Shown here one piece after another: positions 1-43,067 of a DNA stretch of 43,067 nt. The notes below the pieces were generated by a model, which was not told the origin of the DNA, did not search any database, and saw nothing but the letters and a program-made list of their open reading frames with translations. The position numbers were made by a program, and so were the translations under genes. Each line of letters begins with the position of its first letter. Position 1 is the stretch's first letter. Where the stretch lies: the IMG/VR virus record IMGVR_UViG_3300045988_098493, positions 1 through 43,067 of that record; one strand, 5' to 3'. The DNA comes from a virus.

Positions 1-580
1 GTGGCCGTGACCGTGCAGCTGCCCGCCTTGACGGCCTTGACCACACCACCGGAAACCGTCGCATAACCGCTGGGCAAGACCGTCCATGTCACGGTCTTGT
101 TGGTGGCGTTGCTGGGCAGGACTGTGGCCGTCAGCGTCTCGCTGCTGCCCTCGGTCAGGCTCAGGGTGGATTTGTTGAGCGTCACACTGGACACCGCGAC
201 TGTCGCCGCCACCGCCGTCGCTGTGATGGTCACGTTACCGGTCACGCTGGCGATGGAGACGACCCGGGTGCTGGCGCTGTAAGCGGACGACGTGATGTCT
301 GCGCCGCCCATTTTGATGGTCACGCTGGACATGGTGAAGCCGGAGGCTGCTGTCAGGGTGGCTGCAAACGAGCTGCCCTGCGCCACGCTGGCCGTGCTTG
401 TGGAGCTGGTCACATGGCTCAGACTGTAGGTGACGCTGTAATAGGTCGGCGACGGCGTGGGCGTGTCCCCGCCACTCTGCCCAAACTCCGTCTTGAGGGC
501 GTCCAGCTGGCTCTGCATGGTGCTGTTACCGTATGCCGCCGACTCAAACAGCGACAAGATCAGCGTTTTTGCGGTGTCAG
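1..580. repeat. Left copy of the window-terminal inverted repeat (partner 42484-43067)
   Basis: Positions 1-75 are the exact reverse complement of 42993-43067. The first mismatch is at position 76. Homology then continues with scattered substitutions and a small indel to about position 580. Confidence 0.9.
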
Positions 581-944
581 AAAAGCCCGGGCCAGCCGGA
601 CCAGTGGCTCCTGTAGCGCCAGTATCGCCTTTGGGGCCTTGTGGCCCCGTTGCACCTTGCGCACCGGCAGCTCCGGCTTTGCCCGCAGGACCCTGTGCGC
701 CGGTCGCACCCGTCGCGCCAGTTGCACCCGTTGCGCCAGTTGCACCGCGCGGGAGCACGAGGTTGAGCTTGCCGTTTACAATGGTCGCGCTGGCGGTGTC
801 GCCGCTGGTCACCGTGCCGATGGTGAGGTCTGTGGTGGAGCCGGAACCGCCGCCCGTGCCGCCGTTCTGGGCCAGCGTTTCGAGCGCAGCGGCCATGCGC
901 TGGCCGGTTTCGTCGGTCAGGATAGGGGTTGTGACTTGTGCCAT
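1..944 (-). CDS. Tail fibre / receptor-binding protein with a collagen-like region and a Big_2-type Ig-like C-terminal part; 3' end runs off the window
   Basis: ATG at 944-942, preceded by AGGAGG (955-960 on plus). The frame is open to position 1. It is absent from the ORF track because no stop codon lies inside the window. Translation: [15 protein letters not shown]...[12 protein letters not shown]...LSHVTSS...[39 protein letters not shown]. It is the last gene of the tail operon. Confidence 0.8.
586..748 (-). repeat. Collagen-like G-X-Y triplet run (~54 residues) inside the left fibre gene
   Basis: Translation [54 protein letters not shown]. The P/A-rich plus-strand ORFs 414-953 and 457-1305 are its antisense shadow. 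Confidence 0.85.
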
Positions 945-960
945 TTTGGATAAACCTCCT

Positions 961-2115
961 TTAAGTCCCGTTGTCATAGGTGACGCACAATTTTCCGTCC
1001 ACGATGCTCAGGCCGATGTCAGTGCTGCCCGTGCCGCCGCCCTGCGCGACTTTTTCTTCCAGTGCGTCAAGGCGGTTTTTGTGAAAGGTCACAGTAGGAT
1101 ATCCGACGACGCCTTTTGTCTGAAAAACAAACTGGACGAGAATCTCTTTTGCGTTTTTCAGGTCATCGCTAAGGATGGTCGTTTCGAAATATTTATCGGT
1201 GAACGTGTAGGCGGGCGCACCGCCAGCCGTATAAATCGCGTGTCCGGTATCATCCAGAAGAACAACGGCGTTGGATTTTATCTGTACATAGGGGTTGGCG
1301 AGTGAGGTGGTGACAGCGGCTGCGACCAGCGTTTTTACATCGATGGTACAAACGCCATCCGGCAGCGTAGCGCGATACCAACCTTTGTTTTCAGCGGATT
1401 TGAACACGACCCTGCCACCGCTGTCGAGGTCGAAGCACTGACCAGTTGCAATATCAGAAGCAGTCGGTCTCACCGTCTTGCTGAGGGCTTCCGCCGCCGC
1501 GTCCCGGTAGGAAGCCGCAGCCTTTGCGCTGGCGTCAGCAGCTTCGGCGCTGGCTGAGGCCGTTTCATTGAGCGCTGCTAAACGCTCTCTCGCCTCTGTC
1601 TCGAGCTGATCCGTTGGGATCCCGTCCACGCCATCCCGGACCAAGCCACACAGGCTCTCGTCGGTACGGGTATCGCGGATGTTGGAAGCGGTGATGGTGG
1701 TGGATGCCGCAGGGCGGGTGACCTCGGCCAAGCAGAGGTCGTAGATCAGCGCCGTGCGGGAGATGGCGGGAGCCGTGGGCGAGGTGTCCGGCGTGCCCTG
1801 CAGGACCTGCAAGCGGGTCTCGTGGGCGGCGGCGTCATACCGCAGCACGATGCGGTCGATGCGGGGGCGCTGGCCGTCCGCAATGGGGAGCGTCAGGGTG
1901 GTGTCCTCGCGCTGGGTGACGCTGTAGCCCACGAAGCGCTCCGGGTGGACCCAGCCGCGCCCTGCGCCGACAGTGACGGTCAGGCCGCTGCCGTCAGATG
2001 TGACCGAAAAATCCTCATCGGTACTAAAGACGCCCGACGTGCGGGTGGAAAAGTACGCCGCCGCGTCGTTTGCGTCGTAAGTCGGGCCGTTGAGGGGATA
2101 GGTAATGATGCTCAA
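961..2115 (-). CDS. Tail fibre / baseplate receptor-binding-type structural protein (384 aa)
   Basis: I prefer the TTG start at 2115, with AGGAGGG 9 nt upstream. The longer track ORF (to 2427) has an R/P/S-rich N-terminus that overlaps the upstream gene. Product starts (L/M)[29 protein letters not shown], has an Ala-rich coiled segment [25 protein letters not shown] and a beta-rich C-terminus. It lies between the Tal-like and fibre genes. Confidence 0.65.
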
Positions 2116-2131
2116 AAAGAAATCCCTCCTG

Positions 2132-3136
2132 TCAGAGTTTGTGCCAGACCGGCGTGCCCAGCCGCAGGGTGCGGGTGGTGCTGTCGGACTGGCTTTGCAG
2201 GATGACGTCTGCCACCCGGACGGTGGCCTTGTAGCCCAGCTCCGGCAAGCTGCAGAACGCCACATCACCCGGGGACAGGTCGGCGCTGAGGTCGGCCTCG
2301 ATGCTGCCGGTGCGCAGCTGGTCAAGCAACTTGGTGGTCCCACGGTCCATGAGCCGGACGAGGTAATCAGCGGATTGGTTGGTCTCGCCCTTGTCCTCGT
2401 CCGGCTGGACGTCGCGGGCGTCCACATACAGCTCGCGCCGGTCGATGCCGGCGGCGTCGGTCAGACCGACGGTTACCGTGGCGCGGTTCTCGCCCTCGCC
2501 AGCGCCCTGCACGACGGCCACATTGCAATAGTCGTTGTCGCCGAACGCCCAGCTGGCCCCCTGCAAATTGCCCCATTTGGTCGCGAAGCGGTTGTTGGGG
2601 TCAGCAGTCGGGCGGTAGACCTCGAACAATAGCTTTTTGTCGGCATTTTTACCACTGAGCGCAACCCGGAAGCCGAGGTCACAGGCCGCGCCGATGGTCA
2701 TACAGTAGTCGAGCAGGGAGCCGCCCGAGGTCTGGGCGGTGAAGGTAGTATCGAAGCCCACCAGCTCCCCCAGCTCGAAGCGGGGCCACGGGTCCATGGC
2801 AGCTACAAGGCGGCGCATGGCGGCTTCGGCGTTCTCGGCCTTGACCGTTTCGGTGCTGACCCGCTTGCTCAGGATCCAAGTGCCCGGGAAGCCGGTGCAG
2901 ACGAGGTTCGCGTCGTCGTTTTGGTTGCTTCGGTGGCAGATGCGCATGGGCACGCGGCTGTCGGACCGCTTGAGCCAGCGCCCTTCCCGCAGGAGCGACA
3001 GATTTTCGGTGGTGGGCCGGACCTCGAGCGTAAAGACGCCCTCGGTGTTGTACGGCTCGTCCCAATACAGACTGACCCACACCCCGATGCGGCCCAGCCG
3101 CACAAGGGTGATCTCGTCGAGCACATCTAAAGTCAT
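2132..3136 (-). CDS. Tail-associated / baseplate hub-like protein (Tal N-terminal type, resembles Sipho_Gp37-like proteins)
   Basis: 334-aa ORF. Its ATG overlaps the Dit stop codon (ATGA at 3133-3136). It sits directly downstream of Dit, as in TP901-1-like tails. The family assignment is by recollection only. Confidence 0.55.
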   Translation of the reverse strand: MTLDVLDEITLVRLGRIGVWVSLYWDEPYNTEGVFTLEVRPTTENLSLLREGRWLKRSDSRVPMRICHRSNQNDDANLVCTGFPGTWILSKRVSTETVKAENAEAAMRRLVAAMDPWPRFELGELVGFDTTFTAQTSGGSLLDYCMTIGAACDLGFRVALSGKNADKKLLFEVYRPTADPNNRFATKWGNLQGASWAFGDNDYCNVAVVQGAGEGENRATVTVGLTDAAGIDRRELYVDARDVQPDEDKGETNQSADYLVRLMDRGTTKLLDQLRTGSIEADLSADLSPGDVAFCSLPELGYKATVRVADVILQSQSDSTTRTLRLGTPVWHKL

Positions 3137-4005
3137 GAAATCACCTCCGGCAGGATGCCGCTGTACATCGGGTAGAAGCTCACGGTGGCTTGCAGGGCGT
3201 CCGCGCCGGTGTCAGCGTCCATCTTGAGCAGATTGTCGCCCGGGGCCAGCTCTACAAGGTCGCTGTCCTCGTCCAGCAGGGCAAAGACGTTTTCTTCGGT
3301 CTGGCCCTCGATGCGCTTCACAGCCAGCTGGTCGGTCGTGTTGCGATAGATTTCGAGGGTCTGCCCGGGCGTCAGGGTGGTCAGAAAGCCGATGCTCTGC
3401 CCGGTGAGCAGATTGGTGATGCGCGGGTTCACGACCTGCGTATCGGTCGCCCGCAGGGTCGCCGTGAAGGGGACCGGCAAGGCTCCGGTGTTGCGGACGT
3501 TGACCATGGCGATGGAGTTGTGGACGCCGAATTGGTGGGGCTGGGCGTAGTTGACCGGGAAGCTGAACGCCGCCGAGTAGCCGCCCAGCGTGTAGCTGGC
3601 CGCGTCCAAGCCGTACCAGAACGGTTTCGGGCAGAACAGCATCATGTCCAGCCGGGGAAAGCCGTGGATCTGTACGGGGTACGGCGTTTTGCTGACGACG
3701 AACCGGGCGAACCATTTGTCGCCGAAATAGAGCACGCCGGAGATCTGGTAGGTGAGCGTCTGAAGAAAACGCTCGGCGTCGGCGTTGCCATTTTCGCCCC
3801 AGAAGTCTGCGATGATCTCTCGATACACCCCCGCCACAGTCTGCCCTTCGACAGTCTGGCCCACCTGATTGACGCCCTGCGACAGCTGCAGGTTGACGTC
3901 CACGCCGTTGAGCGGGTCGATGTTGTAGGGAATGTTGTAGTCCCAGCCCAGATGCAGGGTCGCGCCCGCATCGGTCACGAGCTGAAGATGGTCTTTTCGT
4001 TCCAT
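3133..4005 (-). CDS. Distal tail protein (Dit, Sipho_tail-like)
   Basis: Internal ATG at 4005 with AAAGGAG upstream gives a 290-aa product, MERKDHLQLVTDAGATLHLGWDYNIPYN.... The longer 511-aa track ORF overlaps the tape-measure gene with an R/P/T-rich frame. It lies immediately after the tape measure. Confidence 0.75.
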   Translation of the reverse strand: MERKDHLQLVTDAGATLHLGWDYNIPYNIDPLNGVDVNLQLSQGVNQVGQTVEGQTVAGVYREIIADFWGENGNADAERFLQTLTYQISGVLYFGDKWFARFVVSKTPYPVQIHGFPRLDMMLFCPKPFWYGLDAASYTLGGYSAAFSFPVNYAQPHQFGVHNSIAMVNVRNTGALPVPFTATLRATDTQVVNPRITNLLTGQSIGFLTTLTPGQTLEIYRNTTDQLAVKRIEGQTEENVFALLDEDSDLVELAPGDNLLKMDADTGADALQATVSFYPMYSGILPEVIS

Positions 4006-4018
4006 GTGAGCGCTCCTT

Positions 4019-6994
4019 TCATCGTTTGGTGGCCTTTGCGCGGTCCGCTTCCCAGCGGGCTTCCCGCTGAAGGTCTGCCGCCGTCTGGGCCTTGCTGTAG
4101 ATGTTCTGGGTGATGTTGGTGTCGCCCTCGCGGTGGTAGTTGTTGGCAGCAGCGGCCACCTGTGCCGTGCCGGACGCTGCCACCGTGCGGGTGACGGCCA
4201 TGTTGTCCGACAAGACCAGCCCATCCGCTTGACGGACCATCTCGGCCAGCTTTTCGTTGGCGGCGAGGATGGCGGCGGTGTTGTCCTCGATGGCGTCCGT
4301 GTTGTCTGGGGTTGGGTCTGGGTCCTTCGGGGTGGAGGGCGTGGACGAAGAATCAGACGAAGAATCAGACGAGGAAGAGCTGTTGTTCCGCTCTTCCTGC
4401 CGCTGCTTGCGCCGGTCGGCGATCTTGTCCGCCGCGTCCCAAAGCGGGTTCGATACCCGGCTGATGGTGTCAAGGCCGAGTTTGTCGGCGACCCAGTTGT
4501 AGGTGTCGATAACAGCGTTGACCGCATCGACGAAACCTTGCACGCCCAGACCAAGAACGCGGAGAATAGACTCGAAAACGAACGATACAACGTCCTCAAC
4601 GCCGTACCAGACCTTCTTGAAGCCGTTTGCCACAGACTCGTTGGTCCCGGCAAAATTGATGAGCGCACCCACCAGCAAGCCGATGAGCGAGATGACCAGC
4701 CCGATGGGGTTCGCGTCCATGGCGATGTTCAGTGCGGTCTGTCCGGCGGTGGCCGATGCTGCCGCAGGGACGAACTTTGCCACCAGCGACATGGCCAGCG
4801 ACGCCAGATCAGAGCCGACGTTGTTCAGCGCCGCGCTCAGCTGGTTCAAGGCTCCCAGTGCGAGGGACTGGATCTGCGCTTGCTGCTCTGCGGTGCACGC
4901 GTGCCAGAAGTACGACGCCGCCCACAGGCCCAGCTTTTCGAGGTCGCCGTTTTTCAGCGCCGTCGCCAGCGACTCGATGGCCCCGAGGGCGTCCGTCTGG
5001 ATGTCCTCTTGGATGGCATCCCAGCCGTCGTTGAGCTTGTCCCGCAGCTGGGTGGTCAGCAGCTCGCCCGCACTGGCGTACTGCACGCCCGCGTCCTCGA
5101 TGGTGCGGACCGTGGTTTCTACGCCGTCGGCGGTCTTGGTCGTGACGGTCTTGACCGTCCGCTCCACGCCGTCGATGACCTCTTTCCCGGTGCGGGTGGT
5201 GACGGTGCTGACCTTCTCGCTGCCGTCTGCCAGCAGCTCGGTGGTTTTCTCGACCGTGACCTTCGCGCCGTCTACAAGGGCGGTCTGGGTGTCTTTGGTG
5301 GTGGAGAGGACATCGCGCACCGCTTCGATGCTCTGGGTGACCTTCTGGCTCCCGTCTGCCGCCGTAGTCGTGATGGTCTTGACGTCGGAGAGGACGCCCT
5401 CGACCATCTGGCGGCTGGTCTCGGTGACGGTTTTCTTCTGCTGGGTCGTGCCGTTTTTCAGCGTCTCGTTGACGGTTTCAGTGGTGCGGATGATATTCCC
5501 GTCCACCTCGGTCGCCGTCTTGGTGATGGACTTGACCACCTCGGACGCGGTCTTTGTGGCGCTGGACCCGGCCTTTTTGGTAGACGATGCGGCCTTGTTC
5601 GCGGACGCGGTGATGACCTTTTCAGCGCTCTGTGCGGCGTTTGCGGCGGCTTTGGCTTCTTCCTGCCGCTGGGTCCAGCTCTTGTTGCTGATGCCTTCGC
5701 CGGAAAGCGCCGCCTGATGCCGCTTGTCGCGGTTTTCCTGCGATGTCTTGGCAGACTTGTAGTCGTCGTAGCTGGAATAGCCCGTGTAGCCGTTTTTGCC
5801 GAGGGCACTGTTCAGCTTATAACTGAGCTGGTCCAGCCAGCCGATCGCGGTCCCGATCGCCGACTGAGCAATGCTCGCCACGGACTGGAACGCCCCGTTG
5901 ACGATGCTCCGGAACGTTTCGCTGGTGTTGTAGGCGGTGACAAGCCCCGCCGTCAGGGCGGCAAGGGCAGAGACGACCAGCCCGATGGGGTTGGCCGTCA
6001 TAACGGTATTCAGTGCCGCTTGCGCCAGTGCCAGACCTTTTGCGCCGCCCTCTGCGGCTTTGTGGGCAGCGGCCAGCGCGGTGGTCACGGTGGTCTGCAC
6101 GACTGCGGCGGTGCTGGTGGCGGCAATGTAGCCTTTGTAGGCCAGAAAAGCCGCGCCCGCAGACACGACCACAGCGGCAGTCAGACCGATGGTCTCCTTC
6201 AGCTGGGCCATTTTTTCGTCGTCATCGAGGAAGGCGACGACCAATTCGTTGCTCTTGCCGATGATGTCGCCGAATGCGGTGAACAGGTCGTCCGTCAGCT
6301 TGCCGACAAGGGCGCTGATGTTGTCCTGCAGGGTGGACAGACGGCCATTGACGGTTTGGCTCGCTTCCAACATGCCGTTGTAGAACTGCCCGCCCTCGCT
6401 GGTGGCCGCTTCGACGGCGGCTTCCAGCTCGTTGAAGCCCACCTTGCCGTCCGAGATGCGCTTGTACAGCTCGGACATGGTCTCGCCGGTAGCCGCACAG
6501 ATCTGATTGAGCGGGTTGAATCCCGCATCGATCATCATGTTCACGTTTTCCAGCGTGACCTTCTGGGCGCTGGACATCTTGCCGTAAGCCCGAACAAGGG
6601 TCTGCATCTTGTCGGCATTGCCCAGCGAGATATCGCCCAGCCGCTTGAGCACGCCGGTGGTGTCATCCGCTGCGATGCCGAACTGAAGCAGGGTCTGCGT
6701 GCCGTCGGTCAGGTCGGACAGAGTGAACGGCGTCGATGCCGCCATTTTTCGAATCTCTTCCAGCTTTTCAGCGGCCAGTTGCTCGTCGCCCAGCATGACC
6801 TTGAAATTCGTCAGGTAGCTTTCCATCCCGGCGTTGTAGGCGATGCCGCTCTTGACGACGCTCTGCAGGGAAGAAGCCGCCTTTTTGGCGAAGTCTGCGA
6901 TCAGGTTCCCGGCAGCGACGGCCCATTTGTTGACGCTCTGTTCCGCCGGGTCGCTGTTGAGCTTGACTTCACCGGTGATGCTGAAATCTGCCAT
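4019..6994 (-). CDS. Tail tape measure protein (991 aa, TP901-family core)
   Basis: The N-terminal core LGDISLGNADKMQTLVRAYGKMSSAQKVTLENVNMMIDAGFNPLNQI is typical of the TP901-type TMP core. It also has Gly/Ala-rich hydrophobic segments, a T/V-rich repeat zone and an S/D-rich tail. Size and position are right for a tape measure. Confidence 0.9.
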   Translation of the reverse strand: MADFSITGEVKLNSDPAEQSVNKWAVAAGNLIADFAKKAASSLQSVVKSGIAYNAGMESYLTNFKVMLGDEQLAAEKLEEIRKMAASTPFTLSDLTDGTQTLLQFGIAADDTTGVLKRLGDISLGNADKMQTLVRAYGKMSSAQKVTLENVNMMIDAGFNPLNQICAATGETMSELYKRISDGKVGFNELEAAVEAATSEGGQFYNGMLEASQTVNGRLSTLQDNISALVGKLTDDLFTAFGDIIGKSNELVVAFLDDDEKMAQLKETIGLTAAVVVSAGAAFLAYKGYIAATSTAAVVQTTVTTALAAAHKAAEGGAKGLALAQAALNTVMTANPIGLVVSALAALTAGLVTAYNTSETFRSIVNGAFQSVASIAQSAIGTAIGWLDQLSYKLNSALGKNGYTGYSSYDDYKSAKTSQENRDKRHQAALSGEGISNKSWTQRQEEAKAAANAAQSAEKVITASANKAASSTKKAGSSATKTASEVVKSITKTATEVDGNIIRTTETVNETLKNGTTQQKKTVTETSRQMVEGVLSDVKTITTTAADGSQKVTQSIEAVRDVLSTTKDTQTALVDGAKVTVEKTTELLADGSEKVSTVTTRTGKEVIDGVERTVKTVTTKTADGVETTVRTIEDAGVQYASAGELLTTQLRDKLNDGWDAIQEDIQTDALGAIESLATALKNGDLEKLGLWAASYFWHACTAEQQAQIQSLALGALNQLSAALNNVGSDLASLAMSLVAKFVPAAASATAGQTALNIAMDANPIGLVISLIGLLVGALINFAGTNESVANGFKKVWYGVEDVVSFVFESILRVLGLGVQGFVDAVNAVIDTYNWVADKLGLDTISRVSNPLWDAADKIADRRKQRQEERNNSSSSSDSSSDSSSTPSTPKDPDPTPDNTDAIEDNTAAILAANEKLAEMVRQADGLVLSDNMAVTRTVAASGTAQVAAAANNYHREGDTNITQNIYSKAQTAADLQREARWEADRAKATKR

Positions 6995-6998
6995 GGAT

Positions 6999-7607
6999 TC
7001 ACCTCACTTTCGGGCTGTCGGAGTCATTGCGCCGGAACCGCGCTGCAAAGGCCGCGTTGTGGTCGGCCACAGTGACCGCAGGGCGGTTTCCGGTCAGCTC
7101 ACGCGGCAGGGCAAAGGCTTCCTTCCGGTCCTCGTACAGCTGGCGGGTCTTGCCGTCCAGATCGGTGAGGTCCATGGTGCGCCACGAGATGATCTTTGCC
7201 ATGAGGGTATCTTCGGGCAGGGCGCGGAACAGCGCCCGGAACCGCCACCAGTGGACCTGTTCAGTGGTCAGGTCGATGCGGTAGGCTTGCAGGAATGCGG
7301 CCATGATGTAATCGGCATCGCTGGCGTAGTCGAAGCTGATGGCCGCTGTGCTGCCGCGCCCGCTGCCTGTGGCCGGTTCGCTGCTGATGAAGAACCGCAG
7401 CAGGGATTCCCATGCATCCGGGGCTTCCAGCGGCGGGATGGGGTCACGGTAAAAGCGGCGGAACGATTCCTGCGCGATGCTCTGCGGGTCCTTTTTGGGG
7501 TGTCCGCGCAGGAATTGGTCGTTCAGCCAGACCATGGGTCGAAAGTCCGGGTCGATGGGGCGGCCCTCCCAGACGGTGGGCAGCGGTTCCAGCAAAATAT
7601 TAGTCAT
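6999..7607 (-). CDS. Phage Gp15-like tail assembly protein
   Basis: 202 aa with the ...YIMAAFLQAYRIDLTTEQVHWWRFRALFRALPEDT... pattern, characteristic of the Gp15 family found between chaperone and TMP in Firmicutes siphophages. It overlaps the upstream chaperone gene by 8 nt. Confidence 0.7.
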   Translation of the reverse strand: MTNILLEPLPTVWEGRPIDPDFRPMVWLNDQFLRGHPKKDPQSIAQESFRRFYRDPIPPLEAPDAWESLLRFFISSEPATGSGRGSTAAISFDYASDADYIMAAFLQAYRIDLTTEQVHWWRFRALFRALPEDTLMAKIISWRTMDLTDLDGKTRQLYEDRKEAFALPRELTGNRPAVTVADHNAAFAARFRRNDSDSPKVR

Positions 7608-8115
7608 TGTCCAGCGCCGCCAGTTCCTTCAGCAGCTCTGCGCGGCGTTCCGCTTTAGGGTCTTTCAGGGCCGGACTCTGCTTCGGAAAATCGATGGCGT
7701 CCGGGTGGAAGCCCTCAGAGCGGCTGTGCGGCTTGTGCTTCTTCTGCTGGCGGCGCTGGGCGCGGTTCTGCGGGGCAGGGGCAGGAGCAGCGGGCTGGAA
7801 CATCTCCCGGAAAGACTTCTGTTCTACACCCACGGCATCGATCATCTCCTTCCAGCAGATCACCGCCTTGTCGCAGGTGCTTTCGTCAAGGCCCAGCTGG
7901 GCGGAAGCCCCCGCGCCGAGGGTCGCGTCGATGAGGTCCAGCACGACGCGGCAGACCGCGCGCAGACTGTCGCCGGAAGAAAGATGCGCCTGTGCCGCGT
8001 GCTGGCGTGCAGCGTTCATCTTGCCCGGATAGGCCCGGAAGGCCGCCTCAAAGCGGTCAAGGTCGTTTGCATTCAGGCTGGAAAACGGGAAATTCTTGCC
8101 CTGAACAGTGATCAT
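7600..8115 (-). CDS. Tail assembly chaperone (gpG-like position)
   Basis: ATG at 8115 with AGGAGG 7 nt upstream gives a 171-aa product, MITVQGKNFPFSSLNANDLDRFEAAF.... It lies between the major tail and Gp15/TMP genes. The call rests on position only. Confidence 0.6.
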   Translation of the reverse strand: MITVQGKNFPFSSLNANDLDRFEAAFRAYPGKMNAARQHAAQAHLSSGDSLRAVCRVVLDLIDATLGAGASAQLGLDESTCDKAVICWKEMIDAVGVEQKSFREMFQPAAPAPAPQNRAQRRQQKKHKPHSRSEGFHPDAIDFPKQSPALKDPKAERRAELLKELAALDND

Positions 8116-8180
8116 GGCATGTCCTCCTATCAAAAAAGCCCCCGCCCAGAGCAGGGCGAAGGCTGGATGAAACAAAACGG

Positions 8181-8690
8181 TCAGGATGCAGCGTCGGCGG
8201 TGTAGTCGAACTCCTTCGGGGTCCCGATGCCCTTCACGTCAGCGGCAAAGGTGGCAGGATTGCCCGCAGAACCGCCCGCGTCCGACGTGACGATGATCGC
8301 GGCCTGTCCGCACTCGCCCTTGCCGGTGCGCAGGGAGAAATACAGGTACGGCACAACGACGGTCTGGCCGGAACCGAACTTCATCTTGTGGCTCAGAAGG
8401 AAGTTCTGGAAATCGTCGCCGGGGCAGCGGTCGCCGTTGATGGCAAGGGTGCGCTGCACGGGACCTTTCGCGGTGACGGGGCCGGTGCGGATATAGGTGT
8501 TGTCGGAAGTGGTCGCGTTCAGGGAACCAGAGTGCTCGCGCACATGGTCGGCGCAGACGATCCAGTCCGCTTTCTTGGTCTGGGTGGTCTCGGTCTGCAC
8601 GGCGAACACGAAATCGTCCGCCGTCTCGATGCCTTCATACGAAGCGCTGGGCGTAACGCCGGAGAGGTTGACAGCTTCGGTAACAGTCAT
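8181..8690 (-). CDS. Major tail protein (169 aa, TP901-1-like size and position)
   Basis: A beta-rich 169-aa ORF directly upstream of the chaperone/TMP genes. Its ATG overlaps the stop codon of the preceding gene. Confidence 0.75.
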   Translation of the reverse strand: MTVTEAVNLSGVTPSASYEGIETADDFVFAVQTETTQTKKADWIVCADHVREHSGSLNATTSDNTYIRTGPVTAKGPVQRTLAINGDRCPGDDFQNFLLSHKMKFGSGQTVVVPYLYFSLRTGKGECGQAAIIVTSDAGGSAGNPATFAADVKGIGTPKEFDYTADAAS

Positions 8691-9145
8691 GAAAAAGCTC
8701 CTTTCGGTTGGTAATAAACAAGGCGAAGCTGCATCTGCATCCTGCAGCTTCCGGATGCGCTGGTGACGATGTAGCCCGACGCCGTGACCGACACGCTGAG
8801 GGGCTGGCGGGGGGCTTCCAGCGCGGGGAAATTGTGCCGGTCATTCTGGGCCAGCACCCAGTCGGTCAGCTGCTCGAAAAAGCCGCTGTTCGCGATCTGG
8901 ACGCTCTGGGCTTCGCTGTACTCACGCCGGGAGGTGAACACATAGCTTTTTGCCATGTTCCGCCCGGTGAAATAGGTGGTCAGAACGGGGTCTGTGGGGG
9001 AATCCTCGATAGAAAATTCCGCCACCGGCTCCGGCGAAAGCCCGGAGATGCGGAAGGCCGCGCCGTGTTCGGTCTGCTCTTCCGCGATGAGCGGGCAGCT
9101 CTTGAGCCATTCCCGCATGGCGGCGATGGTCGGCTTTTCGGTCAT
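8687..9145 (-). CDS. Neck / tail-completion protein
   Basis: 152-aa ORF in the head-tail joining block, translationally coupled on both sides by 4-nt overlaps. Confidence 0.55.
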   Translation of the reverse strand: MTEKPTIAAMREWLKSCPLIAEEQTEHGAAFRISGLSPEPVAEFSIEDSPTDPVLTTYFTGRNMAKSYVFTSRREYSEAQSVQIANSGFFEQLTDWVLAQNDRHNFPALEAPRQPLSVSVTASGYIVTSASGSCRMQMQLRLVYYQPKGAFS

Positions 9146-9609
9146 AAGTGTCCCATCCCTCCCCAGAACGTCGTGACGGCACGGGTGACGTATAGGGCCA
9201 GATGCTCGCCCATGTCAGCAAGCGCCCGCTGGCCCCAGTAGGAGCCGCGCAAGCCTTTGTATTGGTCGGCTTCCTGATGGCGCTCTTCGTTGCCCATGAA
9301 GGTGCGTAGGTCCGTGCCTTGTGCGTGGAGATAATACTGCTTGCGGGCGTAGGGCGTATTGTAGACGAGCAAGCCTTCGTCGTATTTGGAAGCCTGATTG
9401 ACGCTGTTTTTCAGCGTGCCGGTGTCCAGCGGAACATAGCTGTCAATGATACGGGCGGCTTCCTGCGAAAAGGCATACTGTGCTTTTTGCAGGGCAGCAG
9501 TCTTTTCGGCCCCGAAGTCGGGACGCCACGAAAGTTGCATCTGGATGCCGTCCACCTGATACCTCAGTCCGTAGGGCTGCTCAAAAATGGGCTTGGACAT
9601 CTGCTTCAT
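9142..9609 (-). CDS. Neck protein, HK97 gp10-like
   Basis: 155 aa containing YVPLDTGTLKNS, the xPxDTGxLxxS signature typical of HK97 gp10-family head-tail joining proteins. Confidence 0.65.
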   Translation of the reverse strand: MKQMSKPIFEQPYGLRYQVDGIQMQLSWRPDFGAEKTAALQKAQYAFSQEAARIIDSYVPLDTGTLKNSVNQASKYDEGLLVYNTPYARKQYYLHAQGTDLRTFMGNEERHQEADQYKGLRGSYWGQRALADMGEHLALYVTRAVTTFWGGMGHL

Positions 9610-9986
9610 CCCCCTTCCACATGAAAATGCGGCAGCAGCGGCTCGCGGTCATCGGAGACAGCGGCCACCGTGCAGCAGAGGTGCGTTTTTTCCAGTGCGG
9701 CGAACTCGGTTTCGGTCAGGGTATGCACCGCACCGAAGATGAGCTTGCCGCCCCGCTTGAGGGTCCAGTGCTGGGCCTTTTCGGCGGCGGGCAGCTGTGC
9801 CCACTGGGGATAGGGCAGATAGCCCGCAGCGGGCGGCAGACGGACGTGCACCACCCGCTGCGGGTCGCCGCTGGACGTGTCCTGCTTCTCGCGCCAGCTG
9901 CACCCGGCCAGAACATGGCAGATCTGCTGGTCCGTCTCGGTCTGGATGTCGTGGATGAGGTTGACCACGGTGACGTCTCCGCGCAT
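9606..9986 (-). CDS. Head-closure-type neck protein
   Basis: I prefer the ATG at 9986, which overlaps the upstream TGA by 1 nt; the track begins at a GTG at 9995. 126 aa. The call rests on position only. Confidence 0.5.
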   Translation of the reverse strand: MRGDVTVVNLIHDIQTETDQQICHVLAGCSWREKQDTSSGDPQRVVHVRLPPAAGYLPYPQWAQLPAAEKAQHWTLKRGGKLIFGAVHTLTETEFAALEKTHLCCTVAAVSDDREPLLPHFHVEGG

Positions 9987-10369
9987 CAATAACACCCCCG
10001 ATACAGCAGCCCGTGCGGGTCGCTGCCCAGCGCTTCGGCAAGGAGCTGCTGGGCTTCGGCGGCAGTCCGCTCGGCCAGTGCGCCGTCCGCGAAGGTGACC
10101 GCGAAGCCGTCGTTGCTGACGCTGGACACGCCGGGTGCATAGCCGGTTGCAGCGGTCATGGCGTTGGTCTGAGCCAACACCCCGATGATCTGCACACAGG
10201 CATCCGCGAGGTCCGTCGCACAGCGCTCACACTTTGCGGCGTGGGCTTCGGCACGGCCAAAGGTGTGCCGGTCGATGAGCTTCGACGCCCGCTTGCACAG
10301 CGGCGCAAAGGCCGCTTCGTCCAGCGTGCCGCCGCTGGCGTGGTACTGGTCATAGGTGCAGTAGAGCAT
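9986..10369 (-). CDS. Head-tail connector/adaptor protein
   Basis: Internal ATG at 10369 gives a 127-aa product, MLYCTYDQYHASGGTLDEAAF.... The upstream part of the 198-aa track ORF overlaps the capsid gene and is R/S/P-rich. It lies directly after the capsid gene. Confidence 0.55.
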   Translation of the reverse strand: MLYCTYDQYHASGGTLDEAAFAPLCKRASKLIDRHTFGRAEAHAAKCERCATDLADACVQIIGVLAQTNAMTAATGYAPGVSSVSNDGFAVTFADGALAERTAAEAQQLLAEALGSDPHGLLYRGCY

Positions 10370-10373
10370 GAGA

Positions 10374-11192
10374 TCACGCTTTCTTCTTGATGAGGATGGT
10401 CTTGGGCTTGGTGACCTTGTGCGCATAGACCTTGCGGCCCTGCACAGCAGACGCGCCAATGAAGTCGCCGGAACCGCCGAGGTCCTGCAGGTGGACCGGA
10501 ACGGCCCACTCTTCGACGCGGGTGAACCAGTTCGGATGGCCCGCAATGTACTCCACATTTTCGCCGAGGGTGGAATCCTCATAGACGGTGAAGCCCGCGA
10601 TCCGGCCCACAGCGCCGGTCTGGACCACAGCGTCGCCGAGGTCAGATGCCTTGATGAACTCGGGGGACTTCAGCAGCAGACCGTAGGTGTCGGGGGAGAC
10701 CAGCAGCCAGCGGCCATCCGTGGGAACATGGACGGTGGAAAGCTGGGTGCGGGCGTCCACGATGTTGGCATAGATGGTCTTTTCGGTCAGCGCGGTGGTG
10801 CTGCCGAAAGCCGTGCCCGCCGTGGTCAGCTCGACAGAACCGTCCGTGTCCATCTGCAGAGCCAGCGAGTAACCGGCGCTGTCCAGACGGTCGGCCACCA
10901 GATGGCCGGGGACGCTCTCAGCGTCGAAGCCGTCGATGACCTCATTGACAGCCTTGTCCTTGTCGATGTTCACGGTGAGCAGGGTGGTGTCGCCGCCGGT
11001 CTGCTTTGCGCCCTTCTGCTTGTCGTAGTCGTTCACGACGACTTCGGTATCGCGGACAGGGACCTTGACCGCGCCCGCCTTCGGGCTGCCCTCATAGCGG
11101 TTGTTGCAGATAACGCCGACTTTCTTGACCAGCGTTGCCCGCAGCTTGATGTCTACGATGTCGGAGTAACGGACTCGAGATTCGTGTGCCAT
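10374..11192 (-). CDS. Major capsid protein of the siphovirus module (272 aa)
   Basis: Follows the GP20-type scaffold gene. Its size matches TP901-1-type major head proteins. No Prp-type N-terminal motif. Confidence 0.8.
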   Translation of the reverse strand: MAHESRVRYSDIVDIKLRATLVKKVGVICNNRYEGSPKAGAVKVPVRDTEVVVNDYDKQKGAKQTGGDTTLLTVNIDKDKAVNEVIDGFDAESVPGHLVADRLDSAGYSLALQMDTDGSVELTTAGTAFGSTTALTEKTIYANIVDARTQLSTVHVPTDGRWLLVSPDTYGLLLKSPEFIKASDLGDAVVQTGAVGRIAGFTVYEDSTLGENVEYIAGHPNWFTRVEEWAVPVHLQDLGGSGDFIGASAVQGRKVYAHKVTKPKTILIKKKA

Positions 11193-11207
11193 AAAATTTC
11201 CTTTCTG

Positions 11208-11762
11208 TTATTCGATCTTGATGCCGGGGTTCATCTTCTGGAACGCGGACATGACAGGATCAGCGGCGTCACCGGTCAGCGGGTCGCCATGCTCTGCGCC
11301 GGTGGAGTAAGTGCCGGCGCCCTGCGCGGCATCACCGAACGCCCACGGATTTGCCTTTGCGGCATCGTCCAGCGCCTTCGCGATGTCGGTGGAACGGTCC
11401 TTGGAGCCTTTGAGTGCGTCGAGGTCCAGCAGAGCACGGACGGCTTTGACGCTCCGGCCCTTTTTGCCGAGAATGGCAACATCCAGCGCGTTGTCAAAGG
11501 CGGACGTTTCGGCCTGAGACTGCATGTCGGCTTTCAGCTTGGTCAGCTCGGCTTCATATTCCTCCGGGCTTTTCTTGCCGTCGAACTTTGCAAGGCCGTC
11601 CTGCGCGGTCTTGAGCTGGGCTTTCGTGCTGTCCAGCTCGGTCTGCAAGGCGGCGGAAGCGGTCTTTTCGCGGTTGATGTCCGCGCCGTTCTCGCTCATC
11701 AGCCAGTTCAGTTGCTCATCGGTGATGCCGGGGATATGATTCTTCACATCTTCACGTTTCAT
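11208..11762 (-). CDS. Scaffolding protein (Phage_GP20-like)
   Basis: 184-aa acidic, coiled-coil-rich protein (MKREDVKNHIPGITDEQLNWLMSENGADINREKTASAALQTELDSTKAQLK) directly upstream of the capsid gene. Confidence 0.75.
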   Translation of the reverse strand: MKREDVKNHIPGITDEQLNWLMSENGADINREKTASAALQTELDSTKAQLKTAQDGLAKFDGKKSPEEYEAELTKLKADMQSQAETSAFDNALDVAILGKKGRSVKAVRALLDLDALKGSKDRSTDIAKALDDAAKANPWAFGDAAQGAGTYSTGAEHGDPLTGDAADPVMSAFQKMNPGIKIE

Positions 11763-11895
11763 GGTGGATAAACTCCTTTCGGTTCATAGGACCACAGTTT
11801 TTTACGCTGTTCTCTGTCAGCTTCGGTCTTGGGCGAGGATACGCGCCGCCCGCCGCGTGGTGTCCGCTCCGTCCTCGCGCGGGCAAAGTGGGCAT

Positions 11896-11922
11896 GAAAA
11901 AAGCGCCCCTGCCCGGCTGGGC
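11896..11922 (-). terminator. Possible intrinsic terminator after the MuF / Cys-rich gene pair
   Basis: The minus strand reads GCCCAGCCGGGC (GCCC/GGGC stem), then AGGGGCGCTTTTTTC. The stem is short, so confidence is modest. Confidence 0.4.
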
Positions 11923-11946
11923 AAAGACGCTTGCGATATTTGGTTG

Positions 11947-12150
11947 TTAGTAATCACGGAAGGGACAGGCTTCACAAATCTGCTTCCAGTCGGGCTTTAC
12001 CTTGAATCGGGCAGGGATGCAGCGGTCAATGACTCCCTGATTGGACTGACAATCGCCGGGTTCAATCCAGTCCTCTACCAGAGGACACTTGACACTTTCT
12101 GCTGTACCGGTTTTGTCCGGCCTGTACTCTACATTATCTAAGAATGCCAT
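11947..12150 (-). CDS. Small Cys-rich protein (67 aa), possible zinc-binding
   Basis: MAFLDNVEYRPDKTGTAESVKCPLVEDWIEPGDCQSNQGVIDRCIPARFKVKPDWKQICEACPFRDY has 5 Cys including CxxC. GAGGAG lies upstream. Its start overlaps the 3' end of the MuF gene by 17 nt. Confidence 0.6.
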   Translation of the reverse strand: MAFLDNVEYRPDKTGTAESVKCPLVEDWIEPGDCQSNQGVIDRCIPARFKVKPDWKQICEACPFRDY

Positions 12151-13675
12151 TCTTTTTCATCTCCTCAATCAAGGCAGTAGTATTTTCATCAAATTCATCA
12201 CGACTGTATGTAGTGCGAATCTCGTGCTTTATTGTATTTACATAGGCAGCGCCTTCTGAGCCATAATACCGTTCAAATTGTCCGTTCCAGACCGAGACAG
12301 AAATCCTTGCATCCCGGATATATTGTTTTGCTTGTGATTCACTAACGTGGTGCTCTCGCTCGGCATTGATGTGAGTATCATCAAAGGTCAAGGTGTCAGT
12401 ATTGATTTTTGCAGGTTCAAGATGAATCACAGCGGCTTTTGGCAGTTTTGCGGCAGAACGAAGGTTTTCTATAATTATAGCATCTTTTTGCCGTTTTTCA
12501 TAGTCCTTCGCCGCCCACGCTGCCTTCCCGCTGGCGCTCCTGCCGAACCCTGCCACGCTGACGCGGGCACTGTCCACTCTGCCGCCGGTCTTGGCGGCGA
12601 AATCGGCCAGCTCGGCCCGGGCGGCGCGAAGCTTCACGGCGCTGTCGGTGGCGTCCACGCCCGCTTCCGTCTCGGCCAGATACCGGCGCTTGTACTTGCG
12701 GACGGTGCGCTCTCTGGCCCGCTGCATCTGAGATATCTCATACTGGGTGTATTTGCCGCCGTTGTATTCGATGTCCCGGGCATTCAGGGCGTCAAGGCTC
12801 TCCTGCGTCCATGTGGGCGCGGGGCCAAGCTCCGGAAATACCGCGAAAAAGGTGTGGCGGCAGTTCCAGCCGCAGAGTCCTGCGCCGGTTCCATAGCCGG
12901 TGGAGGACTCAAAATCCTCATAGTGCTGGCCGAGGTAGTCCACAGCCCCGCCTCGGTGGTAGGTCTTGCCCTGCCAGACTGCATGGGTGGGACGTGCGCC
13001 GCCGTGAGCCGTCACAGAGAAAAACTCCACGCCCATCTCGTCGGCGCGGGCCACCTGCAGCTTGGCGGCGGTCTGGTTCACGCCGGTCAGCACCGCGCGG
13101 CGGCAAGCCACTTCCAGCGTGTCCTTGTGGCCGGTGGGGTAGGTGATGTATTTCATGCCGTCCGCTAGGCTGTCCACGGCGCTCTTGACGGCACTTTTGT
13201 AGTCGAACGCACCCGTGCTCACCTTGAGCTGTGCGCGGTCCAGAGCGGCTTCGAATTGGCCGCTGACGGTGTTTGCTGTCGTGCCGGTCAGGTTCCGGAA
13301 CGTTCCCGCTGTCTGCTGATAGCCCGCATTGAGCAGGGCTTGCAGCGCGGCGTTGTCCTCGAAAGGCGTCGGCTCCATGTCGTAGTGGTAGTAGATCGCA
13401 TCCTCGGCTTCCAGCGCACGGGTGGCCGCTTCCTGCATCAGCTGCCGGATGGCGGCTTCGCTCTTGCCGGTATAGCGGGCCAGCTTTTTTACAACGTCCT
13501 GCCGGAGGGCTTCGGTCTGCTGATACCGCCACAACTGCCAGTTGGCCGTCTCGGTCAGCGTCTCCATCTTTGAGATGCGCCGCGCCACGTCCCGCAGGAT
13601 GTCGTCCTCGACCTGCTGCCACAAGAGCGTCAGGGCATCCGGTGCGTGTTCCAGATAGCTCGGCGACAGCATCAT
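12134..13675 (-). CDS. Head morphogenesis protein (SPP1 gp7 / Mu F-like) with an extra C-terminal domain
   Basis: 513 aa. The N-terminal ~380 aa look gp7/MuF-like and lie directly after the portal gene. The last ~130 aa are encoded by a visibly AT-richer segment (about 12134-12500). Confidence 0.85.
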   Translation of the reverse strand: MMLSPSYLEHAPDALTLLWQQVEDDILRDVARRISKMETLTETANWQLWRYQQTEALRQDVVKKLARYTGKSEAAIRQLMQEAATRALEAEDAIYYHYDMEPTPFEDNAALQALLNAGYQQTAGTFRNLTGTTANTVSGQFEAALDRAQLKVSTGAFDYKSAVKSAVDSLADGMKYITYPTGHKDTLEVACRRAVLTGVNQTAAKLQVARADEMGVEFFSVTAHGGARPTHAVWQGKTYHRGGAVDYLGQHYEDFESSTGYGTGAGLCGWNCRHTFFAVFPELGPAPTWTQESLDALNARDIEYNGGKYTQYEISQMQRARERTVRKYKRRYLAETEAGVDATDSAVKLRAARAELADFAAKTGGRVDSARVSVAGFGRSASGKAAWAAKDYEKRQKDAIIIENLRSAAKLPKAAVIHLEPAKINTDTLTFDDTHINAEREHHVSESQAKQYIRDARISVSVWNGQFERYYGSEGAAYVNTIKHEIRTTYSRDEFDENTTALIEEMKKNGILR

Positions 13676-15159
13676 GCACCCCCGAAGCTCAGTTCAGGCT
13701 GTTGGTTCTCGGTGCGGGCTTCGTCGGCCAGCTTGTGGGCTTCCTCTTCGCTCACACCGTACCGGGCGGCGAGGTATTTGTAACGGGGCAGCAGACCGCT
13801 GAGGGCATCGTCCCGCATCTGCGCCATCCGCGTTTCGGCGTCGGAGATATAGCTGTCGTCCCAGTCCACCGAAATGGCCGTTTCGGGGTCCACATCGGCG
13901 TTCAGAAGGTTCTTTGCGGCCCAGAGGATGGCTTTCATGATGCCGATCAGCGCCGCTTCAATGGGTGTCTGATTCTTGTTGGCGCTCTGCACGAGGTCCT
14001 GCCGGGAACCGTTGTATTCGGAAGCAGTCGTCACATTGCCCAGCTCGAATTTGTAGCGGTGGAAGCCCAGTCCGCACTTGAAGCTGAACAGGTCGAGCAT
14101 ATCCTGCACGGCTTTGTGGTTGGCGTCCACCCGGAGGTCAGGATTGTACTCATGGTATTCGTTCGGCTGGTCCAGACTTCCTTCCTTTCCGGGCAGGGTC
14201 ACGAACTGGCTGACCACATCGTCATCGGGCGGGATGGGGCGCTCGACGCCGTCCTTGTCCATGACCTTGCGGCAGATGTCGGTGCTGTAGAAGATCTTCT
14301 TGTGTCCGAGTCGAAGATCCTCACGGTAGTTGTCAAAGGCAAGGTCAAGGCCCTGCGCTTCGTCCAGCGCTTCGGCAAAGACACTCATGCCCAGCCCTGC
14401 GCCGCCGTCGATGTTCTTGACCGCCGCCGGGGAGAAGAGCGCAAACCACGGCGGTGAGTTTTCCACCGTGATGGTCTCCAACGTCGGGTCCGGGGCGGGG
14501 AGCTTGGCAAAGTCCGGGATGCCGCTGGCGGAATCAGTCACCGAGAACCATTCGTTCCGGATGGTGCGGCGCTTTTCGTCGCCGGTGTGGGTCTGCAGAT
14601 AGACAGCGGGTTTGCCTTCATACAGGCACTCGGAAACAAAGGCGGCTTCCTTCACGACGCCATGCTCCATCTTCAGGGGCAGGATGAAGGGCGCGGGGTC
14701 ATAGTCCAGTTCGATGCGGGCATCCGGCTGGGCTTGCAGCTGTCCGTCTACGCCCTTGATGCCCTTGACGCTGAGGACGAACGCCCCTGTGCCGGACCAG
14801 TAAGCCTGTTCGACCAGCTTGTTGGCGTTGGTCCAGAACTGCAGCTGGCGAAGCAGCCCGCCCACCTGCTGTTCGTCTTTGCCCAGCAGGTAAGCGGCGG
14901 TCTTTTCGTCGCCGATCTGAAAGGTGGTCCGGTCATTCAGGAGCAGGTTGGCCCAGTCCTCGCAGATCCGCTTCGGCATCCGCAGGGACGCAATCTTCCG
15001 GGTGCGCTTTCCGGCGGCATACTCTGCCGAACGGGTGTGGATGCCGGGAACGCTGCCCTTCCACCACTGACGCCATGTCTCGATATAGCCGTAATAATCC
15101 GCGTCCAGCGAGTAGCCGCGCGTTTTGTTCAGGTAGCCCAGAAATGCAGAGATGTTCAT
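13672..15159 (-). CDS. Portal protein (SPP1 gp6-like)
   Basis: 495 aa. The N-terminus, ...YIETWRQWWKGSVPGIHTRSAEYAAGKRTRKIASLRMPKRICEDWANLLLND, is typical of gp6-type portals. ATGA overlap with terL. Confidence 0.9.
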   Translation of the reverse strand: MNISAFLGYLNKTRGYSLDADYYGYIETWRQWWKGSVPGIHTRSAEYAAGKRTRKIASLRMPKRICEDWANLLLNDRTTFQIGDEKTAAYLLGKDEQQVGGLLRQLQFWTNANKLVEQAYWSGTGAFVLSVKGIKGVDGQLQAQPDARIELDYDPAPFILPLKMEHGVVKEAAFVSECLYEGKPAVYLQTHTGDEKRRTIRNEWFSVTDSASGIPDFAKLPAPDPTLETITVENSPPWFALFSPAAVKNIDGGAGLGMSVFAEALDEAQGLDLAFDNYREDLRLGHKKIFYSTDICRKVMDKDGVERPIPPDDDVVSQFVTLPGKEGSLDQPNEYHEYNPDLRVDANHKAVQDMLDLFSFKCGLGFHRYKFELGNVTTASEYNGSRQDLVQSANKNQTPIEAALIGIMKAILWAAKNLLNADVDPETAISVDWDDSYISDAETRMAQMRDDALSGLLPRYKYLAARYGVSEEEAHKLADEARTENQQPELSFGGA

Positions 15160-16412
15160 GTGTTCGTCAGCCTCTTAAAGTCGCGTTCGATGGTGTATTC
15201 GTAGGCGTCCAGTGTGTCGATGTCGGTGGTCCCGTCATCCAAGCGCTCATCCACGCCGGGGTGCTTGCCGCTGTAAAGCGCCGTTGCAAGAGCATCCCGC
15301 AGGGTGGCCGCAGCGGGCATCAGCCAGAACCGCCCGCCGCCCATCAGGATGCAAGTCAGGCGGATGCGGTCATTGATGCGGATCTTGGCGCTGTTCTCCA
15401 CCCGGTCCGCCAGCCAGCCGAGTCTGCACCGCCGCAGACGGGACCGGAGATGGTTGATAAGGGTCTGCTCGGCAGAATCACAGAAGATGTATTGAATCTC
15501 GCCGTAAGCCGCAAAGATGGAAAGGCAGAAGTCGATGAGTTTGTCGGCCAGATAGTCGGCATCCTGCGCCACAGGGTCTACTCGGACCGATGCCAGCCCC
15601 ACAACGCCGGAATATCCGGGCAGGATGCCCGTGGCGACAAATGCGTGCTTGGAGCCGTTGCCGCCGAAGTCCACGCCGACGCGGACGCGCCACAAGGGCA
15701 GCTTTTTGTCTGCGGGCCAGAAAAAGCGCCCATCCCCGGCGGCGATGCTGTCCGCCAGAAGCCGGTAAATCACGCCGTTGGCCGCGGCCCACTGACCGAG
15801 GATGAAGCGGTTATAGTAGACCGTGCCCGCGTACTCCTTTTTCAGGTCGGCCACGAACTGCGGCGGAAGGGTTGGATTGTCGTCGATGGTGTACGCCTGA
15901 CAATAGATGTCGGCATCCGAATCGAGAAACTTCTTGAACCAGTGCTGGGGATTGTCCGGGTTGCAGGTCCCATCGAAATGGGAATGCGGGCAGGACAGGC
16001 GGCTTTTGAGCATCTGGAACACGCCTTCGTCCCATGTGGTGATCTCGTCGCCGTAGACATACTCAAAGGCCGCGCCCTGAATCTTGGAGATGTGCTTTTT
16101 GTTGTCTGCGCCCAGCACATAGACCCTGTGCCCGAACAGCTGCACGACATTGCCGGACGCAGCAGTTCTGATCTGGCCCACGAGGTCTGCGCCCCAGAGG
16201 TCCCGCATCGGGGAGAGGACGTTTCGTTCCAGCGTGCCGAGGGTGTTGCCCATCAGCACGAGCAGCCCTTCGCCTTTGGCCGCGCAGATGCGCTTCGGGA
16301 TGGTGACGGCGCAGTCGAGAAAGGTCTTGCCGGAACGGGTCGCCCCGGTCTTGACGTTCCAGCGGTGGGAACAGTTGTGCAGGTATTCCTGCTGGAACTC
16401 AGTCAATGGCAC
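15156..16412 (-). CDS. terL: Terminase large subunit (PBSX/Terminase_3-like)
   Basis: 418 aa. Walker A motif in KTGATRSGKTF. It lies between terS and the portal gene and overlaps terS by 14 nt. Confidence 0.92.
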   Translation of the reverse strand: MPLTEFQQEYLHNCSHRWNVKTGATRSGKTFLDCAVTIPKRICAAKGEGLLVLMGNTLGTLERNVLSPMRDLWGADLVGQIRTAASGNVVQLFGHRVYVLGADNKKHISKIQGAAFEYVYGDEITTWDEGVFQMLKSRLSCPHSHFDGTCNPDNPQHWFKKFLDSDADIYCQAYTIDDNPTLPPQFVADLKKEYAGTVYYNRFILGQWAAANGVIYRLLADSIAAGDGRFFWPADKKLPLWRVRVGVDFGGNGSKHAFVATGILPGYSGVVGLASVRVDPVAQDADYLADKLIDFCLSIFAAYGEIQYIFCDSAEQTLINHLRSRLRRCRLGWLADRVENSAKIRINDRIRLTCILMGGGRFWLMPAAATLRDALATALYSGKHPGVDERLDDGTTDIDTLDAYEYTIERDFKRLTNT

Positions 16413-16893
16413 TGTCTACATCTCCCAGAAGCTTGCGGGCCGCGTCCAGAGCATCGGCGGCGGCAGAGTCCGTCCCGCTGAACACGCCCAGATGTTTGCC
16501 CAGAAGCTCCAAAGCCTTGAGCTTGTCCGCCAGCTTGACTTCGCGCTCCAGCCCATCTTCGCCAAAGGTTTTGACCTTGATGGACTGCACAACGGCGAGG
16601 TCGTCCCGAGAGGCATCCAGCTTGACCGATGCCGTTTCCGAGTCGATCAGGTCGCCCGCGTTGACGAATGCGATCTTCGCCAGCTCCCGGACCACGCGGT
16701 CAGCGGAAACGCCGGTGCGGCGGCTCTGTTCGGCCTGAAGCTGGGCGATGCGGTTTTGAACTCCAACATTCTCCAACAATCGCGGCCCCACGGTCTTGGC
16801 GCTTGCTACGGAATATCCGGCGCGGATGGCCGCTTGGGTCGCGTTCAAATCGACCATGTACTCTTCGCAGAACCGCTCCTGCTTGTCGGTCAT
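16399..16893 (-). CDS. terS: Terminase small subunit (Terminase_2-like)
   Basis: ATG at 16893 with GGTGGTGAGG upstream gives a 164-aa product. MTDKQERFCEEYMVDLNATQAAIRAGYS is the classic N-terminal HTH motif of this TerS family. Confidence 0.85.
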   Translation of the reverse strand: MTDKQERFCEEYMVDLNATQAAIRAGYSVASAKTVGPRLLENVGVQNRIAQLQAEQSRRTGVSADRVVRELAKIAFVNAGDLIDSETASVKLDASRDDLAVVQSIKVKTFGEDGLEREVKLADKLKALELLGKHLGVFSGTDSAAADALDAARKLLGDVDSAID

Positions 16894-16921
16894 CCTCACC
16901 ACCTCTCTTGTCGTCAGGGTG

Positions 16922-16954
16922 CAAAAAAGCCGCCCGGGAGGACCCGAACGGCGG
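16922..16954 (-). terminator. Intrinsic terminator-like hairpin ~30 nt upstream of the terS start (T2)
   Basis: The minus strand reads CCGCC(GTT)CGGG-TCCT-CCCGGGCGG followed by CTTTTTTG. Confidence 0.6.
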
Positions 16955-16961
16955 AAGGGTA

Positions 16962-16988
16962 TAAAAAATCCCCGCATGTTGCCATGCG
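16962..16988 (-). terminator. Intrinsic terminator-like hairpin in the terS leader (T1)
   Basis: The minus strand reads CGCATG-GCAA-CATGCG followed by GGGATTTTTTAT. Confidence 0.5.
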
Positions 16989-17156
16989 AGGAAAAGAAGC
17001 TTTGAAGCAGCCCCGGGAAATGCAAGAAGGAGAAAAATGCTGTTAAGCTACAAAAGGTCCAAAGGAGCAATTCATCATGACGGGGGTACAACTCGGGGGC
17101 TGCTGAGACAGAGAAAACGGAAGAGAAGGCCCGTTCCTCTAATCATCCATGATACT

Positions 17157-17166
17157 ATTTTACCAC
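17157..17166 (-). promoter_or_regulatory. Candidate extended -10 promoter element for the late operon leader
   Basis: The minus strand reads TGGTAAAAT (TGn + TAAAAT) in an AT-rich stretch just downstream of the regulator gene stop. No good -35 element was seen. Confidence 0.3.
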
Positions 17167-17194
17167 AGATGACAGTGATGTATAGTGATTTGTT

Positions 17195-17611
17195 TTACAA
17201 ATTCATCCGTTCTACAGCGTTGCGGTGACGGGTAAAGACCCAGCGCAGAGAAAAGTGCGTGTCCTCTGCGATTTTGTCCCACTTCATATTCTCCAAGTAA
17301 CGCTGGTGCAGAATGACATAATCCATGTCATCAGAAATGTTGTCACGGTCCTGCAGGGCGTCAAGAATCTCTCCATAGATCCGGATGGCAAGCTCATGCT
17401 GGGCGTTGAATTCCTGCTGTAGGGCTTCCGCGCGCTCGACAGCCCGGGCGATGGACTGCCCGTCGCCGCTGCCGCCGGGGACAGCGCTCAGAGACTGCGT
17501 TGTGTGTCGAGCGGCTTCCCGGGCTTCTGCCAGATCGTCGGCCAGCTTGCGTTCCTTCTTGTGCGCCGCACGATACCGATTCAACCAGAGCAGCTTTTCT
17601 TCATAGGTCAT
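17195..17611 (-). CDS. DUF1492-like / sigma-70 region-4-like phage transcriptional regulator (putative late activator)
   Basis: 138 aa. The N-terminus is coiled-coil and includes ...SLSAVPGGSGDG.... The C-terminus is HTH-like: ILHQRYLENMKWDKIAEDTHFSLRWVFTRHRNAVERM. It lies immediately upstream of terS, as is usual for this family. Confidence 0.7.
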   Translation of the reverse strand: MTYEEKLLWLNRYRAAHKKERKLADDLAEAREAARHTTQSLSAVPGGSGDGQSIARAVERAEALQQEFNAQHELAIRIYGEILDALQDRDNISDDMDYVILHQRYLENMKWDKIAEDTHFSLRWVFTRHRNAVERMNL

Positions 17612-18024
17612 TCCAGTTCCTCCACGCTCACAAACAACCCGCAGGGGTCAGACCAGAACTTCTCAACGATCTCGCTGCACACCTGAGCATCGTCGTGCCA
17701 GAAGTGCAGCCGGGTCATTTCGTCCTTGAGGGCCTTTTCAAGGTTGTCGGTGTCAGGCTTGCTGGTTCTCCACTGGCCGTCGGCGTGCTGGCCTTCGGTA
17801 GGAAACAGCCACTTGACGACCAGCCGCACCGGACGCCCGGCGGGGACCGGCTGTTTCGGGGCGTGGGGTGCAAGATAGGCGTGGAGCTTGGCGCGGGTCT
17901 GCTTCAGCTCGGGGCTGTCATGGAGCACGGCGCAGGGCTTGCCGCCTTTCATGTAGGCATGGAGCTGCTTGTCGTTGTGGGTCGTGGTAGGCGGTTTCAT
18001 GGGGATAAAAAATTGCAAGTGCAT
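17608..18024 (-). CDS. rusA: RusA-like Holliday junction resolvase
   Basis: ATG at 18024 with GAGGTG upstream gives a 138-aa product, MHLQFFIPMKPPTTTHNDKQ...KPDTDNLEKALKDEMT...DDAQV, which shows the RusA pattern. Confidence 0.8.
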   Translation of the reverse strand: MHLQFFIPMKPPTTTHNDKQLHAYMKGGKPCAVLHDSPELKQTRAKLHAYLAPHAPKQPVPAGRPVRLVVKWLFPTEGQHADGQWRTSKPDTDNLEKALKDEMTRLHFWHDDAQVCSEIVEKFWSDPCGLFVSVEELE

Positions 18025-18062
18025 TGTGTTCACCTCGTTTTTCTTTTTTGATTCAGGCCAAC

Positions 18063-18127
18063 GTGATGGGGAGGGCTTCCGGAGGGATGGGGGCTGTGTA
18101 CGCCCCATCCTCCGGGAACCCCATCAC
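18063..18127. repeat. Long imperfect inverted repeat (hairpin)
   Basis: GTGATGGGG...CCGGAGGGATGGGGG-CTGTGTA-CGCCCCATCCTCCGG...CCCCATCAC. The outer stem is 9 bp and the inner stem ~13 bp with one bulge. No U-tract follows on either strand. Confidence 0.75.
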
Positions 18128-18133
18128 AGTACG

Positions 18134-18250
18134 GATTGGATTATAGCTATTATATATAGGCTATTTTCCGATGCCGGATTCTGCAAAATAGCCGCTATTT
18201 TCCGAAATACGGAAGCTTTGACGGACGGATTATAGCCGCTATTTTACTGC
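18134..18250. repeat. Iteron-like direct repeats in an AT-rich spacer; candidate replication origin
   Basis: GGATTATAGC occurs twice. TAG(C)C(G)CTATTTT(CCGA) occurs three to four times. There is an ATTATATATA tract. The region lies directly downstream of the primase-helicase gene. Confidence 0.45.
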
Positions 18251-18256
18251 TTCTTT

Positions 18257-20482
18257 TTAGCCGGAACTACCGGGTTCACGGCGTCCGACATCTGTGCCGT
18301 CTATCCAGTAGTTGCCGTCTGTTTTTAGACGGCGGCGGACGGTATCGGGCTTGAGACCCATGTATTCGGCCATACTGTAAACAGTGACTTTTCCATCCAT
18401 CATACAGGCTTCATAGGCATTAGAAAGCTCGATGGATTTATCTTTTGCGAGTTTTTCTTTGTCGCCCCACCGTTTCGCCGCGCCGCGGCTGCCGAGAGCC
18501 TTGAAGTCACTTTCCGGCTGCAGGTCCTCCAACAGGCCGCTGTCCAGCTTATGCACAGGGTAGTCGAACCAGAGGTTCACCGGGTCGAAGCGGGGAAACT
18601 CGCGCAGGGTCCCTTCGATGCGCCATGCAGTCAGGCTGTCGGCTTTTTTGTTGGCAGCGGCCACTTCGACGTCGATCTGGCGCAGGTCAGACAAGCTCAG
18701 ATGCTCCTTTGCAATGGCAAGCATACGGCTTCGGCTGAGGGTGTCATCCGGGCCATAGCTGTCGGAGAAGTCCCGCTTGTCGAGCATCCGCTTGATGACG
18801 GCACAGGCCGCTTTGTTGTGGAGCTGTTCCCGGATGGCGTCGGTGGGGACGAGTTCGGTCATGTCCAGCATGGCGTCGGGGTCGCGGGCGAACACGCCGG
18901 AACCAGATGCACGGTCCATACTGCGTTTGCCGCCCTGTGCGCCCTTGCTGTGGTGGTGGGCGTAGATCACGGCGCAGTCCAGCTCGTGACAGACTTTGTC
19001 GAACTGTCCGCAGAACTTGGACATCTGCTCGGCGGAATTTTCGTCGCCGGTCAGCACCTTATAAATGGGGTCGAAGATGATGGCCGTGAATCCTTCCCGT
19101 TTTGCTCTGCGGATGAGCTTAGGGGCCAGCTTGTCCAGCGGGACCGGGATGCCGCGCAGGTCCCAGATGGCGATCTGGTCGAAGTGATCCGGCGCAAGGC
19201 CCAGCGCGGTGTAAACATCCTCGAAGCGGTGCAGACAGGACACAGGGTCCAGTTCCAGATTCAGGTACAGCACATTTCCCTGCGCACAGCGGAAGCGTCC
19301 CAGCCATGTAGCCCCTTCGGCGATGGCGATGCACAGCTCGATCAGGGCGAAACTCTTTCCCGCCTTAGACGGACCGGCGATCATCATTTTGTGGCCTTTG
19401 CGCAGGACGTCCTCGATCAGTGCATCCCGCAGGGGCGGGACCTTTGAAAAATCCTTGTCTCTGTGCCAGTCCGGGAGATCGTCCGTCTCAGACTCCAGCC
19501 AGTCCTGCCACTCTTCCCAGCAGCTTTTTCCGACGTTCGTTTCCAGCAGGGTCTGCCGGTGCTCTCCGCGCAGGACTCCGGGCATCCGGGACAGGCGTGA
19601 TGGGTTTCGGTTCTGCTGGTCGATGGTCAGACCGTTTTTCTGACAGGCAGAGTAGAGGTAGTCTACCCGCTTGCGATATTCGGTGTAGTCCGGCGCATTG
19701 ACCTTGACGATGGCGTGGATGCTCTTTCCGCCGGAGTAGACCAGCGCAGCACAGGGGAGCTGCAGCTGCTTGATGATCGCAAGCTGTTTACCTAGCTCCA
19801 TGTTGTCGCTTTCCACGAGCGCATAGCGGTAATCGGTGACGTTGGCGTTGTTCCGCCCGCCCTCGACCGGGTTGAAACAGATCCATGCACCGGCTTCAGG
19901 GTCCCAGTCGCCGACGACCTTGCCCACATCGTCGCCGCAGGTGTTCAGTTCTTCGATGAGCTGGGCAGCGGTGCGGTCCCAATACCCCTTTGTGGGGGCA
20001 GGGCGTCCGTCCCGGCGGTAGCTTTCGGTCACATAGGCCACATGCTCGTCCGGCTCGAAGAGGGCTTGCAGATAGCGCTTCAGCTCCTCGGCGGGATGCC
20101 ATTCAGCGGGCAGGGAAAGCTCCTGCTCTTCGACCCATCGCGGGTCCACTAGACGCCCGCTTGCAGCGGTGTCGGTGTTGGATGTGATTTCGTCGCCCCA
20201 GTCCAGCGCGTGCCCAGCGGGGCCGTTCCATCCCTGACGATAGGCCAGCTGAAAGATGCTGCTTTCGGTGACGGGCTGTGCGCTGCCGTGGAAGCTTTCC
20301 CATTTCCGGGTGCATTCGCCCTTGTGGTAGCGTTCAGTGTCGCGGGCGCTCCACTGTTCCCAGACAGCTGCCGGGAATCCGGCTTGCTTCAGCGCCATGC
20401 CCACGGTCGTCCACTCTTCATAGTTCAGGGCGGACGGGCTGAGAAAATCCAGCGCTTCTTTGAGTTCATTTTCATGTTCCAT
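18257..20482 (-). CDS. Primase / replicative helicase fusion (primase-type N-terminus + AAA_25/RepA-like ATPase + C-terminal HTH)
   Basis: 741 aa. Walker A in MIAGPSKAGKSF. The NVLYLNLELD and VIYAHHHSKG motifs are typical of AAA_25 ATPases. The N-terminal ~330 aa look like a primase/PriCT-type domain. The C-terminus is VYSMAEYMGLKPDTVRRRLK. Confidence 0.85.
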   Translation of the reverse strand: MEHENELKEALDFLSPSALNYEEWTTVGMALKQAGFPAAVWEQWSARDTERYHKGECTRKWESFHGSAQPVTESSIFQLAYRQGWNGPAGHALDWGDEITSNTDTAASGRLVDPRWVEEQELSLPAEWHPAEELKRYLQALFEPDEHVAYVTESYRRDGRPAPTKGYWDRTAAQLIEELNTCGDDVGKVVGDWDPEAGAWICFNPVEGGRNNANVTDYRYALVESDNMELGKQLAIIKQLQLPCAALVYSGGKSIHAIVKVNAPDYTEYRKRVDYLYSACQKNGLTIDQQNRNPSRLSRMPGVLRGEHRQTLLETNVGKSCWEEWQDWLESETDDLPDWHRDKDFSKVPPLRDALIEDVLRKGHKMMIAGPSKAGKSFALIELCIAIAEGATWLGRFRCAQGNVLYLNLELDPVSCLHRFEDVYTALGLAPDHFDQIAIWDLRGIPVPLDKLAPKLIRRAKREGFTAIIFDPIYKVLTGDENSAEQMSKFCGQFDKVCHELDCAVIYAHHHSKGAQGGKRSMDRASGSGVFARDPDAMLDMTELVPTDAIREQLHNKAACAVIKRMLDKRDFSDSYGPDDTLSRSRMLAIAKEHLSLSDLRQIDVEVAAANKKADSLTAWRIEGTLREFPRFDPVNLWFDYPVHKLDSGLLEDLQPESDFKALGSRGAAKRWGDKEKLAKDKSIELSNAYEACMMDGKVTVYSMAEYMGLKPDTVRRRLKTDGNYWIDGTDVGRREPGSSG

Positions 20483-20488
20483 GTATGA

Positions 20489-22120
20489 TTACCATCCAAA
20501 GTTCCATACGGGATCTGTGCTCGGCTGTGCGGCGGGCGGAACATAAGTCTTTGCGTCCACGCCCTTCGGGACGCCGCGCCATCCGCCCACCGCGATGCGG
20601 TCGATCATGTGCTTGGCGGCGTCGAAGCTCCAAGTGCCCACATGCTGGAAGCCGTATTTTTCAAGGCAGCGGATCTGTTTCGGGGTGGTCAGGCCCTCGC
20701 TCTGGCGCTTGTGGAGCCGGTCGAGCAGTAATGCCGCTTTTCCCGCAGACTCAACGGCGGCGGACTGGATGCCCAGCTTTTCCAGCGCGGAGGTCTGCTC
20801 GGCGCTGGGCGGTCCGGCTTCCCAGCCAAAGGCTGGCACATAGCCGGACAGGTCCTCGGCCTGAATGCTCATCTCGTACTGCAGCGGGTCCACCAGTTTT
20901 GCTTTTTTGCGGCGCTGCTCTTCCAGCTGTTTTGCAAGGGCTTCTTCGCGCTGGGTGACGACATCTTCGCCAGCCTGTGCAGCGGCTTCTTCGAGGTCCT
21001 GCGGAACGCCGGATTCTGCCAGATTCTCGGTCATCTGCTTGGCGACGGCCCGGTCCTCGCAGACGAGATCCGCAGGGCGGCAGAGTTCATGACGGTCGGT
21101 CATCCACAGGAAGTCCAGCAGCAGAAGGTCCTTCTTGCCCTCGTTCAGGCGGGTCCCACGGCCCACCATCTGGCTGTAAAGACTGCGGACCTTGGTAGGC
21201 CGCAGCACGACGACGCAATCCACAGACGGACAGTCCCAGCCCTCTGTGAGAAGCATAGAGTTGCACAGGACGTTGTACTTTCCTGCCGCGAAATCGTCTA
21301 GGACCTCCCGGCGGTCAGCGCTCTGGCCGTTGACCTCTGCGGCACGGAAGCCGTGCGCATTGAGCAGATCGCGGAACTTTTGGCTCGTCTTGATGAGGGG
21401 CAGGAACACGACCGTTTTGCGGTCTGCGCAGCGCTGTGCCATCTCTGCGGCGATCTGGTCCAGATAAGGGTCCAGCGCTGTGCCAAGCTGGCCCAGCGAA
21501 TAGTCGCCGCTGCTGAATCCGACATCCGAGATGTCCAGTTTCAGTGGGATGGTCTGCGCCATGATCTTGCACAAGTATCCTTCGCGGATGGCATCGGTGA
21601 GTTTGTATTCGAACGCCAGACTGTCGAACACCTCGCCGAGGTTTCGCATGTCGCCTCGGTCCGGCGTCGCGGTGACGCCCAGAACTTTGGCGGCAGGGAA
21701 ATGCTCAAGGATACGGAGATAGCCGTCCGTGATGGCGTGGTGTGCTTCGTCAATGATGATGGTCCCGAAGTAGTCCTGCGGGAAGCGTTCCAGCCGGGAC
21801 GCCCGCTGCAGGGTCTGGACGCTGCCCACAACAACGCGATACCAGCTGTTCAGGCAGGTGGATTCGGCCTTCTCGACGGCGCTGACCAGCCCTGTGGAGC
21901 GCTGCAGCTTGTCAGCGGCCTGTTCCAACAGTTCCCCGCGATGGGCAAGGATGAGCACCCGGTCGCCCGCCCGTACCTGATCGGCGGCGACGGACGCGAA
22001 CACGATGGTCTTGCCGGTCCCGGTCGGGAGGACCAGCAGGGTCCGCAGATGCCCGTTCTCCCATTCAGAGTGGATGTTCTCCCGGGCTGTCTGCTGGTAG
22101 GGACGAAGTGTCTGTGCCAT
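20489..22120 (-). CDS. Superfamily-2 DEAD/DEAH-box helicase (ResIII + Helicase_C type)
   Basis: 543 aa. Motif I LPTGTGKT, motif II IIIDEAHH, then GVTATP and later helicase motifs (LTEGWDCP, QMVGRGTR). Confidence 0.9.
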   Translation of the reverse strand: MAQTLRPYQQTARENIHSEWENGHLRTLLVLPTGTGKTIVFASVAADQVRAGDRVLILAHRGELLEQAADKLQRSTGLVSAVEKAESTCLNSWYRVVVGSVQTLQRASRLERFPQDYFGTIIIDEAHHAITDGYLRILEHFPAAKVLGVTATPDRGDMRNLGEVFDSLAFEYKLTDAIREGYLCKIMAQTIPLKLDISDVGFSSGDYSLGQLGTALDPYLDQIAAEMAQRCADRKTVVFLPLIKTSQKFRDLLNAHGFRAAEVNGQSADRREVLDDFAAGKYNVLCNSMLLTEGWDCPSVDCVVVLRPTKVRSLYSQMVGRGTRLNEGKKDLLLLDFLWMTDRHELCRPADLVCEDRAVAKQMTENLAESGVPQDLEEAAAQAGEDVVTQREEALAKQLEEQRRKKAKLVDPLQYEMSIQAEDLSGYVPAFGWEAGPPSAEQTSALEKLGIQSAAVESAGKAALLLDRLHKRQSEGLTTPKQIRCLEKYGFQHVGTWSFDAAKHMIDRIAVGGWRGVPKGVDAKTYVPPAAQPSTDPVWNFGW

Positions 22121-22250
22121 CAGAACGCCCCCTGCTTCCAGCCCGCAGACGGTGCGGCTTTGGGTTCGGGCGGCGGCAGGAACCGGGTGAGCCGCAAGGA
22201 ACGGGAAGCGCTGGAAAAGCGTGTCCTGCGCGGCGAGATCATCACGTTAT

Positions 22251-22326
22251 AACCTCTCAGGCGCTTTGCGCCAGCTCCCCTGATAGGGGAGCCACTGGCG
22301 AGCCGGTTTTGGCGCTGCTGGATGAA
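22251..22326 (+). repeat. Copy a of the ~76-79-nt two-hairpin repeat family
   Basis: AACCTCTCAG-GCGC-TTT-GCGC-CAGCTCCCCT-GAT-AGGGGAGCC-ACTGGCGAGCCGGTTTTGGCGCTGCTGGATGAA. It lies in the divergent intergenic region upstream of the second capsid gene. Confidence 0.85.
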
Positions 22327-22411
22327 AAAAAGCACGAGCTTTCGGAAGGCGATGGACTCCGCGACAGAGTTCGGGCGATTCTGAAACAATAAACCATTAG
22401 GAGGAAAGACC

Positions 22412-23440
22412 ATGAAAGACAAGACCATGAAGCTCGACTTGCAGCTGTTTGCACAGGCAAGCACCGAGCTGAAGAACACCACTTCGACGTCCGGCATGAC
22501 CGCCGAGATGAAAACCTACTACGAAAAGCGTCTGCTGGATCAGGCGGAACCGGCGCTGGTGCATGACCAGTTCGGCGACAAGTACCCCATTCCGCAGAAC
22601 GGCGGCAAGACCATCGAGTTCCGCAAGTACGACAGTCTGCCCAAGGCGACCACCCCGCTGACGGAAGGCGTGACCCCGAACGGTCAGGCGCTGAACGTCT
22701 CCACCATCACCGCCGAGGTGAAGCAGTACGGCGGCTGGACCCCCATCACTGACACCCTGCAGCTGACTGCCATCGATAACAACATCGTTCAGGCGACCAA
22801 GATCCTTGCGTCTCAGGCGGGCCGCACCATCGACAGCGTGACCCGCGATATCCTTGCGGGCGGCACGAACGTCATCTATGCGCCGAAGGTGGGCACGGAC
22901 GGTGCAGAGACGGCGGTGACCAGCCGCGCAACGCTGGACACGACCTGTCAGCTGACCTCGAAGCTCATCATGAAGGCGGCCACCCAGCTGAAGGCGATGA
23001 ACGCGGATCCCATCGATGGCGGCTACATCGCCATCATCCACCCGTATGCGTCCTATGACCTGCGGAATGACCCGGCATGGATCGACGTGCACAAGTATGC
23101 CCAGCCGGACGAGATCTACAACGGCGAGATCGGCAAACTGCACGGCGTGCGCTTCGTGGAGACGAGCGAAGCGAAGATCTGGAAGGGCACGGGCTGCCCC
23201 AGCGGTCTGGCCGTGTTCGGTACGCTGATCTTGGGCGCTCATGCCTACGGTGTGACCGAACTGGAAGGCGGCGGTCTGGAACACATCGTCAAGCAGCTGG
23301 GCTATGGCGACGACCCGCTGAACCAGCGTGCTTCCGTGGGCTGGAAGGCCACCCAGACCGCAGAACGTCTGGTGGAGCAGTACATGGTGCGCATTGAGAG
23401 CTGCTCGAAGGAATACAGCGCCATTGCGGCGGCGAACTAA
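22412..23440 (+). CDS. Second major capsid protein, HK97-fold (resembles the N4-gp56-type MCP family common in Clostridia phages), with a Prp-type N-terminal motif
   Basis: AGGAGG lies 7 nt upstream. 342 aa. The N-terminus is MKDKTMKLDLQLFAQAS. The core, SAEMKTYYEKRLLDQAEPALVHDQFGDKYPIPQNGGKTIEFRKYDSLPKATTPLTEGVTP, matches my recollection of this MCP family. It is unrelated in sequence to the capsid gene at 10374-11192. Confidence 0.78.
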   Translation: MKDKTMKLDLQLFAQASTELKNTTSTSGMTAEMKTYYEKRLLDQAEPALVHDQFGDKYPIPQNGGKTIEFRKYDSLPKATTPLTEGVTPNGQALNVSTITAEVKQYGGWTPITDTLQLTAIDNNIVQATKILASQAGRTIDSVTRDILAGGTNVIYAPKVGTDGAETAVTSRATLDTTCQLTSKLIMKAATQLKAMNADPIDGGYIAIIHPYASYDLRNDPAWIDVHKYAQPDEIYNGEIGKLHGVRFVETSEAKIWKGTGCPSGLAVFGTLILGAHAYGVTELEGGGLEHIVKQLGYGDDPLNQRASVGWKATQTAERLVEQYMVRIESCSKEYSAIAAAN

Positions 23441-23514
23441 CCTCTCAGGCGCTTTGCGCCAGCTCCCCTAGCAGGGGAGCCATTGGCAGGTCGGTTTTGG
23501 CTCTGCTGGATGAA
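23439..23514 (+). repeat. Copy b of the two-hairpin repeat family
   Basis: It starts within the TAA stop codon of the capsid gene. The first 41 nt are identical to copy a; the loop of hairpin 2 differs (AGC instead of GAT). Confidence 0.85.
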
Positions 23515-23573
23515 AAAGGCGTCTCAAAACCGGAAACAGTTTGGCCCTGCAGAAAAGGGCAGAAGGAGTTTAT

Positions 23574-23840
23574 ATGGCAGTCAAGAAACAGACCGAAGAG
23601 AACCAGAACGCGGAAGCGGTGGAAAAGGAGCAGAAGGAGCTTGTGCCCATCCGGCTGTTCTCGGACGGCGGGCGGTACAAGGGCGACCTGTTCGTGAGCG
23701 TGAACGGCGTGAACTACCAGATCAAGCGCGGTGTGACCGTGAACGTGCCGCCTGAGGTGGCCGAGGTCATCCAGCACAGTCAGGAGCAGGACGACCAGAG
23801 CGCGGCCCGCATGGAAGAGATCATTCAGAGAAGCGAATAA
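23574..23840 (+). CDS. Small capsid-adjacent protein (88 aa), function unknown (possibly scaffold or decoration)
   Basis: AAGGAG lies 7 nt upstream of the ATG at 23574. Product: MAVKKQTEENQNAEAVEKEQKELVPIRLFSDGGRYKGDLFVSVNGVNYQIKRGVTVNVPPEVAEVI. A terminator-like hairpin follows. Confidence 0.6.
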   Translation: MAVKKQTEENQNAEAVEKEQKELVPIRLFSDGGRYKGDLFVSVNGVNYQIKRGVTVNVPPEVAEVIQHSQEQDDQSAARMEEIIQRSE

Positions 23841-23849
23841 AGACCCGTT

Positions 23850-23887
23850 CCCCGGCTCGGCGGCACACGCTGTGCCGGGGATTTTTA
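23850..23887 (+). terminator. Intrinsic terminator-like hairpin after the capsid / small-protein pair
   Basis: There are two alternative stems: CCCCGGC...GCCGGGG, or inner GGCACA-CGC-TGTGCC. Either is followed by ATTTTT. Confidence 0.5.
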
Positions 23888-23914
23888 GTAACCACAGAGG
23901 GGAGATAGATAAAA

Positions 23915-24307
23915 ATGACGGCAGGACAGGCCATTGAACTGGCGGATGCGATGCGGACCGACAACAGCTTTGACCCGATGCTGAAACAGCTGTGGCTGAA
24001 GCAGGTGGACGCCCAGCTGCGCAGGAGCATTCTGGACCGGGCGGACTGCGGGAATGATTTTGACGGCAAGGGAGCCGACACGGCCTTTGCGGACCTTGAG
24101 GGCTTGCAGGAGGACACCGAACTGCTGGCCCCGGCGGCATTTGAGGGGTTATACCCGCACTGGCTGTGTGCACAGATGGACCTTGCGCTGGGCGAGACGG
24201 CCCGGGCCGCGAACGAGTACCAGCAGTACAGCGACATGGTGCAGGAGTTCGGCGCATGGATGCGGCGAAATTACCCGCCCAAGACGGCGGCACAGTTTTT
24301 ATATTGA
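23915..24307 (+). CDS. Hypothetical virion-module protein (130 aa)
   Basis: GAGGGGAG lies upstream. It is an acidic, helical-looking ORF whose TGA stop abuts repeat copy c. Confidence 0.6.
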   Translation: MTAGQAIELADAMRTDNSFDPMLKQLWLKQVDAQLRRSILDRADCGNDFDGKGADTAFADLEGLQEDTELLAPAAFEGLYPHWLCAQMDLALGETARAANEYQQYSDMVQEFGAWMRRNYPPKTAAQFLY

Positions 24308-24384
24308 ACCTCTCAGTCACCTTCGGTGACAGCTCCCCTAAATAGGGGAGCCATTGGCAAGTCGGTTCTGGCTGTGCTGGACGA
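24307..24384 (+). repeat. Copy c of the two-hairpin repeat family
   Basis: Hairpin 1 is replaced by GTCACC-TTC-GGTGAC through compensatory changes. Hairpin 2, GCTCCCCT-AAAT-AGGGGAGC, is conserved. Confidence 0.85.
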
Positions 24385-24438
24385 AGAAAGCTTATGATGT
24401 CGGGAGCGGGATGGCTCCGCGACAGAGGGAAAAGAAAG

Positions 24439-26295
24439 ATGGAATTCAATCTAATCAGCAGCTCACGGCAGATGCTGCGGGCCTTTGGGGGCCTGAACGA
24501 GACTTACGGGTGCGGTGAAGCAGAACTGAGCCAAGGCAGGAATTTTTCGAGCCGGGGTTATCCGGCGCTGGCGACCCGGAAACACCGGCGGCATGTGCGG
24601 CACGCGGCAGCGACGAACGGCATGTATCACCTGAACGGACTGCTGGTCGTTTCGAGGCGGGACCTCATCTATAACCCGGACGAGACGCCCCAGAAGGCAA
24701 GCTTTGTATGGAATGCGGTGACGGACAGCGAAAAGCAGATGATCGGCATGGGCACGAAGGTGCTGATCTGGCCGGACAAGGTGGCGTTCGACACCAAGGA
24801 CCTGTCGGTGACGAAGCTGGGGGCAGAATGGAAATTGAGCAGTCAAAATGCTGTCACTGGGATCAAAAGCGTCAGCTTTACCCCCTGCGATGTGGCAGGT
24901 AAGACCTACACGGTGACCCAGCGCGGGGCCACGGAACCAGAGGACCCGGACGATGGAACATTGTTTCTTAAGCTGAACGACCAGAAGGAGCCTTACAGCA
25001 GCGAAAATGTTTTGGAAATCTACAGCGCGGCCACAGGAAACTGGTCCGCCATCGAGCTGAACTGCTGCAAGCTGGAAGCGACCGGAATCGGCAAAGATTT
25101 TGCGGTCGGGGATACCGTGACCATAAGCGGCATGAGCGGCTCAGAAGAGCATCTGAAGGGTCTGGACGGTGACCATGCTGTTTCTGCAAGGGACGACGAC
25201 TGGATTCAAATTGAGTTGGAATCCAGTGGAACAATGTTTTACGGTGTGCTCACAAAGCTCGCAGACAAGATTCAGTGGATCGGCATCGACGGGATGGGGG
25301 TTGCCGGAAAAGATGACAAACAGGAATTTGTATTGGAGCGACGGGTCCCGGATATTGATTTTCTGACCGAATGCGACAACCGGGTGTGGGGCTGCTCGAG
25401 CAAGGAAAACGTCATCTATGCGTGCAAGCTGGGCGACCCGTCGAACTGGTTCTCGTACCGTGGAACGGCGGCGGACAGCTACGCTGTGAACGTGGGCAGC
25501 GACGGGAGCTTTACCGGCGCGGCCACCTGCATGGGCTATGTGCTGTTCTTCAAAGAAAACTGCATCCACAAGCTGTACGGCTCGAAGCCGTCCGACTACC
25601 AGATGAGCAGCGTGAAGTGCGCGGGCGTGGCCAAGGGGGCCGCGAAGAGCCTGTGCGTGCTGAACGAGGTGCTGTATTACTTTTCGCCGTCCGGCGTGAT
25701 GGCGTGGGACGGGAGCTTGCCCACGAAGGTGAGCGGGAATCTGGAAACCGAACGGCTGAACACGGCCCTGCGGGCTGTGGGCGGGGCGCTGGGCGGACGG
25801 TATTATCTGTACCTCGCGGCGAAGGAGAGCCAGCGGCTGCTGGTGCTGGACACCGAACGCGGCTTATGGACCGAAGAGGACCCGGCTGGACAGGAGATGT
25901 GTTCGACCGGGCGGCAGCTCTATCTTTACGATGGAGAGTCTTTGTGGGGCGTGGACCCTGACAAGGACGAAGGCGAACTGGACCGGGTGCAGTACGAGAT
26001 GGTGACCGGCGACATCGGGCTGGCGCTGGCCGACGACAAATATATTTCCCGGGTTACCATCCGGCTGGATGCGATGGAGCGGGGCGTGGTGACAGTATGG
26101 GCCAGCTACGACGGCGGGGCTTGGAAAGAAGCCGGAAGAGCCGACGTTTCGGACAAGTGGACGCGGGTGAATCTGCCCTTTGTGCCGGAACGGTGCGACA
26201 CGCTGCGGCTGAAGCTGACCGGGACCGGACAGCTTGTGGTGCGAAGCATCGCCCTGACCCTTGCTTCGGCGATGGGAAACCGGGCAGGAAAATAA
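24439..26295 (+). CDS. Large beta-rich virion-like protein (618 aa), function unknown (possibly tail or nozzle)
   Basis: I prefer the ATG at 24439, with GAGGGAAAAG upstream. The C-terminal half has recurring strand-like motifs (VIYACKLGDPSNW, IHKLYGSKPSDYQ, GVMAWDGSLPTKV, RYYLYLAA, QLYLYDGESLWG), suggesting a repeated beta architecture. Confidence 0.65.
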   Translation: MEFNLISSSRQMLRAFGGLNETYGCGEAELSQGRNFSSRGYPALATRKHRRHVRHAAATNGMYHLNGLLVVSRRDLIYNPDETPQKASFVWNAVTDSEKQMIGMGTKVLIWPDKVAFDTKDLSVTKLGAEWKLSSQNAVTGIKSVSFTPCDVAGKTYTVTQRGATEPEDPDDGTLFLKLNDQKEPYSSENVLEIYSAATGNWSAIELNCCKLEATGIGKDFAVGDTVTISGMSGSEEHLKGLDGDHAVSARDDDWIQIELESSGTMFYGVLTKLADKIQWIGIDGMGVAGKDDKQEFVLERRVPDIDFLTECDNRVWGCSSKENVIYACKLGDPSNWFSYRGTAADSYAVNVGSDGSFTGAATCMGYVLFFKENCIHKLYGSKPSDYQMSSVKCAGVAKGAAKSLCVLNEVLYYFSPSGVMAWDGSLPTKVSGNLETERLNTALRAVGGALGGRYYLYLAAKESQRLLVLDTERGLWTEEDPAGQEMCSTGRQLYLYDGESLWGVDPDKDEGELDRVQYEMVTGDIGLALADDKYISRVTIRLDAMERGVVTVWASYDGGAWKEAGRADVSDKWTRVNLPFVPERCDTLRLKLTGTGQLVVRSIALTLASAMGNRAGK

Positions 26296-26317
26296 ACCTC
26301 AAAGAAGGAGATGCCAG

Positions 26318-26509
26318 ATGGCGAATATTTCAGGACTGGGCAAGATCGCGCTGCCCAGCTTTTCGGAGAACATGGCCCCGGAGGACGCGCGGGCCGTCCG
26401 GAATTTCTGCTACCAGCTGCAAGAACAGCTTTTGTATGTGCTGGGAAATCTGGATGAAGAAAATCTTTCGGCGGAGATGCTGAAGAATCTGAAAGGAGAA
26501 TCGGAATGA
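26318..26509 (+). CDS. Small hypothetical protein (63 aa)
   Basis: AAGGAG lies 7 nt upstream of the ATG at 26318. Its stop overlaps the next ATG (ATGA). Confidence 0.5.
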   Translation: MANISGLGKIALPSFSENMAPEDARAVRNFCYQLQEQLLYVLGNLDEENLSAEMLKNLKGESE

Positions 26510-27090
26510 GCAGAGTAACAGATGCGCGGAACGAGTTGCAGCAGTACGAAGCGACGAAGCCGGGAGCTTACCAGAGCCAGTACAGCGACAAGATCAACGA
26601 CACGATGGGCCGGCTGGAAGGAATGAAAACCTTCAGCTACGACCCGGAAAAAGACGTGGCCTTTACCCAGTATAAGAACAACACCACCCGGCGGGCAAAG
26701 CTGGCCAACGAGAATGCACAGGCGTCGGCGTCGGCGCTGACCGGCGGGTATGGTTCGAGCTACGGCACACAGGCCGGTCAGAACGCTTATCAGAACGCCA
26801 TGAGCACCTTGGACACCGTGACCGATAACTTATACGATCAGGCATACAACAGCTACAACCAAAAGAAATCGAACCTGAAGCAGCAGCTGGCCGGGTATCA
26901 GGCGGCGGAACAGCAGGACTACAACCAGTATCAGGATCAGCTTTCGGACTGGTACAACGGGCTGAACTACTACCAGAACAAATACGATCAGGCCAGCGAT
27001 GAACAGCAGCAGACGACGAGCAACTGGATCAACGGCATCGGTCAGGTGGTGCAATTTGCAGCAAAGCTGATTCCGCTGCTGTTTCTTTAA
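26506..27090 (+). CDS. Q/N/Y-rich protein (194 aa) with a hydrophobic C-terminal tail; paralogue of 27105-28520
   Basis: Motifs shared with the next gene: PGAYQSQYSDKIN vs PGAYQSRYKDRIN, and TGGYGSSYGTQAGQNAYQNAM vs SGGYGSSWAGNVAQQGYNEQM. It ends IGQVVQFAAKLIPLLFL. Confidence 0.65.
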   Translation: MSRVTDARNELQQYEATKPGAYQSQYSDKINDTMGRLEGMKTFSYDPEKDVAFTQYKNNTTRRAKLANENAQASASALTGGYGSSYGTQAGQNAYQNAMSTLDTVTDNLYDQAYNSYNQKKSNLKQQLAGYQAAEQQDYNQYQDQLSDWYNGLNYYQNKYDQASDEQQQTTSNWINGIGQVVQFAAKLIPLLFL

Positions 27091-27104
27091 GAGGTGAGTG
27101 AACA

Positions 27105-28520
27105 ATGGGAACGATTAGACGAAAGAATGAAGCCGTGAAGGCGATGAACGCGGCAGAACAGTCGATGCCGGGGGCTTATCAGAGCCGGTACAAAGACCGC
27201 ATCAACGCGGCGCTGGATGCGCTGGGCGGCAGCGGGACCGACAGCGCCGTGGACGACTTGACCGCGCAAGCCTTTGACCAGTACCGCCAGAGGGCCGGTC
27301 AGAATGCATCGGCAGCGGCGCAGAACGCCGTGGATGTGACGAACGGGCTTTCGGGCGGGTACGGCTCGAGCTGGGCCGGGAACGTGGCCCAGCAGGGCTA
27401 CAACGAGCAGATGGCAGCGGTGGACGACGCGCTGCCCAGCTTGCGGGCCAAAGCGGCCAGCCGGGTGCAGGACCAGCAGAACAGCCTGACGGACCTTTTG
27501 AATGCCATGATGACGCAGGAAAACATTGACCAGAGCGAACACAGCGGCAGCGTGGCAGATGCCCAGAACTGGCGAGACTACACGGCCAGCCGTGCCGACA
27601 CCGCACGGCAGGAGGTTTCGAACTTCTGGAACAATGCATGGAACGCGGTGAAGAATGCCGGGTCTGCGGCGCTGACGGCCTATGATACTTACAAGGGGTA
27701 TACGCAGCAGCAGTGGGCGAACCAGATGGCAGAAAAGCAGTACAACGACAGCTATGAGAAAGATATTCTGGACAGGGCGTATGAGTATTACAAAAACAAA
27801 GACGAACCGGAGCTTGCGAACAAGCTGCTTTCGGAGATCGGACTGACTACGGATGTCTTTAATCAGAAGGAAAGCGGAGAAGATTACACATTCACGGAAC
27901 AGCTGAAGGGCTTGAAAGATGCCATCAGTCTGGCACAAGCCGGGCAGACGGATGCGGCACGATGGGTGGCGCAATCGTATGGTCTGCCGGAGAACCTCAT
28001 CAATTACAGCCTTTATACGGCGACGGGAGGGTATTCCGGCGGAAGTTCGGGCGGCGGTTCCAGCTACAGCCGGAGTTCGGGGAGCACGAGAAGCTCGGGC
28101 AGTTCCGGCAGCTCGGGCGGAACGAGCGGCGGCATCCAGTATTCGAGCGGAAACATCACGACCTTGCTGGGAAAACTGGCCAGCCTGAAAGAGGGAACGA
28201 CCCAATACAAAGTGATCGCAGATCAGCTGAGAGATGCCGGTGTGAATGTTCCCGGCAGTACGGACACGAGCGGGACCCAGCCCGACAGGCGCATCCAGCT
28301 GAGCCTTGACCCGGGCAGCAAATGGGGCAGTATCGGAACGACCGGCGGGAGCAAGACGACCCAGAGCGGGCAGAAAACGCTCAGCCGGGTGGATATTGCG
28401 GCCAACGCGGCAAAGGGGCAGAAAGAAAAGGGAGCTGACGACCAGACGATCTATGAGAGTCTGCGGCTGCAGGGCTACTCGGAAGATGAAATTTACGAAG
28501 CATTGAGCCGACTGTCATAA
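27105..28520 (+). CDS. Q/N/S/G-rich protein (471 aa), paralogue of 26506-27090; possible internal or ejection protein
   Basis: The N-terminal ~120 aa are paralogous to the preceding gene. It has an S/G low-complexity tract (GGYSGGSSGGGSSYSRSSGSTRSSGSSGSSGGTSGG). Confidence 0.65.
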   Translation: MGTIRRKNEAVKAMNAAEQSMPGAYQSRYKDRINAALDALGGSGTDSAVDDLTAQAFDQYRQRAGQNASAAAQNAVDVTNGLSGGYGSSWAGNVAQQGYNEQMAAVDDALPSLRAKAASRVQDQQNSLTDLLNAMMTQENIDQSEHSGSVADAQNWRDYTASRADTARQEVSNFWNNAWNAVKNAGSAALTAYDTYKGYTQQQWANQMAEKQYNDSYEKDILDRAYEYYKNKDEPELANKLLSEIGLTTDVFNQKESGEDYTFTEQLKGLKDAISLAQAGQTDAARWVAQSYGLPENLINYSLYTATGGYSGGSSGGGSSYSRSSGSTRSSGSSGSSGGTSGGIQYSSGNITTLLGKLASLKEGTTQYKVIADQLRDAGVNVPGSTDTSGTQPDRRIQLSLDPGSKWGSIGTTGGSKTTQSGQKTLSRVDIAANAAKGQKEKGADDQTIYESLRLQGYSEDEIYEALSRLS

Positions 28521-28557
28521 AAAAAGACCCTCACCGTATTTCTGCGGTGAGGGTCTT
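28519..28557. terminator. Bidirectional intrinsic terminator between convergent genes
   Basis: A 13-bp perfect stem, AAGACCCTCACCG / CGGTGAGGGTCTT, with an 8-nt loop. An A-tract lies on the plus-strand 5' side, giving a U-tract for the minus-strand hicAB transcript. Confidence 0.7.
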
Positions 28558-28571
28558 GGAAAGCAGAGGAC

Positions 28572-28982
28572 TCAGGCGAGGTGGAGCTGATGCTTCAAGG
28601 CATCTTGCAGGACCTGACTGAAATTGACATTCCGTTCCAGTGCGGCGGCGTTGAGCCACGCGGGAAGCGTGACGGTGCGGCTGACCGACTTGTTCACGCT
28701 GGCAAGGCGGATCGAAGGCATATAGGCATCGACCAGAACGACACGCTCGTTCTCTTTTGGTTCGATGGAAGAAAGTGCGGAAGGCGCGGGGATGGGTTCA
28801 CCATCTTCTTCCAGACCACACATCACACAACCAAGAAGTTCGCGGGCGGAGAGGAGCGCGTCCTCTTCGCTCGTGCCGCTTGTGGCGACGCCCAGATCTG
28901 GAAAATCGACCGCGATCTCCTGCCCTTCTTCATAGATGAATACCGCCGGATAGAAATAGCGGTCAGGCAGATTCTTTTTCAT
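28572..28982 (-). CDS. hicB: HicB antitoxin (HicB fold + C-terminal RHH-like DNA-binding tail)
   Basis: ATG at 28982 with GGAGG upstream. MKKNLPDRYFYPAVFIYEEGQEIAVDFPDLGVATSGTSEEDALLSARELL is the typical HicB N-terminus. The C-terminus is RTVTLPAWLNAAALERNVNFSQVLQDALKHQL. Confidence 0.85.
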   Translation of the reverse strand: MKKNLPDRYFYPAVFIYEEGQEIAVDFPDLGVATSGTSEEDALLSARELLGCVMCGLEEDGEPIPAPSALSSIEPKENERVVLVDAYMPSIRLASVNKSVSRTVTLPAWLNAAALERNVNFSQVLQDALKHQLHLA

Positions 28983-29002
28983 ACAGAAAACCTCCAATCA
29001 AA

Positions 29003-29200
29003 TCAACGGAACTTCAAACCGGATTGTTGCTCGATCCGATTCAATGTCGGCCTTGGAATATCTTTATCAGGGTCTTTTACCGTCACACGGCCTGTTTTGG
29101 TGGGATGCTTGAACTGGTGGTGACTGCCGACACAGTTCACCTCATACCAGCCATCCGCTTTTAGGGCCTTTATGACTTCCCGCGAAGAATAGCTTTTCAC
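29003..29200 (-). CDS. hicA: HicA mRNA-interferase toxin
   Basis: GTG at 29200 with GAGGAG 8 nt upstream gives a 65-aa product. (V/M)KSYSSREVIKALKADGWYEVNCVGSHHQFKHPTKTGRVTVKDPDKDIPRPTLNRIEQQSG is the canonical HicA pattern, including the GSHxxxxH motif. Confidence 0.85.
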   Translation of the reverse strand: MKSYSSREVIKALKADGWYEVNCVGSHHQFKHPTKTGRVTVKDPDKDIPRPTLNRIEQQSGLKFR

Positions 29201-29220
29201 ATCATCATCTCCTCGATAAC

Positions 29221-29249
29221 AGGATAACACATAGAATAATATTTGTCAA
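29221..29249 (-). promoter_or_regulatory. Sigma-70-type promoter for hicAB
   Basis: The minus strand reads TTGACA - 17 nt - TATCCT, immediately upstream of the hicA RBS. Confidence 0.55.
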
Positions 29250-29267
29250 CAGGAAAGGAAAACGGAT

Positions 29268-32200
29268 ATGGCGGTCACAAAAAGCCAACTTGCGCAATGG
29301 AGCAAGGAATATGAAGCGAAGCACCCGGACCGGAAAAACAAAGATACCTATCAGGGAAAGACTACGGCGCAGACGACCGCGGCGGCACAGCCGAAAACGG
29401 AACGAGTCACCCGAGAGCAGCTTGCACAGTGGGGCAAAGAATTTGATGCCAAGCAACAGGCCAAGAAAACGCAGGAGCGGGAAAACCTGTATGCGGCCGC
29501 CTATGACAGCTACCGGACGAACAACAATCTGGGGCTGGCGGACGAACTGGACAGCCGGAGTGACTGGCTGAACCAGCAGGACCTTGGGACCAAGGATGTT
29601 TACAAAGACGTGAACCGGTGGCGGGACACCGACGACAACCAGAACCTGATGGACGCCGTGCGGCGGGTGGACAGCACCCACGGAGCCTATACGGACGCGG
29701 ACCTGATCAAAAACGGCGGGTGGACACAGGCACAGATCGACCGGGCACGGGAGATCAATGCACAGTATGACACCGTTCCGCTGCTGGAAAAGGCCGAGCG
29801 GAGAATCGGAAACAGCGCGAAGAGCGTTGCGGCCAATGTTTCCGGCGCGGCGGCGATGGCTGCGGGTGCGCTGCCACAGGCAGTTGGCACGGAAGTGAAG
29901 GACGACGACCGCACCCGCACCCTGATGCGGGCCATCCAGCGCGTGGACGGAACGAACGGCATGTACACGGACCGAGACCTGATCCGGGCCGGATGGACGG
30001 CAGAAGAGATCGCCGATGCCCGTGCCCGACTGGCCCAAGGACAGGCCAGCGTGAAGGTGGACAACCCTGTTTACAACTGGGGCAGGGACACCCACCAAAA
30101 AGGCGAAGAGCTGCTGGCCGATGCACAGGCGGGCGAGAGCGGCGTACAGAAGTTCATGCACAGTGCGGCGCTGAGCGCCGGAGAAAACCTCGTGCTGGGA
30201 GCGGTGAATCCGGCGCTGGTGCTGCCCGTTCTGAGCTTGCAGGGCGCGGGCGACAGTCTGGCGGCCAGCGACGAGAGGGGCGAAAGCCCGGAAAAGGCTA
30301 TGACAAAGGCCGCGCTGAAGTTCGGCGCCGGCTGGGCCATCAACAGAGTGGGCGCGGCAGACCTTGCCAAGACGATGGGTTCCGATTATGCCAAAGATAC
30401 CGTGGCGGGGCAGATCGCGGACTTTGTGCGCGGCATGGCGGGTGAATCTCCGTTTGCACAGCAGTATCCCGCCATTGCGAACGCCGTTTCGGGCGGCATC
30501 GACAACGCCATGCAAGCGTTCGTGGAGAGCTATGCTGATCAGGCTATCGATGCAGCACTGGGCGACACGGAGACCGCCCAGAAGATGTTCACCAAGGAAA
30601 ACTTCCTGAGCGCACTGGAAAGCGGGCTTTCGGGCGGTGTATCCGGCGCGATGGGCGGCGCTGCGGGCACAGGCGTGGGTGCTGTGAAAGAAAAGGCAAA
30701 ACAGACGGCGGTGAATGCGGCACAGGAACGGGCGGCTCAGGCCGGACAGACCATCCAGCAAACGGAAACGGCAGCGAAAAAGACCCAGCAGCGCACACAG
30801 GAACCCGGGATGCAGAGCCAGACTGTGCAGGAAGGGGCAGCGGAAAAAGCAGCGGTCGCGGAACCGAAGGCTGAAAGCGCTGCGGAAGAAAAAACGGAAC
30901 CGGCAGAACCTGTGAAAAGCCAGAATGCAAACCCTGCAGTTCGGCAGTTCGAACAGGCTGTGGAAGCCGGTGGCCTGACGGGAAAGACCATACGGCTGTT
31001 TACGCCGGAAGCTGGAAATGAAGCCAACCGTGCCGCGCTGGAAGAAGCCTATGGCGTGAAGCTGCCGGAAACTGCGGCATCGACCCGGCGGATGCTGCGG
31101 GATTTGGCTGCACAACAGAACGAAGTAAAAAGTGCGGCGGCCGCACACCCGGAAATCAAACCGCAGACTGTGGAAAAGGCTGGGGAAATGGTGGAAACCT
31201 CTCAGTCTGCTGGCGCAGACAGCTCCCCTAATGAGGGGAGCCATTGGCAGGACGGGACAGCTGTGCTGGATGAACAAAGCCCAACGGTGCAGAAAATCGA
31301 TGGCCCTGCGGCAGAGGGCAGAGACTACTCGGACGCAGAGCTGAAGGCTGACCCGGCGGCATCTGAGGGCAGCGGCCCGCTGCGGGAAACCTATGGACTG
31401 CGGGAGCCGAGCAGTCAGACGGCCCGACAAGCGGAAGTGGCAAGCACTCTGAAACAGTGGGGCATCAAGAGCGACAGTGCCGTGCAGGACATCAGCCAGA
31501 AGCTGCCCAAAGGTGTGGAAGCCAAGCGGTATGCAGCGGCGGCATCGACCATTTACCGGGTGGCGCAGATGGAAGAGGTGAAGAGCTTCGACGATGCGCT
31601 GAAGCTGGCGGGCGCGATGAACCATACGGCTTTGAATGTGAGCTATGTGCTGGACAGCGGCGACGCCGGACGGCTGGCGCTGAAGCAAGCTTATCTCTAT
31701 GGTGCGGATATCAAAGAACAGCCGAACTATGGCGGTCAGCTGACGAGCATGAGCACGAGCGGAGAAGGAACCGTTTATTACAAAGGAACACTGGACCACA
31801 ACGGGGCCGACATGGGAAGCCGCCTGATCGAGCTGAATGCAAAAGCCACCGGCACGGATGCCATTTTGCAGAACGTGCTTCAGAATGACCCAAATGTAAA
31901 AGCCTACGTGGACACGGAAACAGGGCGTATTTTCTTCGGCGACAGCGTGACAGATCTGTTTGGGACCATCCTGCACGAGGATTATCATTGGTATAACTCG
32001 CTGGACAGCGAGGGAGCAAAGACGCTTCAGGATCATGCCCTGCAGTATCTGGCCGAGATGGACGGATACGAGAGCGTCGATGAGATGATCCGGGAAAAGC
32101 TGGACGTCTATGCACGGCAGGGATTGACCTATGCACAGGCCGCTGAAGAGCTTGTAGCGGATGCATGGCGGGGAATCTTTTCGACGGAAGCAGATTTCAA

Positions 32201-35200
32201 GTGCTGGGTGGAGTTCCAGCGCGGTCAGGCTGAGAAAAACGCGGGCACAGCGGGCAAGGTGAAGGCTGTAATGAACCGGGTGAAGAAGTTGCTGACGGAC
32301 ATCATCAGCCGCGCAAAGGAAGTTCTGACCCATGACCCGGACAATGCGGCCGCGCTGAAAGCGAAGCGTCTAGCCGAAGCAGAACGGCGTATTTTACAGG
32401 ACGAATATTTTGCCCATGCGGAAAAGGCGATGGACAACCTGCGGGCGGCAAAAGAAAACGCCGCTGCCCTCAAAACAGAGGACACGGCGGGAAGAAAAGG
32501 GATTCGGTTCTCGATTCAGAAAAATGCTGACGGTGAAAGCTACATCAAGATCGACGAAGATATTCTAAAGGATGTTCCGCAGGAAGAATGGAAAGCGGTC
32601 GTCAAGCAGACCATTAAAGACCGGTATCCAAATGGTTTTCAGCGGAACGGATGGACGATTTTGAATCATAAAGATGGAAGAAGTGAATTTGTTCGTTCTA
32701 AATCAACGATGATGTTGCAACGAAGCAATGAAAAGATTTATGTAGATAAAATGCGGATGGCCGCGAATCTGGATGAGATCATTCAAACGGCGGATGAAGT
32801 GTATCGTGAACCCGCAAATCATAAGAATGCAGAAGCATTCAACCGAGGAAAAATCGAAATTCAGGTCGGTCAAAATTTCTATGAGGCGGATGTTCTGACG
32901 GCTATCAAGGCAGATGATCGGGAGATTTTCTATGATATCGTTAATATCGCCCCGGTAAACAATAAAGCCCTCTCGCGTACCCACATGGAATCGAATGATT
33001 CGGGGAGTAGTCTGCGAGAAGGCTTTATAGAACCCTTCGGTGGTACCCACATAGAATCCGAAGATTCAAGGAGTAGATTGCCGAAGGGTTCGATGGAGAC
33101 CTCCGGCAAAGCCCACATGGAATCCGAAGATTCGGGGAGCAGAGGGTCGGAAGTCTCTAAACAAAGTATAGCACAAGATTTCACTGAAAGCAAGAGAACC
33201 GACGAACCTGTGAAAAAATCGGTGCGGTTCCAGCTGGGAACGCCGGTGGAGGTGGACACCAAGAAGGACCTTGTGGCGGTCCACAACCTGACGGAAGAGA
33301 ATCTGAAGGAATCGTTGGAGCTGGGAGGGATGCCGTCGCCGTCCATCGCGGTGGTCAAGGCGCAGGAAGGGCATACGAAGTATGGTCCTATTTCGCTGGT
33401 GTTTGGCTCGGATACCATTGACCCGGCGGTGAACAGCGCAAACCGCGTTTATGGTTCGGATGCGTGGACCCCGACAAGGCCGAATGTGGAGTATAAGATA
33501 AACGAGAAGGCACGGAACCAATTTGAAACCGCAGTAGACGACGCAAGCCGCAACGCTTTTGAAGGGAAATTTGCAAACAGCTCGGCTTTGCAGCGGATCG
33601 GCGTCGGCGATGTGAGCGGCGAGAGCCGAACGGAATTGGCCCAGAGACTGCAGAACGACACGGCGGTGCAGCTGGCCTATCTGAAGGCCAAGGGCGAAAC
33701 AGTGGAACCAGTGTATAAAACGGAACGGGACCAGTTCGACAGCCTTGGAAACGATGCCTTGGAAAAGGTCATCGAACATGTAGGCGGGGATGACCTCCGG
33801 GCAGTTTTTGAAAACGGTGACTTTGAACTCATGGACCAGCTGGCAGACAAAGCGGCAGATGCACTGGAAGAAAAGTACACCCATGGAACGCTGGAAGGAC
33901 AGAACCGGCGCTGGCAGATGCGGATCGATAAGCTGCGGAACAGCAACCGTGACCGGCTGTATGGGATGCTCGAGCACGCCTATAAGATGCTGACGGACAC
34001 CAGCGGCGGAAAGCCGACACTGGATGTGGAAGGGACGAGGACCGCGATTCGGGAAGCTGCCCCGGAAAATGAGGTCAAAAATTGGGTCTATGAGCAGCTG
34101 GGCAGCGTCTTAGGCGAGAAAGGAATCCGGAACAGCAAGGACCGTTTTACAGCGGGCGGAAAGAGCCGGACCTTTGAACAGCTGCACAACCCTTACACGC
34201 TGCAAAATCTTGTGGCGGCAATGAACCAGCAGAACGCCAGAGGGCAGGATGTCTGGGGGCTTTCGGCCAATACCCTGATGAGCACCGCGACGGCAGAATA
34301 TCAGAATCTGGACGAGGTACGGGCGGACAAAGGCCGCTTGCAGCAGATGCCGGAAGAAGAGTATCAGAAGCTGCTGAAACAGGCAGACCAGCAGATCGAA
34401 GCAGTCATCGACCAGCTCCGGAAAGAAACAACTGCGCACGCCGACAACAGCTTCGAAGAACGGGAAATCCTTGGTGATATCCTTCTGCGGGCTGCGCAGG
34501 GAAAACAGACCATGGCAGCGGTGACCAAAGCATTCGCGAAAGAAGATTATGCCATCAGCCGTGAGACGGCAAAGCAGATCGTGGCGCTGTACAAAACCAT
34601 TGCGGACATCCCGACCGGTTACTTTGAAGCAAAGCCCCAGCGGGCGGTGGACTTTGAGGAAGTCCGGGCGGCGATCGTGCCGGATAACACATCTTCGGAG
34701 GTGCTGAATGCGCTGAAGGAAAAGGGCGTGACCGTCTACGAATACAAGGCCGGAGACGATGCCCAGCGCACGAAGCTGCTGAATCAAGTGCCGAATGTCC
34801 GGTTCCAGCGTGCCGATCAGGCTGACCGGGATGCAAAACGGAACCGCCAGAGACAGGCCAGCCGGGTGATCGCGGACAACAGCGCGGCCATCCGGACGCT
34901 GACTGAGATGATGGGCCTGACCCGGGGCGTGCGGGTGAGCGATGACAGCATTCTGGGCAAAGCTGAACAGCTGATCAAAGCCAACGGCGCAAAGGGAAAG
35001 GCGGATGCGGAACATGTGGCGCGGGAGATGCGGACGCTGCTCGAGTACATGCGGACGGACGGCGCAGACATGAACAAGGCGCAGGGCCTTGGCGAAACGA
35101 TCGCGGGCGAGATCCTTGACCATGCGACCTACCGGAACACAGAGCTGTGGGAGCAGTTCCCGGAATACCATGATCTGAGCTATACTGTAGACAAAAACGG

Positions 35201-38200
35201 CAAAGCGAAAGCGGAACTTGTGCGCCAGTATGGCAGCTGGGGCGAAGCGGTAGCCGAAGCCAGACGCCACGGTGTGAAGCTGCGGCAGGAAGAAGGTCAC
35301 CGGGACGGCAACCCGGCGGAACAATATGAATCCATCGTCAACGATACCCGGGCCACGGGCGGCGTGAAGGACGGCGCGGCGGCGCTGTTCCGGAGTGCGG
35401 CAAAGGCAGCGGGCGTAGAGGGTGCGGCCAGCATGGAGAGCACCGAGTGGCTGGACGTGCTGATGAACGTGCATGACGCCATCAAGCCGAAGATGATGAG
35501 CCGGTTTGAGGATGTGTCTGAGTATGAGGACGCCAAGGTGGAACTGGCGGGCCGGATCATCGGGGAACTGATGAACGTGCCCGAGATGAGCGACGCACAG
35601 GCTATTTTTGACTCTTTCCAGCAATGGCAGCGAAAGGCCGCTGCGGCAGCAGCCGGAGACGAAGAACGTGCAGCCAAGGCTGTGAAGGACCTGAAGAGCG
35701 TGCAGAAAGAGCAGAGAAAGGAATTTGACCGGCGGCTGCGGGAAAATCAGAAATCCGGAAACCAGAGCGATGCTGTGCAGCAGATGACAGAAGCGGAACG
35801 GCTGTTGGACGAGAATCTGGATGCACTGGGCGTGGACATCACCAATGCGGGCGACATGGCGGAGAAGCTGGATGTGCTGAAGGAAGCCTACGAGCGGGAA
35901 TGGAAAGCAGAGCGGAAGCGGCTGACGGATGCCCGGCAGGAAATGCTGGATGAAATCGCGCTGGAACACCGGGAACTGCGGACGCAGATCGATAGTCTGA
36001 GCGCAGAAGTTGCCGGAGAACGGCGCAGAGCCGACTTTGCGGAACAGCAGCTGATCTATCAGCAGGACGAGATGATGGAATGGGCTGTGGAGAATAACCG
36101 GAAGAAAGAAGAATGGGAGGAAAAACAGCGCATCCGGAACGAAAAGGCCAAGGAACTGATGGAAAAGCACGAAGCAGAAAACAAGGCCCATGCTCAGATG
36201 ATCGCTGAAAAGCGGGTGCAGCGGGTGCGGGATGGCCGGAAGGCAGAAGAACTGAAGCGGAGTATCCGGAATAATCTGGCCCAGCTGAACCAGATGGTAC
36301 TGCGGCCGACAAAGGGCAAATATGTGCAGCCGCGGCTCATCCAACAGGCGATCGAGGTGGCGAAGCTGGCAGACATGACCATCCTGAACGAAACCGCAGT
36401 ACGGCAGCTGACGGTGCTGGAAACGAGCATCAGCCAGACGATGGGCGACGCAAACGACCCCAGCAGCCTTGCCTACGACTGGGACAAGACCGGCGTGCCG
36501 AAGATGATCCAGACCCTGCGGGCGGACCTGACGAACACGAAACAGGCAAAGCTCGACAAGCTGCACCAGCAGCTGACCGAAGCCGAAGCGCTGGGCGACA
36601 GTGACAAGGCTGAACAGCTGCGGGACCGGCTGAAGCGGCGGATCAAGGAGACCGAAGCAAGGACCTATCTGCCCATGACGGTGGACCAGCTGCGGATGCT
36701 GAAGGCCATCACGGCGGGAACGCTGCATGTGATCCGGACTGAGAACAAGACCTTGAGCCTTGCCAAGACTGAAGAGATCGACACCTTTGCCCAGAACGCA
36801 GGGTTGGAAGTGCTGGCTGCAAAGGGCAACGAAATGGGACGGCTGCGGGACATGCTGACCAAGTATAACCTTGATATGCTGGGGGCAAAGCGAGTGTTCC
36901 GGATGCTGGGCGGCTATGCCAAGAACAGCCAGATGGAGCGGATCGCCGACATGCTGAACGACGGCCAGCGGCGGCAGACCGAGATCACAGTGGAAGGAAC
37001 GAAGCTGTTTGACGATGTGACCGGCAAGGCAAACCTCAAGCAGATGGAAAAATTCGCAGGACCCGGCGCGGAGTTGGTGGACATCGGCCTGAAGGACCGG
37101 AGGAGCAGAGCTGTGCCCTTGACCCACGCCCAGCTGTGCAGCCTTTACATGCATTTGCAGAACGCGGACAGCCGGGAGCATTTGCTGAACGGCGGTCTGG
37201 TCCTGCCGGATGCAAAGAAGTACAACAAGGGCAAGATCGAACGGGCGTATCAGCAAGGGCAGACCGTGCAGATCGGGATGCTGACGGACAGCGAAGGAAA
37301 CGCTATGGCAGACACGATCCTGAACGCGGTGGAAAATGCCTTGACGGACTACGACCGGGCGTGGATCGCGGACATGCAGGAGTTTTTCGGCAATTATACC
37401 ACGAAGCTCATCAACGAAACGAGCATGAAGCTGGTAGGCTTCCAGCGGGCAAACGTGAAGAACTATTACCCCATCGCGGTGGACCGGGCACAGCTGGCAA
37501 CCGAGATCGAGGGCCTGAAGCTGGATGCGACCATCGAAGGACGCGGCTTTTTGAAAGAGCGTGTGAAGAGCGGCAAGCCCATCTTGCTGGAAGAGTGCAG
37601 CAGCGTCGTGCAGCGAAGCTTGCGGGATACGGCAGCATACGCAGGACTGGCTGCACCCATCCGGGATGCGAACCGAATCCTGAATGCTGATGTGGAAACG
37701 CGGGACGGCATCGGAAAGTTGAAGAACGGCATCATTAAGGAACATTGGGGTCAGGATGCTGTGAACTACATGGATTACCTGCTGACGGACCTGCAATCGA
37801 AGCAGCGGAAGCGCTCGGACGGCATCGGGCGTGTGATGAGACGGAATTACGCAGGGGCGATCCTGACACTGAACCCCGGCGTTGCCATCGCACAGGCGGC
37901 GTCTCTGCCCACGGCGGGTGCGGTTCTGGGCAGCGATACCATGGCGGCAGTTCTGCCCTTCGTGAAGAATCTTTCTTCCAAGCAGCGGACCGCGCTGGAA
38001 GCTGAGATCAGCAAGCACGGGGATGCCCTGCTGCAATACCGTTTGCGCGGGAGCCAGCGCGGAGAACTGGCATCCGTCGGCGTGGACAATGGAGCCGTGC
38101 AGAACCTGATGGATGCCCTGCCTAAGAGCGTGACCGGCTGGATCAACGGCATGGATGAGATCACGGTCGCGGCTCTGTGGGAAGGTGCGAAGCATTATGT

Positions 38201-39713
38201 GGAGCACCACCCGGCGGAATTTGACGACGGTGCAAAGACAAAAAACAGCGAAGAATATTGGGCGGCAGTCAATCAGATGTATCAGCGGGTCATTGAGGAG
38301 ACCCAGCCGAACTATACCGTGATGCAGCGGGCGGGTATCCAGCGAAGCGACAACGAGATCACCAAGACGCTGACCATGTTCACAACTCAGCGCTTCCAGA
38401 ATTACGGCATCCTGGCCGACGCCGTGATGGACTATAACGCTCAGAAGGCGCGGTATAGGACCCAGAATAACGAGCAAAATAAGGCGGAACTGGACCGTGC
38501 GGGCCGGAATCTGCGGCGGGCGGCATCCAGTCAGGTGATCCAGACCGCAGTTTTTGCATTGATGAAAATCGGCGCGGACTTCCTGCTGCACCGCTGGGAC
38601 CGGGAACAGGACGAGAACGGAGATGTGACCGCCAAAAGTCTGTGGAACCGGTTTGCAGGGCTGTTCACGGAGAGTGCGGCGGGAAACTTCCTGTTTGGCT
38701 CTGAGGTCTACAGCATCATCGGCAATGCTGTGAACGGGACGGATTATGATGTGGTGAGCGCTACCAACATCAGCGCTGTCAACGACCTGTTTGCCGCGAC
38801 TTCGAAACTGTACACACTGATCCGGAAGGACACCACCGGCATGGACGAAGAAGAACTGGACGCATATCACCAGAAACTCCGGAAGGCGGGCGTCAACGTG
38901 ATGGAATACGGGTTGGACATCCTCGGTGTTCCGGCAGCGAATGCCCGGAAGATGGTGGATGCATTCGGGGCCTATGCGGAAGATGTGAAGGGCCTTGCAA
39001 AGGGCGAAGGAATCAGTCTCAGCTCTGCACCCAGCTCGGCCACCGGACAGTATGACCGGCTGTTCAACGCCATCCAGAGCGGCGACAGCGACGAAGCGAA
39101 AGCGGCGCTGAAAAAGCTGGACCAGATGGGAAAGACCGACCAAGTGGACAGCCAGCTGAAGAGCCGGCTGAAAAAATACGATGATGATATTCTGGATGCG
39201 GCCAAGGCCCGGAATGAGGGCAAGGACAAAGACCGGCAGGACGCGACAAAGCGATGCATCCTGAAGCTATATGATGCCATGGGCATCGAGCGGACCGGCA
39301 AAGGTGACGTGGCCAAGCGGGAAGAAGTGATCGACCTTGTGACGAGCGCTGTGAATGCCAAGGCTGACGAACTGCTGAAGGCCAAGGACGATGGCAGCAG
39401 TTACAGCAGCGTTTACGGCGGCCTGACCGATGCACTGGAAAGCGGACGCGCGAAGGACGTGAACGACGAGATCAGCCGACTTCTGACGGCGGGCAAGAGT
39501 GCGGATGCTATCAAGTCGGCCATCACAGGACAGGTGAAGGACGAGTATCTGGCAGGAAGCAGCGCCGACCGGAAGAAGCTGGAAACCATGCTGCTGAAGC
39601 TGAGGGCGGATGGAAAGGCACTGTATGAGGAAAAGAACTTCGAAACGTGGTTGAAGGATGCAGAAAAACAGAAGGCGACCGCGAAGAAGGATGAGTGGAA
39701 GGGGGTAAGATAA
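29268..39713 (+). CDS. Giant 3481-aa virion-associated polyvalent-type protein (HExxH metallopeptidase-like motif, Gly-rich hydrophobic segments, a low-GC inserted domain, long coiled coils)
   Basis: An uninterrupted 10.4-kb ORF. HEDYH is encoded at 31974-31988 within DLFGTILHEDYHWYNSL. The hydrophobic G/A-rich zone spans aa ~300-480 and the K/E-rich coiled coil spans aa ~2050-2250. The architecture recalls the polyvalent proteins of phages and conjugative elements. Confidence 0.85.
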   Translation: MAVTKSQLAQWSKEYEAKHPDRKNKDTYQGKTTAQTTAAAQPKTERVTREQLAQWGKEFDAKQQAKKTQERENLYAAAYDSYRTNNNLGLADELDSRSDWLNQQDLGTKDVYKDVNRWRDTDDNQNLMDAVRRVDSTHGAYTDADLIKNGGWTQAQIDRAREINAQYDTVPLLEKAERRIGNSAKSVAANVSGAAAMAAGALPQAVGTEVKDDDRTRTLMRAIQRVDGTNGMYTDRDLIRAGWTAEEIADARARLAQGQASVKVDNPVYNWGRDTHQKGEELLADAQAGESGVQKFMHSAALSAGENLVLGAVNPALVLPVLSLQGAGDSLAASDERGESPEKAMTKAALKFGAGWAINRVGAADLAKTMGSDYAKDTVAGQIADFVRGMAGESPFAQQYPAIANAVSGGIDNAMQAFVESYADQAIDAALGDTETAQKMFTKENFLSALESGLSGGVSGAMGGAAGTGVGAVKEKAKQTAVNAAQERAAQAGQTIQQTETAAKKTQQRTQEPGMQSQTVQEGAAEKAAVAEPKAESAAEEKTEPAEPVKSQNANPAVRQFEQAVEAGGLTGKTIRLFTPEAGNEANRAALEEAYGVKLPETAASTRRMLRDLAAQQNEVKSAAAAHPEIKPQTVEKAGEMVETSQSAGADSSPNEGSHWQDGTAVLDEQSPTVQKIDGPAAEGRDYSDAELKADPAASEGSGPLRETYGLREPSSQTARQAEVASTLKQWGIKSDSAVQDISQKLPKGVEAKRYAAAASTIYRVAQMEEVKSFDDALKLAGAMNHTALNVSYVLDSGDAGRLALKQAYLYGADIKEQPNYGGQLTSMSTSGEGTVYYKGTLDHNGADMGSRLIELNAKATGTDAILQNVLQNDPNVKAYVDTETGRIFFGDSVTDLFGTILHEDYHWYNSLDSEGAKTLQDHALQYLAEMDGYESVDEMIREKLDVYARQGLTYAQAAEELVADAWRGIFSTEADFKCWVEFQRGQAEKNAGTAGKVKAVMNRVKKLLTDIISRAKEVLTHDPDNAAALKAKRLAEAERRILQDEYFAHAEKAMDNLRAAKENAAALKTEDTAGRKGIRFSIQKNADGESYIKIDEDILKDVPQEEWKAVVKQTIKDRYPNGFQRNGWTILNHKDGRSEFVRSKSTMMLQRSNEKIYVDKMRMAANLDEIIQTADEVYREPANHKNAEAFNRGKIEIQVGQNFYEADVLTAIKADDREIFYDIVNIAPVNNKALSRTHMESNDSGSSLREGFIEPFGGTHIESEDSRSRLPKGSMETSGKAHMESEDSGSRGSEVSKQSIAQDFTESKRTDEPVKKSVRFQLGTPVEVDTKKDLVAVHNLTEENLKESLELGGMPSPSIAVVKAQEGHTKYGPISLVFGSDTIDPAVNSANRVYGSDAWTPTRPNVEYKINEKARNQFETAVDDASRNAFEGKFANSSALQRIGVGDVSGESRTELAQRLQNDTAVQLAYLKAKGETVEPVYKTERDQFDSLGNDALEKVIEHVGGDDLRAVFENGDFELMDQLADKAADALEEKYTHGTLEGQNRRWQMRIDKLRNSNRDRLYGMLEHAYKMLTDTSGGKPTLDVEGTRTAIREAAPENEVKNWVYEQLGSVLGEKGIRNSKDRFTAGGKSRTFEQLHNPYTLQNLVAAMNQQNARGQDVWGLSANTLMSTATAEYQNLDEVRADKGRLQQMPEEEYQKLLKQADQQIEAVIDQLRKETTAHADNSFEEREILGDILLRAAQGKQTMAAVTKAFAKEDYAISRETAKQIVALYKTIADIPTGYFEAKPQRAVDFEEVRAAIVPDNTSSEVLNALKEKGVTVYEYKAGDDAQRTKLLNQVPNVRFQRADQADRDAKRNRQRQASRVIADNSAAIRTLTEMMGLTRGVRVSDDSILGKAEQLIKANGAKGKADAEHVAREMRTLLEYMRTDGADMNKAQGLGETIAGEILDHATYRNTELWEQFPEYHDLSYTVDKNGKAKAELVRQYGSWGEAVAEARRHGVKLRQEEGHRDGNPAEQYESIVNDTRATGGVKDGAAALFRSAAKAAGVEGAASMESTEWLDVLMNVHDAIKPKMMSRFEDVSEYEDAKVELAGRIIGELMNVPEMSDAQAIFDSFQQWQRKAAAAAAGDEERAAKAVKDLKSVQKEQRKEFDRRLRENQKSGNQSDAVQQMTEAERLLDENLDALGVDITNAGDMAEKLDVLKEAYEREWKAERKRLTDARQEMLDEIALEHRELRTQIDSLSAEVAGERRRADFAEQQLIYQQDEMMEWAVENNRKKEEWEEKQRIRNEKAKELMEKHEAENKAHAQMIAEKRVQRVRDGRKAEELKRSIRNNLAQLNQMVLRPTKGKYVQPRLIQQAIEVAKLADMTILNETAVRQLTVLETSISQTMGDANDPSSLAYDWDKTGVPKMIQTLRADLTNTKQAKLDKLHQQLTEAEALGDSDKAEQLRDRLKRRIKETEARTYLPMTVDQLRMLKAITAGTLHVIRTENKTLSLAKTEEIDTFAQNAGLEVLAAKGNEMGRLRDMLTKYNLDMLGAKRVFRMLGGYAKNSQMERIADMLNDGQRRQTEITVEGTKLFDDVTGKANLKQMEKFAGPGAELVDIGLKDRRSRAVPLTHAQLCSLYMHLQNADSREHLLNGGLVLPDAKKYNKGKIERAYQQGQTVQIGMLTDSEGNAMADTILNAVENALTDYDRAWIADMQEFFGNYTTKLINETSMKLVGFQRANVKNYYPIAVDRAQLATEIEGLKLDATIEGRGFLKERVKSGKPILLEECSSVVQRSLRDTAAYAGLAAPIRDANRILNADVETRDGIGKLKNGIIKEHWGQDAVNYMDYLLTDLQSKQRKRSDGIGRVMRRNYAGAILTLNPGVAIAQAASLPTAGAVLGSDTMAAVLPFVKNLSSKQRTALEAEISKHGDALLQYRLRGSQRGELASVGVDNGAVQNLMDALPKSVTGWINGMDEITVAALWEGAKHYVEHHPAEFDDGAKTKNSEEYWAAVNQMYQRVIEETQPNYTVMQRAGIQRSDNEITKTLTMFTTQRFQNYGILADAVMDYNAQKARYRTQNNEQNKAELDRAGRNLRRAASSQVIQTAVFALMKIGADFLLHRWDREQDENGDVTAKSLWNRFAGLFTESAAGNFLFGSEVYSIIGNAVNGTDYDVVSATNISAVNDLFAATSKLYTLIRKDTTGMDEEELDAYHQKLRKAGVNVMEYGLDILGVPAANARKMVDAFGAYAEDVKGLAKGEGISLSSAPSSATGQYDRLFNAIQSGDSDEAKAALKKLDQMGKTDQVDSQLKSRLKKYDDDILDAAKARNEGKDKDRQDATKRCILKLYDAMGIERTGKGDVAKREEVIDLVTSAVNAKADELLKAKDDGSSYSSVYGGLTDALESGRAKDVNDEISRLLTAGKSADAIKSAITGQVKDEYLAGSSADRKKLETMLLKLRADGKALYEEKNFETWLKDAEKQKATAKKDEWKGVR
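31196..31274 (+). repeat. Copy d of the two-hairpin repeat family, embedded in frame in the giant ORF
   Basis: AACCTCTCAG-TCTGC-TGGC-GCAGA-CAGCTCCCCT-AATG-AGGGGAGCC-ATTGGCAGGACGGGACAGCTGTGCTGGATGAA. It translates as TSQSAGADSSPNEGSHWQDGTAVLDE. Confidence 0.85.
32979..33150 (+). repeat. About 2.6 tandem copies of a 66-bp (22-aa) in-frame repeat in the giant ORF
   Basis: Units start at 32979, 33045 and 33111 (ACCCACATGGAATCGAATGATTCGGGGAGTAG...). Translation: THMESNDSGSSLREGFIEPFGG / THIESEDSRSRLPKGSMETSGK / AHMESEDSGSRGSE. Confidence 0.85.
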
Positions 39714-39720
39714 CGCAGGA

Positions 39721-39751
39721 CGCTCCGGCCAATTTGGCCGGGGCGTTTTTT
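39721..39751 (+). terminator. Intrinsic terminator after the giant gene
   Basis: CGCTCCGGCC-AATTT-GGCCGGGGCG, a 10-bp stem with one G-U pair, followed by TTTTTTG. Confidence 0.7.
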
Positions 39752-39825
39752 GCGTGGTTTGGAAAACTCCGGAGTACCCACGACGGGCGGGGAATGGTAG
39801 GATGACATAGAAAGGAGGGACGAGC

Positions 39826-42051
39826 TTGAAGGTAAAGATCATCAAATCGTGCTTCGGGGGCGTGGAATTCTTGGCACAGCCCAAAGTGCTGGTGCTGGGC
39901 GGCGTGGGAAGCGCGGGTGTGGAGCGGCTGGAATTTACGCTGCCGCGCGAGTGGGCCGGGATGGCCGTGACGCTGCACATCGAGCAGGAAGGCGGCGGAC
40001 TGCCGCAGCCCATTCTGCTGGATGCAGCGAACAGCGCCATGGTGGACAAGCGGTTCACGGCGGTGCGGCGGGGCATCTGGATGCTGCTGGCCGTGGACGG
40101 CAAGGGATACACGGCCATGACCCGGCCCGCAGAATACCGGTGCAGCCCCAGCATCGACCTGAACTCGACGCTGGAGGACATCCCGGAGAGCGTATACGAA
40201 CAATTCATCGCCCGCGTGCTGAAGGACGCGGCAGCTGCTCAGGCGGCAGCGGCCAGCGCAGAGCAGGACGCCAAGGCCGCACAGGAAGCGGCGGCACTGA
40301 GCCAGAAAGCCGCCTTGGAAGCCGCTGAACAGGCCGGAAAGGCGGGCGAGGGCCTGACGAACCGGGAACGGTGGTGGCTGCTGGAACTGCTGCGGCGTGC
40401 GGCATACACGGACCCGGCATCGAAAGACATCCTTGCAAAGCTTGGCGAGGCATGGGAGACGGTGCGGGTGGAACAGATCGTATTGAGCCAGAGCTATCAG
40501 GCGCTGGAAGCCGGTGCAGACTTTACGCTGACAGCCGACGTGCTGCCGGACGATGCCGCCGACAAGACGGTGAGCTGGACGACCGGAAACAGCGACGTTG
40601 TGGCGCTGACACCCGGCGGAACGGACAACCAAAACTGCACCGTGCGGGCCATGGGCGAGGGCATCGCCATGATCGCCGCGAAAGCCGGGGCGAAACAGGC
40701 TGTTTGCGCGGTATACGTCAAGGCCGCTGTGGTGGCCGTGGAGAGTATCCGGCTGGACAAGACCAGCGCGGCGGTGACCGAGGGCGGGACCCTGACTCTG
40801 ACGGCCACGGTGATTCCCGACAACGCCACAGACCGAACCGTGTCGTGGGCCGTTTCGCCCGCCGACGTGGCCGAGATCAGCACCAACGGAACGGTCTGCA
40901 CCGTGAACATCAAGGCAGCGGGGAGCGCTGTGGTGACAGCATCGGCCCAAGGATGTACGGCGTCGTGCACCATCACGGCGACCGAAAAGCCGGTGGAGGT
41001 GGTCAGCGTAACGCTGAGTGCCGAGACGCTGGACCTGACCGAAGAGGACACCGCCCGCCTGACGGCGACGGTCCTGCCCGAGAATGCGACAGACCGGACG
41101 GTGACGTGGACCAGTTCGAACCCGAACACGGCTACGGTGGCCGACGGCGTCGTGACGGCGGTGGGCGAAGGAACGGCGCGGATCACGGCACAGGCGGGGA
41201 ACAAGACGGCCAGCTGCACCGTGAACGTGGCCGCGAAGAAGGTGTATTACTCCATCGCCTACCGGCTGACCCATGTGAACACCAGCAGCACCCTTGTGGT
41301 GGTGGAAAAGGGCAAGAGCTATGCCACCGCCCTGACCGCAGAGAGCGGCTACAAGCTGGGAAACGCCAGCTGCACGATGGGCGGCACGGCCATCGACGTG
41401 GCCGACGGCGTGGTGGAGATCGCCAGCGTGACGGGGAACATCATCCTGACGGCCAGCGCAGACGCCATCCGGGTGACGAGCGTGAGCCTGAACCGCACGA
41501 GTCTGGACTTGACCGTGGGCGGCAGCGCCGCGCTGACTGCGGCCGTGAAGCCGGACGATGCGCTGGACAAGACCGTGACATGGAGCAGCAGTTCGAGCGC
41601 GGTAAGCGTTTCGGACGGCGTAGTGAAGGCCGTGAGCACCGGAAACGCTGTGGTGCGGGCAACTGCCGACGGCGTGAGCGCGGATTGTACCGTGAGCGTG
41701 ACGAAGAAAACGAACATTACGAGACTGTATGCATACGCAGTCACGAACAATGGACAGAGTTCTCATGACGAAATCTCGTATGCCGGTGTGCTGGAAGTTT
41801 ACTGGCAGCCGAATCACGCCGGGTATGCGGACGAGCTGGAAATCAGCAACTCAAACCCGTCTCATTTCAGCGTGACGACATCGGGTGACGTTGGGTCGGG
41901 ACTGCTCTACTTCACCGAAGGTTATGGCGAGAGCTTTGCAAAGCTTGTGTACAACGTGAACGTAACGAACCATGTGGTCGGCGAGAGCACGACTGTGACG
42001 GTAAAGGCCGGAAAACTGGTGCAGTCGGTCCGATTTACCATTACGCGCTGA
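39826..42051 (+). CDS. Multi-Big_2 tail/baseplate protein (741 aa; BppU-like N-terminus, Ala-rich coiled coil, about five Ig-like repeats)
   Basis: TTG start with AAAGGAGGG 6 nt upstream. Coiled segment: AAAAQAAAASAEQDAKAAQEAAALSQKAALEAAEQAG. There are repeated ...LTATVLPxxAxDKTVxWxSSN...V...G.V.A...G.A.ITA Big_2-type units. An internal module is paralogous to the two fibres. Confidence 0.8.
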   Translation: MKVKIIKSCFGGVEFLAQPKVLVLGGVGSAGVERLEFTLPREWAGMAVTLHIEQEGGGLPQPILLDAANSAMVDKRFTAVRRGIWMLLAVDGKGYTAMTRPAEYRCSPSIDLNSTLEDIPESVYEQFIARVLKDAAAAQAAAASAEQDAKAAQEAAALSQKAALEAAEQAGKAGEGLTNRERWWLLELLRRAAYTDPASKDILAKLGEAWETVRVEQIVLSQSYQALEAGADFTLTADVLPDDAADKTVSWTTGNSDVVALTPGGTDNQNCTVRAMGEGIAMIAAKAGAKQAVCAVYVKAAVVAVESIRLDKTSAAVTEGGTLTLTATVIPDNATDRTVSWAVSPADVAEISTNGTVCTVNIKAAGSAVVTASAQGCTASCTITATEKPVEVVSVTLSAETLDLTEEDTARLTATVLPENATDRTVTWTSSNPNTATVADGVVTAVGEGTARITAQAGNKTASCTVNVAAKKVYYSIAYRLTHVNTSSTLVVVEKGKSYATALTAESGYKLGNASCTMGGTAIDVADGVVEIASVTGNIILTASADAIRVTSVSLNRTSLDLTVGGSAALTAAVKPDDALDKTVTWSSSSSAVSVSDGVVKAVSTGNAVVRATADGVSADCTVSVTKKTNITRLYAYAVTNNGQSSHDEISYAGVLEVYWQPNHAGYADELEISNSNPSHFSVTTSGDVGSGLLYFTEGYGESFAKLVYNVNVTNHVVGESTTVTVKAGKLVQSVRFTITR

Positions 42052-42062
42052 GGGGATGGACC

Positions 42063-42317
42063 ATGAAGAAGATCTACGACAGTGAGGGAAACCTCATCTA
42101 TCCACGGGCCGGGGACAGCATTTCGGACGAGGAAAAGGCGCTGATGCTTGCCCTGTTTGAAGTGGCTGCAAAAAGCAGCGAGGCGGCCCGCCAGAAGTAC
42201 GAGCAGCTAAAGGAGCTTTGGAGCGCGGAAGGACCCGACGGACCCGACGGACCCGGCGAAACGACCGCCGTTCTGGGCAGGGCTGTTCTGGGCTATGCCA
42301 TTTTGGGAAGGAGCTGA
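42063..42317 (+). CDS. Small tail-module protein (84 aa)
   Basis: GAGGGGA lies upstream. MKKIYDSEGNLIYPRAGDS...GPDGPDGPGETTAVLGRAVLGYAILGRS. It is tightly packed between the Big_2 protein and the fibre gene. Confidence 0.55.
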   Translation: MKKIYDSEGNLIYPRAGDSISDEEKALMLALFEVAAKSSEAARQKYEQLKELWSAEGPDGPDGPGETTAVLGRAVLGYAILGRS

Positions 42318-42321
42318 AGCA

Positions 42322-43067
42322 ATGAAATACACAAAACAAACGTGGACCGACGGCGTGACCGTATTGGATGCCGCGACGATGGAGCACATCGAACAGGGCA
42401 TCGCGGATGTGACCGATGCGGTGACGGAATTGCAGGAGAACGGCGGGAGTGGGAACACGGGCGGCAGCAGCGGTCTGAGCAGCACCGCCAAAACTCTTAT
42501 CTTGTCGCTGTTTGAGTCGGCAGCCTATGGCAATGCGGCCATGCAGAGCCAGCTGGACGCGCTCAAGACCGAGTTCGGCCAGAGCACGGGCGGCGGAGAC
42601 AGCGGCGACGTAGTGGAGTTCTGCAACATCGCATACAGCCTAAGTCATGTAACCAGCGCGGCTGGCGGCATTTCTACTGCGGTCCAGAAGGGCAAATCCT
42701 TCACGGATACCCTGACAGCGGCCTCCGGCTTCACCATGTCCAGCGTGACCATCAAAATGGGTGGCGCAGACATTACGTCCAGCGCCTACAACGCCAGCAC
42801 CCGGGTGGTGAGCATTGCCAGCGTGACCGGAAATGTGACCATTACGGCAACGGCGGTGGCAGCCACGGTCGCGGTGTCTAGCGTGTCCCTGAACAAATCC
42901 ACCCTCAGCCTGACCGAGGGCAGCAGCGAGACGCTGACGGCCACAGTCCTGCCCAGAAACGCCACCAACAAGACCGTGACATGGACGGTCTCGCCCAGCG
43001 GTTATGCGACGGTTTCCGGTGGTGTGGTCAAGGCCGTCAAGGCGGGCAGCTGCACGGTCACGGCCAC
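42322..43067 (+). CDS. Second tail fibre / receptor-binding protein, paralogue of 1-944; 3' end runs off the window
   Basis: ATG at 42322 with GGAAGGAG 8 nt upstream. The frame is open to the window end, and it is absent from the ORF track because there is no stop codon. MKYTKQTWTDGVTVLDAATMEHIEQGIADVTDAVTELQENGG.... From about aa 55 onward it is collinear with the left fibre, but it lacks the collagen-like run. Confidence 0.8.
   Translation, partial: MKYTKQTWTDGVTVLDAATMEHIEQGIADVTDAVTELQENGGSGNTGGSSGLSSTAKTLILSLFESAAYGNAAMQSQLDALKTEFGQSTGGGDSGDVVEFCNIAYSLSHVTSAAGGISTAVQKGKSFTDTLTAASGFTMSSVTIKMGGADITSSAYNASTRVVSIASVTGNVTITATAVAATVAVSSVSLNKSTLSLTEGSSETLTATVLPRNATNKTVTWTVSPSGYATVSGGVVKAVKAGSCTVTA
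42484..43067. repeat. Right copy of the window-terminal inverted repeat (partner 1-580)
   Basis: See the left copy (1-580). The last 75 nt are the exact reverse complement of the first 75 nt. Confidence 0.9.

Follow-up and report, generated by a model that had tools for sequence, protein, structure and literature searches.

A viral contig with two unrelated capsid genes: probable head-to-head fusion of two truncated Faecalibacterium prophages

FP_Lugh (Lughvirus; NC_047912) and Aster (PP479941), with genomes of 34.1 kb and 35.5 kb, are temperate phages of Faecalibacterium (PMC5883640, PMC11792537). They are the nearest named phages to the siphovirus arm of the locus described here, whose host and lifestyle they share. 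The second arm follows the overall plan of the Bacillus megaterium phages Page, Pony and Pascal (Pagevirus), in which the late operon runs TerS-TerL-portal-scaffold-MCP-small genes-tail proteins-giant protein-lysis, although the Pagevirus hosts differ in phylum-level group and GC content and, beyond the MCP, no right-arm protein has a tblastn match in Page. More similar is a podovirus-type family within Faecalibacterium, examples of which are IMGVR_UViG_3300045988_094703, MT836159 and a prophage at ~1.07 Mb in F. prausnitzii UT1 (NZ_CP170812). The locus resembles defective or cryptic prophages and polylysogen rearrangements in its genes cut part-way, its missing integrase and repressor, its microhomology of ~3 nt and the adjoining of two lineages of one host; it differs from them in that its genes show no further decay and in being known from a contig without bacterial flank. 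Satellites of the cf-PICI type, which form their own capsids, carry an integrase and regulators of their own together with a small, coherent set of head and packaging genes whose layout is conserved. They too have a capsid gene adjoining another phage's genes, but no such integrase, regulators or head-packaging layout of its own is found here, and the present layout is unique to this sequence.

We analyzed the whole 43,067 nt of IMG/VR record IMGVR_UViG_3300045988_098493, referred to as the window herein (Table 1). Our analysis suggests that the window probably consists of two truncated Faecalibacterium prophages, one siphovirus and one podovirus-type, that are fused head-to-head via one illegitimate junction and are defective as a unit. 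High-GC Faecalibacterium is the host: on the podovirus side, related loci are embedded in F. prausnitzii chromosomes, and on the siphovirus side, the TerL cluster is named F. prausnitzii and lies on contigs of up to 237 kb.

Table 1. Features of the 43,067-nt window. Arms are named from the left; a dot marks features without strand.
Feature	Position	Strand	Basis or remark
Exact 75-nt terminal inverted repeat, left copy	1..75	.	reverse complement of 42993-43067
Fibre-like gene, siphovirus arm, 5' fragment, 314 codons	1..944	-	runs off left end
Lughvirus-like siphovirus arm	961..22119	-	Pfam; tblastn to FP_Lugh; synteny in 80 IMG/VR relatives
gp36-like protein, 384 aa	2115-961	-	left arm
Tal	3136-2132	-	left arm
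Dit	4005-3133	-	left arm
Tape measure protein (TMP)	6994-4019	-	left arm
Neck and tail genes	between MCP and TMP	-	left arm
MCP, 272 aa	11192-10374	-	PHROG 267, 5.6e-31
Scaffold	11762-11208	-	left arm
MuF	13675-12134	-	left arm
Portal	15159-13672	-	left arm
TerL	16412-15156	-	left arm
TerS	17091-16399	-	left arm
Regulator-like gene	17611-17195	-	left arm
RusA	18108-17608	-	left arm
Primase	20482-18257	-	left arm
Helicase	22120-20489	-	left arm
Stump of gene preceding helicase in siphovirus lineage (FP_Lugh gp13 homologue, DUF669/SSB-like)	22120..22185	-	last 21 codons + stop
Recombination junction	22186..22190	.	identity flip between lineages; TGA 22188-22190 = possible microhomology
Stump of podovirus-lineage scaffold gene (Prp protease-scaffold fusion in relatives)	22187..22252	+	last 21 codons + stop
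Intergenic double-hairpin, copy 1	22250..22329	+	further copies 23438-23517, ~24307-24391
Podovirus-type MCP, 342 aa	22412..23440	+	PHROG 1357; Pfam; relatives
88-aa protein	23574-23840	+	post-capsid block; gene calls on identical contig L172
130-aa protein	23915-24307	+	PHROG 12105
618-aa protein	24439-26295	+	C-terminal half matches PHROG 511 'internal virion protein'
63-aa protein	26318-26509	+	post-capsid block; gene calls on identical contig L172
194-aa protein	26506-27090	+	post-capsid block; gene calls on identical contig L172
471-aa protein	27105-28520	+	paralogue of 194-aa protein
HicB antitoxin	28572-28982	-	HicB_lk_antitox 6.8e-5, below cut-off
HicA toxin	29003-29200	-	Pfam HicA_toxin 6.5e-19
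Polyvalent protein, 3481 aa, intact	29268..39713	+	Pfam PBECR5 3.8e-78
741-aa protein, four Big_2 domains	39826-42051	+	Pfam; PHROG 215 'structural protein with Ig domain'
84-aa protein	42063-42317	+	follows 741-aa protein
Fibre-like gene, right arm, 5' fragment, 248 codons	42322..43067	+	runs off right end; last 75 nt = inverted copy of 1-75

The left arm has the same gene order as FP_Lugh and Aster from helicase to Tal. By tblastn, its identity to FP_Lugh is 88% for the helicase, 76% for the primase, 82% for RusA, 78% for TerS, 82% for MuF, 72% for the TMP and 80% for Tal, and the Aster helicase is 87% identical. This colinear, highly similar block places the arm among the Lughvirus-like phages. 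The head genes are mosaic relative to FP_Lugh, with a portal of 26% identity and no match for the MCP, and FP_Lugh lacks the terminal fibre-like gene with collagen repeats. A preliminary description of the window, made from the sequence alone, had taken the left arm for a complete siphovirus. This holds for the packaging and morphogenesis set but not for the phage as a whole, as integrase, repressor, early region and lysis genes are all missing from the 43,067-nt window. In Lughvirus-like phages, the region upstream of the helicase encodes a tyrosine integrase, a LexA-like repressor, early functions, a Sak4 or ERF recombinase and an SSB-like protein; of the FP_Lugh set, gp01-gp12, which include an AAA ATPase and Sak4, have no counterpart, and SSB-like gp13 is down to 21 codons. 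The right arm had been described as occupying the position of a lysogeny/early module, and it does so precisely, exactly replacing the integrase-repressor-early-Sak4-SSB block of FP_Lugh.

To either side of the junction, the DNA belongs to different lineages. Siphovirus relatives aligned across it are 72-80% identical on the left and 23-35% on the right, while podovirus relatives are 39% identical on the left and 81-85% on the right. At the nucleotide level, ~50 siphovirus relatives align as far as 22185-22190 and ~40 podovirus relatives from 22188 onward. Only ~3 nt of microhomology and no shared k-mer are present at the join. The 290-bp gap described earlier between the arms is not empty, as it holds the ends of two genes, one on the minus strand (22185-22120) and one on the plus strand (22187-22252). 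The SSB-like stump reads RFLPPPEPKAAPSAGWKQGAF before its stop, and the 162-aa gene of one relative (L093) ends with RFLPPPAPTAAPSTGWKQGAF; likewise, the scaffold stump reads VSRKEREALEKRVLRGEIITL, and the gene of another relative (L001) ends with MTRSQREALERQALHGAKISF. In a further podovirus relative (L012), the scaffold carries Peptidase_Prp at its N-terminus. The repeat at 22250 was considered as the join and rejected, since it lies wholly within podovirus-derived DNA and is a double hairpin typical of the family, present in three copies. Copies 1 and 2 are 90% identical across 80 nt, the predicted folds form two hairpins with compensatory changes in the first hairpin of copy 3, and the element occurs at the matching position in podovirus relatives. 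A scan for sigma-70-like promoters around the junction found none, a weak negative given that the host is one of the Clostridia.

The right arm opens with an MCP that matches PHROG 1357 'major head protein' at 3e-95 and scores above the Pfam cut-offs for Phage_capsid_4 and Phage_capsid_3 (PF25209, PF13252). Identity to the MCPs of Page, Pony and Pascal is 37% over 90% of its length; the protein also matches solved capsid proteins weakly and has homologues of 74-93% identity at 466 IMG/VR and 151 genome loci. The window does carry two MCPs on one contiguous sequence, as first described, and they are unrelated at the level of sequence, the 342-aa and 272-aa proteins belonging to separate PHROGs (1357 and 267) and giving E=0.3 in BLASTP. 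It was also correct that the right arm lacks a portal, terminase, protease and scaffold, as none of its products matches such families in Pfam or PHROG; nor does it encode an integrase, a regulator or functions that interfere with a helper. The assignment of capsid, portal and terminase proteins is settled by profile hits together with synteny. Downstream of the MCP, the genes from 23574 to 28520 keep their order among podovirus relatives, and the pair of paralogues and the multi-Big_2 protein noted earlier are both borne out. For the 471-aa product and for a 633-aa ORF that contains the 618-aa gene, sequence comparison gave no useful relative of solved structure. The HicAB pair is an insert on the strand opposite to the right-arm genes that sets the window apart from its podovirus-type relatives; a plus-strand ORF called at 28581-29123 was discarded in its favor. 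The 3481-aa protein pairs PBECR5 with an LPD3 match of 0.0025, below cut-off, and PBECR with LPD is the combination of polyvalent proteins. A giant gene holds the equivalent position in podovirus relatives and in Page, and in the closest podovirus relative it is followed by a 764-aa Big_2 protein. Exact-product look-ups returned no record for both MCP start variants, the primase, RusA, the 633-aa ORF or a 488-aa ORF. One contig of 79,317 bp encodes proteins identical to the 471-aa, 3481-aa and 741-aa products of the right arm and no identical left-arm proteins. A low-coverage contig (L295) departs from the right arm at 33306 into Faecalibacterium chromosomal genes, a switch that would reflect either chimerism or a second variant.

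We compared the window with 160 podovirus relatives (80 IMG/VR and 80 genome loci) and 80 siphovirus relatives from IMG/VR, 240 in total. The podovirus family is recognized in the window by its PHROG 1357 MCP, its hairpin element between scaffold and MCP and a conserved downstream order of small genes, 130-aa, ~620-aa and paralogous 194/471-aa proteins, giant polyvalent protein and Big_2 protein. Upstream of the MCP, these relatives carry a scaffold directly adjacent (78/80 IMG/VR and 80/80 genome loci), a P22-type portal (70/80 and 76/80) and TerL (62/80 and 70/80), whereas of the Prp-scaffold gene just the final 21 codons are left in the window. Siphovirus genes occur in none of the 160 podovirus relatives, so that the right arm is indeed found without the left arm and the window arrangement is absent there. 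Similarly, no right-arm genes occur in the 80 siphovirus relatives, all of which keep the repressor, Cro-side early region, Sak4 and SSB-like gene that the window has lost.

Both ends of the window lie in fibre-like genes. Their outer 160 nt differ by only 2 mismatches when compared in inverted orientation. Since the exact 75-nt inverted repeat lies inside these two genes at both ends, the contig stopped at a collapsed repeat, at the point from which the fibre-like genes of the two arms are identical inverted copies. Genes for integrase, repressor and lysis may be located past it. The left fragment contains a collagen-like Gly-X-Y run and then a Big_2-type region, and its homologues are ~350-430 aa with Pfam Collagen and Big_2. 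Another assembly breaks in this gene at ~645 in window coordinates, and three others end within the right fibre-like gene at 42750-42817. An exact scan of viral, JGI metagenome and GTDB genome collections for the terminal 47-mer gave no hit.

The junction recurs outside the IMG/VR record. Contigs from assemblies ERZ1749357 and ERZ28622153 (SAMN03283293) span it at 100% identity, and the GenBank TPA proteins DAL32381 to DAL32413 are numbered across both arms in the same order. Going by contig names in ERZ1749357, the junction contig is covered at 2.13x and the contig with the end of the right arm at 2.12x. The identical junction in two other assemblies and this match in named coverage with the right arm make a one-off assembly chimera unlikely. 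All further copies apparently come from one study, and an exact scan of IMG/VR and JGI metagenomes for the junction 38-mer found none.

This evidence also bears on the possibility that two co-resident phages were linked by a faulty join or in a chimeric molecule, formed during sequencing or library preparation, and that assemblers working on the same or sibling libraries repeated the link. Such an origin would fit the mid-gene break on both sides and the inverted orientation, which are typical of chimeric molecules, as well as the ~2x coverage of the ENA contigs, the seemingly single project behind all extra copies and the odd mid-gene switch to host DNA in L295 from the same assembly. We nevertheless consider it improbable: the identical junction appears in at least three assemblies from different pipelines, including a 43-kb contig that passes it unbranched, the join has ~3 nt in common and no shared k-mer, junction and right-arm contigs have equal depth by name, and the siphovirus/podovirus junction is reproduced elsewhere while the L295 switch is not. 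The preliminary description had raised the possibility of a chimeric assembly with its join in the 22251 repeat, but the join lies 62 nt leftward, at 22186-22188, and is seen at 100% identity elsewhere. Another reading is a viable recombinant, in which a Lugh-like siphovirus carries a fragment of a podovirus late operon as cargo in place of its left arm, with lysogeny and lysis genes beyond the collapsed repeat of a circular or permuted genome. Intact ORFs in both arms, a complete siphovirus packaging and morphogenesis set, the cataloguing of the contig as viral in JGI/IMG and as a GenBank TPA record, and a near-identical fibre sequence ending both arms, compatible with a single host range, all speak for it. 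Even so, it is unlikely in our judgment, as two genes are cut mid-frame, functions kept in 80/80 relatives (repressor, Cro-side early region, Sak4 and SSB-like gene) are gone, >43 kb plus unseen sequence exceeds the intact 34-35.5 kb genomes by >25%, the inverted rather than direct terminal repeat does not close a circle, and the junction 38-mer is missing from IMG/VR and JGI metagenomes.

Away from the junction, all genes of both arms are full length, including the 10.4-kb ORF, and we found no further decay. This fits a very recent event, but it also fits function. We also weighed whether a Lugh-like siphovirus or defective prophage keeps the expressed podovirus capsid, ejection-type and 3481-aa proteins as useful, with selection holding the ORFs intact. 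We regard this living hybrid as very unlikely; if true, it might serve in interference with superinfecting podoviruses of that family or in loading the polyvalent protein into siphovirus particles. Less probable still is an evolved satellite-like or dual-capsid system in which the right arm builds a capsid or giant-protein carrier by using the portal and terminase of its neighbor. An intact MCP, internal-virion-like genes and an intact polyvalent protein do stand beside a complete packaging set, and both a satellite and a dual-particle phage had been offered as explanations. Against these, the break falls mid-frame in two genes, the arm retains at its start 21 codons of its own scaffold gene, and none of the 240 relatives (0/240) shows the arrangement. 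The arm also has no integrase, regulator or helper-interference genes and amounts to no more than the 21-kb 3' portion of an ordinary podovirus late operon whose gene order is conserved. Moreover, the two capsid proteins are unrelated in sequence, and each would presumably mismatch the portal or scaffold of the other lineage. The closest of the earlier proposals was a degraded second prophage beside the first, except that the arms meet head-to-head rather than tail-to-tail and that both are truncated.

Taken together, the identity flip at the junction, the two gene stumps and the comparison with relatives favor a fusion of two truncated prophages. A single illegitimate recombination at 22186-22188 would have joined two unrelated temperate Faecalibacterium lineages head-to-head. 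The left arm is the helicase-to-fibre part of a Lughvirus-like siphovirus that lost its integrase, repressor, early region, Sak4 and most of its SSB-like gene. The right arm is the capsid-to-fibre part, the downstream two-thirds, of a podovirus-type prophage that lost all of its upstream region, with TerL, the P22-type portal and most of the Prp-protease/scaffold. The simplest origin may be a deletion between neighboring, divergently oriented prophages on one chromosome, although an inversion that broke both prophages is also compatible. Probably the second capsid gene is a leftover outside any working module, as it stands without a scaffold or portal of its own lineage and no late promoter was found ahead of it. 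Because the composite is at least 44 kb, compared to 34-35 kb for intact relatives, and the siphovirus control region is gone, the locus is most likely a defective (cryptic) prophage inherited with its host, that is, an ordinary rearranged prophage and not a new type of two-capsid element.

For the catalogs, the finding is a caution: a contig listed as one virus in JGI/IMG and as a GenBank TPA record is two phage lineages joined mid-gene, so that genome counts, host links, taxonomy and completeness estimates taken from it would be wrong. It also draws attention to a podovirus-type prophage family with a P22-type portal, a Prp-scaffold fusion and giant polyvalent proteins that is very common in Faecalibacterium. 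No podovirus-type prophages are described in the Faecalibacterium prophage papers PMC5883640 and PMC11792537; phage Epona was rejected as a podovirus, since it is published as myovirus-type. If the junction is chromosomal, the locus would be a clean, dated instance in which one rearrangement inactivated prophages of an important gut commensal.

The window (GC, 58-64%) has two divergent gene arms, and profile searches assigned the minus-strand arm a siphovirus gene set (see table). The plus-strand arm opens with a 342-aa protein that matched PHROG 1357 at 3e-95 and the Pfam families Phage_capsid_4 and Phage_capsid_3, each above cut-off. Aligned across 90% of its length, it shares 37% identity with the major capsid proteins (MCPs) of three Bacillus podophages, Page, Pony, and Pascal, and it matches solved capsid proteins weakly. 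Judged by its sequence, this product is a genuine MCP, as the preliminary description had held. The two capsid proteins were also said to lack visible similarity, and our pairwise comparison agreed (E = 0.3, not significant). Since profile searches of the right-arm products yielded no matches to terminase, portal, protease, or scaffold families, the earlier observation that this arm is without them was correct.

Features of the two arms and their coordinates in the window
Feature	Position	Strand	Assignment
Helicase		minus	ResIII/Helicase_C
Primase		minus	PriCT_2 + AAA_25
RusA, TerS, TerL, MuF, scaffold		minus	profile searches
Portal		minus	SPP1-type
272-aa capsid protein		minus	PHROG 267, 5.6e-31
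Neck and tail genes, tape measure protein (TMP), Dit, Tal		minus	profile searches
Siphovirus stump	22185-22120	minus	C-terminus of gene preceding helicase
Podovirus scaffold stump	22187-22252	plus	scaffold C-terminus
80-nt element, two hairpins	22250-22329, 23438-23517, ~24307-24391; weak fourth match 31234-31281		right arm
342-aa MCP	22412-23440	plus	PHROG 1357
Several small genes	after right-arm MCP	plus	
618-aa protein		plus	C-terminal half, PHROG 511 "internal virion protein"
194-aa/471-aa paralogue pair	after 618-aa gene	plus	
HicA toxin/HicB antitoxin pair	28572-29200, between 471-aa and giant genes	minus	
3481-aa polyvalent protein	29268-39713	plus	PBECR5, 3.8e-78
Protein with four Big_2 domains, then 84-aa protein, then fibre-like gene	end of right arm	plus	
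Homologous inverted segments	1-379/42689-43067; 475-576/42483-42584		

To the left-arm helicase we found 595 IMG/VR relatives, and the best 80 of these loci carry the order helicase-primase-RusA-TerL-portal-MuF-scaffold-capsid and none of the right-arm genes. FP_Lugh (34.1 kb) and Aster (35.5 kb), both phages of Faecalibacterium, are the named relatives; helicase, primase, RusA, TerS, MuF, TMP, and Tal of FP_Lugh are 72-88% identical to those of the left arm. Searches with the right-arm MCP returned 466 IMG/VR relatives and 151 from GTDB genomes, the latter overwhelmingly Faecalibacterium, with some loci lying within complete F. prausnitzii chromosomes. In the 80 best loci from each set, TerL, portal, and scaffold precede the MCP in that order, and the MCP is followed by genes of 130 and ~620 aa, then the paralogue pair and a giant protein. 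The scaffold was present in 78/80 IMG/VR and 80/80 GTDB loci, the portal in 70 and 76, and TerL in 62 and 70, respectively, shortfalls that likely reflect contigs ending before those genes. The portal of the closest relative is P22-type (PF16510, 1.5e-30), and its scaffold begins with a Prp cysteine protease. In this family the scaffold gene (L012 8641-9987 and L001 4778-5788) encodes a Prp-like protease domain at its N-terminus (PF04327, 2.2e-17) and looks like a protease-scaffold fusion. Left-arm genes were found in 0 of these 160 loci. Each arm belongs to its own phage lineage, and both lineages share one host, Faecalibacterium.

Nucleotide homology to ~50 siphovirus relatives extends through the helicase as far as 22185-22190, where it ends, and homology to ~40 podovirus relatives begins at 22188. 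Compared base by base, siphovirus relatives are 72-80% identical left of this junction and 23-35% right of it, and podovirus relatives 39% left and 81-85% right. At most the TGA at 22188-22190 is common to both sides. The "290-bp gap" previously placed between the arms is not empty: it consists of two joined, head-to-head 21-codon stumps followed by the scaffold-MCP intergenic hairpin element. One stump, RFLPPPEPKAAPSAGWKQGAF*, is the C-terminus of the 162-aa gene preceding the helicase in relatives, a homologue of FP_Lugh gp13 (DUF669/SSB-like); the other, VSRKEREALEKRVLRGEIITL*, is the C-terminus of the podovirus scaffold gene. A promoter scan found no sigma-70-like promoter near the junction.

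Copies of the element (hairpins GGCGC-TTT-GCGCC and CTCCCCT-N3-AGGGGAG) flank the right-arm capsid gene and precede the 618-aa gene; in the third copy the first stem differs yet stays complementary (GTCACC-TTC-GGTGAC). It is found in relatives too, is normal between scaffold and MCP in the podovirus family, and may serve to process or stabilise transcripts, or as an attenuator. The repeat at 22250 had been proposed as the join, which we ruled out because it lies wholly within the podovirus arm, where it occurs three times.

Compared with the FP_Lugh map, the siphovirus part is without the tyrosine integrase, LexA-like repressor, early genes, AAA ATPase, and Sak4, and only a remnant of the SSB-like gene is left. 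On the podovirus side nothing survives ahead of the final 21 scaffold codons, so that TerL, portal, and the rest of the protease/scaffold gene are all missing. The simplest account is a single illegitimate recombination event joining two prophages that one Faecalibacterium strain carried, through either an inversion or the deletion of DNA between divergently oriented neighbours. Such an event would have left the siphovirus morphogenesis set whole and the podovirus late operon headless. We consider the fused locus probably defective as a unit because it lacks lysogeny control, the window has no lysis genes, and the unit is >25% longer than the genomes packaged by its siphovirus relatives. Every ORF is intact, which fits a recent event and also gives some small probability to a hybrid that is viable or useful. 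The suggestions that the right arm is a satellite, or that one element builds two capsids, were not supported, since the arrangement was seen in 0/240 relatives (the 160 podovirus loci plus the best 80 siphovirus loci) and the right arm starts with a broken copy of its own scaffold gene.

An artefactual junction is improbable, even though the assemblies bearing it are shallow and apparently from one project. Two ENA contigs cross it at 100% identity (ERZ1749357 NODE_3898, window 18730-23305; ERZ28622153 scaffold_4152, 18740-22643), and the join has no repeat able to mislead a de Bruijn assembler. Coverage in ERZ1749357 is near equal for the junction contig (2.13x) and a right-arm contig (2.12x). 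In addition, the numbering of GenBank TPA proteins DAL32381 (Tal), DAL32395 (portal), and DAL32401 (helicase) follows window order and continues through right-arm proteins DAL32409, DAL32411, and DAL32413, which indicates a single record spanning both arms. Another ERZ1749357 contig, NODE_970 (L295), tracks the right arm over 23515-33306 and then switches mid-gene to other DNA (L295 9792/9793 = window 33306), cutting the giant gene at codon 1346. Past the switch lie an AT-rich intergenic region and Faecalibacterium MerR/TipA, MutS2, and amidase genes, the MutS2 sharing 86-87% identity with named proteins from Faecalibacterium and as much as 98% with unnamed ones from metagenomes. The switch is absent from other assemblies, which read through 33306, and NODE_970 may be a chimera arising from low coverage or else a variant that is truncated further and adjoins host DNA; the latter case would favour a location in the chromosome.

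The outermost 75 nt at the two ends (1-75 and 42993-43067) are exact inverted copies. Farther in, the match weakens: the outer 160 nt contain 2 mismatches, and across 379 nt identity is ~90%. They sit in two fibre-like genes, one closing each arm, of which the left has a collagen-like run before a Big_2-type region common to both; homologues are ~350-430 aa. Because both genes carry the inverted copies and other assemblies likewise break off within them, we conclude that a collapsed inverted repeat ended the contig and that the window does not amount to a complete replicon. The rise in similarity toward the ends suggests recent exchange or gene conversion of a receptor-binding part between the two phage lineages of one host.

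The stretch previously read as a 180-aa plus-strand ORF is the HicA/HicB pair on the opposite strand, and it looks like a recent moron-type insert because only 2/160 podovirus relatives match there. In the giant gene, three 66-nt tandem units lie at 32980-33164 with locally low GC, and GC is 0.495 across 32001-33000; the giant proteins of relatives differ greatly in size, from 2685 to over 3034 aa, and in how their domains are ordered. The TMP gene has a 47-nt direct repeat (4689-4735/5970-6016; 81% identical, 1281 nt apart), probably an internal duplication. In protein cluster data, a 79,317-bp public contig encodes proteins identical to the right-arm 471-aa, 3481-aa, and 741-aa products and to none of six left-arm products looked up, with helicase, Tal, portal, TerL, and the 272-aa MCP compared by cluster record and helicase and Tal also by contig block. 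This contig may represent the parental podovirus-type prophage in intact form, or it may continue the window locus to the right.

Taken together, the second capsid module is real and its explanation ordinary, most likely a fusion of two truncated prophages, and the main value of this fused locus is as a warning for virus catalogues.

Follow-up and report, generated by a model that had tools for sequence, protein, structure and literature searches.

The 3481-aa protein encoded in the 43,067-nt stretch of viral DNA analyzed here (the window; IMG/VR virus record IMGVR_UViG_3300045988_098493) is a giant single-chain polyvalent protein of a temperate, podovirus-type Faecalibacterium phage, and it is probably packaged and ejected. 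Its chain follows a fixed scaffold order, i.e., a Gly/Ala-rich N-module, a zincin-like HExxH...E peptidase, a helical middle region, and a C-terminal core (C-core) of ~850 aa, into which effector cassettes are inserted. Here, one cassette is a domain of the LPD3 type, and the other is PBECR5, a predicted RNase, with its 280-aa extension (Table 1). Polyvalent proteins, predicted but seldom shown to be an injected payload that disarms the host, are already known, whereas the conserved scaffold of this giant family is uncharacterised. Between roughly one quarter and one third of the genome is devoted to this single gene in a widespread group of gut prophages.

Table 1. Features of the giant gene and its borders in the window (nucleotide positions of the window)
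Feature	Position	Strand	Basis or remark
Promoter-like TCGATA-16-AATAAT (29213-29240) and Shine-Dalgarno-like AGGAAAGGA	29213..29267	+	Consensus matches only
Giant gene, 3481 aa and stop	29268..39713	+	ATG start; ORF list; orthologues
N-terminal region, aa 1-270, two pairs of duplicated motifs	29268..30077	+	Least conserved part; dN/dS 0.23-0.92
Gly/Ala-rich N-module, aa 290-480	30135..30707	+	Most constrained block; G 13%, A 19%
Ala/Glu/Gln-rich variable linker, aa 481-760	30708..31547	+	Composition, orthologue alignment, dN/dS
Zincin-like metallopeptidase core, aa 849-970	31812..32177	+	Invariant residues, AF2 topology
LPD3-like domain, aa 1127-1218	32646..32921	+	Within low-GC cassette; Pfam PF18798
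Three degenerate 22-aa repeats, aa 1238-1303, Ser/Glu-rich linker	32979..33176	+	Protein-level reading
PBECR5 predicted RNase domain, aa 1319-1559	33222..33944	+	Pfam PF18814
Conserved extension of PBECR5 cassette, aa 1560-1840, no assigned function	33945..34787	+	Orthologue alignment
Conserved helical and charged middle, aa 1841-2449	34788..36614	+	In 91/103 long representatives
C-terminal all-alpha core, aa ~2450-3300, family hallmark	36615..39167	+	Profile matches, AF2
Lys-rich C-terminal tail, aa 3301-3481	39168..39710	+	Composition, coverage map
Terminator-like hairpin and T-run directly 3' of the stop	39723..39751	+	By eye

An earlier note, made from the letters of the window alone, had proposed a polyvalent-type protein. 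This assignment is now supported by a PBECR5 domain scoring 263 bits, an LPD3-type cassette, a zincin-like domain, and a virion-gene context, as well as by the effector repertoire of relatives: 7 of 12 distant homologues carry ART-PolyVal, and PBECR5, MuF_C, LPD3, PBECR3, GNAT, and methyltransferase domains also occur in this set. The order of the modules is identical in all 71 long representatives that have N-module, peptidase, and C-core (71/71), and these three modules are under the strongest constraint as judged by dN/dS.

The HExxH motif of the peptidase, HEDYH, spans aa 903-907 and lies exactly at nt 31974-31988, where it had been placed before. Its residues H903, E904, and H907, together with a Glu ~54 residues downstream (E961, nt 32148-32150), are invariant in 17 diverse sequences, and HExxH is kept in 78 of 96 family domains. 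The AF2 model of aa 761-1030 (pLDDT 78.5) predicts a helix (segment element H89-101), three strands (E104-108, E119-122, and E127-131), a helix bearing HExxH (H137-152), and a later helix bearing the Glu (H195-210). In the definition of the MPTase domain given by Iyer et al. 2017 (PMC5512222), one helix bears HExxH and another one further on bears a Glu, the remaining elements being a preceding helix and a sheet of three strands. The predicted topology and the family-wide invariance of H, E, H, and Glu fit this definition and uphold the suggestion that the motif sits in a zincin-like peptidase context. Top Foldseek matches of the model are mostly zincins, none of them significant (best E=0.69); likewise, a profile of the HExxH domain reached snake-venom metalloproteinases in the PDB at a nonsignificant E=1-2, and the Pfam MPTase-PolyVal model did not match the giant protein at E<=1.

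Upstream of the peptidase, the duplicated N-terminal motifs seen at first reading are indeed present as two pairs (aa 4-20/48-64 and about 121-166/212-257). The N-module that follows has a dN/dS of 0.07-0.09 against the two closest orthologues (NG86 estimates, which are approximate because dS is near saturation), and of 103 long representatives of the family, 82 possess it, in each case ahead of the HExxH domain. This module had been described as a Gly/Ala-rich hydrophobic zone; the Gly/Ala richness stands, and the hydrophobicity was overstated. The zone is weakly hydrophobic, with a Kyte-Doolittle peak that reaches the 1.2 listing threshold and stays below transmembrane grade. We therefore rejected a transmembrane reading, the hydropathy being too low to predict membrane insertion.

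The cassettes lie between the peptidase and the helical middle. The low-GC inserted domain already suspected corresponds to a dip at nt ~32450-33050 (GC 0.41-0.47 versus about 0.58 overall), and the insert is an LPD3-like cassette. The window copy scores 18.4 bits against LPD3 within the whole protein and 23.6 bits as an isolated segment, both below the gathering cut-off of 27; 31 of 38 orthologous segments match LPD3 (best E=4.5e-11), and the remaining 7 carry MuF_C/PBECR3 as an alternative allele. Next comes the 22-aa tandem repeat linker, which is visible in the protein as three degenerate copies and was not found by TRF at the nucleotide level. The conserved-looking block recognized earlier (VRFQLGTPVEV...) proved to be the PBECR5 domain, which matches PF18814 over profile positions 2-232 of 239 (E=3.8e-78; cut-off, 25 bits). 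Residues H1339, N1340, S1359, and T1401 of this domain are conserved in at least 95% of 56 sequences. The complete cassette, including its extension (aa ~1320-1840), is present in 56% of the orthologues.

Within the helical middle, the K/E-rich stretch was found as a charged segment at aa 2140-2420, where E, K, R, and Q sum to 39%. The C-core beyond it matches 2740 representative clusters (50% identity) at E<=1e-3 and has many invariant polar residues. As anticipated for a C-terminal region of unknown fold, it yielded a confident model without a PDB match: AF2 predicts aa 2420-3330 to be all-alpha and globular (pLDDT 74.8, pTM 0.70), and Foldseek returned nothing significant from the PDB (best E=0.75). 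Comparison with BFVD gave 64 matches at E<=1e-3, many of which are C-terminal pieces of large phage proteins, and many carry PolyVal, LPD, MuF-C, or nuclease in their names. Two are named "Structural protein", from Tenacibaculum phage Gundel_1 and a Flavobacterium podophage, with low TM-scores of 0.25-0.29; a literature basis for these names (Gundel_1 and Flavobacterium phage elemoC) could not be traced. Neither the N-module nor the C-core is matched by a Pfam model, and no description of either was found in the available portion of Iyer et al. 2017 (PMC5512222). Whole-protein phmmer against the PDB and an NCBIfam search of the giant gene gave no match. When the C-terminal half of the window protein and a distant family fragment were run by tblastn against the GenBank phage collection, only unannotated faecal contigs were retrieved, and no isolated phage of that collection has a C-core detectable at the BLAST level. 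Cultured strains also have C-core sequences in their genomes, among them F. prausnitzii APC923/61-1, on contig NZ_PRLE01000001.1 around 178-185 kb, and F. langellae CNCM I-4541, on NZ_NMTR01000021.1 around 621-628 kb. This large and strongly conserved module without a PDB relative could be a new enzyme or a trans-envelope conduit.

In relatives, the giant gene follows TerL, a P22-like portal, Prp/scaffold, an N4-type capsid, small proteins, and a 633-aa protein matching PHROG 511 "internal virion protein", and it precedes Big_2 fibre genes, endolysin, and holin. In distant members, which come from 43-44 kb contigs, the neighbours likewise include TerL, portal, Prp, and capsid genes. These phages occur as prophages of Faecalibacterium and other gut Clostridia. 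By capsid, their closest isolated phages are Bacillus phage Page and its relatives (~37% identity); Page_20, of 1679 aa, did not match any of the family modules, nor did the further virion proteins of Page that were tested.

The window itself is a composite of two phages, and conclusions drawn from both of its arms should thus not be combined. The left arm (1-22190) resembles the siphophage FP_Lugh, and a sharp breakpoint at nt 22188-22190 joins it to the N4-capsid phage, truncating the Prp/scaffold gene of the latter. Genes of the Lugh-like arm were found in 0 of 80 related viral contigs, and the exact 38-mer spanning the 22189 junction is absent from the viral, metagenome, and genome collections searched. 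The earlier view of a second virion module within one virion plan, with MuF as a separate gene in the other arm, fails accordingly: the MuF gene (12134-13675) and the window's TMP gene both belong to the FP_Lugh-like arm, i.e., to a different phage. The giant protein itself has no Pfam match to the MuF families Phage_Mu_F and Phage_min_cap2 at E<=1. Since the module in the window is without a TerL, portal, and scaffold of its own, this copy may belong to a defective element or a chimeric contig. Nor does the window look like a circularly closed genome; when read on across the ends, its last ORF terminates 3 codons past the first position, and terminal direct repeats are absent.

From the gene context of the relatives and by analogy with gp47 of phage phi24B, we infer that the giant protein is packaged. 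Its synthesis would come late, and it would enter the capsid as one of the internal proteins. It would then leave by way of the portal and short tail, either before the DNA or along with it. In the host cell, the metallopeptidase may cut the chain into working units, after which host or defence RNAs may be cleaved by the PBECR5 domain. Loading, and passage or the formation of a conduit, would depend on the strongly constrained N-module and C-core.

The most serious competitor, which we nevertheless consider unlikely, is a nonpackaged protein acting in the cytoplasm of the producing cell, expressed by the prophage or in the course of infection and serving, for example, anti-defence, superinfection exclusion, or host takeover. 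This reading draws on the promoter-like site and terminator-like hairpin that the gene has of its own (Table 1). The Shine-Dalgarno-like AGGAAAGGA lies 7-10 nt 5' of the ATG as judged by eye, and a terminator pattern scan did not call the hairpin and T-run at 39723-39751. Toxin-antitoxin morons flank the gene in the window and in relatives, and chromosomal prophages contain split two-gene versions. Against it, all contexts examined place the giant gene inside the late virion module, even the distant ones with permuted gene order. Moreover, that a single late gene claims 25-31% of a genome of 33-44 kb is more in keeping with a virion component, and both N4 vRNAP and phi24B gp47, which are giants of an analogous kind, belong to the virion.

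It is more doubtful still that the protein is an external or length-determining structural component (a giant tail fibre, a needle, or a tape-measure-like protein) whose enzymatic domains are incidental. The gene does sit just upstream of the Big_2 fibre genes, and its long helical, charged stretches and Gly/Ala zone are reminiscent of tape measures. Nevertheless, no tape-measure, fibre, or beta-helix family matched the giant protein, and the C-core is modelled as all-alpha and globular. No tape-measure or tail-tube family is reported around the gene in relatives, nor a sheath family, and there would thus be no long tail to measure. The length of the protein, 3020-3645 aa within one phage group, varies by gain and loss of cassettes, which is unsuited to a ruler.

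That the single ORF is an artefact, with an assembly error or frameshift correction fusing two genes, is hardly credible, even though two chromosomal prophage relatives have the region split in two genes (1408+1581 aa and 1677+1700 aa), none of the 120 proteins listed in a word-indexed search was longer than 2061 aa, and another part of the window contains a suspicious junction. In 57 related IMG/VR loci from many samples, the N- and C-terminal modules are spanned by a single uninterrupted ORF of 2900 aa or more, which yielded 55 distinct full-length orthologues, and homologues of 3000-4450 aa are numerous in the HMMER representative library. An identical 3481-aa product is called on a second ENA scaffold, 100% identical to the window over 22606-42817, and in comparisons with five orthologues, all segments for which an approximate dN/dS was computable gave values below 1. 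As the split points differ between the two chromosomal relatives, secondary decay is suggested there. The single giant ORF called at first reading is thereby confirmed as genuine. Antisense ORFs opposite the gene (29205-32333, 1042 aa; 34110-39143, 1677 aa) are without comparable support, and we read them as shadow ORFs.

A packaged and ejected polyvalent protein remains our preferred reading. We put forward more tentatively, as a possibility we would not yet bet on, that the scaffold marks a class of its own, very large in size, of "carrier" proteins inside the head, which replace MuF in loading and ejecting swappable anti-host effectors. If so, such carriers would serve podovirus-type phages of ~33-45 kb that have a P22-like portal, Prp, and N4-type capsid and live in gut Clostridia and possibly Bacteroidota. 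The fixed scaffold with its cassettes, where LPD3 or MuF_C/PBECR3 takes one slot and PBECR5 is present or absent in another, amounts to a natural domain-swap series that is usable to study what is injected and how.

Among known systems, the virion RNA polymerase of phage N4 (gp50) is of about the same size, with 3500 versus 3481 aa and an N4-gp56-family capsid gene alongside, and it also has an HExxH (HELVH 2228). It is carried in the capsid and injected, its MPTase-type HExxH region is needed for encapsidation, and it is counted among polyvalent proteins (Iyer et al., PMC5512222). That the giant protein could be a diverged virion polymerase of this kind, or akin to the crAss-like RNAPs, is nonetheless extremely improbable. 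The resemblance drawn at first reading finds no support in sequence or profile: BLASTP against N4 vRNAP gave E>0.7, family HMMs were negative, hhalign of a 12-member family profile reached a probability of 1.3%, and RNAP families of Pfam and NCBIfam did not match. The crAss-like DxDGD signature proposed as a check is absent from the 3481 aa (D.DGD as a regular expression), as is Walker A. Foldseek of the C-core was negative as well, the structure-based exclusion covering the modelled aa 761-1030 and 2420-3330. Apart from the capsid family, the N4 virion proteins gp51-59 have no counterparts in the window.

The gene order, with portal, scaffold, capsid, small adaptor-like genes, a large gene of tail or nozzle type, further small genes, the largest internal protein, and fibre, parallels T7 gp8-gp17. 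The PDB includes structures of the T7 core proteins. The giant protein differs from gp14, gp15, and gp16 in that its C-core found no PDB relative by Foldseek and that it has no lytic transglycosylase domain.

Proteomics of podovirus phi24B identified its polyvalent protein gp47 (vb_24B_48, 2807 aa) in the virions; cryo-EM maps do not show it, and it has been proposed as an encapsidated ejection protein. Like the protein described here, it is a giant polyvalent protein of a short-tailed phage, and our family peptidase HMM weakly aligns its HExxH domain (15.7 bits). It differs in its set of LPD5, LPD1, LPD38, and MuF-C, in its Gram-negative host, and in its capsid lineage, and neither the core HMM nor hhalign gave a significant match to the C-core or N-module. 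It is only an analogue of the giant family.

The polyvalent proteins of Iyer et al. 2017 (PMC5512222), whose packaging in phages is a prediction in that work, share with the giant family many effector and LPD domains per chain, an MPTase hub, PBECR and LPD3 domains, rapid shuffling of cassettes among orthologues, and genes beside portal, terminase, and capsid. Unlike them, as far as the available text describes them, the giant chain has no MuF, portal, or DarA-N anchor and is built on the fixed N-module and ~850-aa C-core. Similar by description are the 8-kb ORFs of prophages phi1 and phi4 of Clostridium clostridioforme LM41, which take up ~20% of a gut-Clostridia prophage genome and are mentioned in passing as having LPD3-type similarity and a suggested role in protecting the incoming DNA (PMC11318856).

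Our sequence comparisons establish the predicted product of the giant gene as a single-chain polyvalent protein in which a fixed scaffold carries swappable cassettes, and place the gene within a podovirus-type virion module (see table). All features that the earlier note had listed for this protein are present, with two qualifications: the Gly/Ala-rich zone exists but is only weakly hydrophobic, and the 22-aa tandem repeat holds at the protein level and not at the nucleotide level.

Coordinates of features in the window and, where named, in related loci
Feature	Location	Strand	Details
Giant gene	29268-39713	+	ATG start, 3481 aa
Purine-rich Shine-Dalgarno	upstream of giant-gene ATG	+	
GC hairpin and T-run	39723-39751	+	directly 3' of giant-gene stop
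LPD3-type slot	32415-33227 (aa 1050-1320)	+	holds the low-GC segment
PBECR5	aa 1319-1559		Pfam E=3.8e-78
C-core	36615-39167 (aa 2450-3300)	+	confident all-alpha model, pLDDT 74.8, pTM 0.70
Putative antisense shadow ORFs opposite giant gene	29205-32333 (1042 aa), 34110-39143 (1677 aa)	-	
HicB/HicA toxin-antitoxin pair	28572-28982, 29003-29200	-	antisense, directly upstream of giant gene
HicB/HicA promoter-like site	29249-29221	-	
HicB/HicA terminator	28557-28524	-	strong
633-aa protein	24394-26295	+	C-terminal half matches PHROG 511 'internal virion protein', E=1.1e-42
Intergenic repeat	22250-22332, 23438-23520, 24344-24391		48-80 nt, 83-90% identical
Prp-type cysteine protease (PF04327), related loci	L005 8641-9987; L169 8853-9173; L170 26733-27032		

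On comparative grounds, the giant ORF is more than an accident of GC-rich sequence. The same 3481-aa product is called on a second ENA scaffold, 100% identical to window 22606-42817, and a single unbroken ORF spanning the N- and C-terminal modules occurs in 57 related viral contigs from many metagenomes, which yield 55 distinct giant proteins of 3020-3645 aa. Approximate dN/dS against five orthologues is below 1 in all segments where it is computable. The long antisense ORFs lack homology support and are most plausibly shadow ORFs, arising in coding DNA that is GC-rich and skewed between strands. Two chromosomal Faecalibacterium-type prophages, L002 (5684-14746) and L003 (5050-15103), have two genes instead (products of 1408+1581 aa and 1677+1700 aa), and both lack the PBECR5 cassette. 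Their split points differ (~aa 1900-1935 versus ~aa 1826 of the window protein), and with such unlike break points the splits look like decay. Fusion of two genes as an artefact was rejected in view of the 55 single-ORF orthologues.

The C-terminal 1182 aa match 2740 representative clusters (50% identity), and for 965 the E-value is under 1e-30. The shared part, aa ~2450-3300 (the C-core), sits near the C terminus of 2000-4450-aa proteins on contigs of ~40-44 kb. Of the 103 representatives that reach 2500 aa, the Gly/Ala-rich N-module is found in 82 and the HExxH metallopeptidase in 87; module order is constant in all 71 representatives having all three. ART-PolyVal occurs in 7 of 12 distant members, which further include PBECR5, MuF_C, LPD3, PBECR3, GNAT and methyltransferase domains; two distant members are surrounded by TerL, P22-like portal, Prp and capsid genes in permuted order. 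Genome records assign the hosts mostly to gut and rumen Clostridia, plus some Bacteroidota bins, and cultured hosts include Faecalibacterium, Papillibacter and Pseudoflavonifractor strains. The C-core model found no relative in the PDB (best E 0.75) and 64 significant matches in BFVD, many of them C-terminal pieces of large phage proteins automatically named PolyVal ART, LPD, MuF-C or nuclease, and two named 'Structural protein' from flavobacterial phages. Its many polar residues invariant across phyla (among them H2638, Y2733, K2763, R2765, Y2791, D2841, E2933, D2963) and invariant motifs (TQPNY 3012-3016, QRFQN 3041-3045) form a pattern that seems to suit an enzyme or a precise binding site better than a passive scaffold.

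The proposal that HEDYH marks a zincin-like peptidase stands as far as predicted topology goes. The domain is present in 96/148 family representatives, 17 diverse sequences all retain its H, E and H and a Glu ~54 residues downstream, and its AlphaFold model (pLDDT 78.5) comprises one helix and three strands, followed by the HExxH helix and, further on, a helix bearing the Glu, the topology by which Iyer et al. (PMC5512222) define MPTase. Searches gave no significant match: the best-ranked Foldseek matches in the PDB are mostly zincins (deuterolysin, snake-venom and ADAMTS proteases, IrrE, selecase), none significant, and the Pfam MPTase model has no match in the giant protein. Within PBECR5, H1339, N1340, S1359 and T1401 are at least 95% conserved in 56 sequences, seemingly consistent with the His plus Ser/Thr configuration of PBECR RNases described by the same authors. 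A conserved 280-aa extension accompanies the domain. The whole cassette (aa ~1320-1840) is found in only 56% of orthologues, and its identity pattern is at odds with that of its flanks, which indicates recombination. The low-GC segment scores 18-24 bits against the LPD3 model, under the cut-off; 31 of 38 orthologous segments match LPD3 (best 4.5e-11), and MuF_C/PBECR3 occupies the same slot in seven. Orthologues form two allele classes here, an LPD3-type class 54-78% identical to the window at aa 1050-1320 and another only 28-38% identical, part of which has MuF_C/PBECR3 instead. As judged from these alleles, the segment is an exchangeable cassette.

Homology switches sharply at nt 22188-22190, and the window is therefore a composite of two unrelated phages, be it a chimeric contig or a locus that was rearranged. 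The left arm (~961-22190, genes on the - strand) is syntenic with the Faecalibacterium siphophage FP_Lugh at ~77% nucleotide identity and runs from helicase and primase to TerS, TerL, portal, MuF-type minor capsid protein, scaffold, tape measure and Dit. FP_Lugh homology stops at nt 22190 and podophage Prp/scaffold homology starts at nt 22188 (2-3 nt overlap). To the right of the junction come the final 60-90 nt of a Prp/scaffold gene from an N4-capsid podophage, whose TerL, portal and most of the scaffold gene are absent from the window; the first right-arm gene encodes an N4-gp56-family capsid (TIGR04387 E=2.5e-99). FP_Lugh-arm genes occur in 0/80 IMG/VR contigs with this capsid gene, and a junction-spanning 38-mer is absent from three sequence collections (viral, metagenome and genome). 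The MuF gene that the earlier note placed in the other arm thus belongs to the other phage and says nothing about the giant protein. The window ends (1-576 versus 42483-43067) form an inverted repeat (588 aligned columns, 83% identity) that reaches the very first and last base, and both fall inside collagen/Big_2 fibre genes; the assembly seems to have broken at a repeat common to two phages of one host. The left-end fibre gene (- strand, ~1-950) combines a Big_2 domain with a collagen-like GATGATGAT... repeat.

The same 80 contigs give the podophage gene order: HTH/TerS-like protein, TerL, P22-like portal, Prp protease fused to scaffold, N4-type capsid, a 130-aa protein, the 633-aa protein, proteins of 63, 194 and 471 aa, the giant gene and Big_2 fibres, followed in chromosomal prophages by endolysin, holin and integrase. 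By position, the 633-aa protein, with no Pfam or NCBIfam match, could be a tail or nozzle protein. In giant-gene phages the P22-like portal is always accompanied by the Prp-type protease, which is fused to or beside the scaffold gene and may have capsid proteins or the giant protein as its processing targets. HicAB sits elsewhere in the module in relatives, and MazE/YafQ follows the giant gene in L002; the 180-aa ORF 28581-29123 (+) overlapping HicB/HicA is probably spurious. The intergenic repeat flanks the capsid gene, precedes the 633-aa gene and contains two small hairpins (GGCGC-TTT-GCGCC; GCTCCCCT-N4-GGGGAGC). Similar copies occur at several intergenic sites of related phages, and it may be a regulatory or RNA-processing element.

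The giant gene holds what we take to be the position of the largest internal protein in a T7-like order. This position, the general argument of Iyer et al. 2017 (PMC5512222) for packaged polyvalent proteins and the proteomic detection of an analogous protein, phi24B gp47, in virions suggest that the giant protein would be loaded into the capsid and ejected together with the DNA. Loading and passage would be the task of the constrained N-module and C-core, the metallopeptidase might process the giant chain, and PBECR5 would have RNA as its target once inside the newly infected cell. The proposal is weakened because this copy lacks its own portal and terminase and because phi24B gp47 has no detectable homology to the C-core. 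A non-packaged giant protein is a possible alternative. A tape measure or fibre does not fit, since the C-core fold is unsuited, protein length varies through cassettes and the gene context is tail-less. The resemblance to N4-type virion RNA polymerase raised earlier is contradicted by sequence, profile and motif tests, and a polymerase is rejected.

Polyvalent proteins are an established class, relatives already bear automatic PolyVal names, and a similar 8-kb ORF has been noted in C. clostridioforme prophages (PMC11318856). Relative to the accessible text of the literature consulted, what seems new is a fixed scaffold of three parts, how large the family is, a C-core unmatched in the PDB and the fact that, in small podophage genomes, this family goes with Prp, a P22-like portal and an N4-type capsid.
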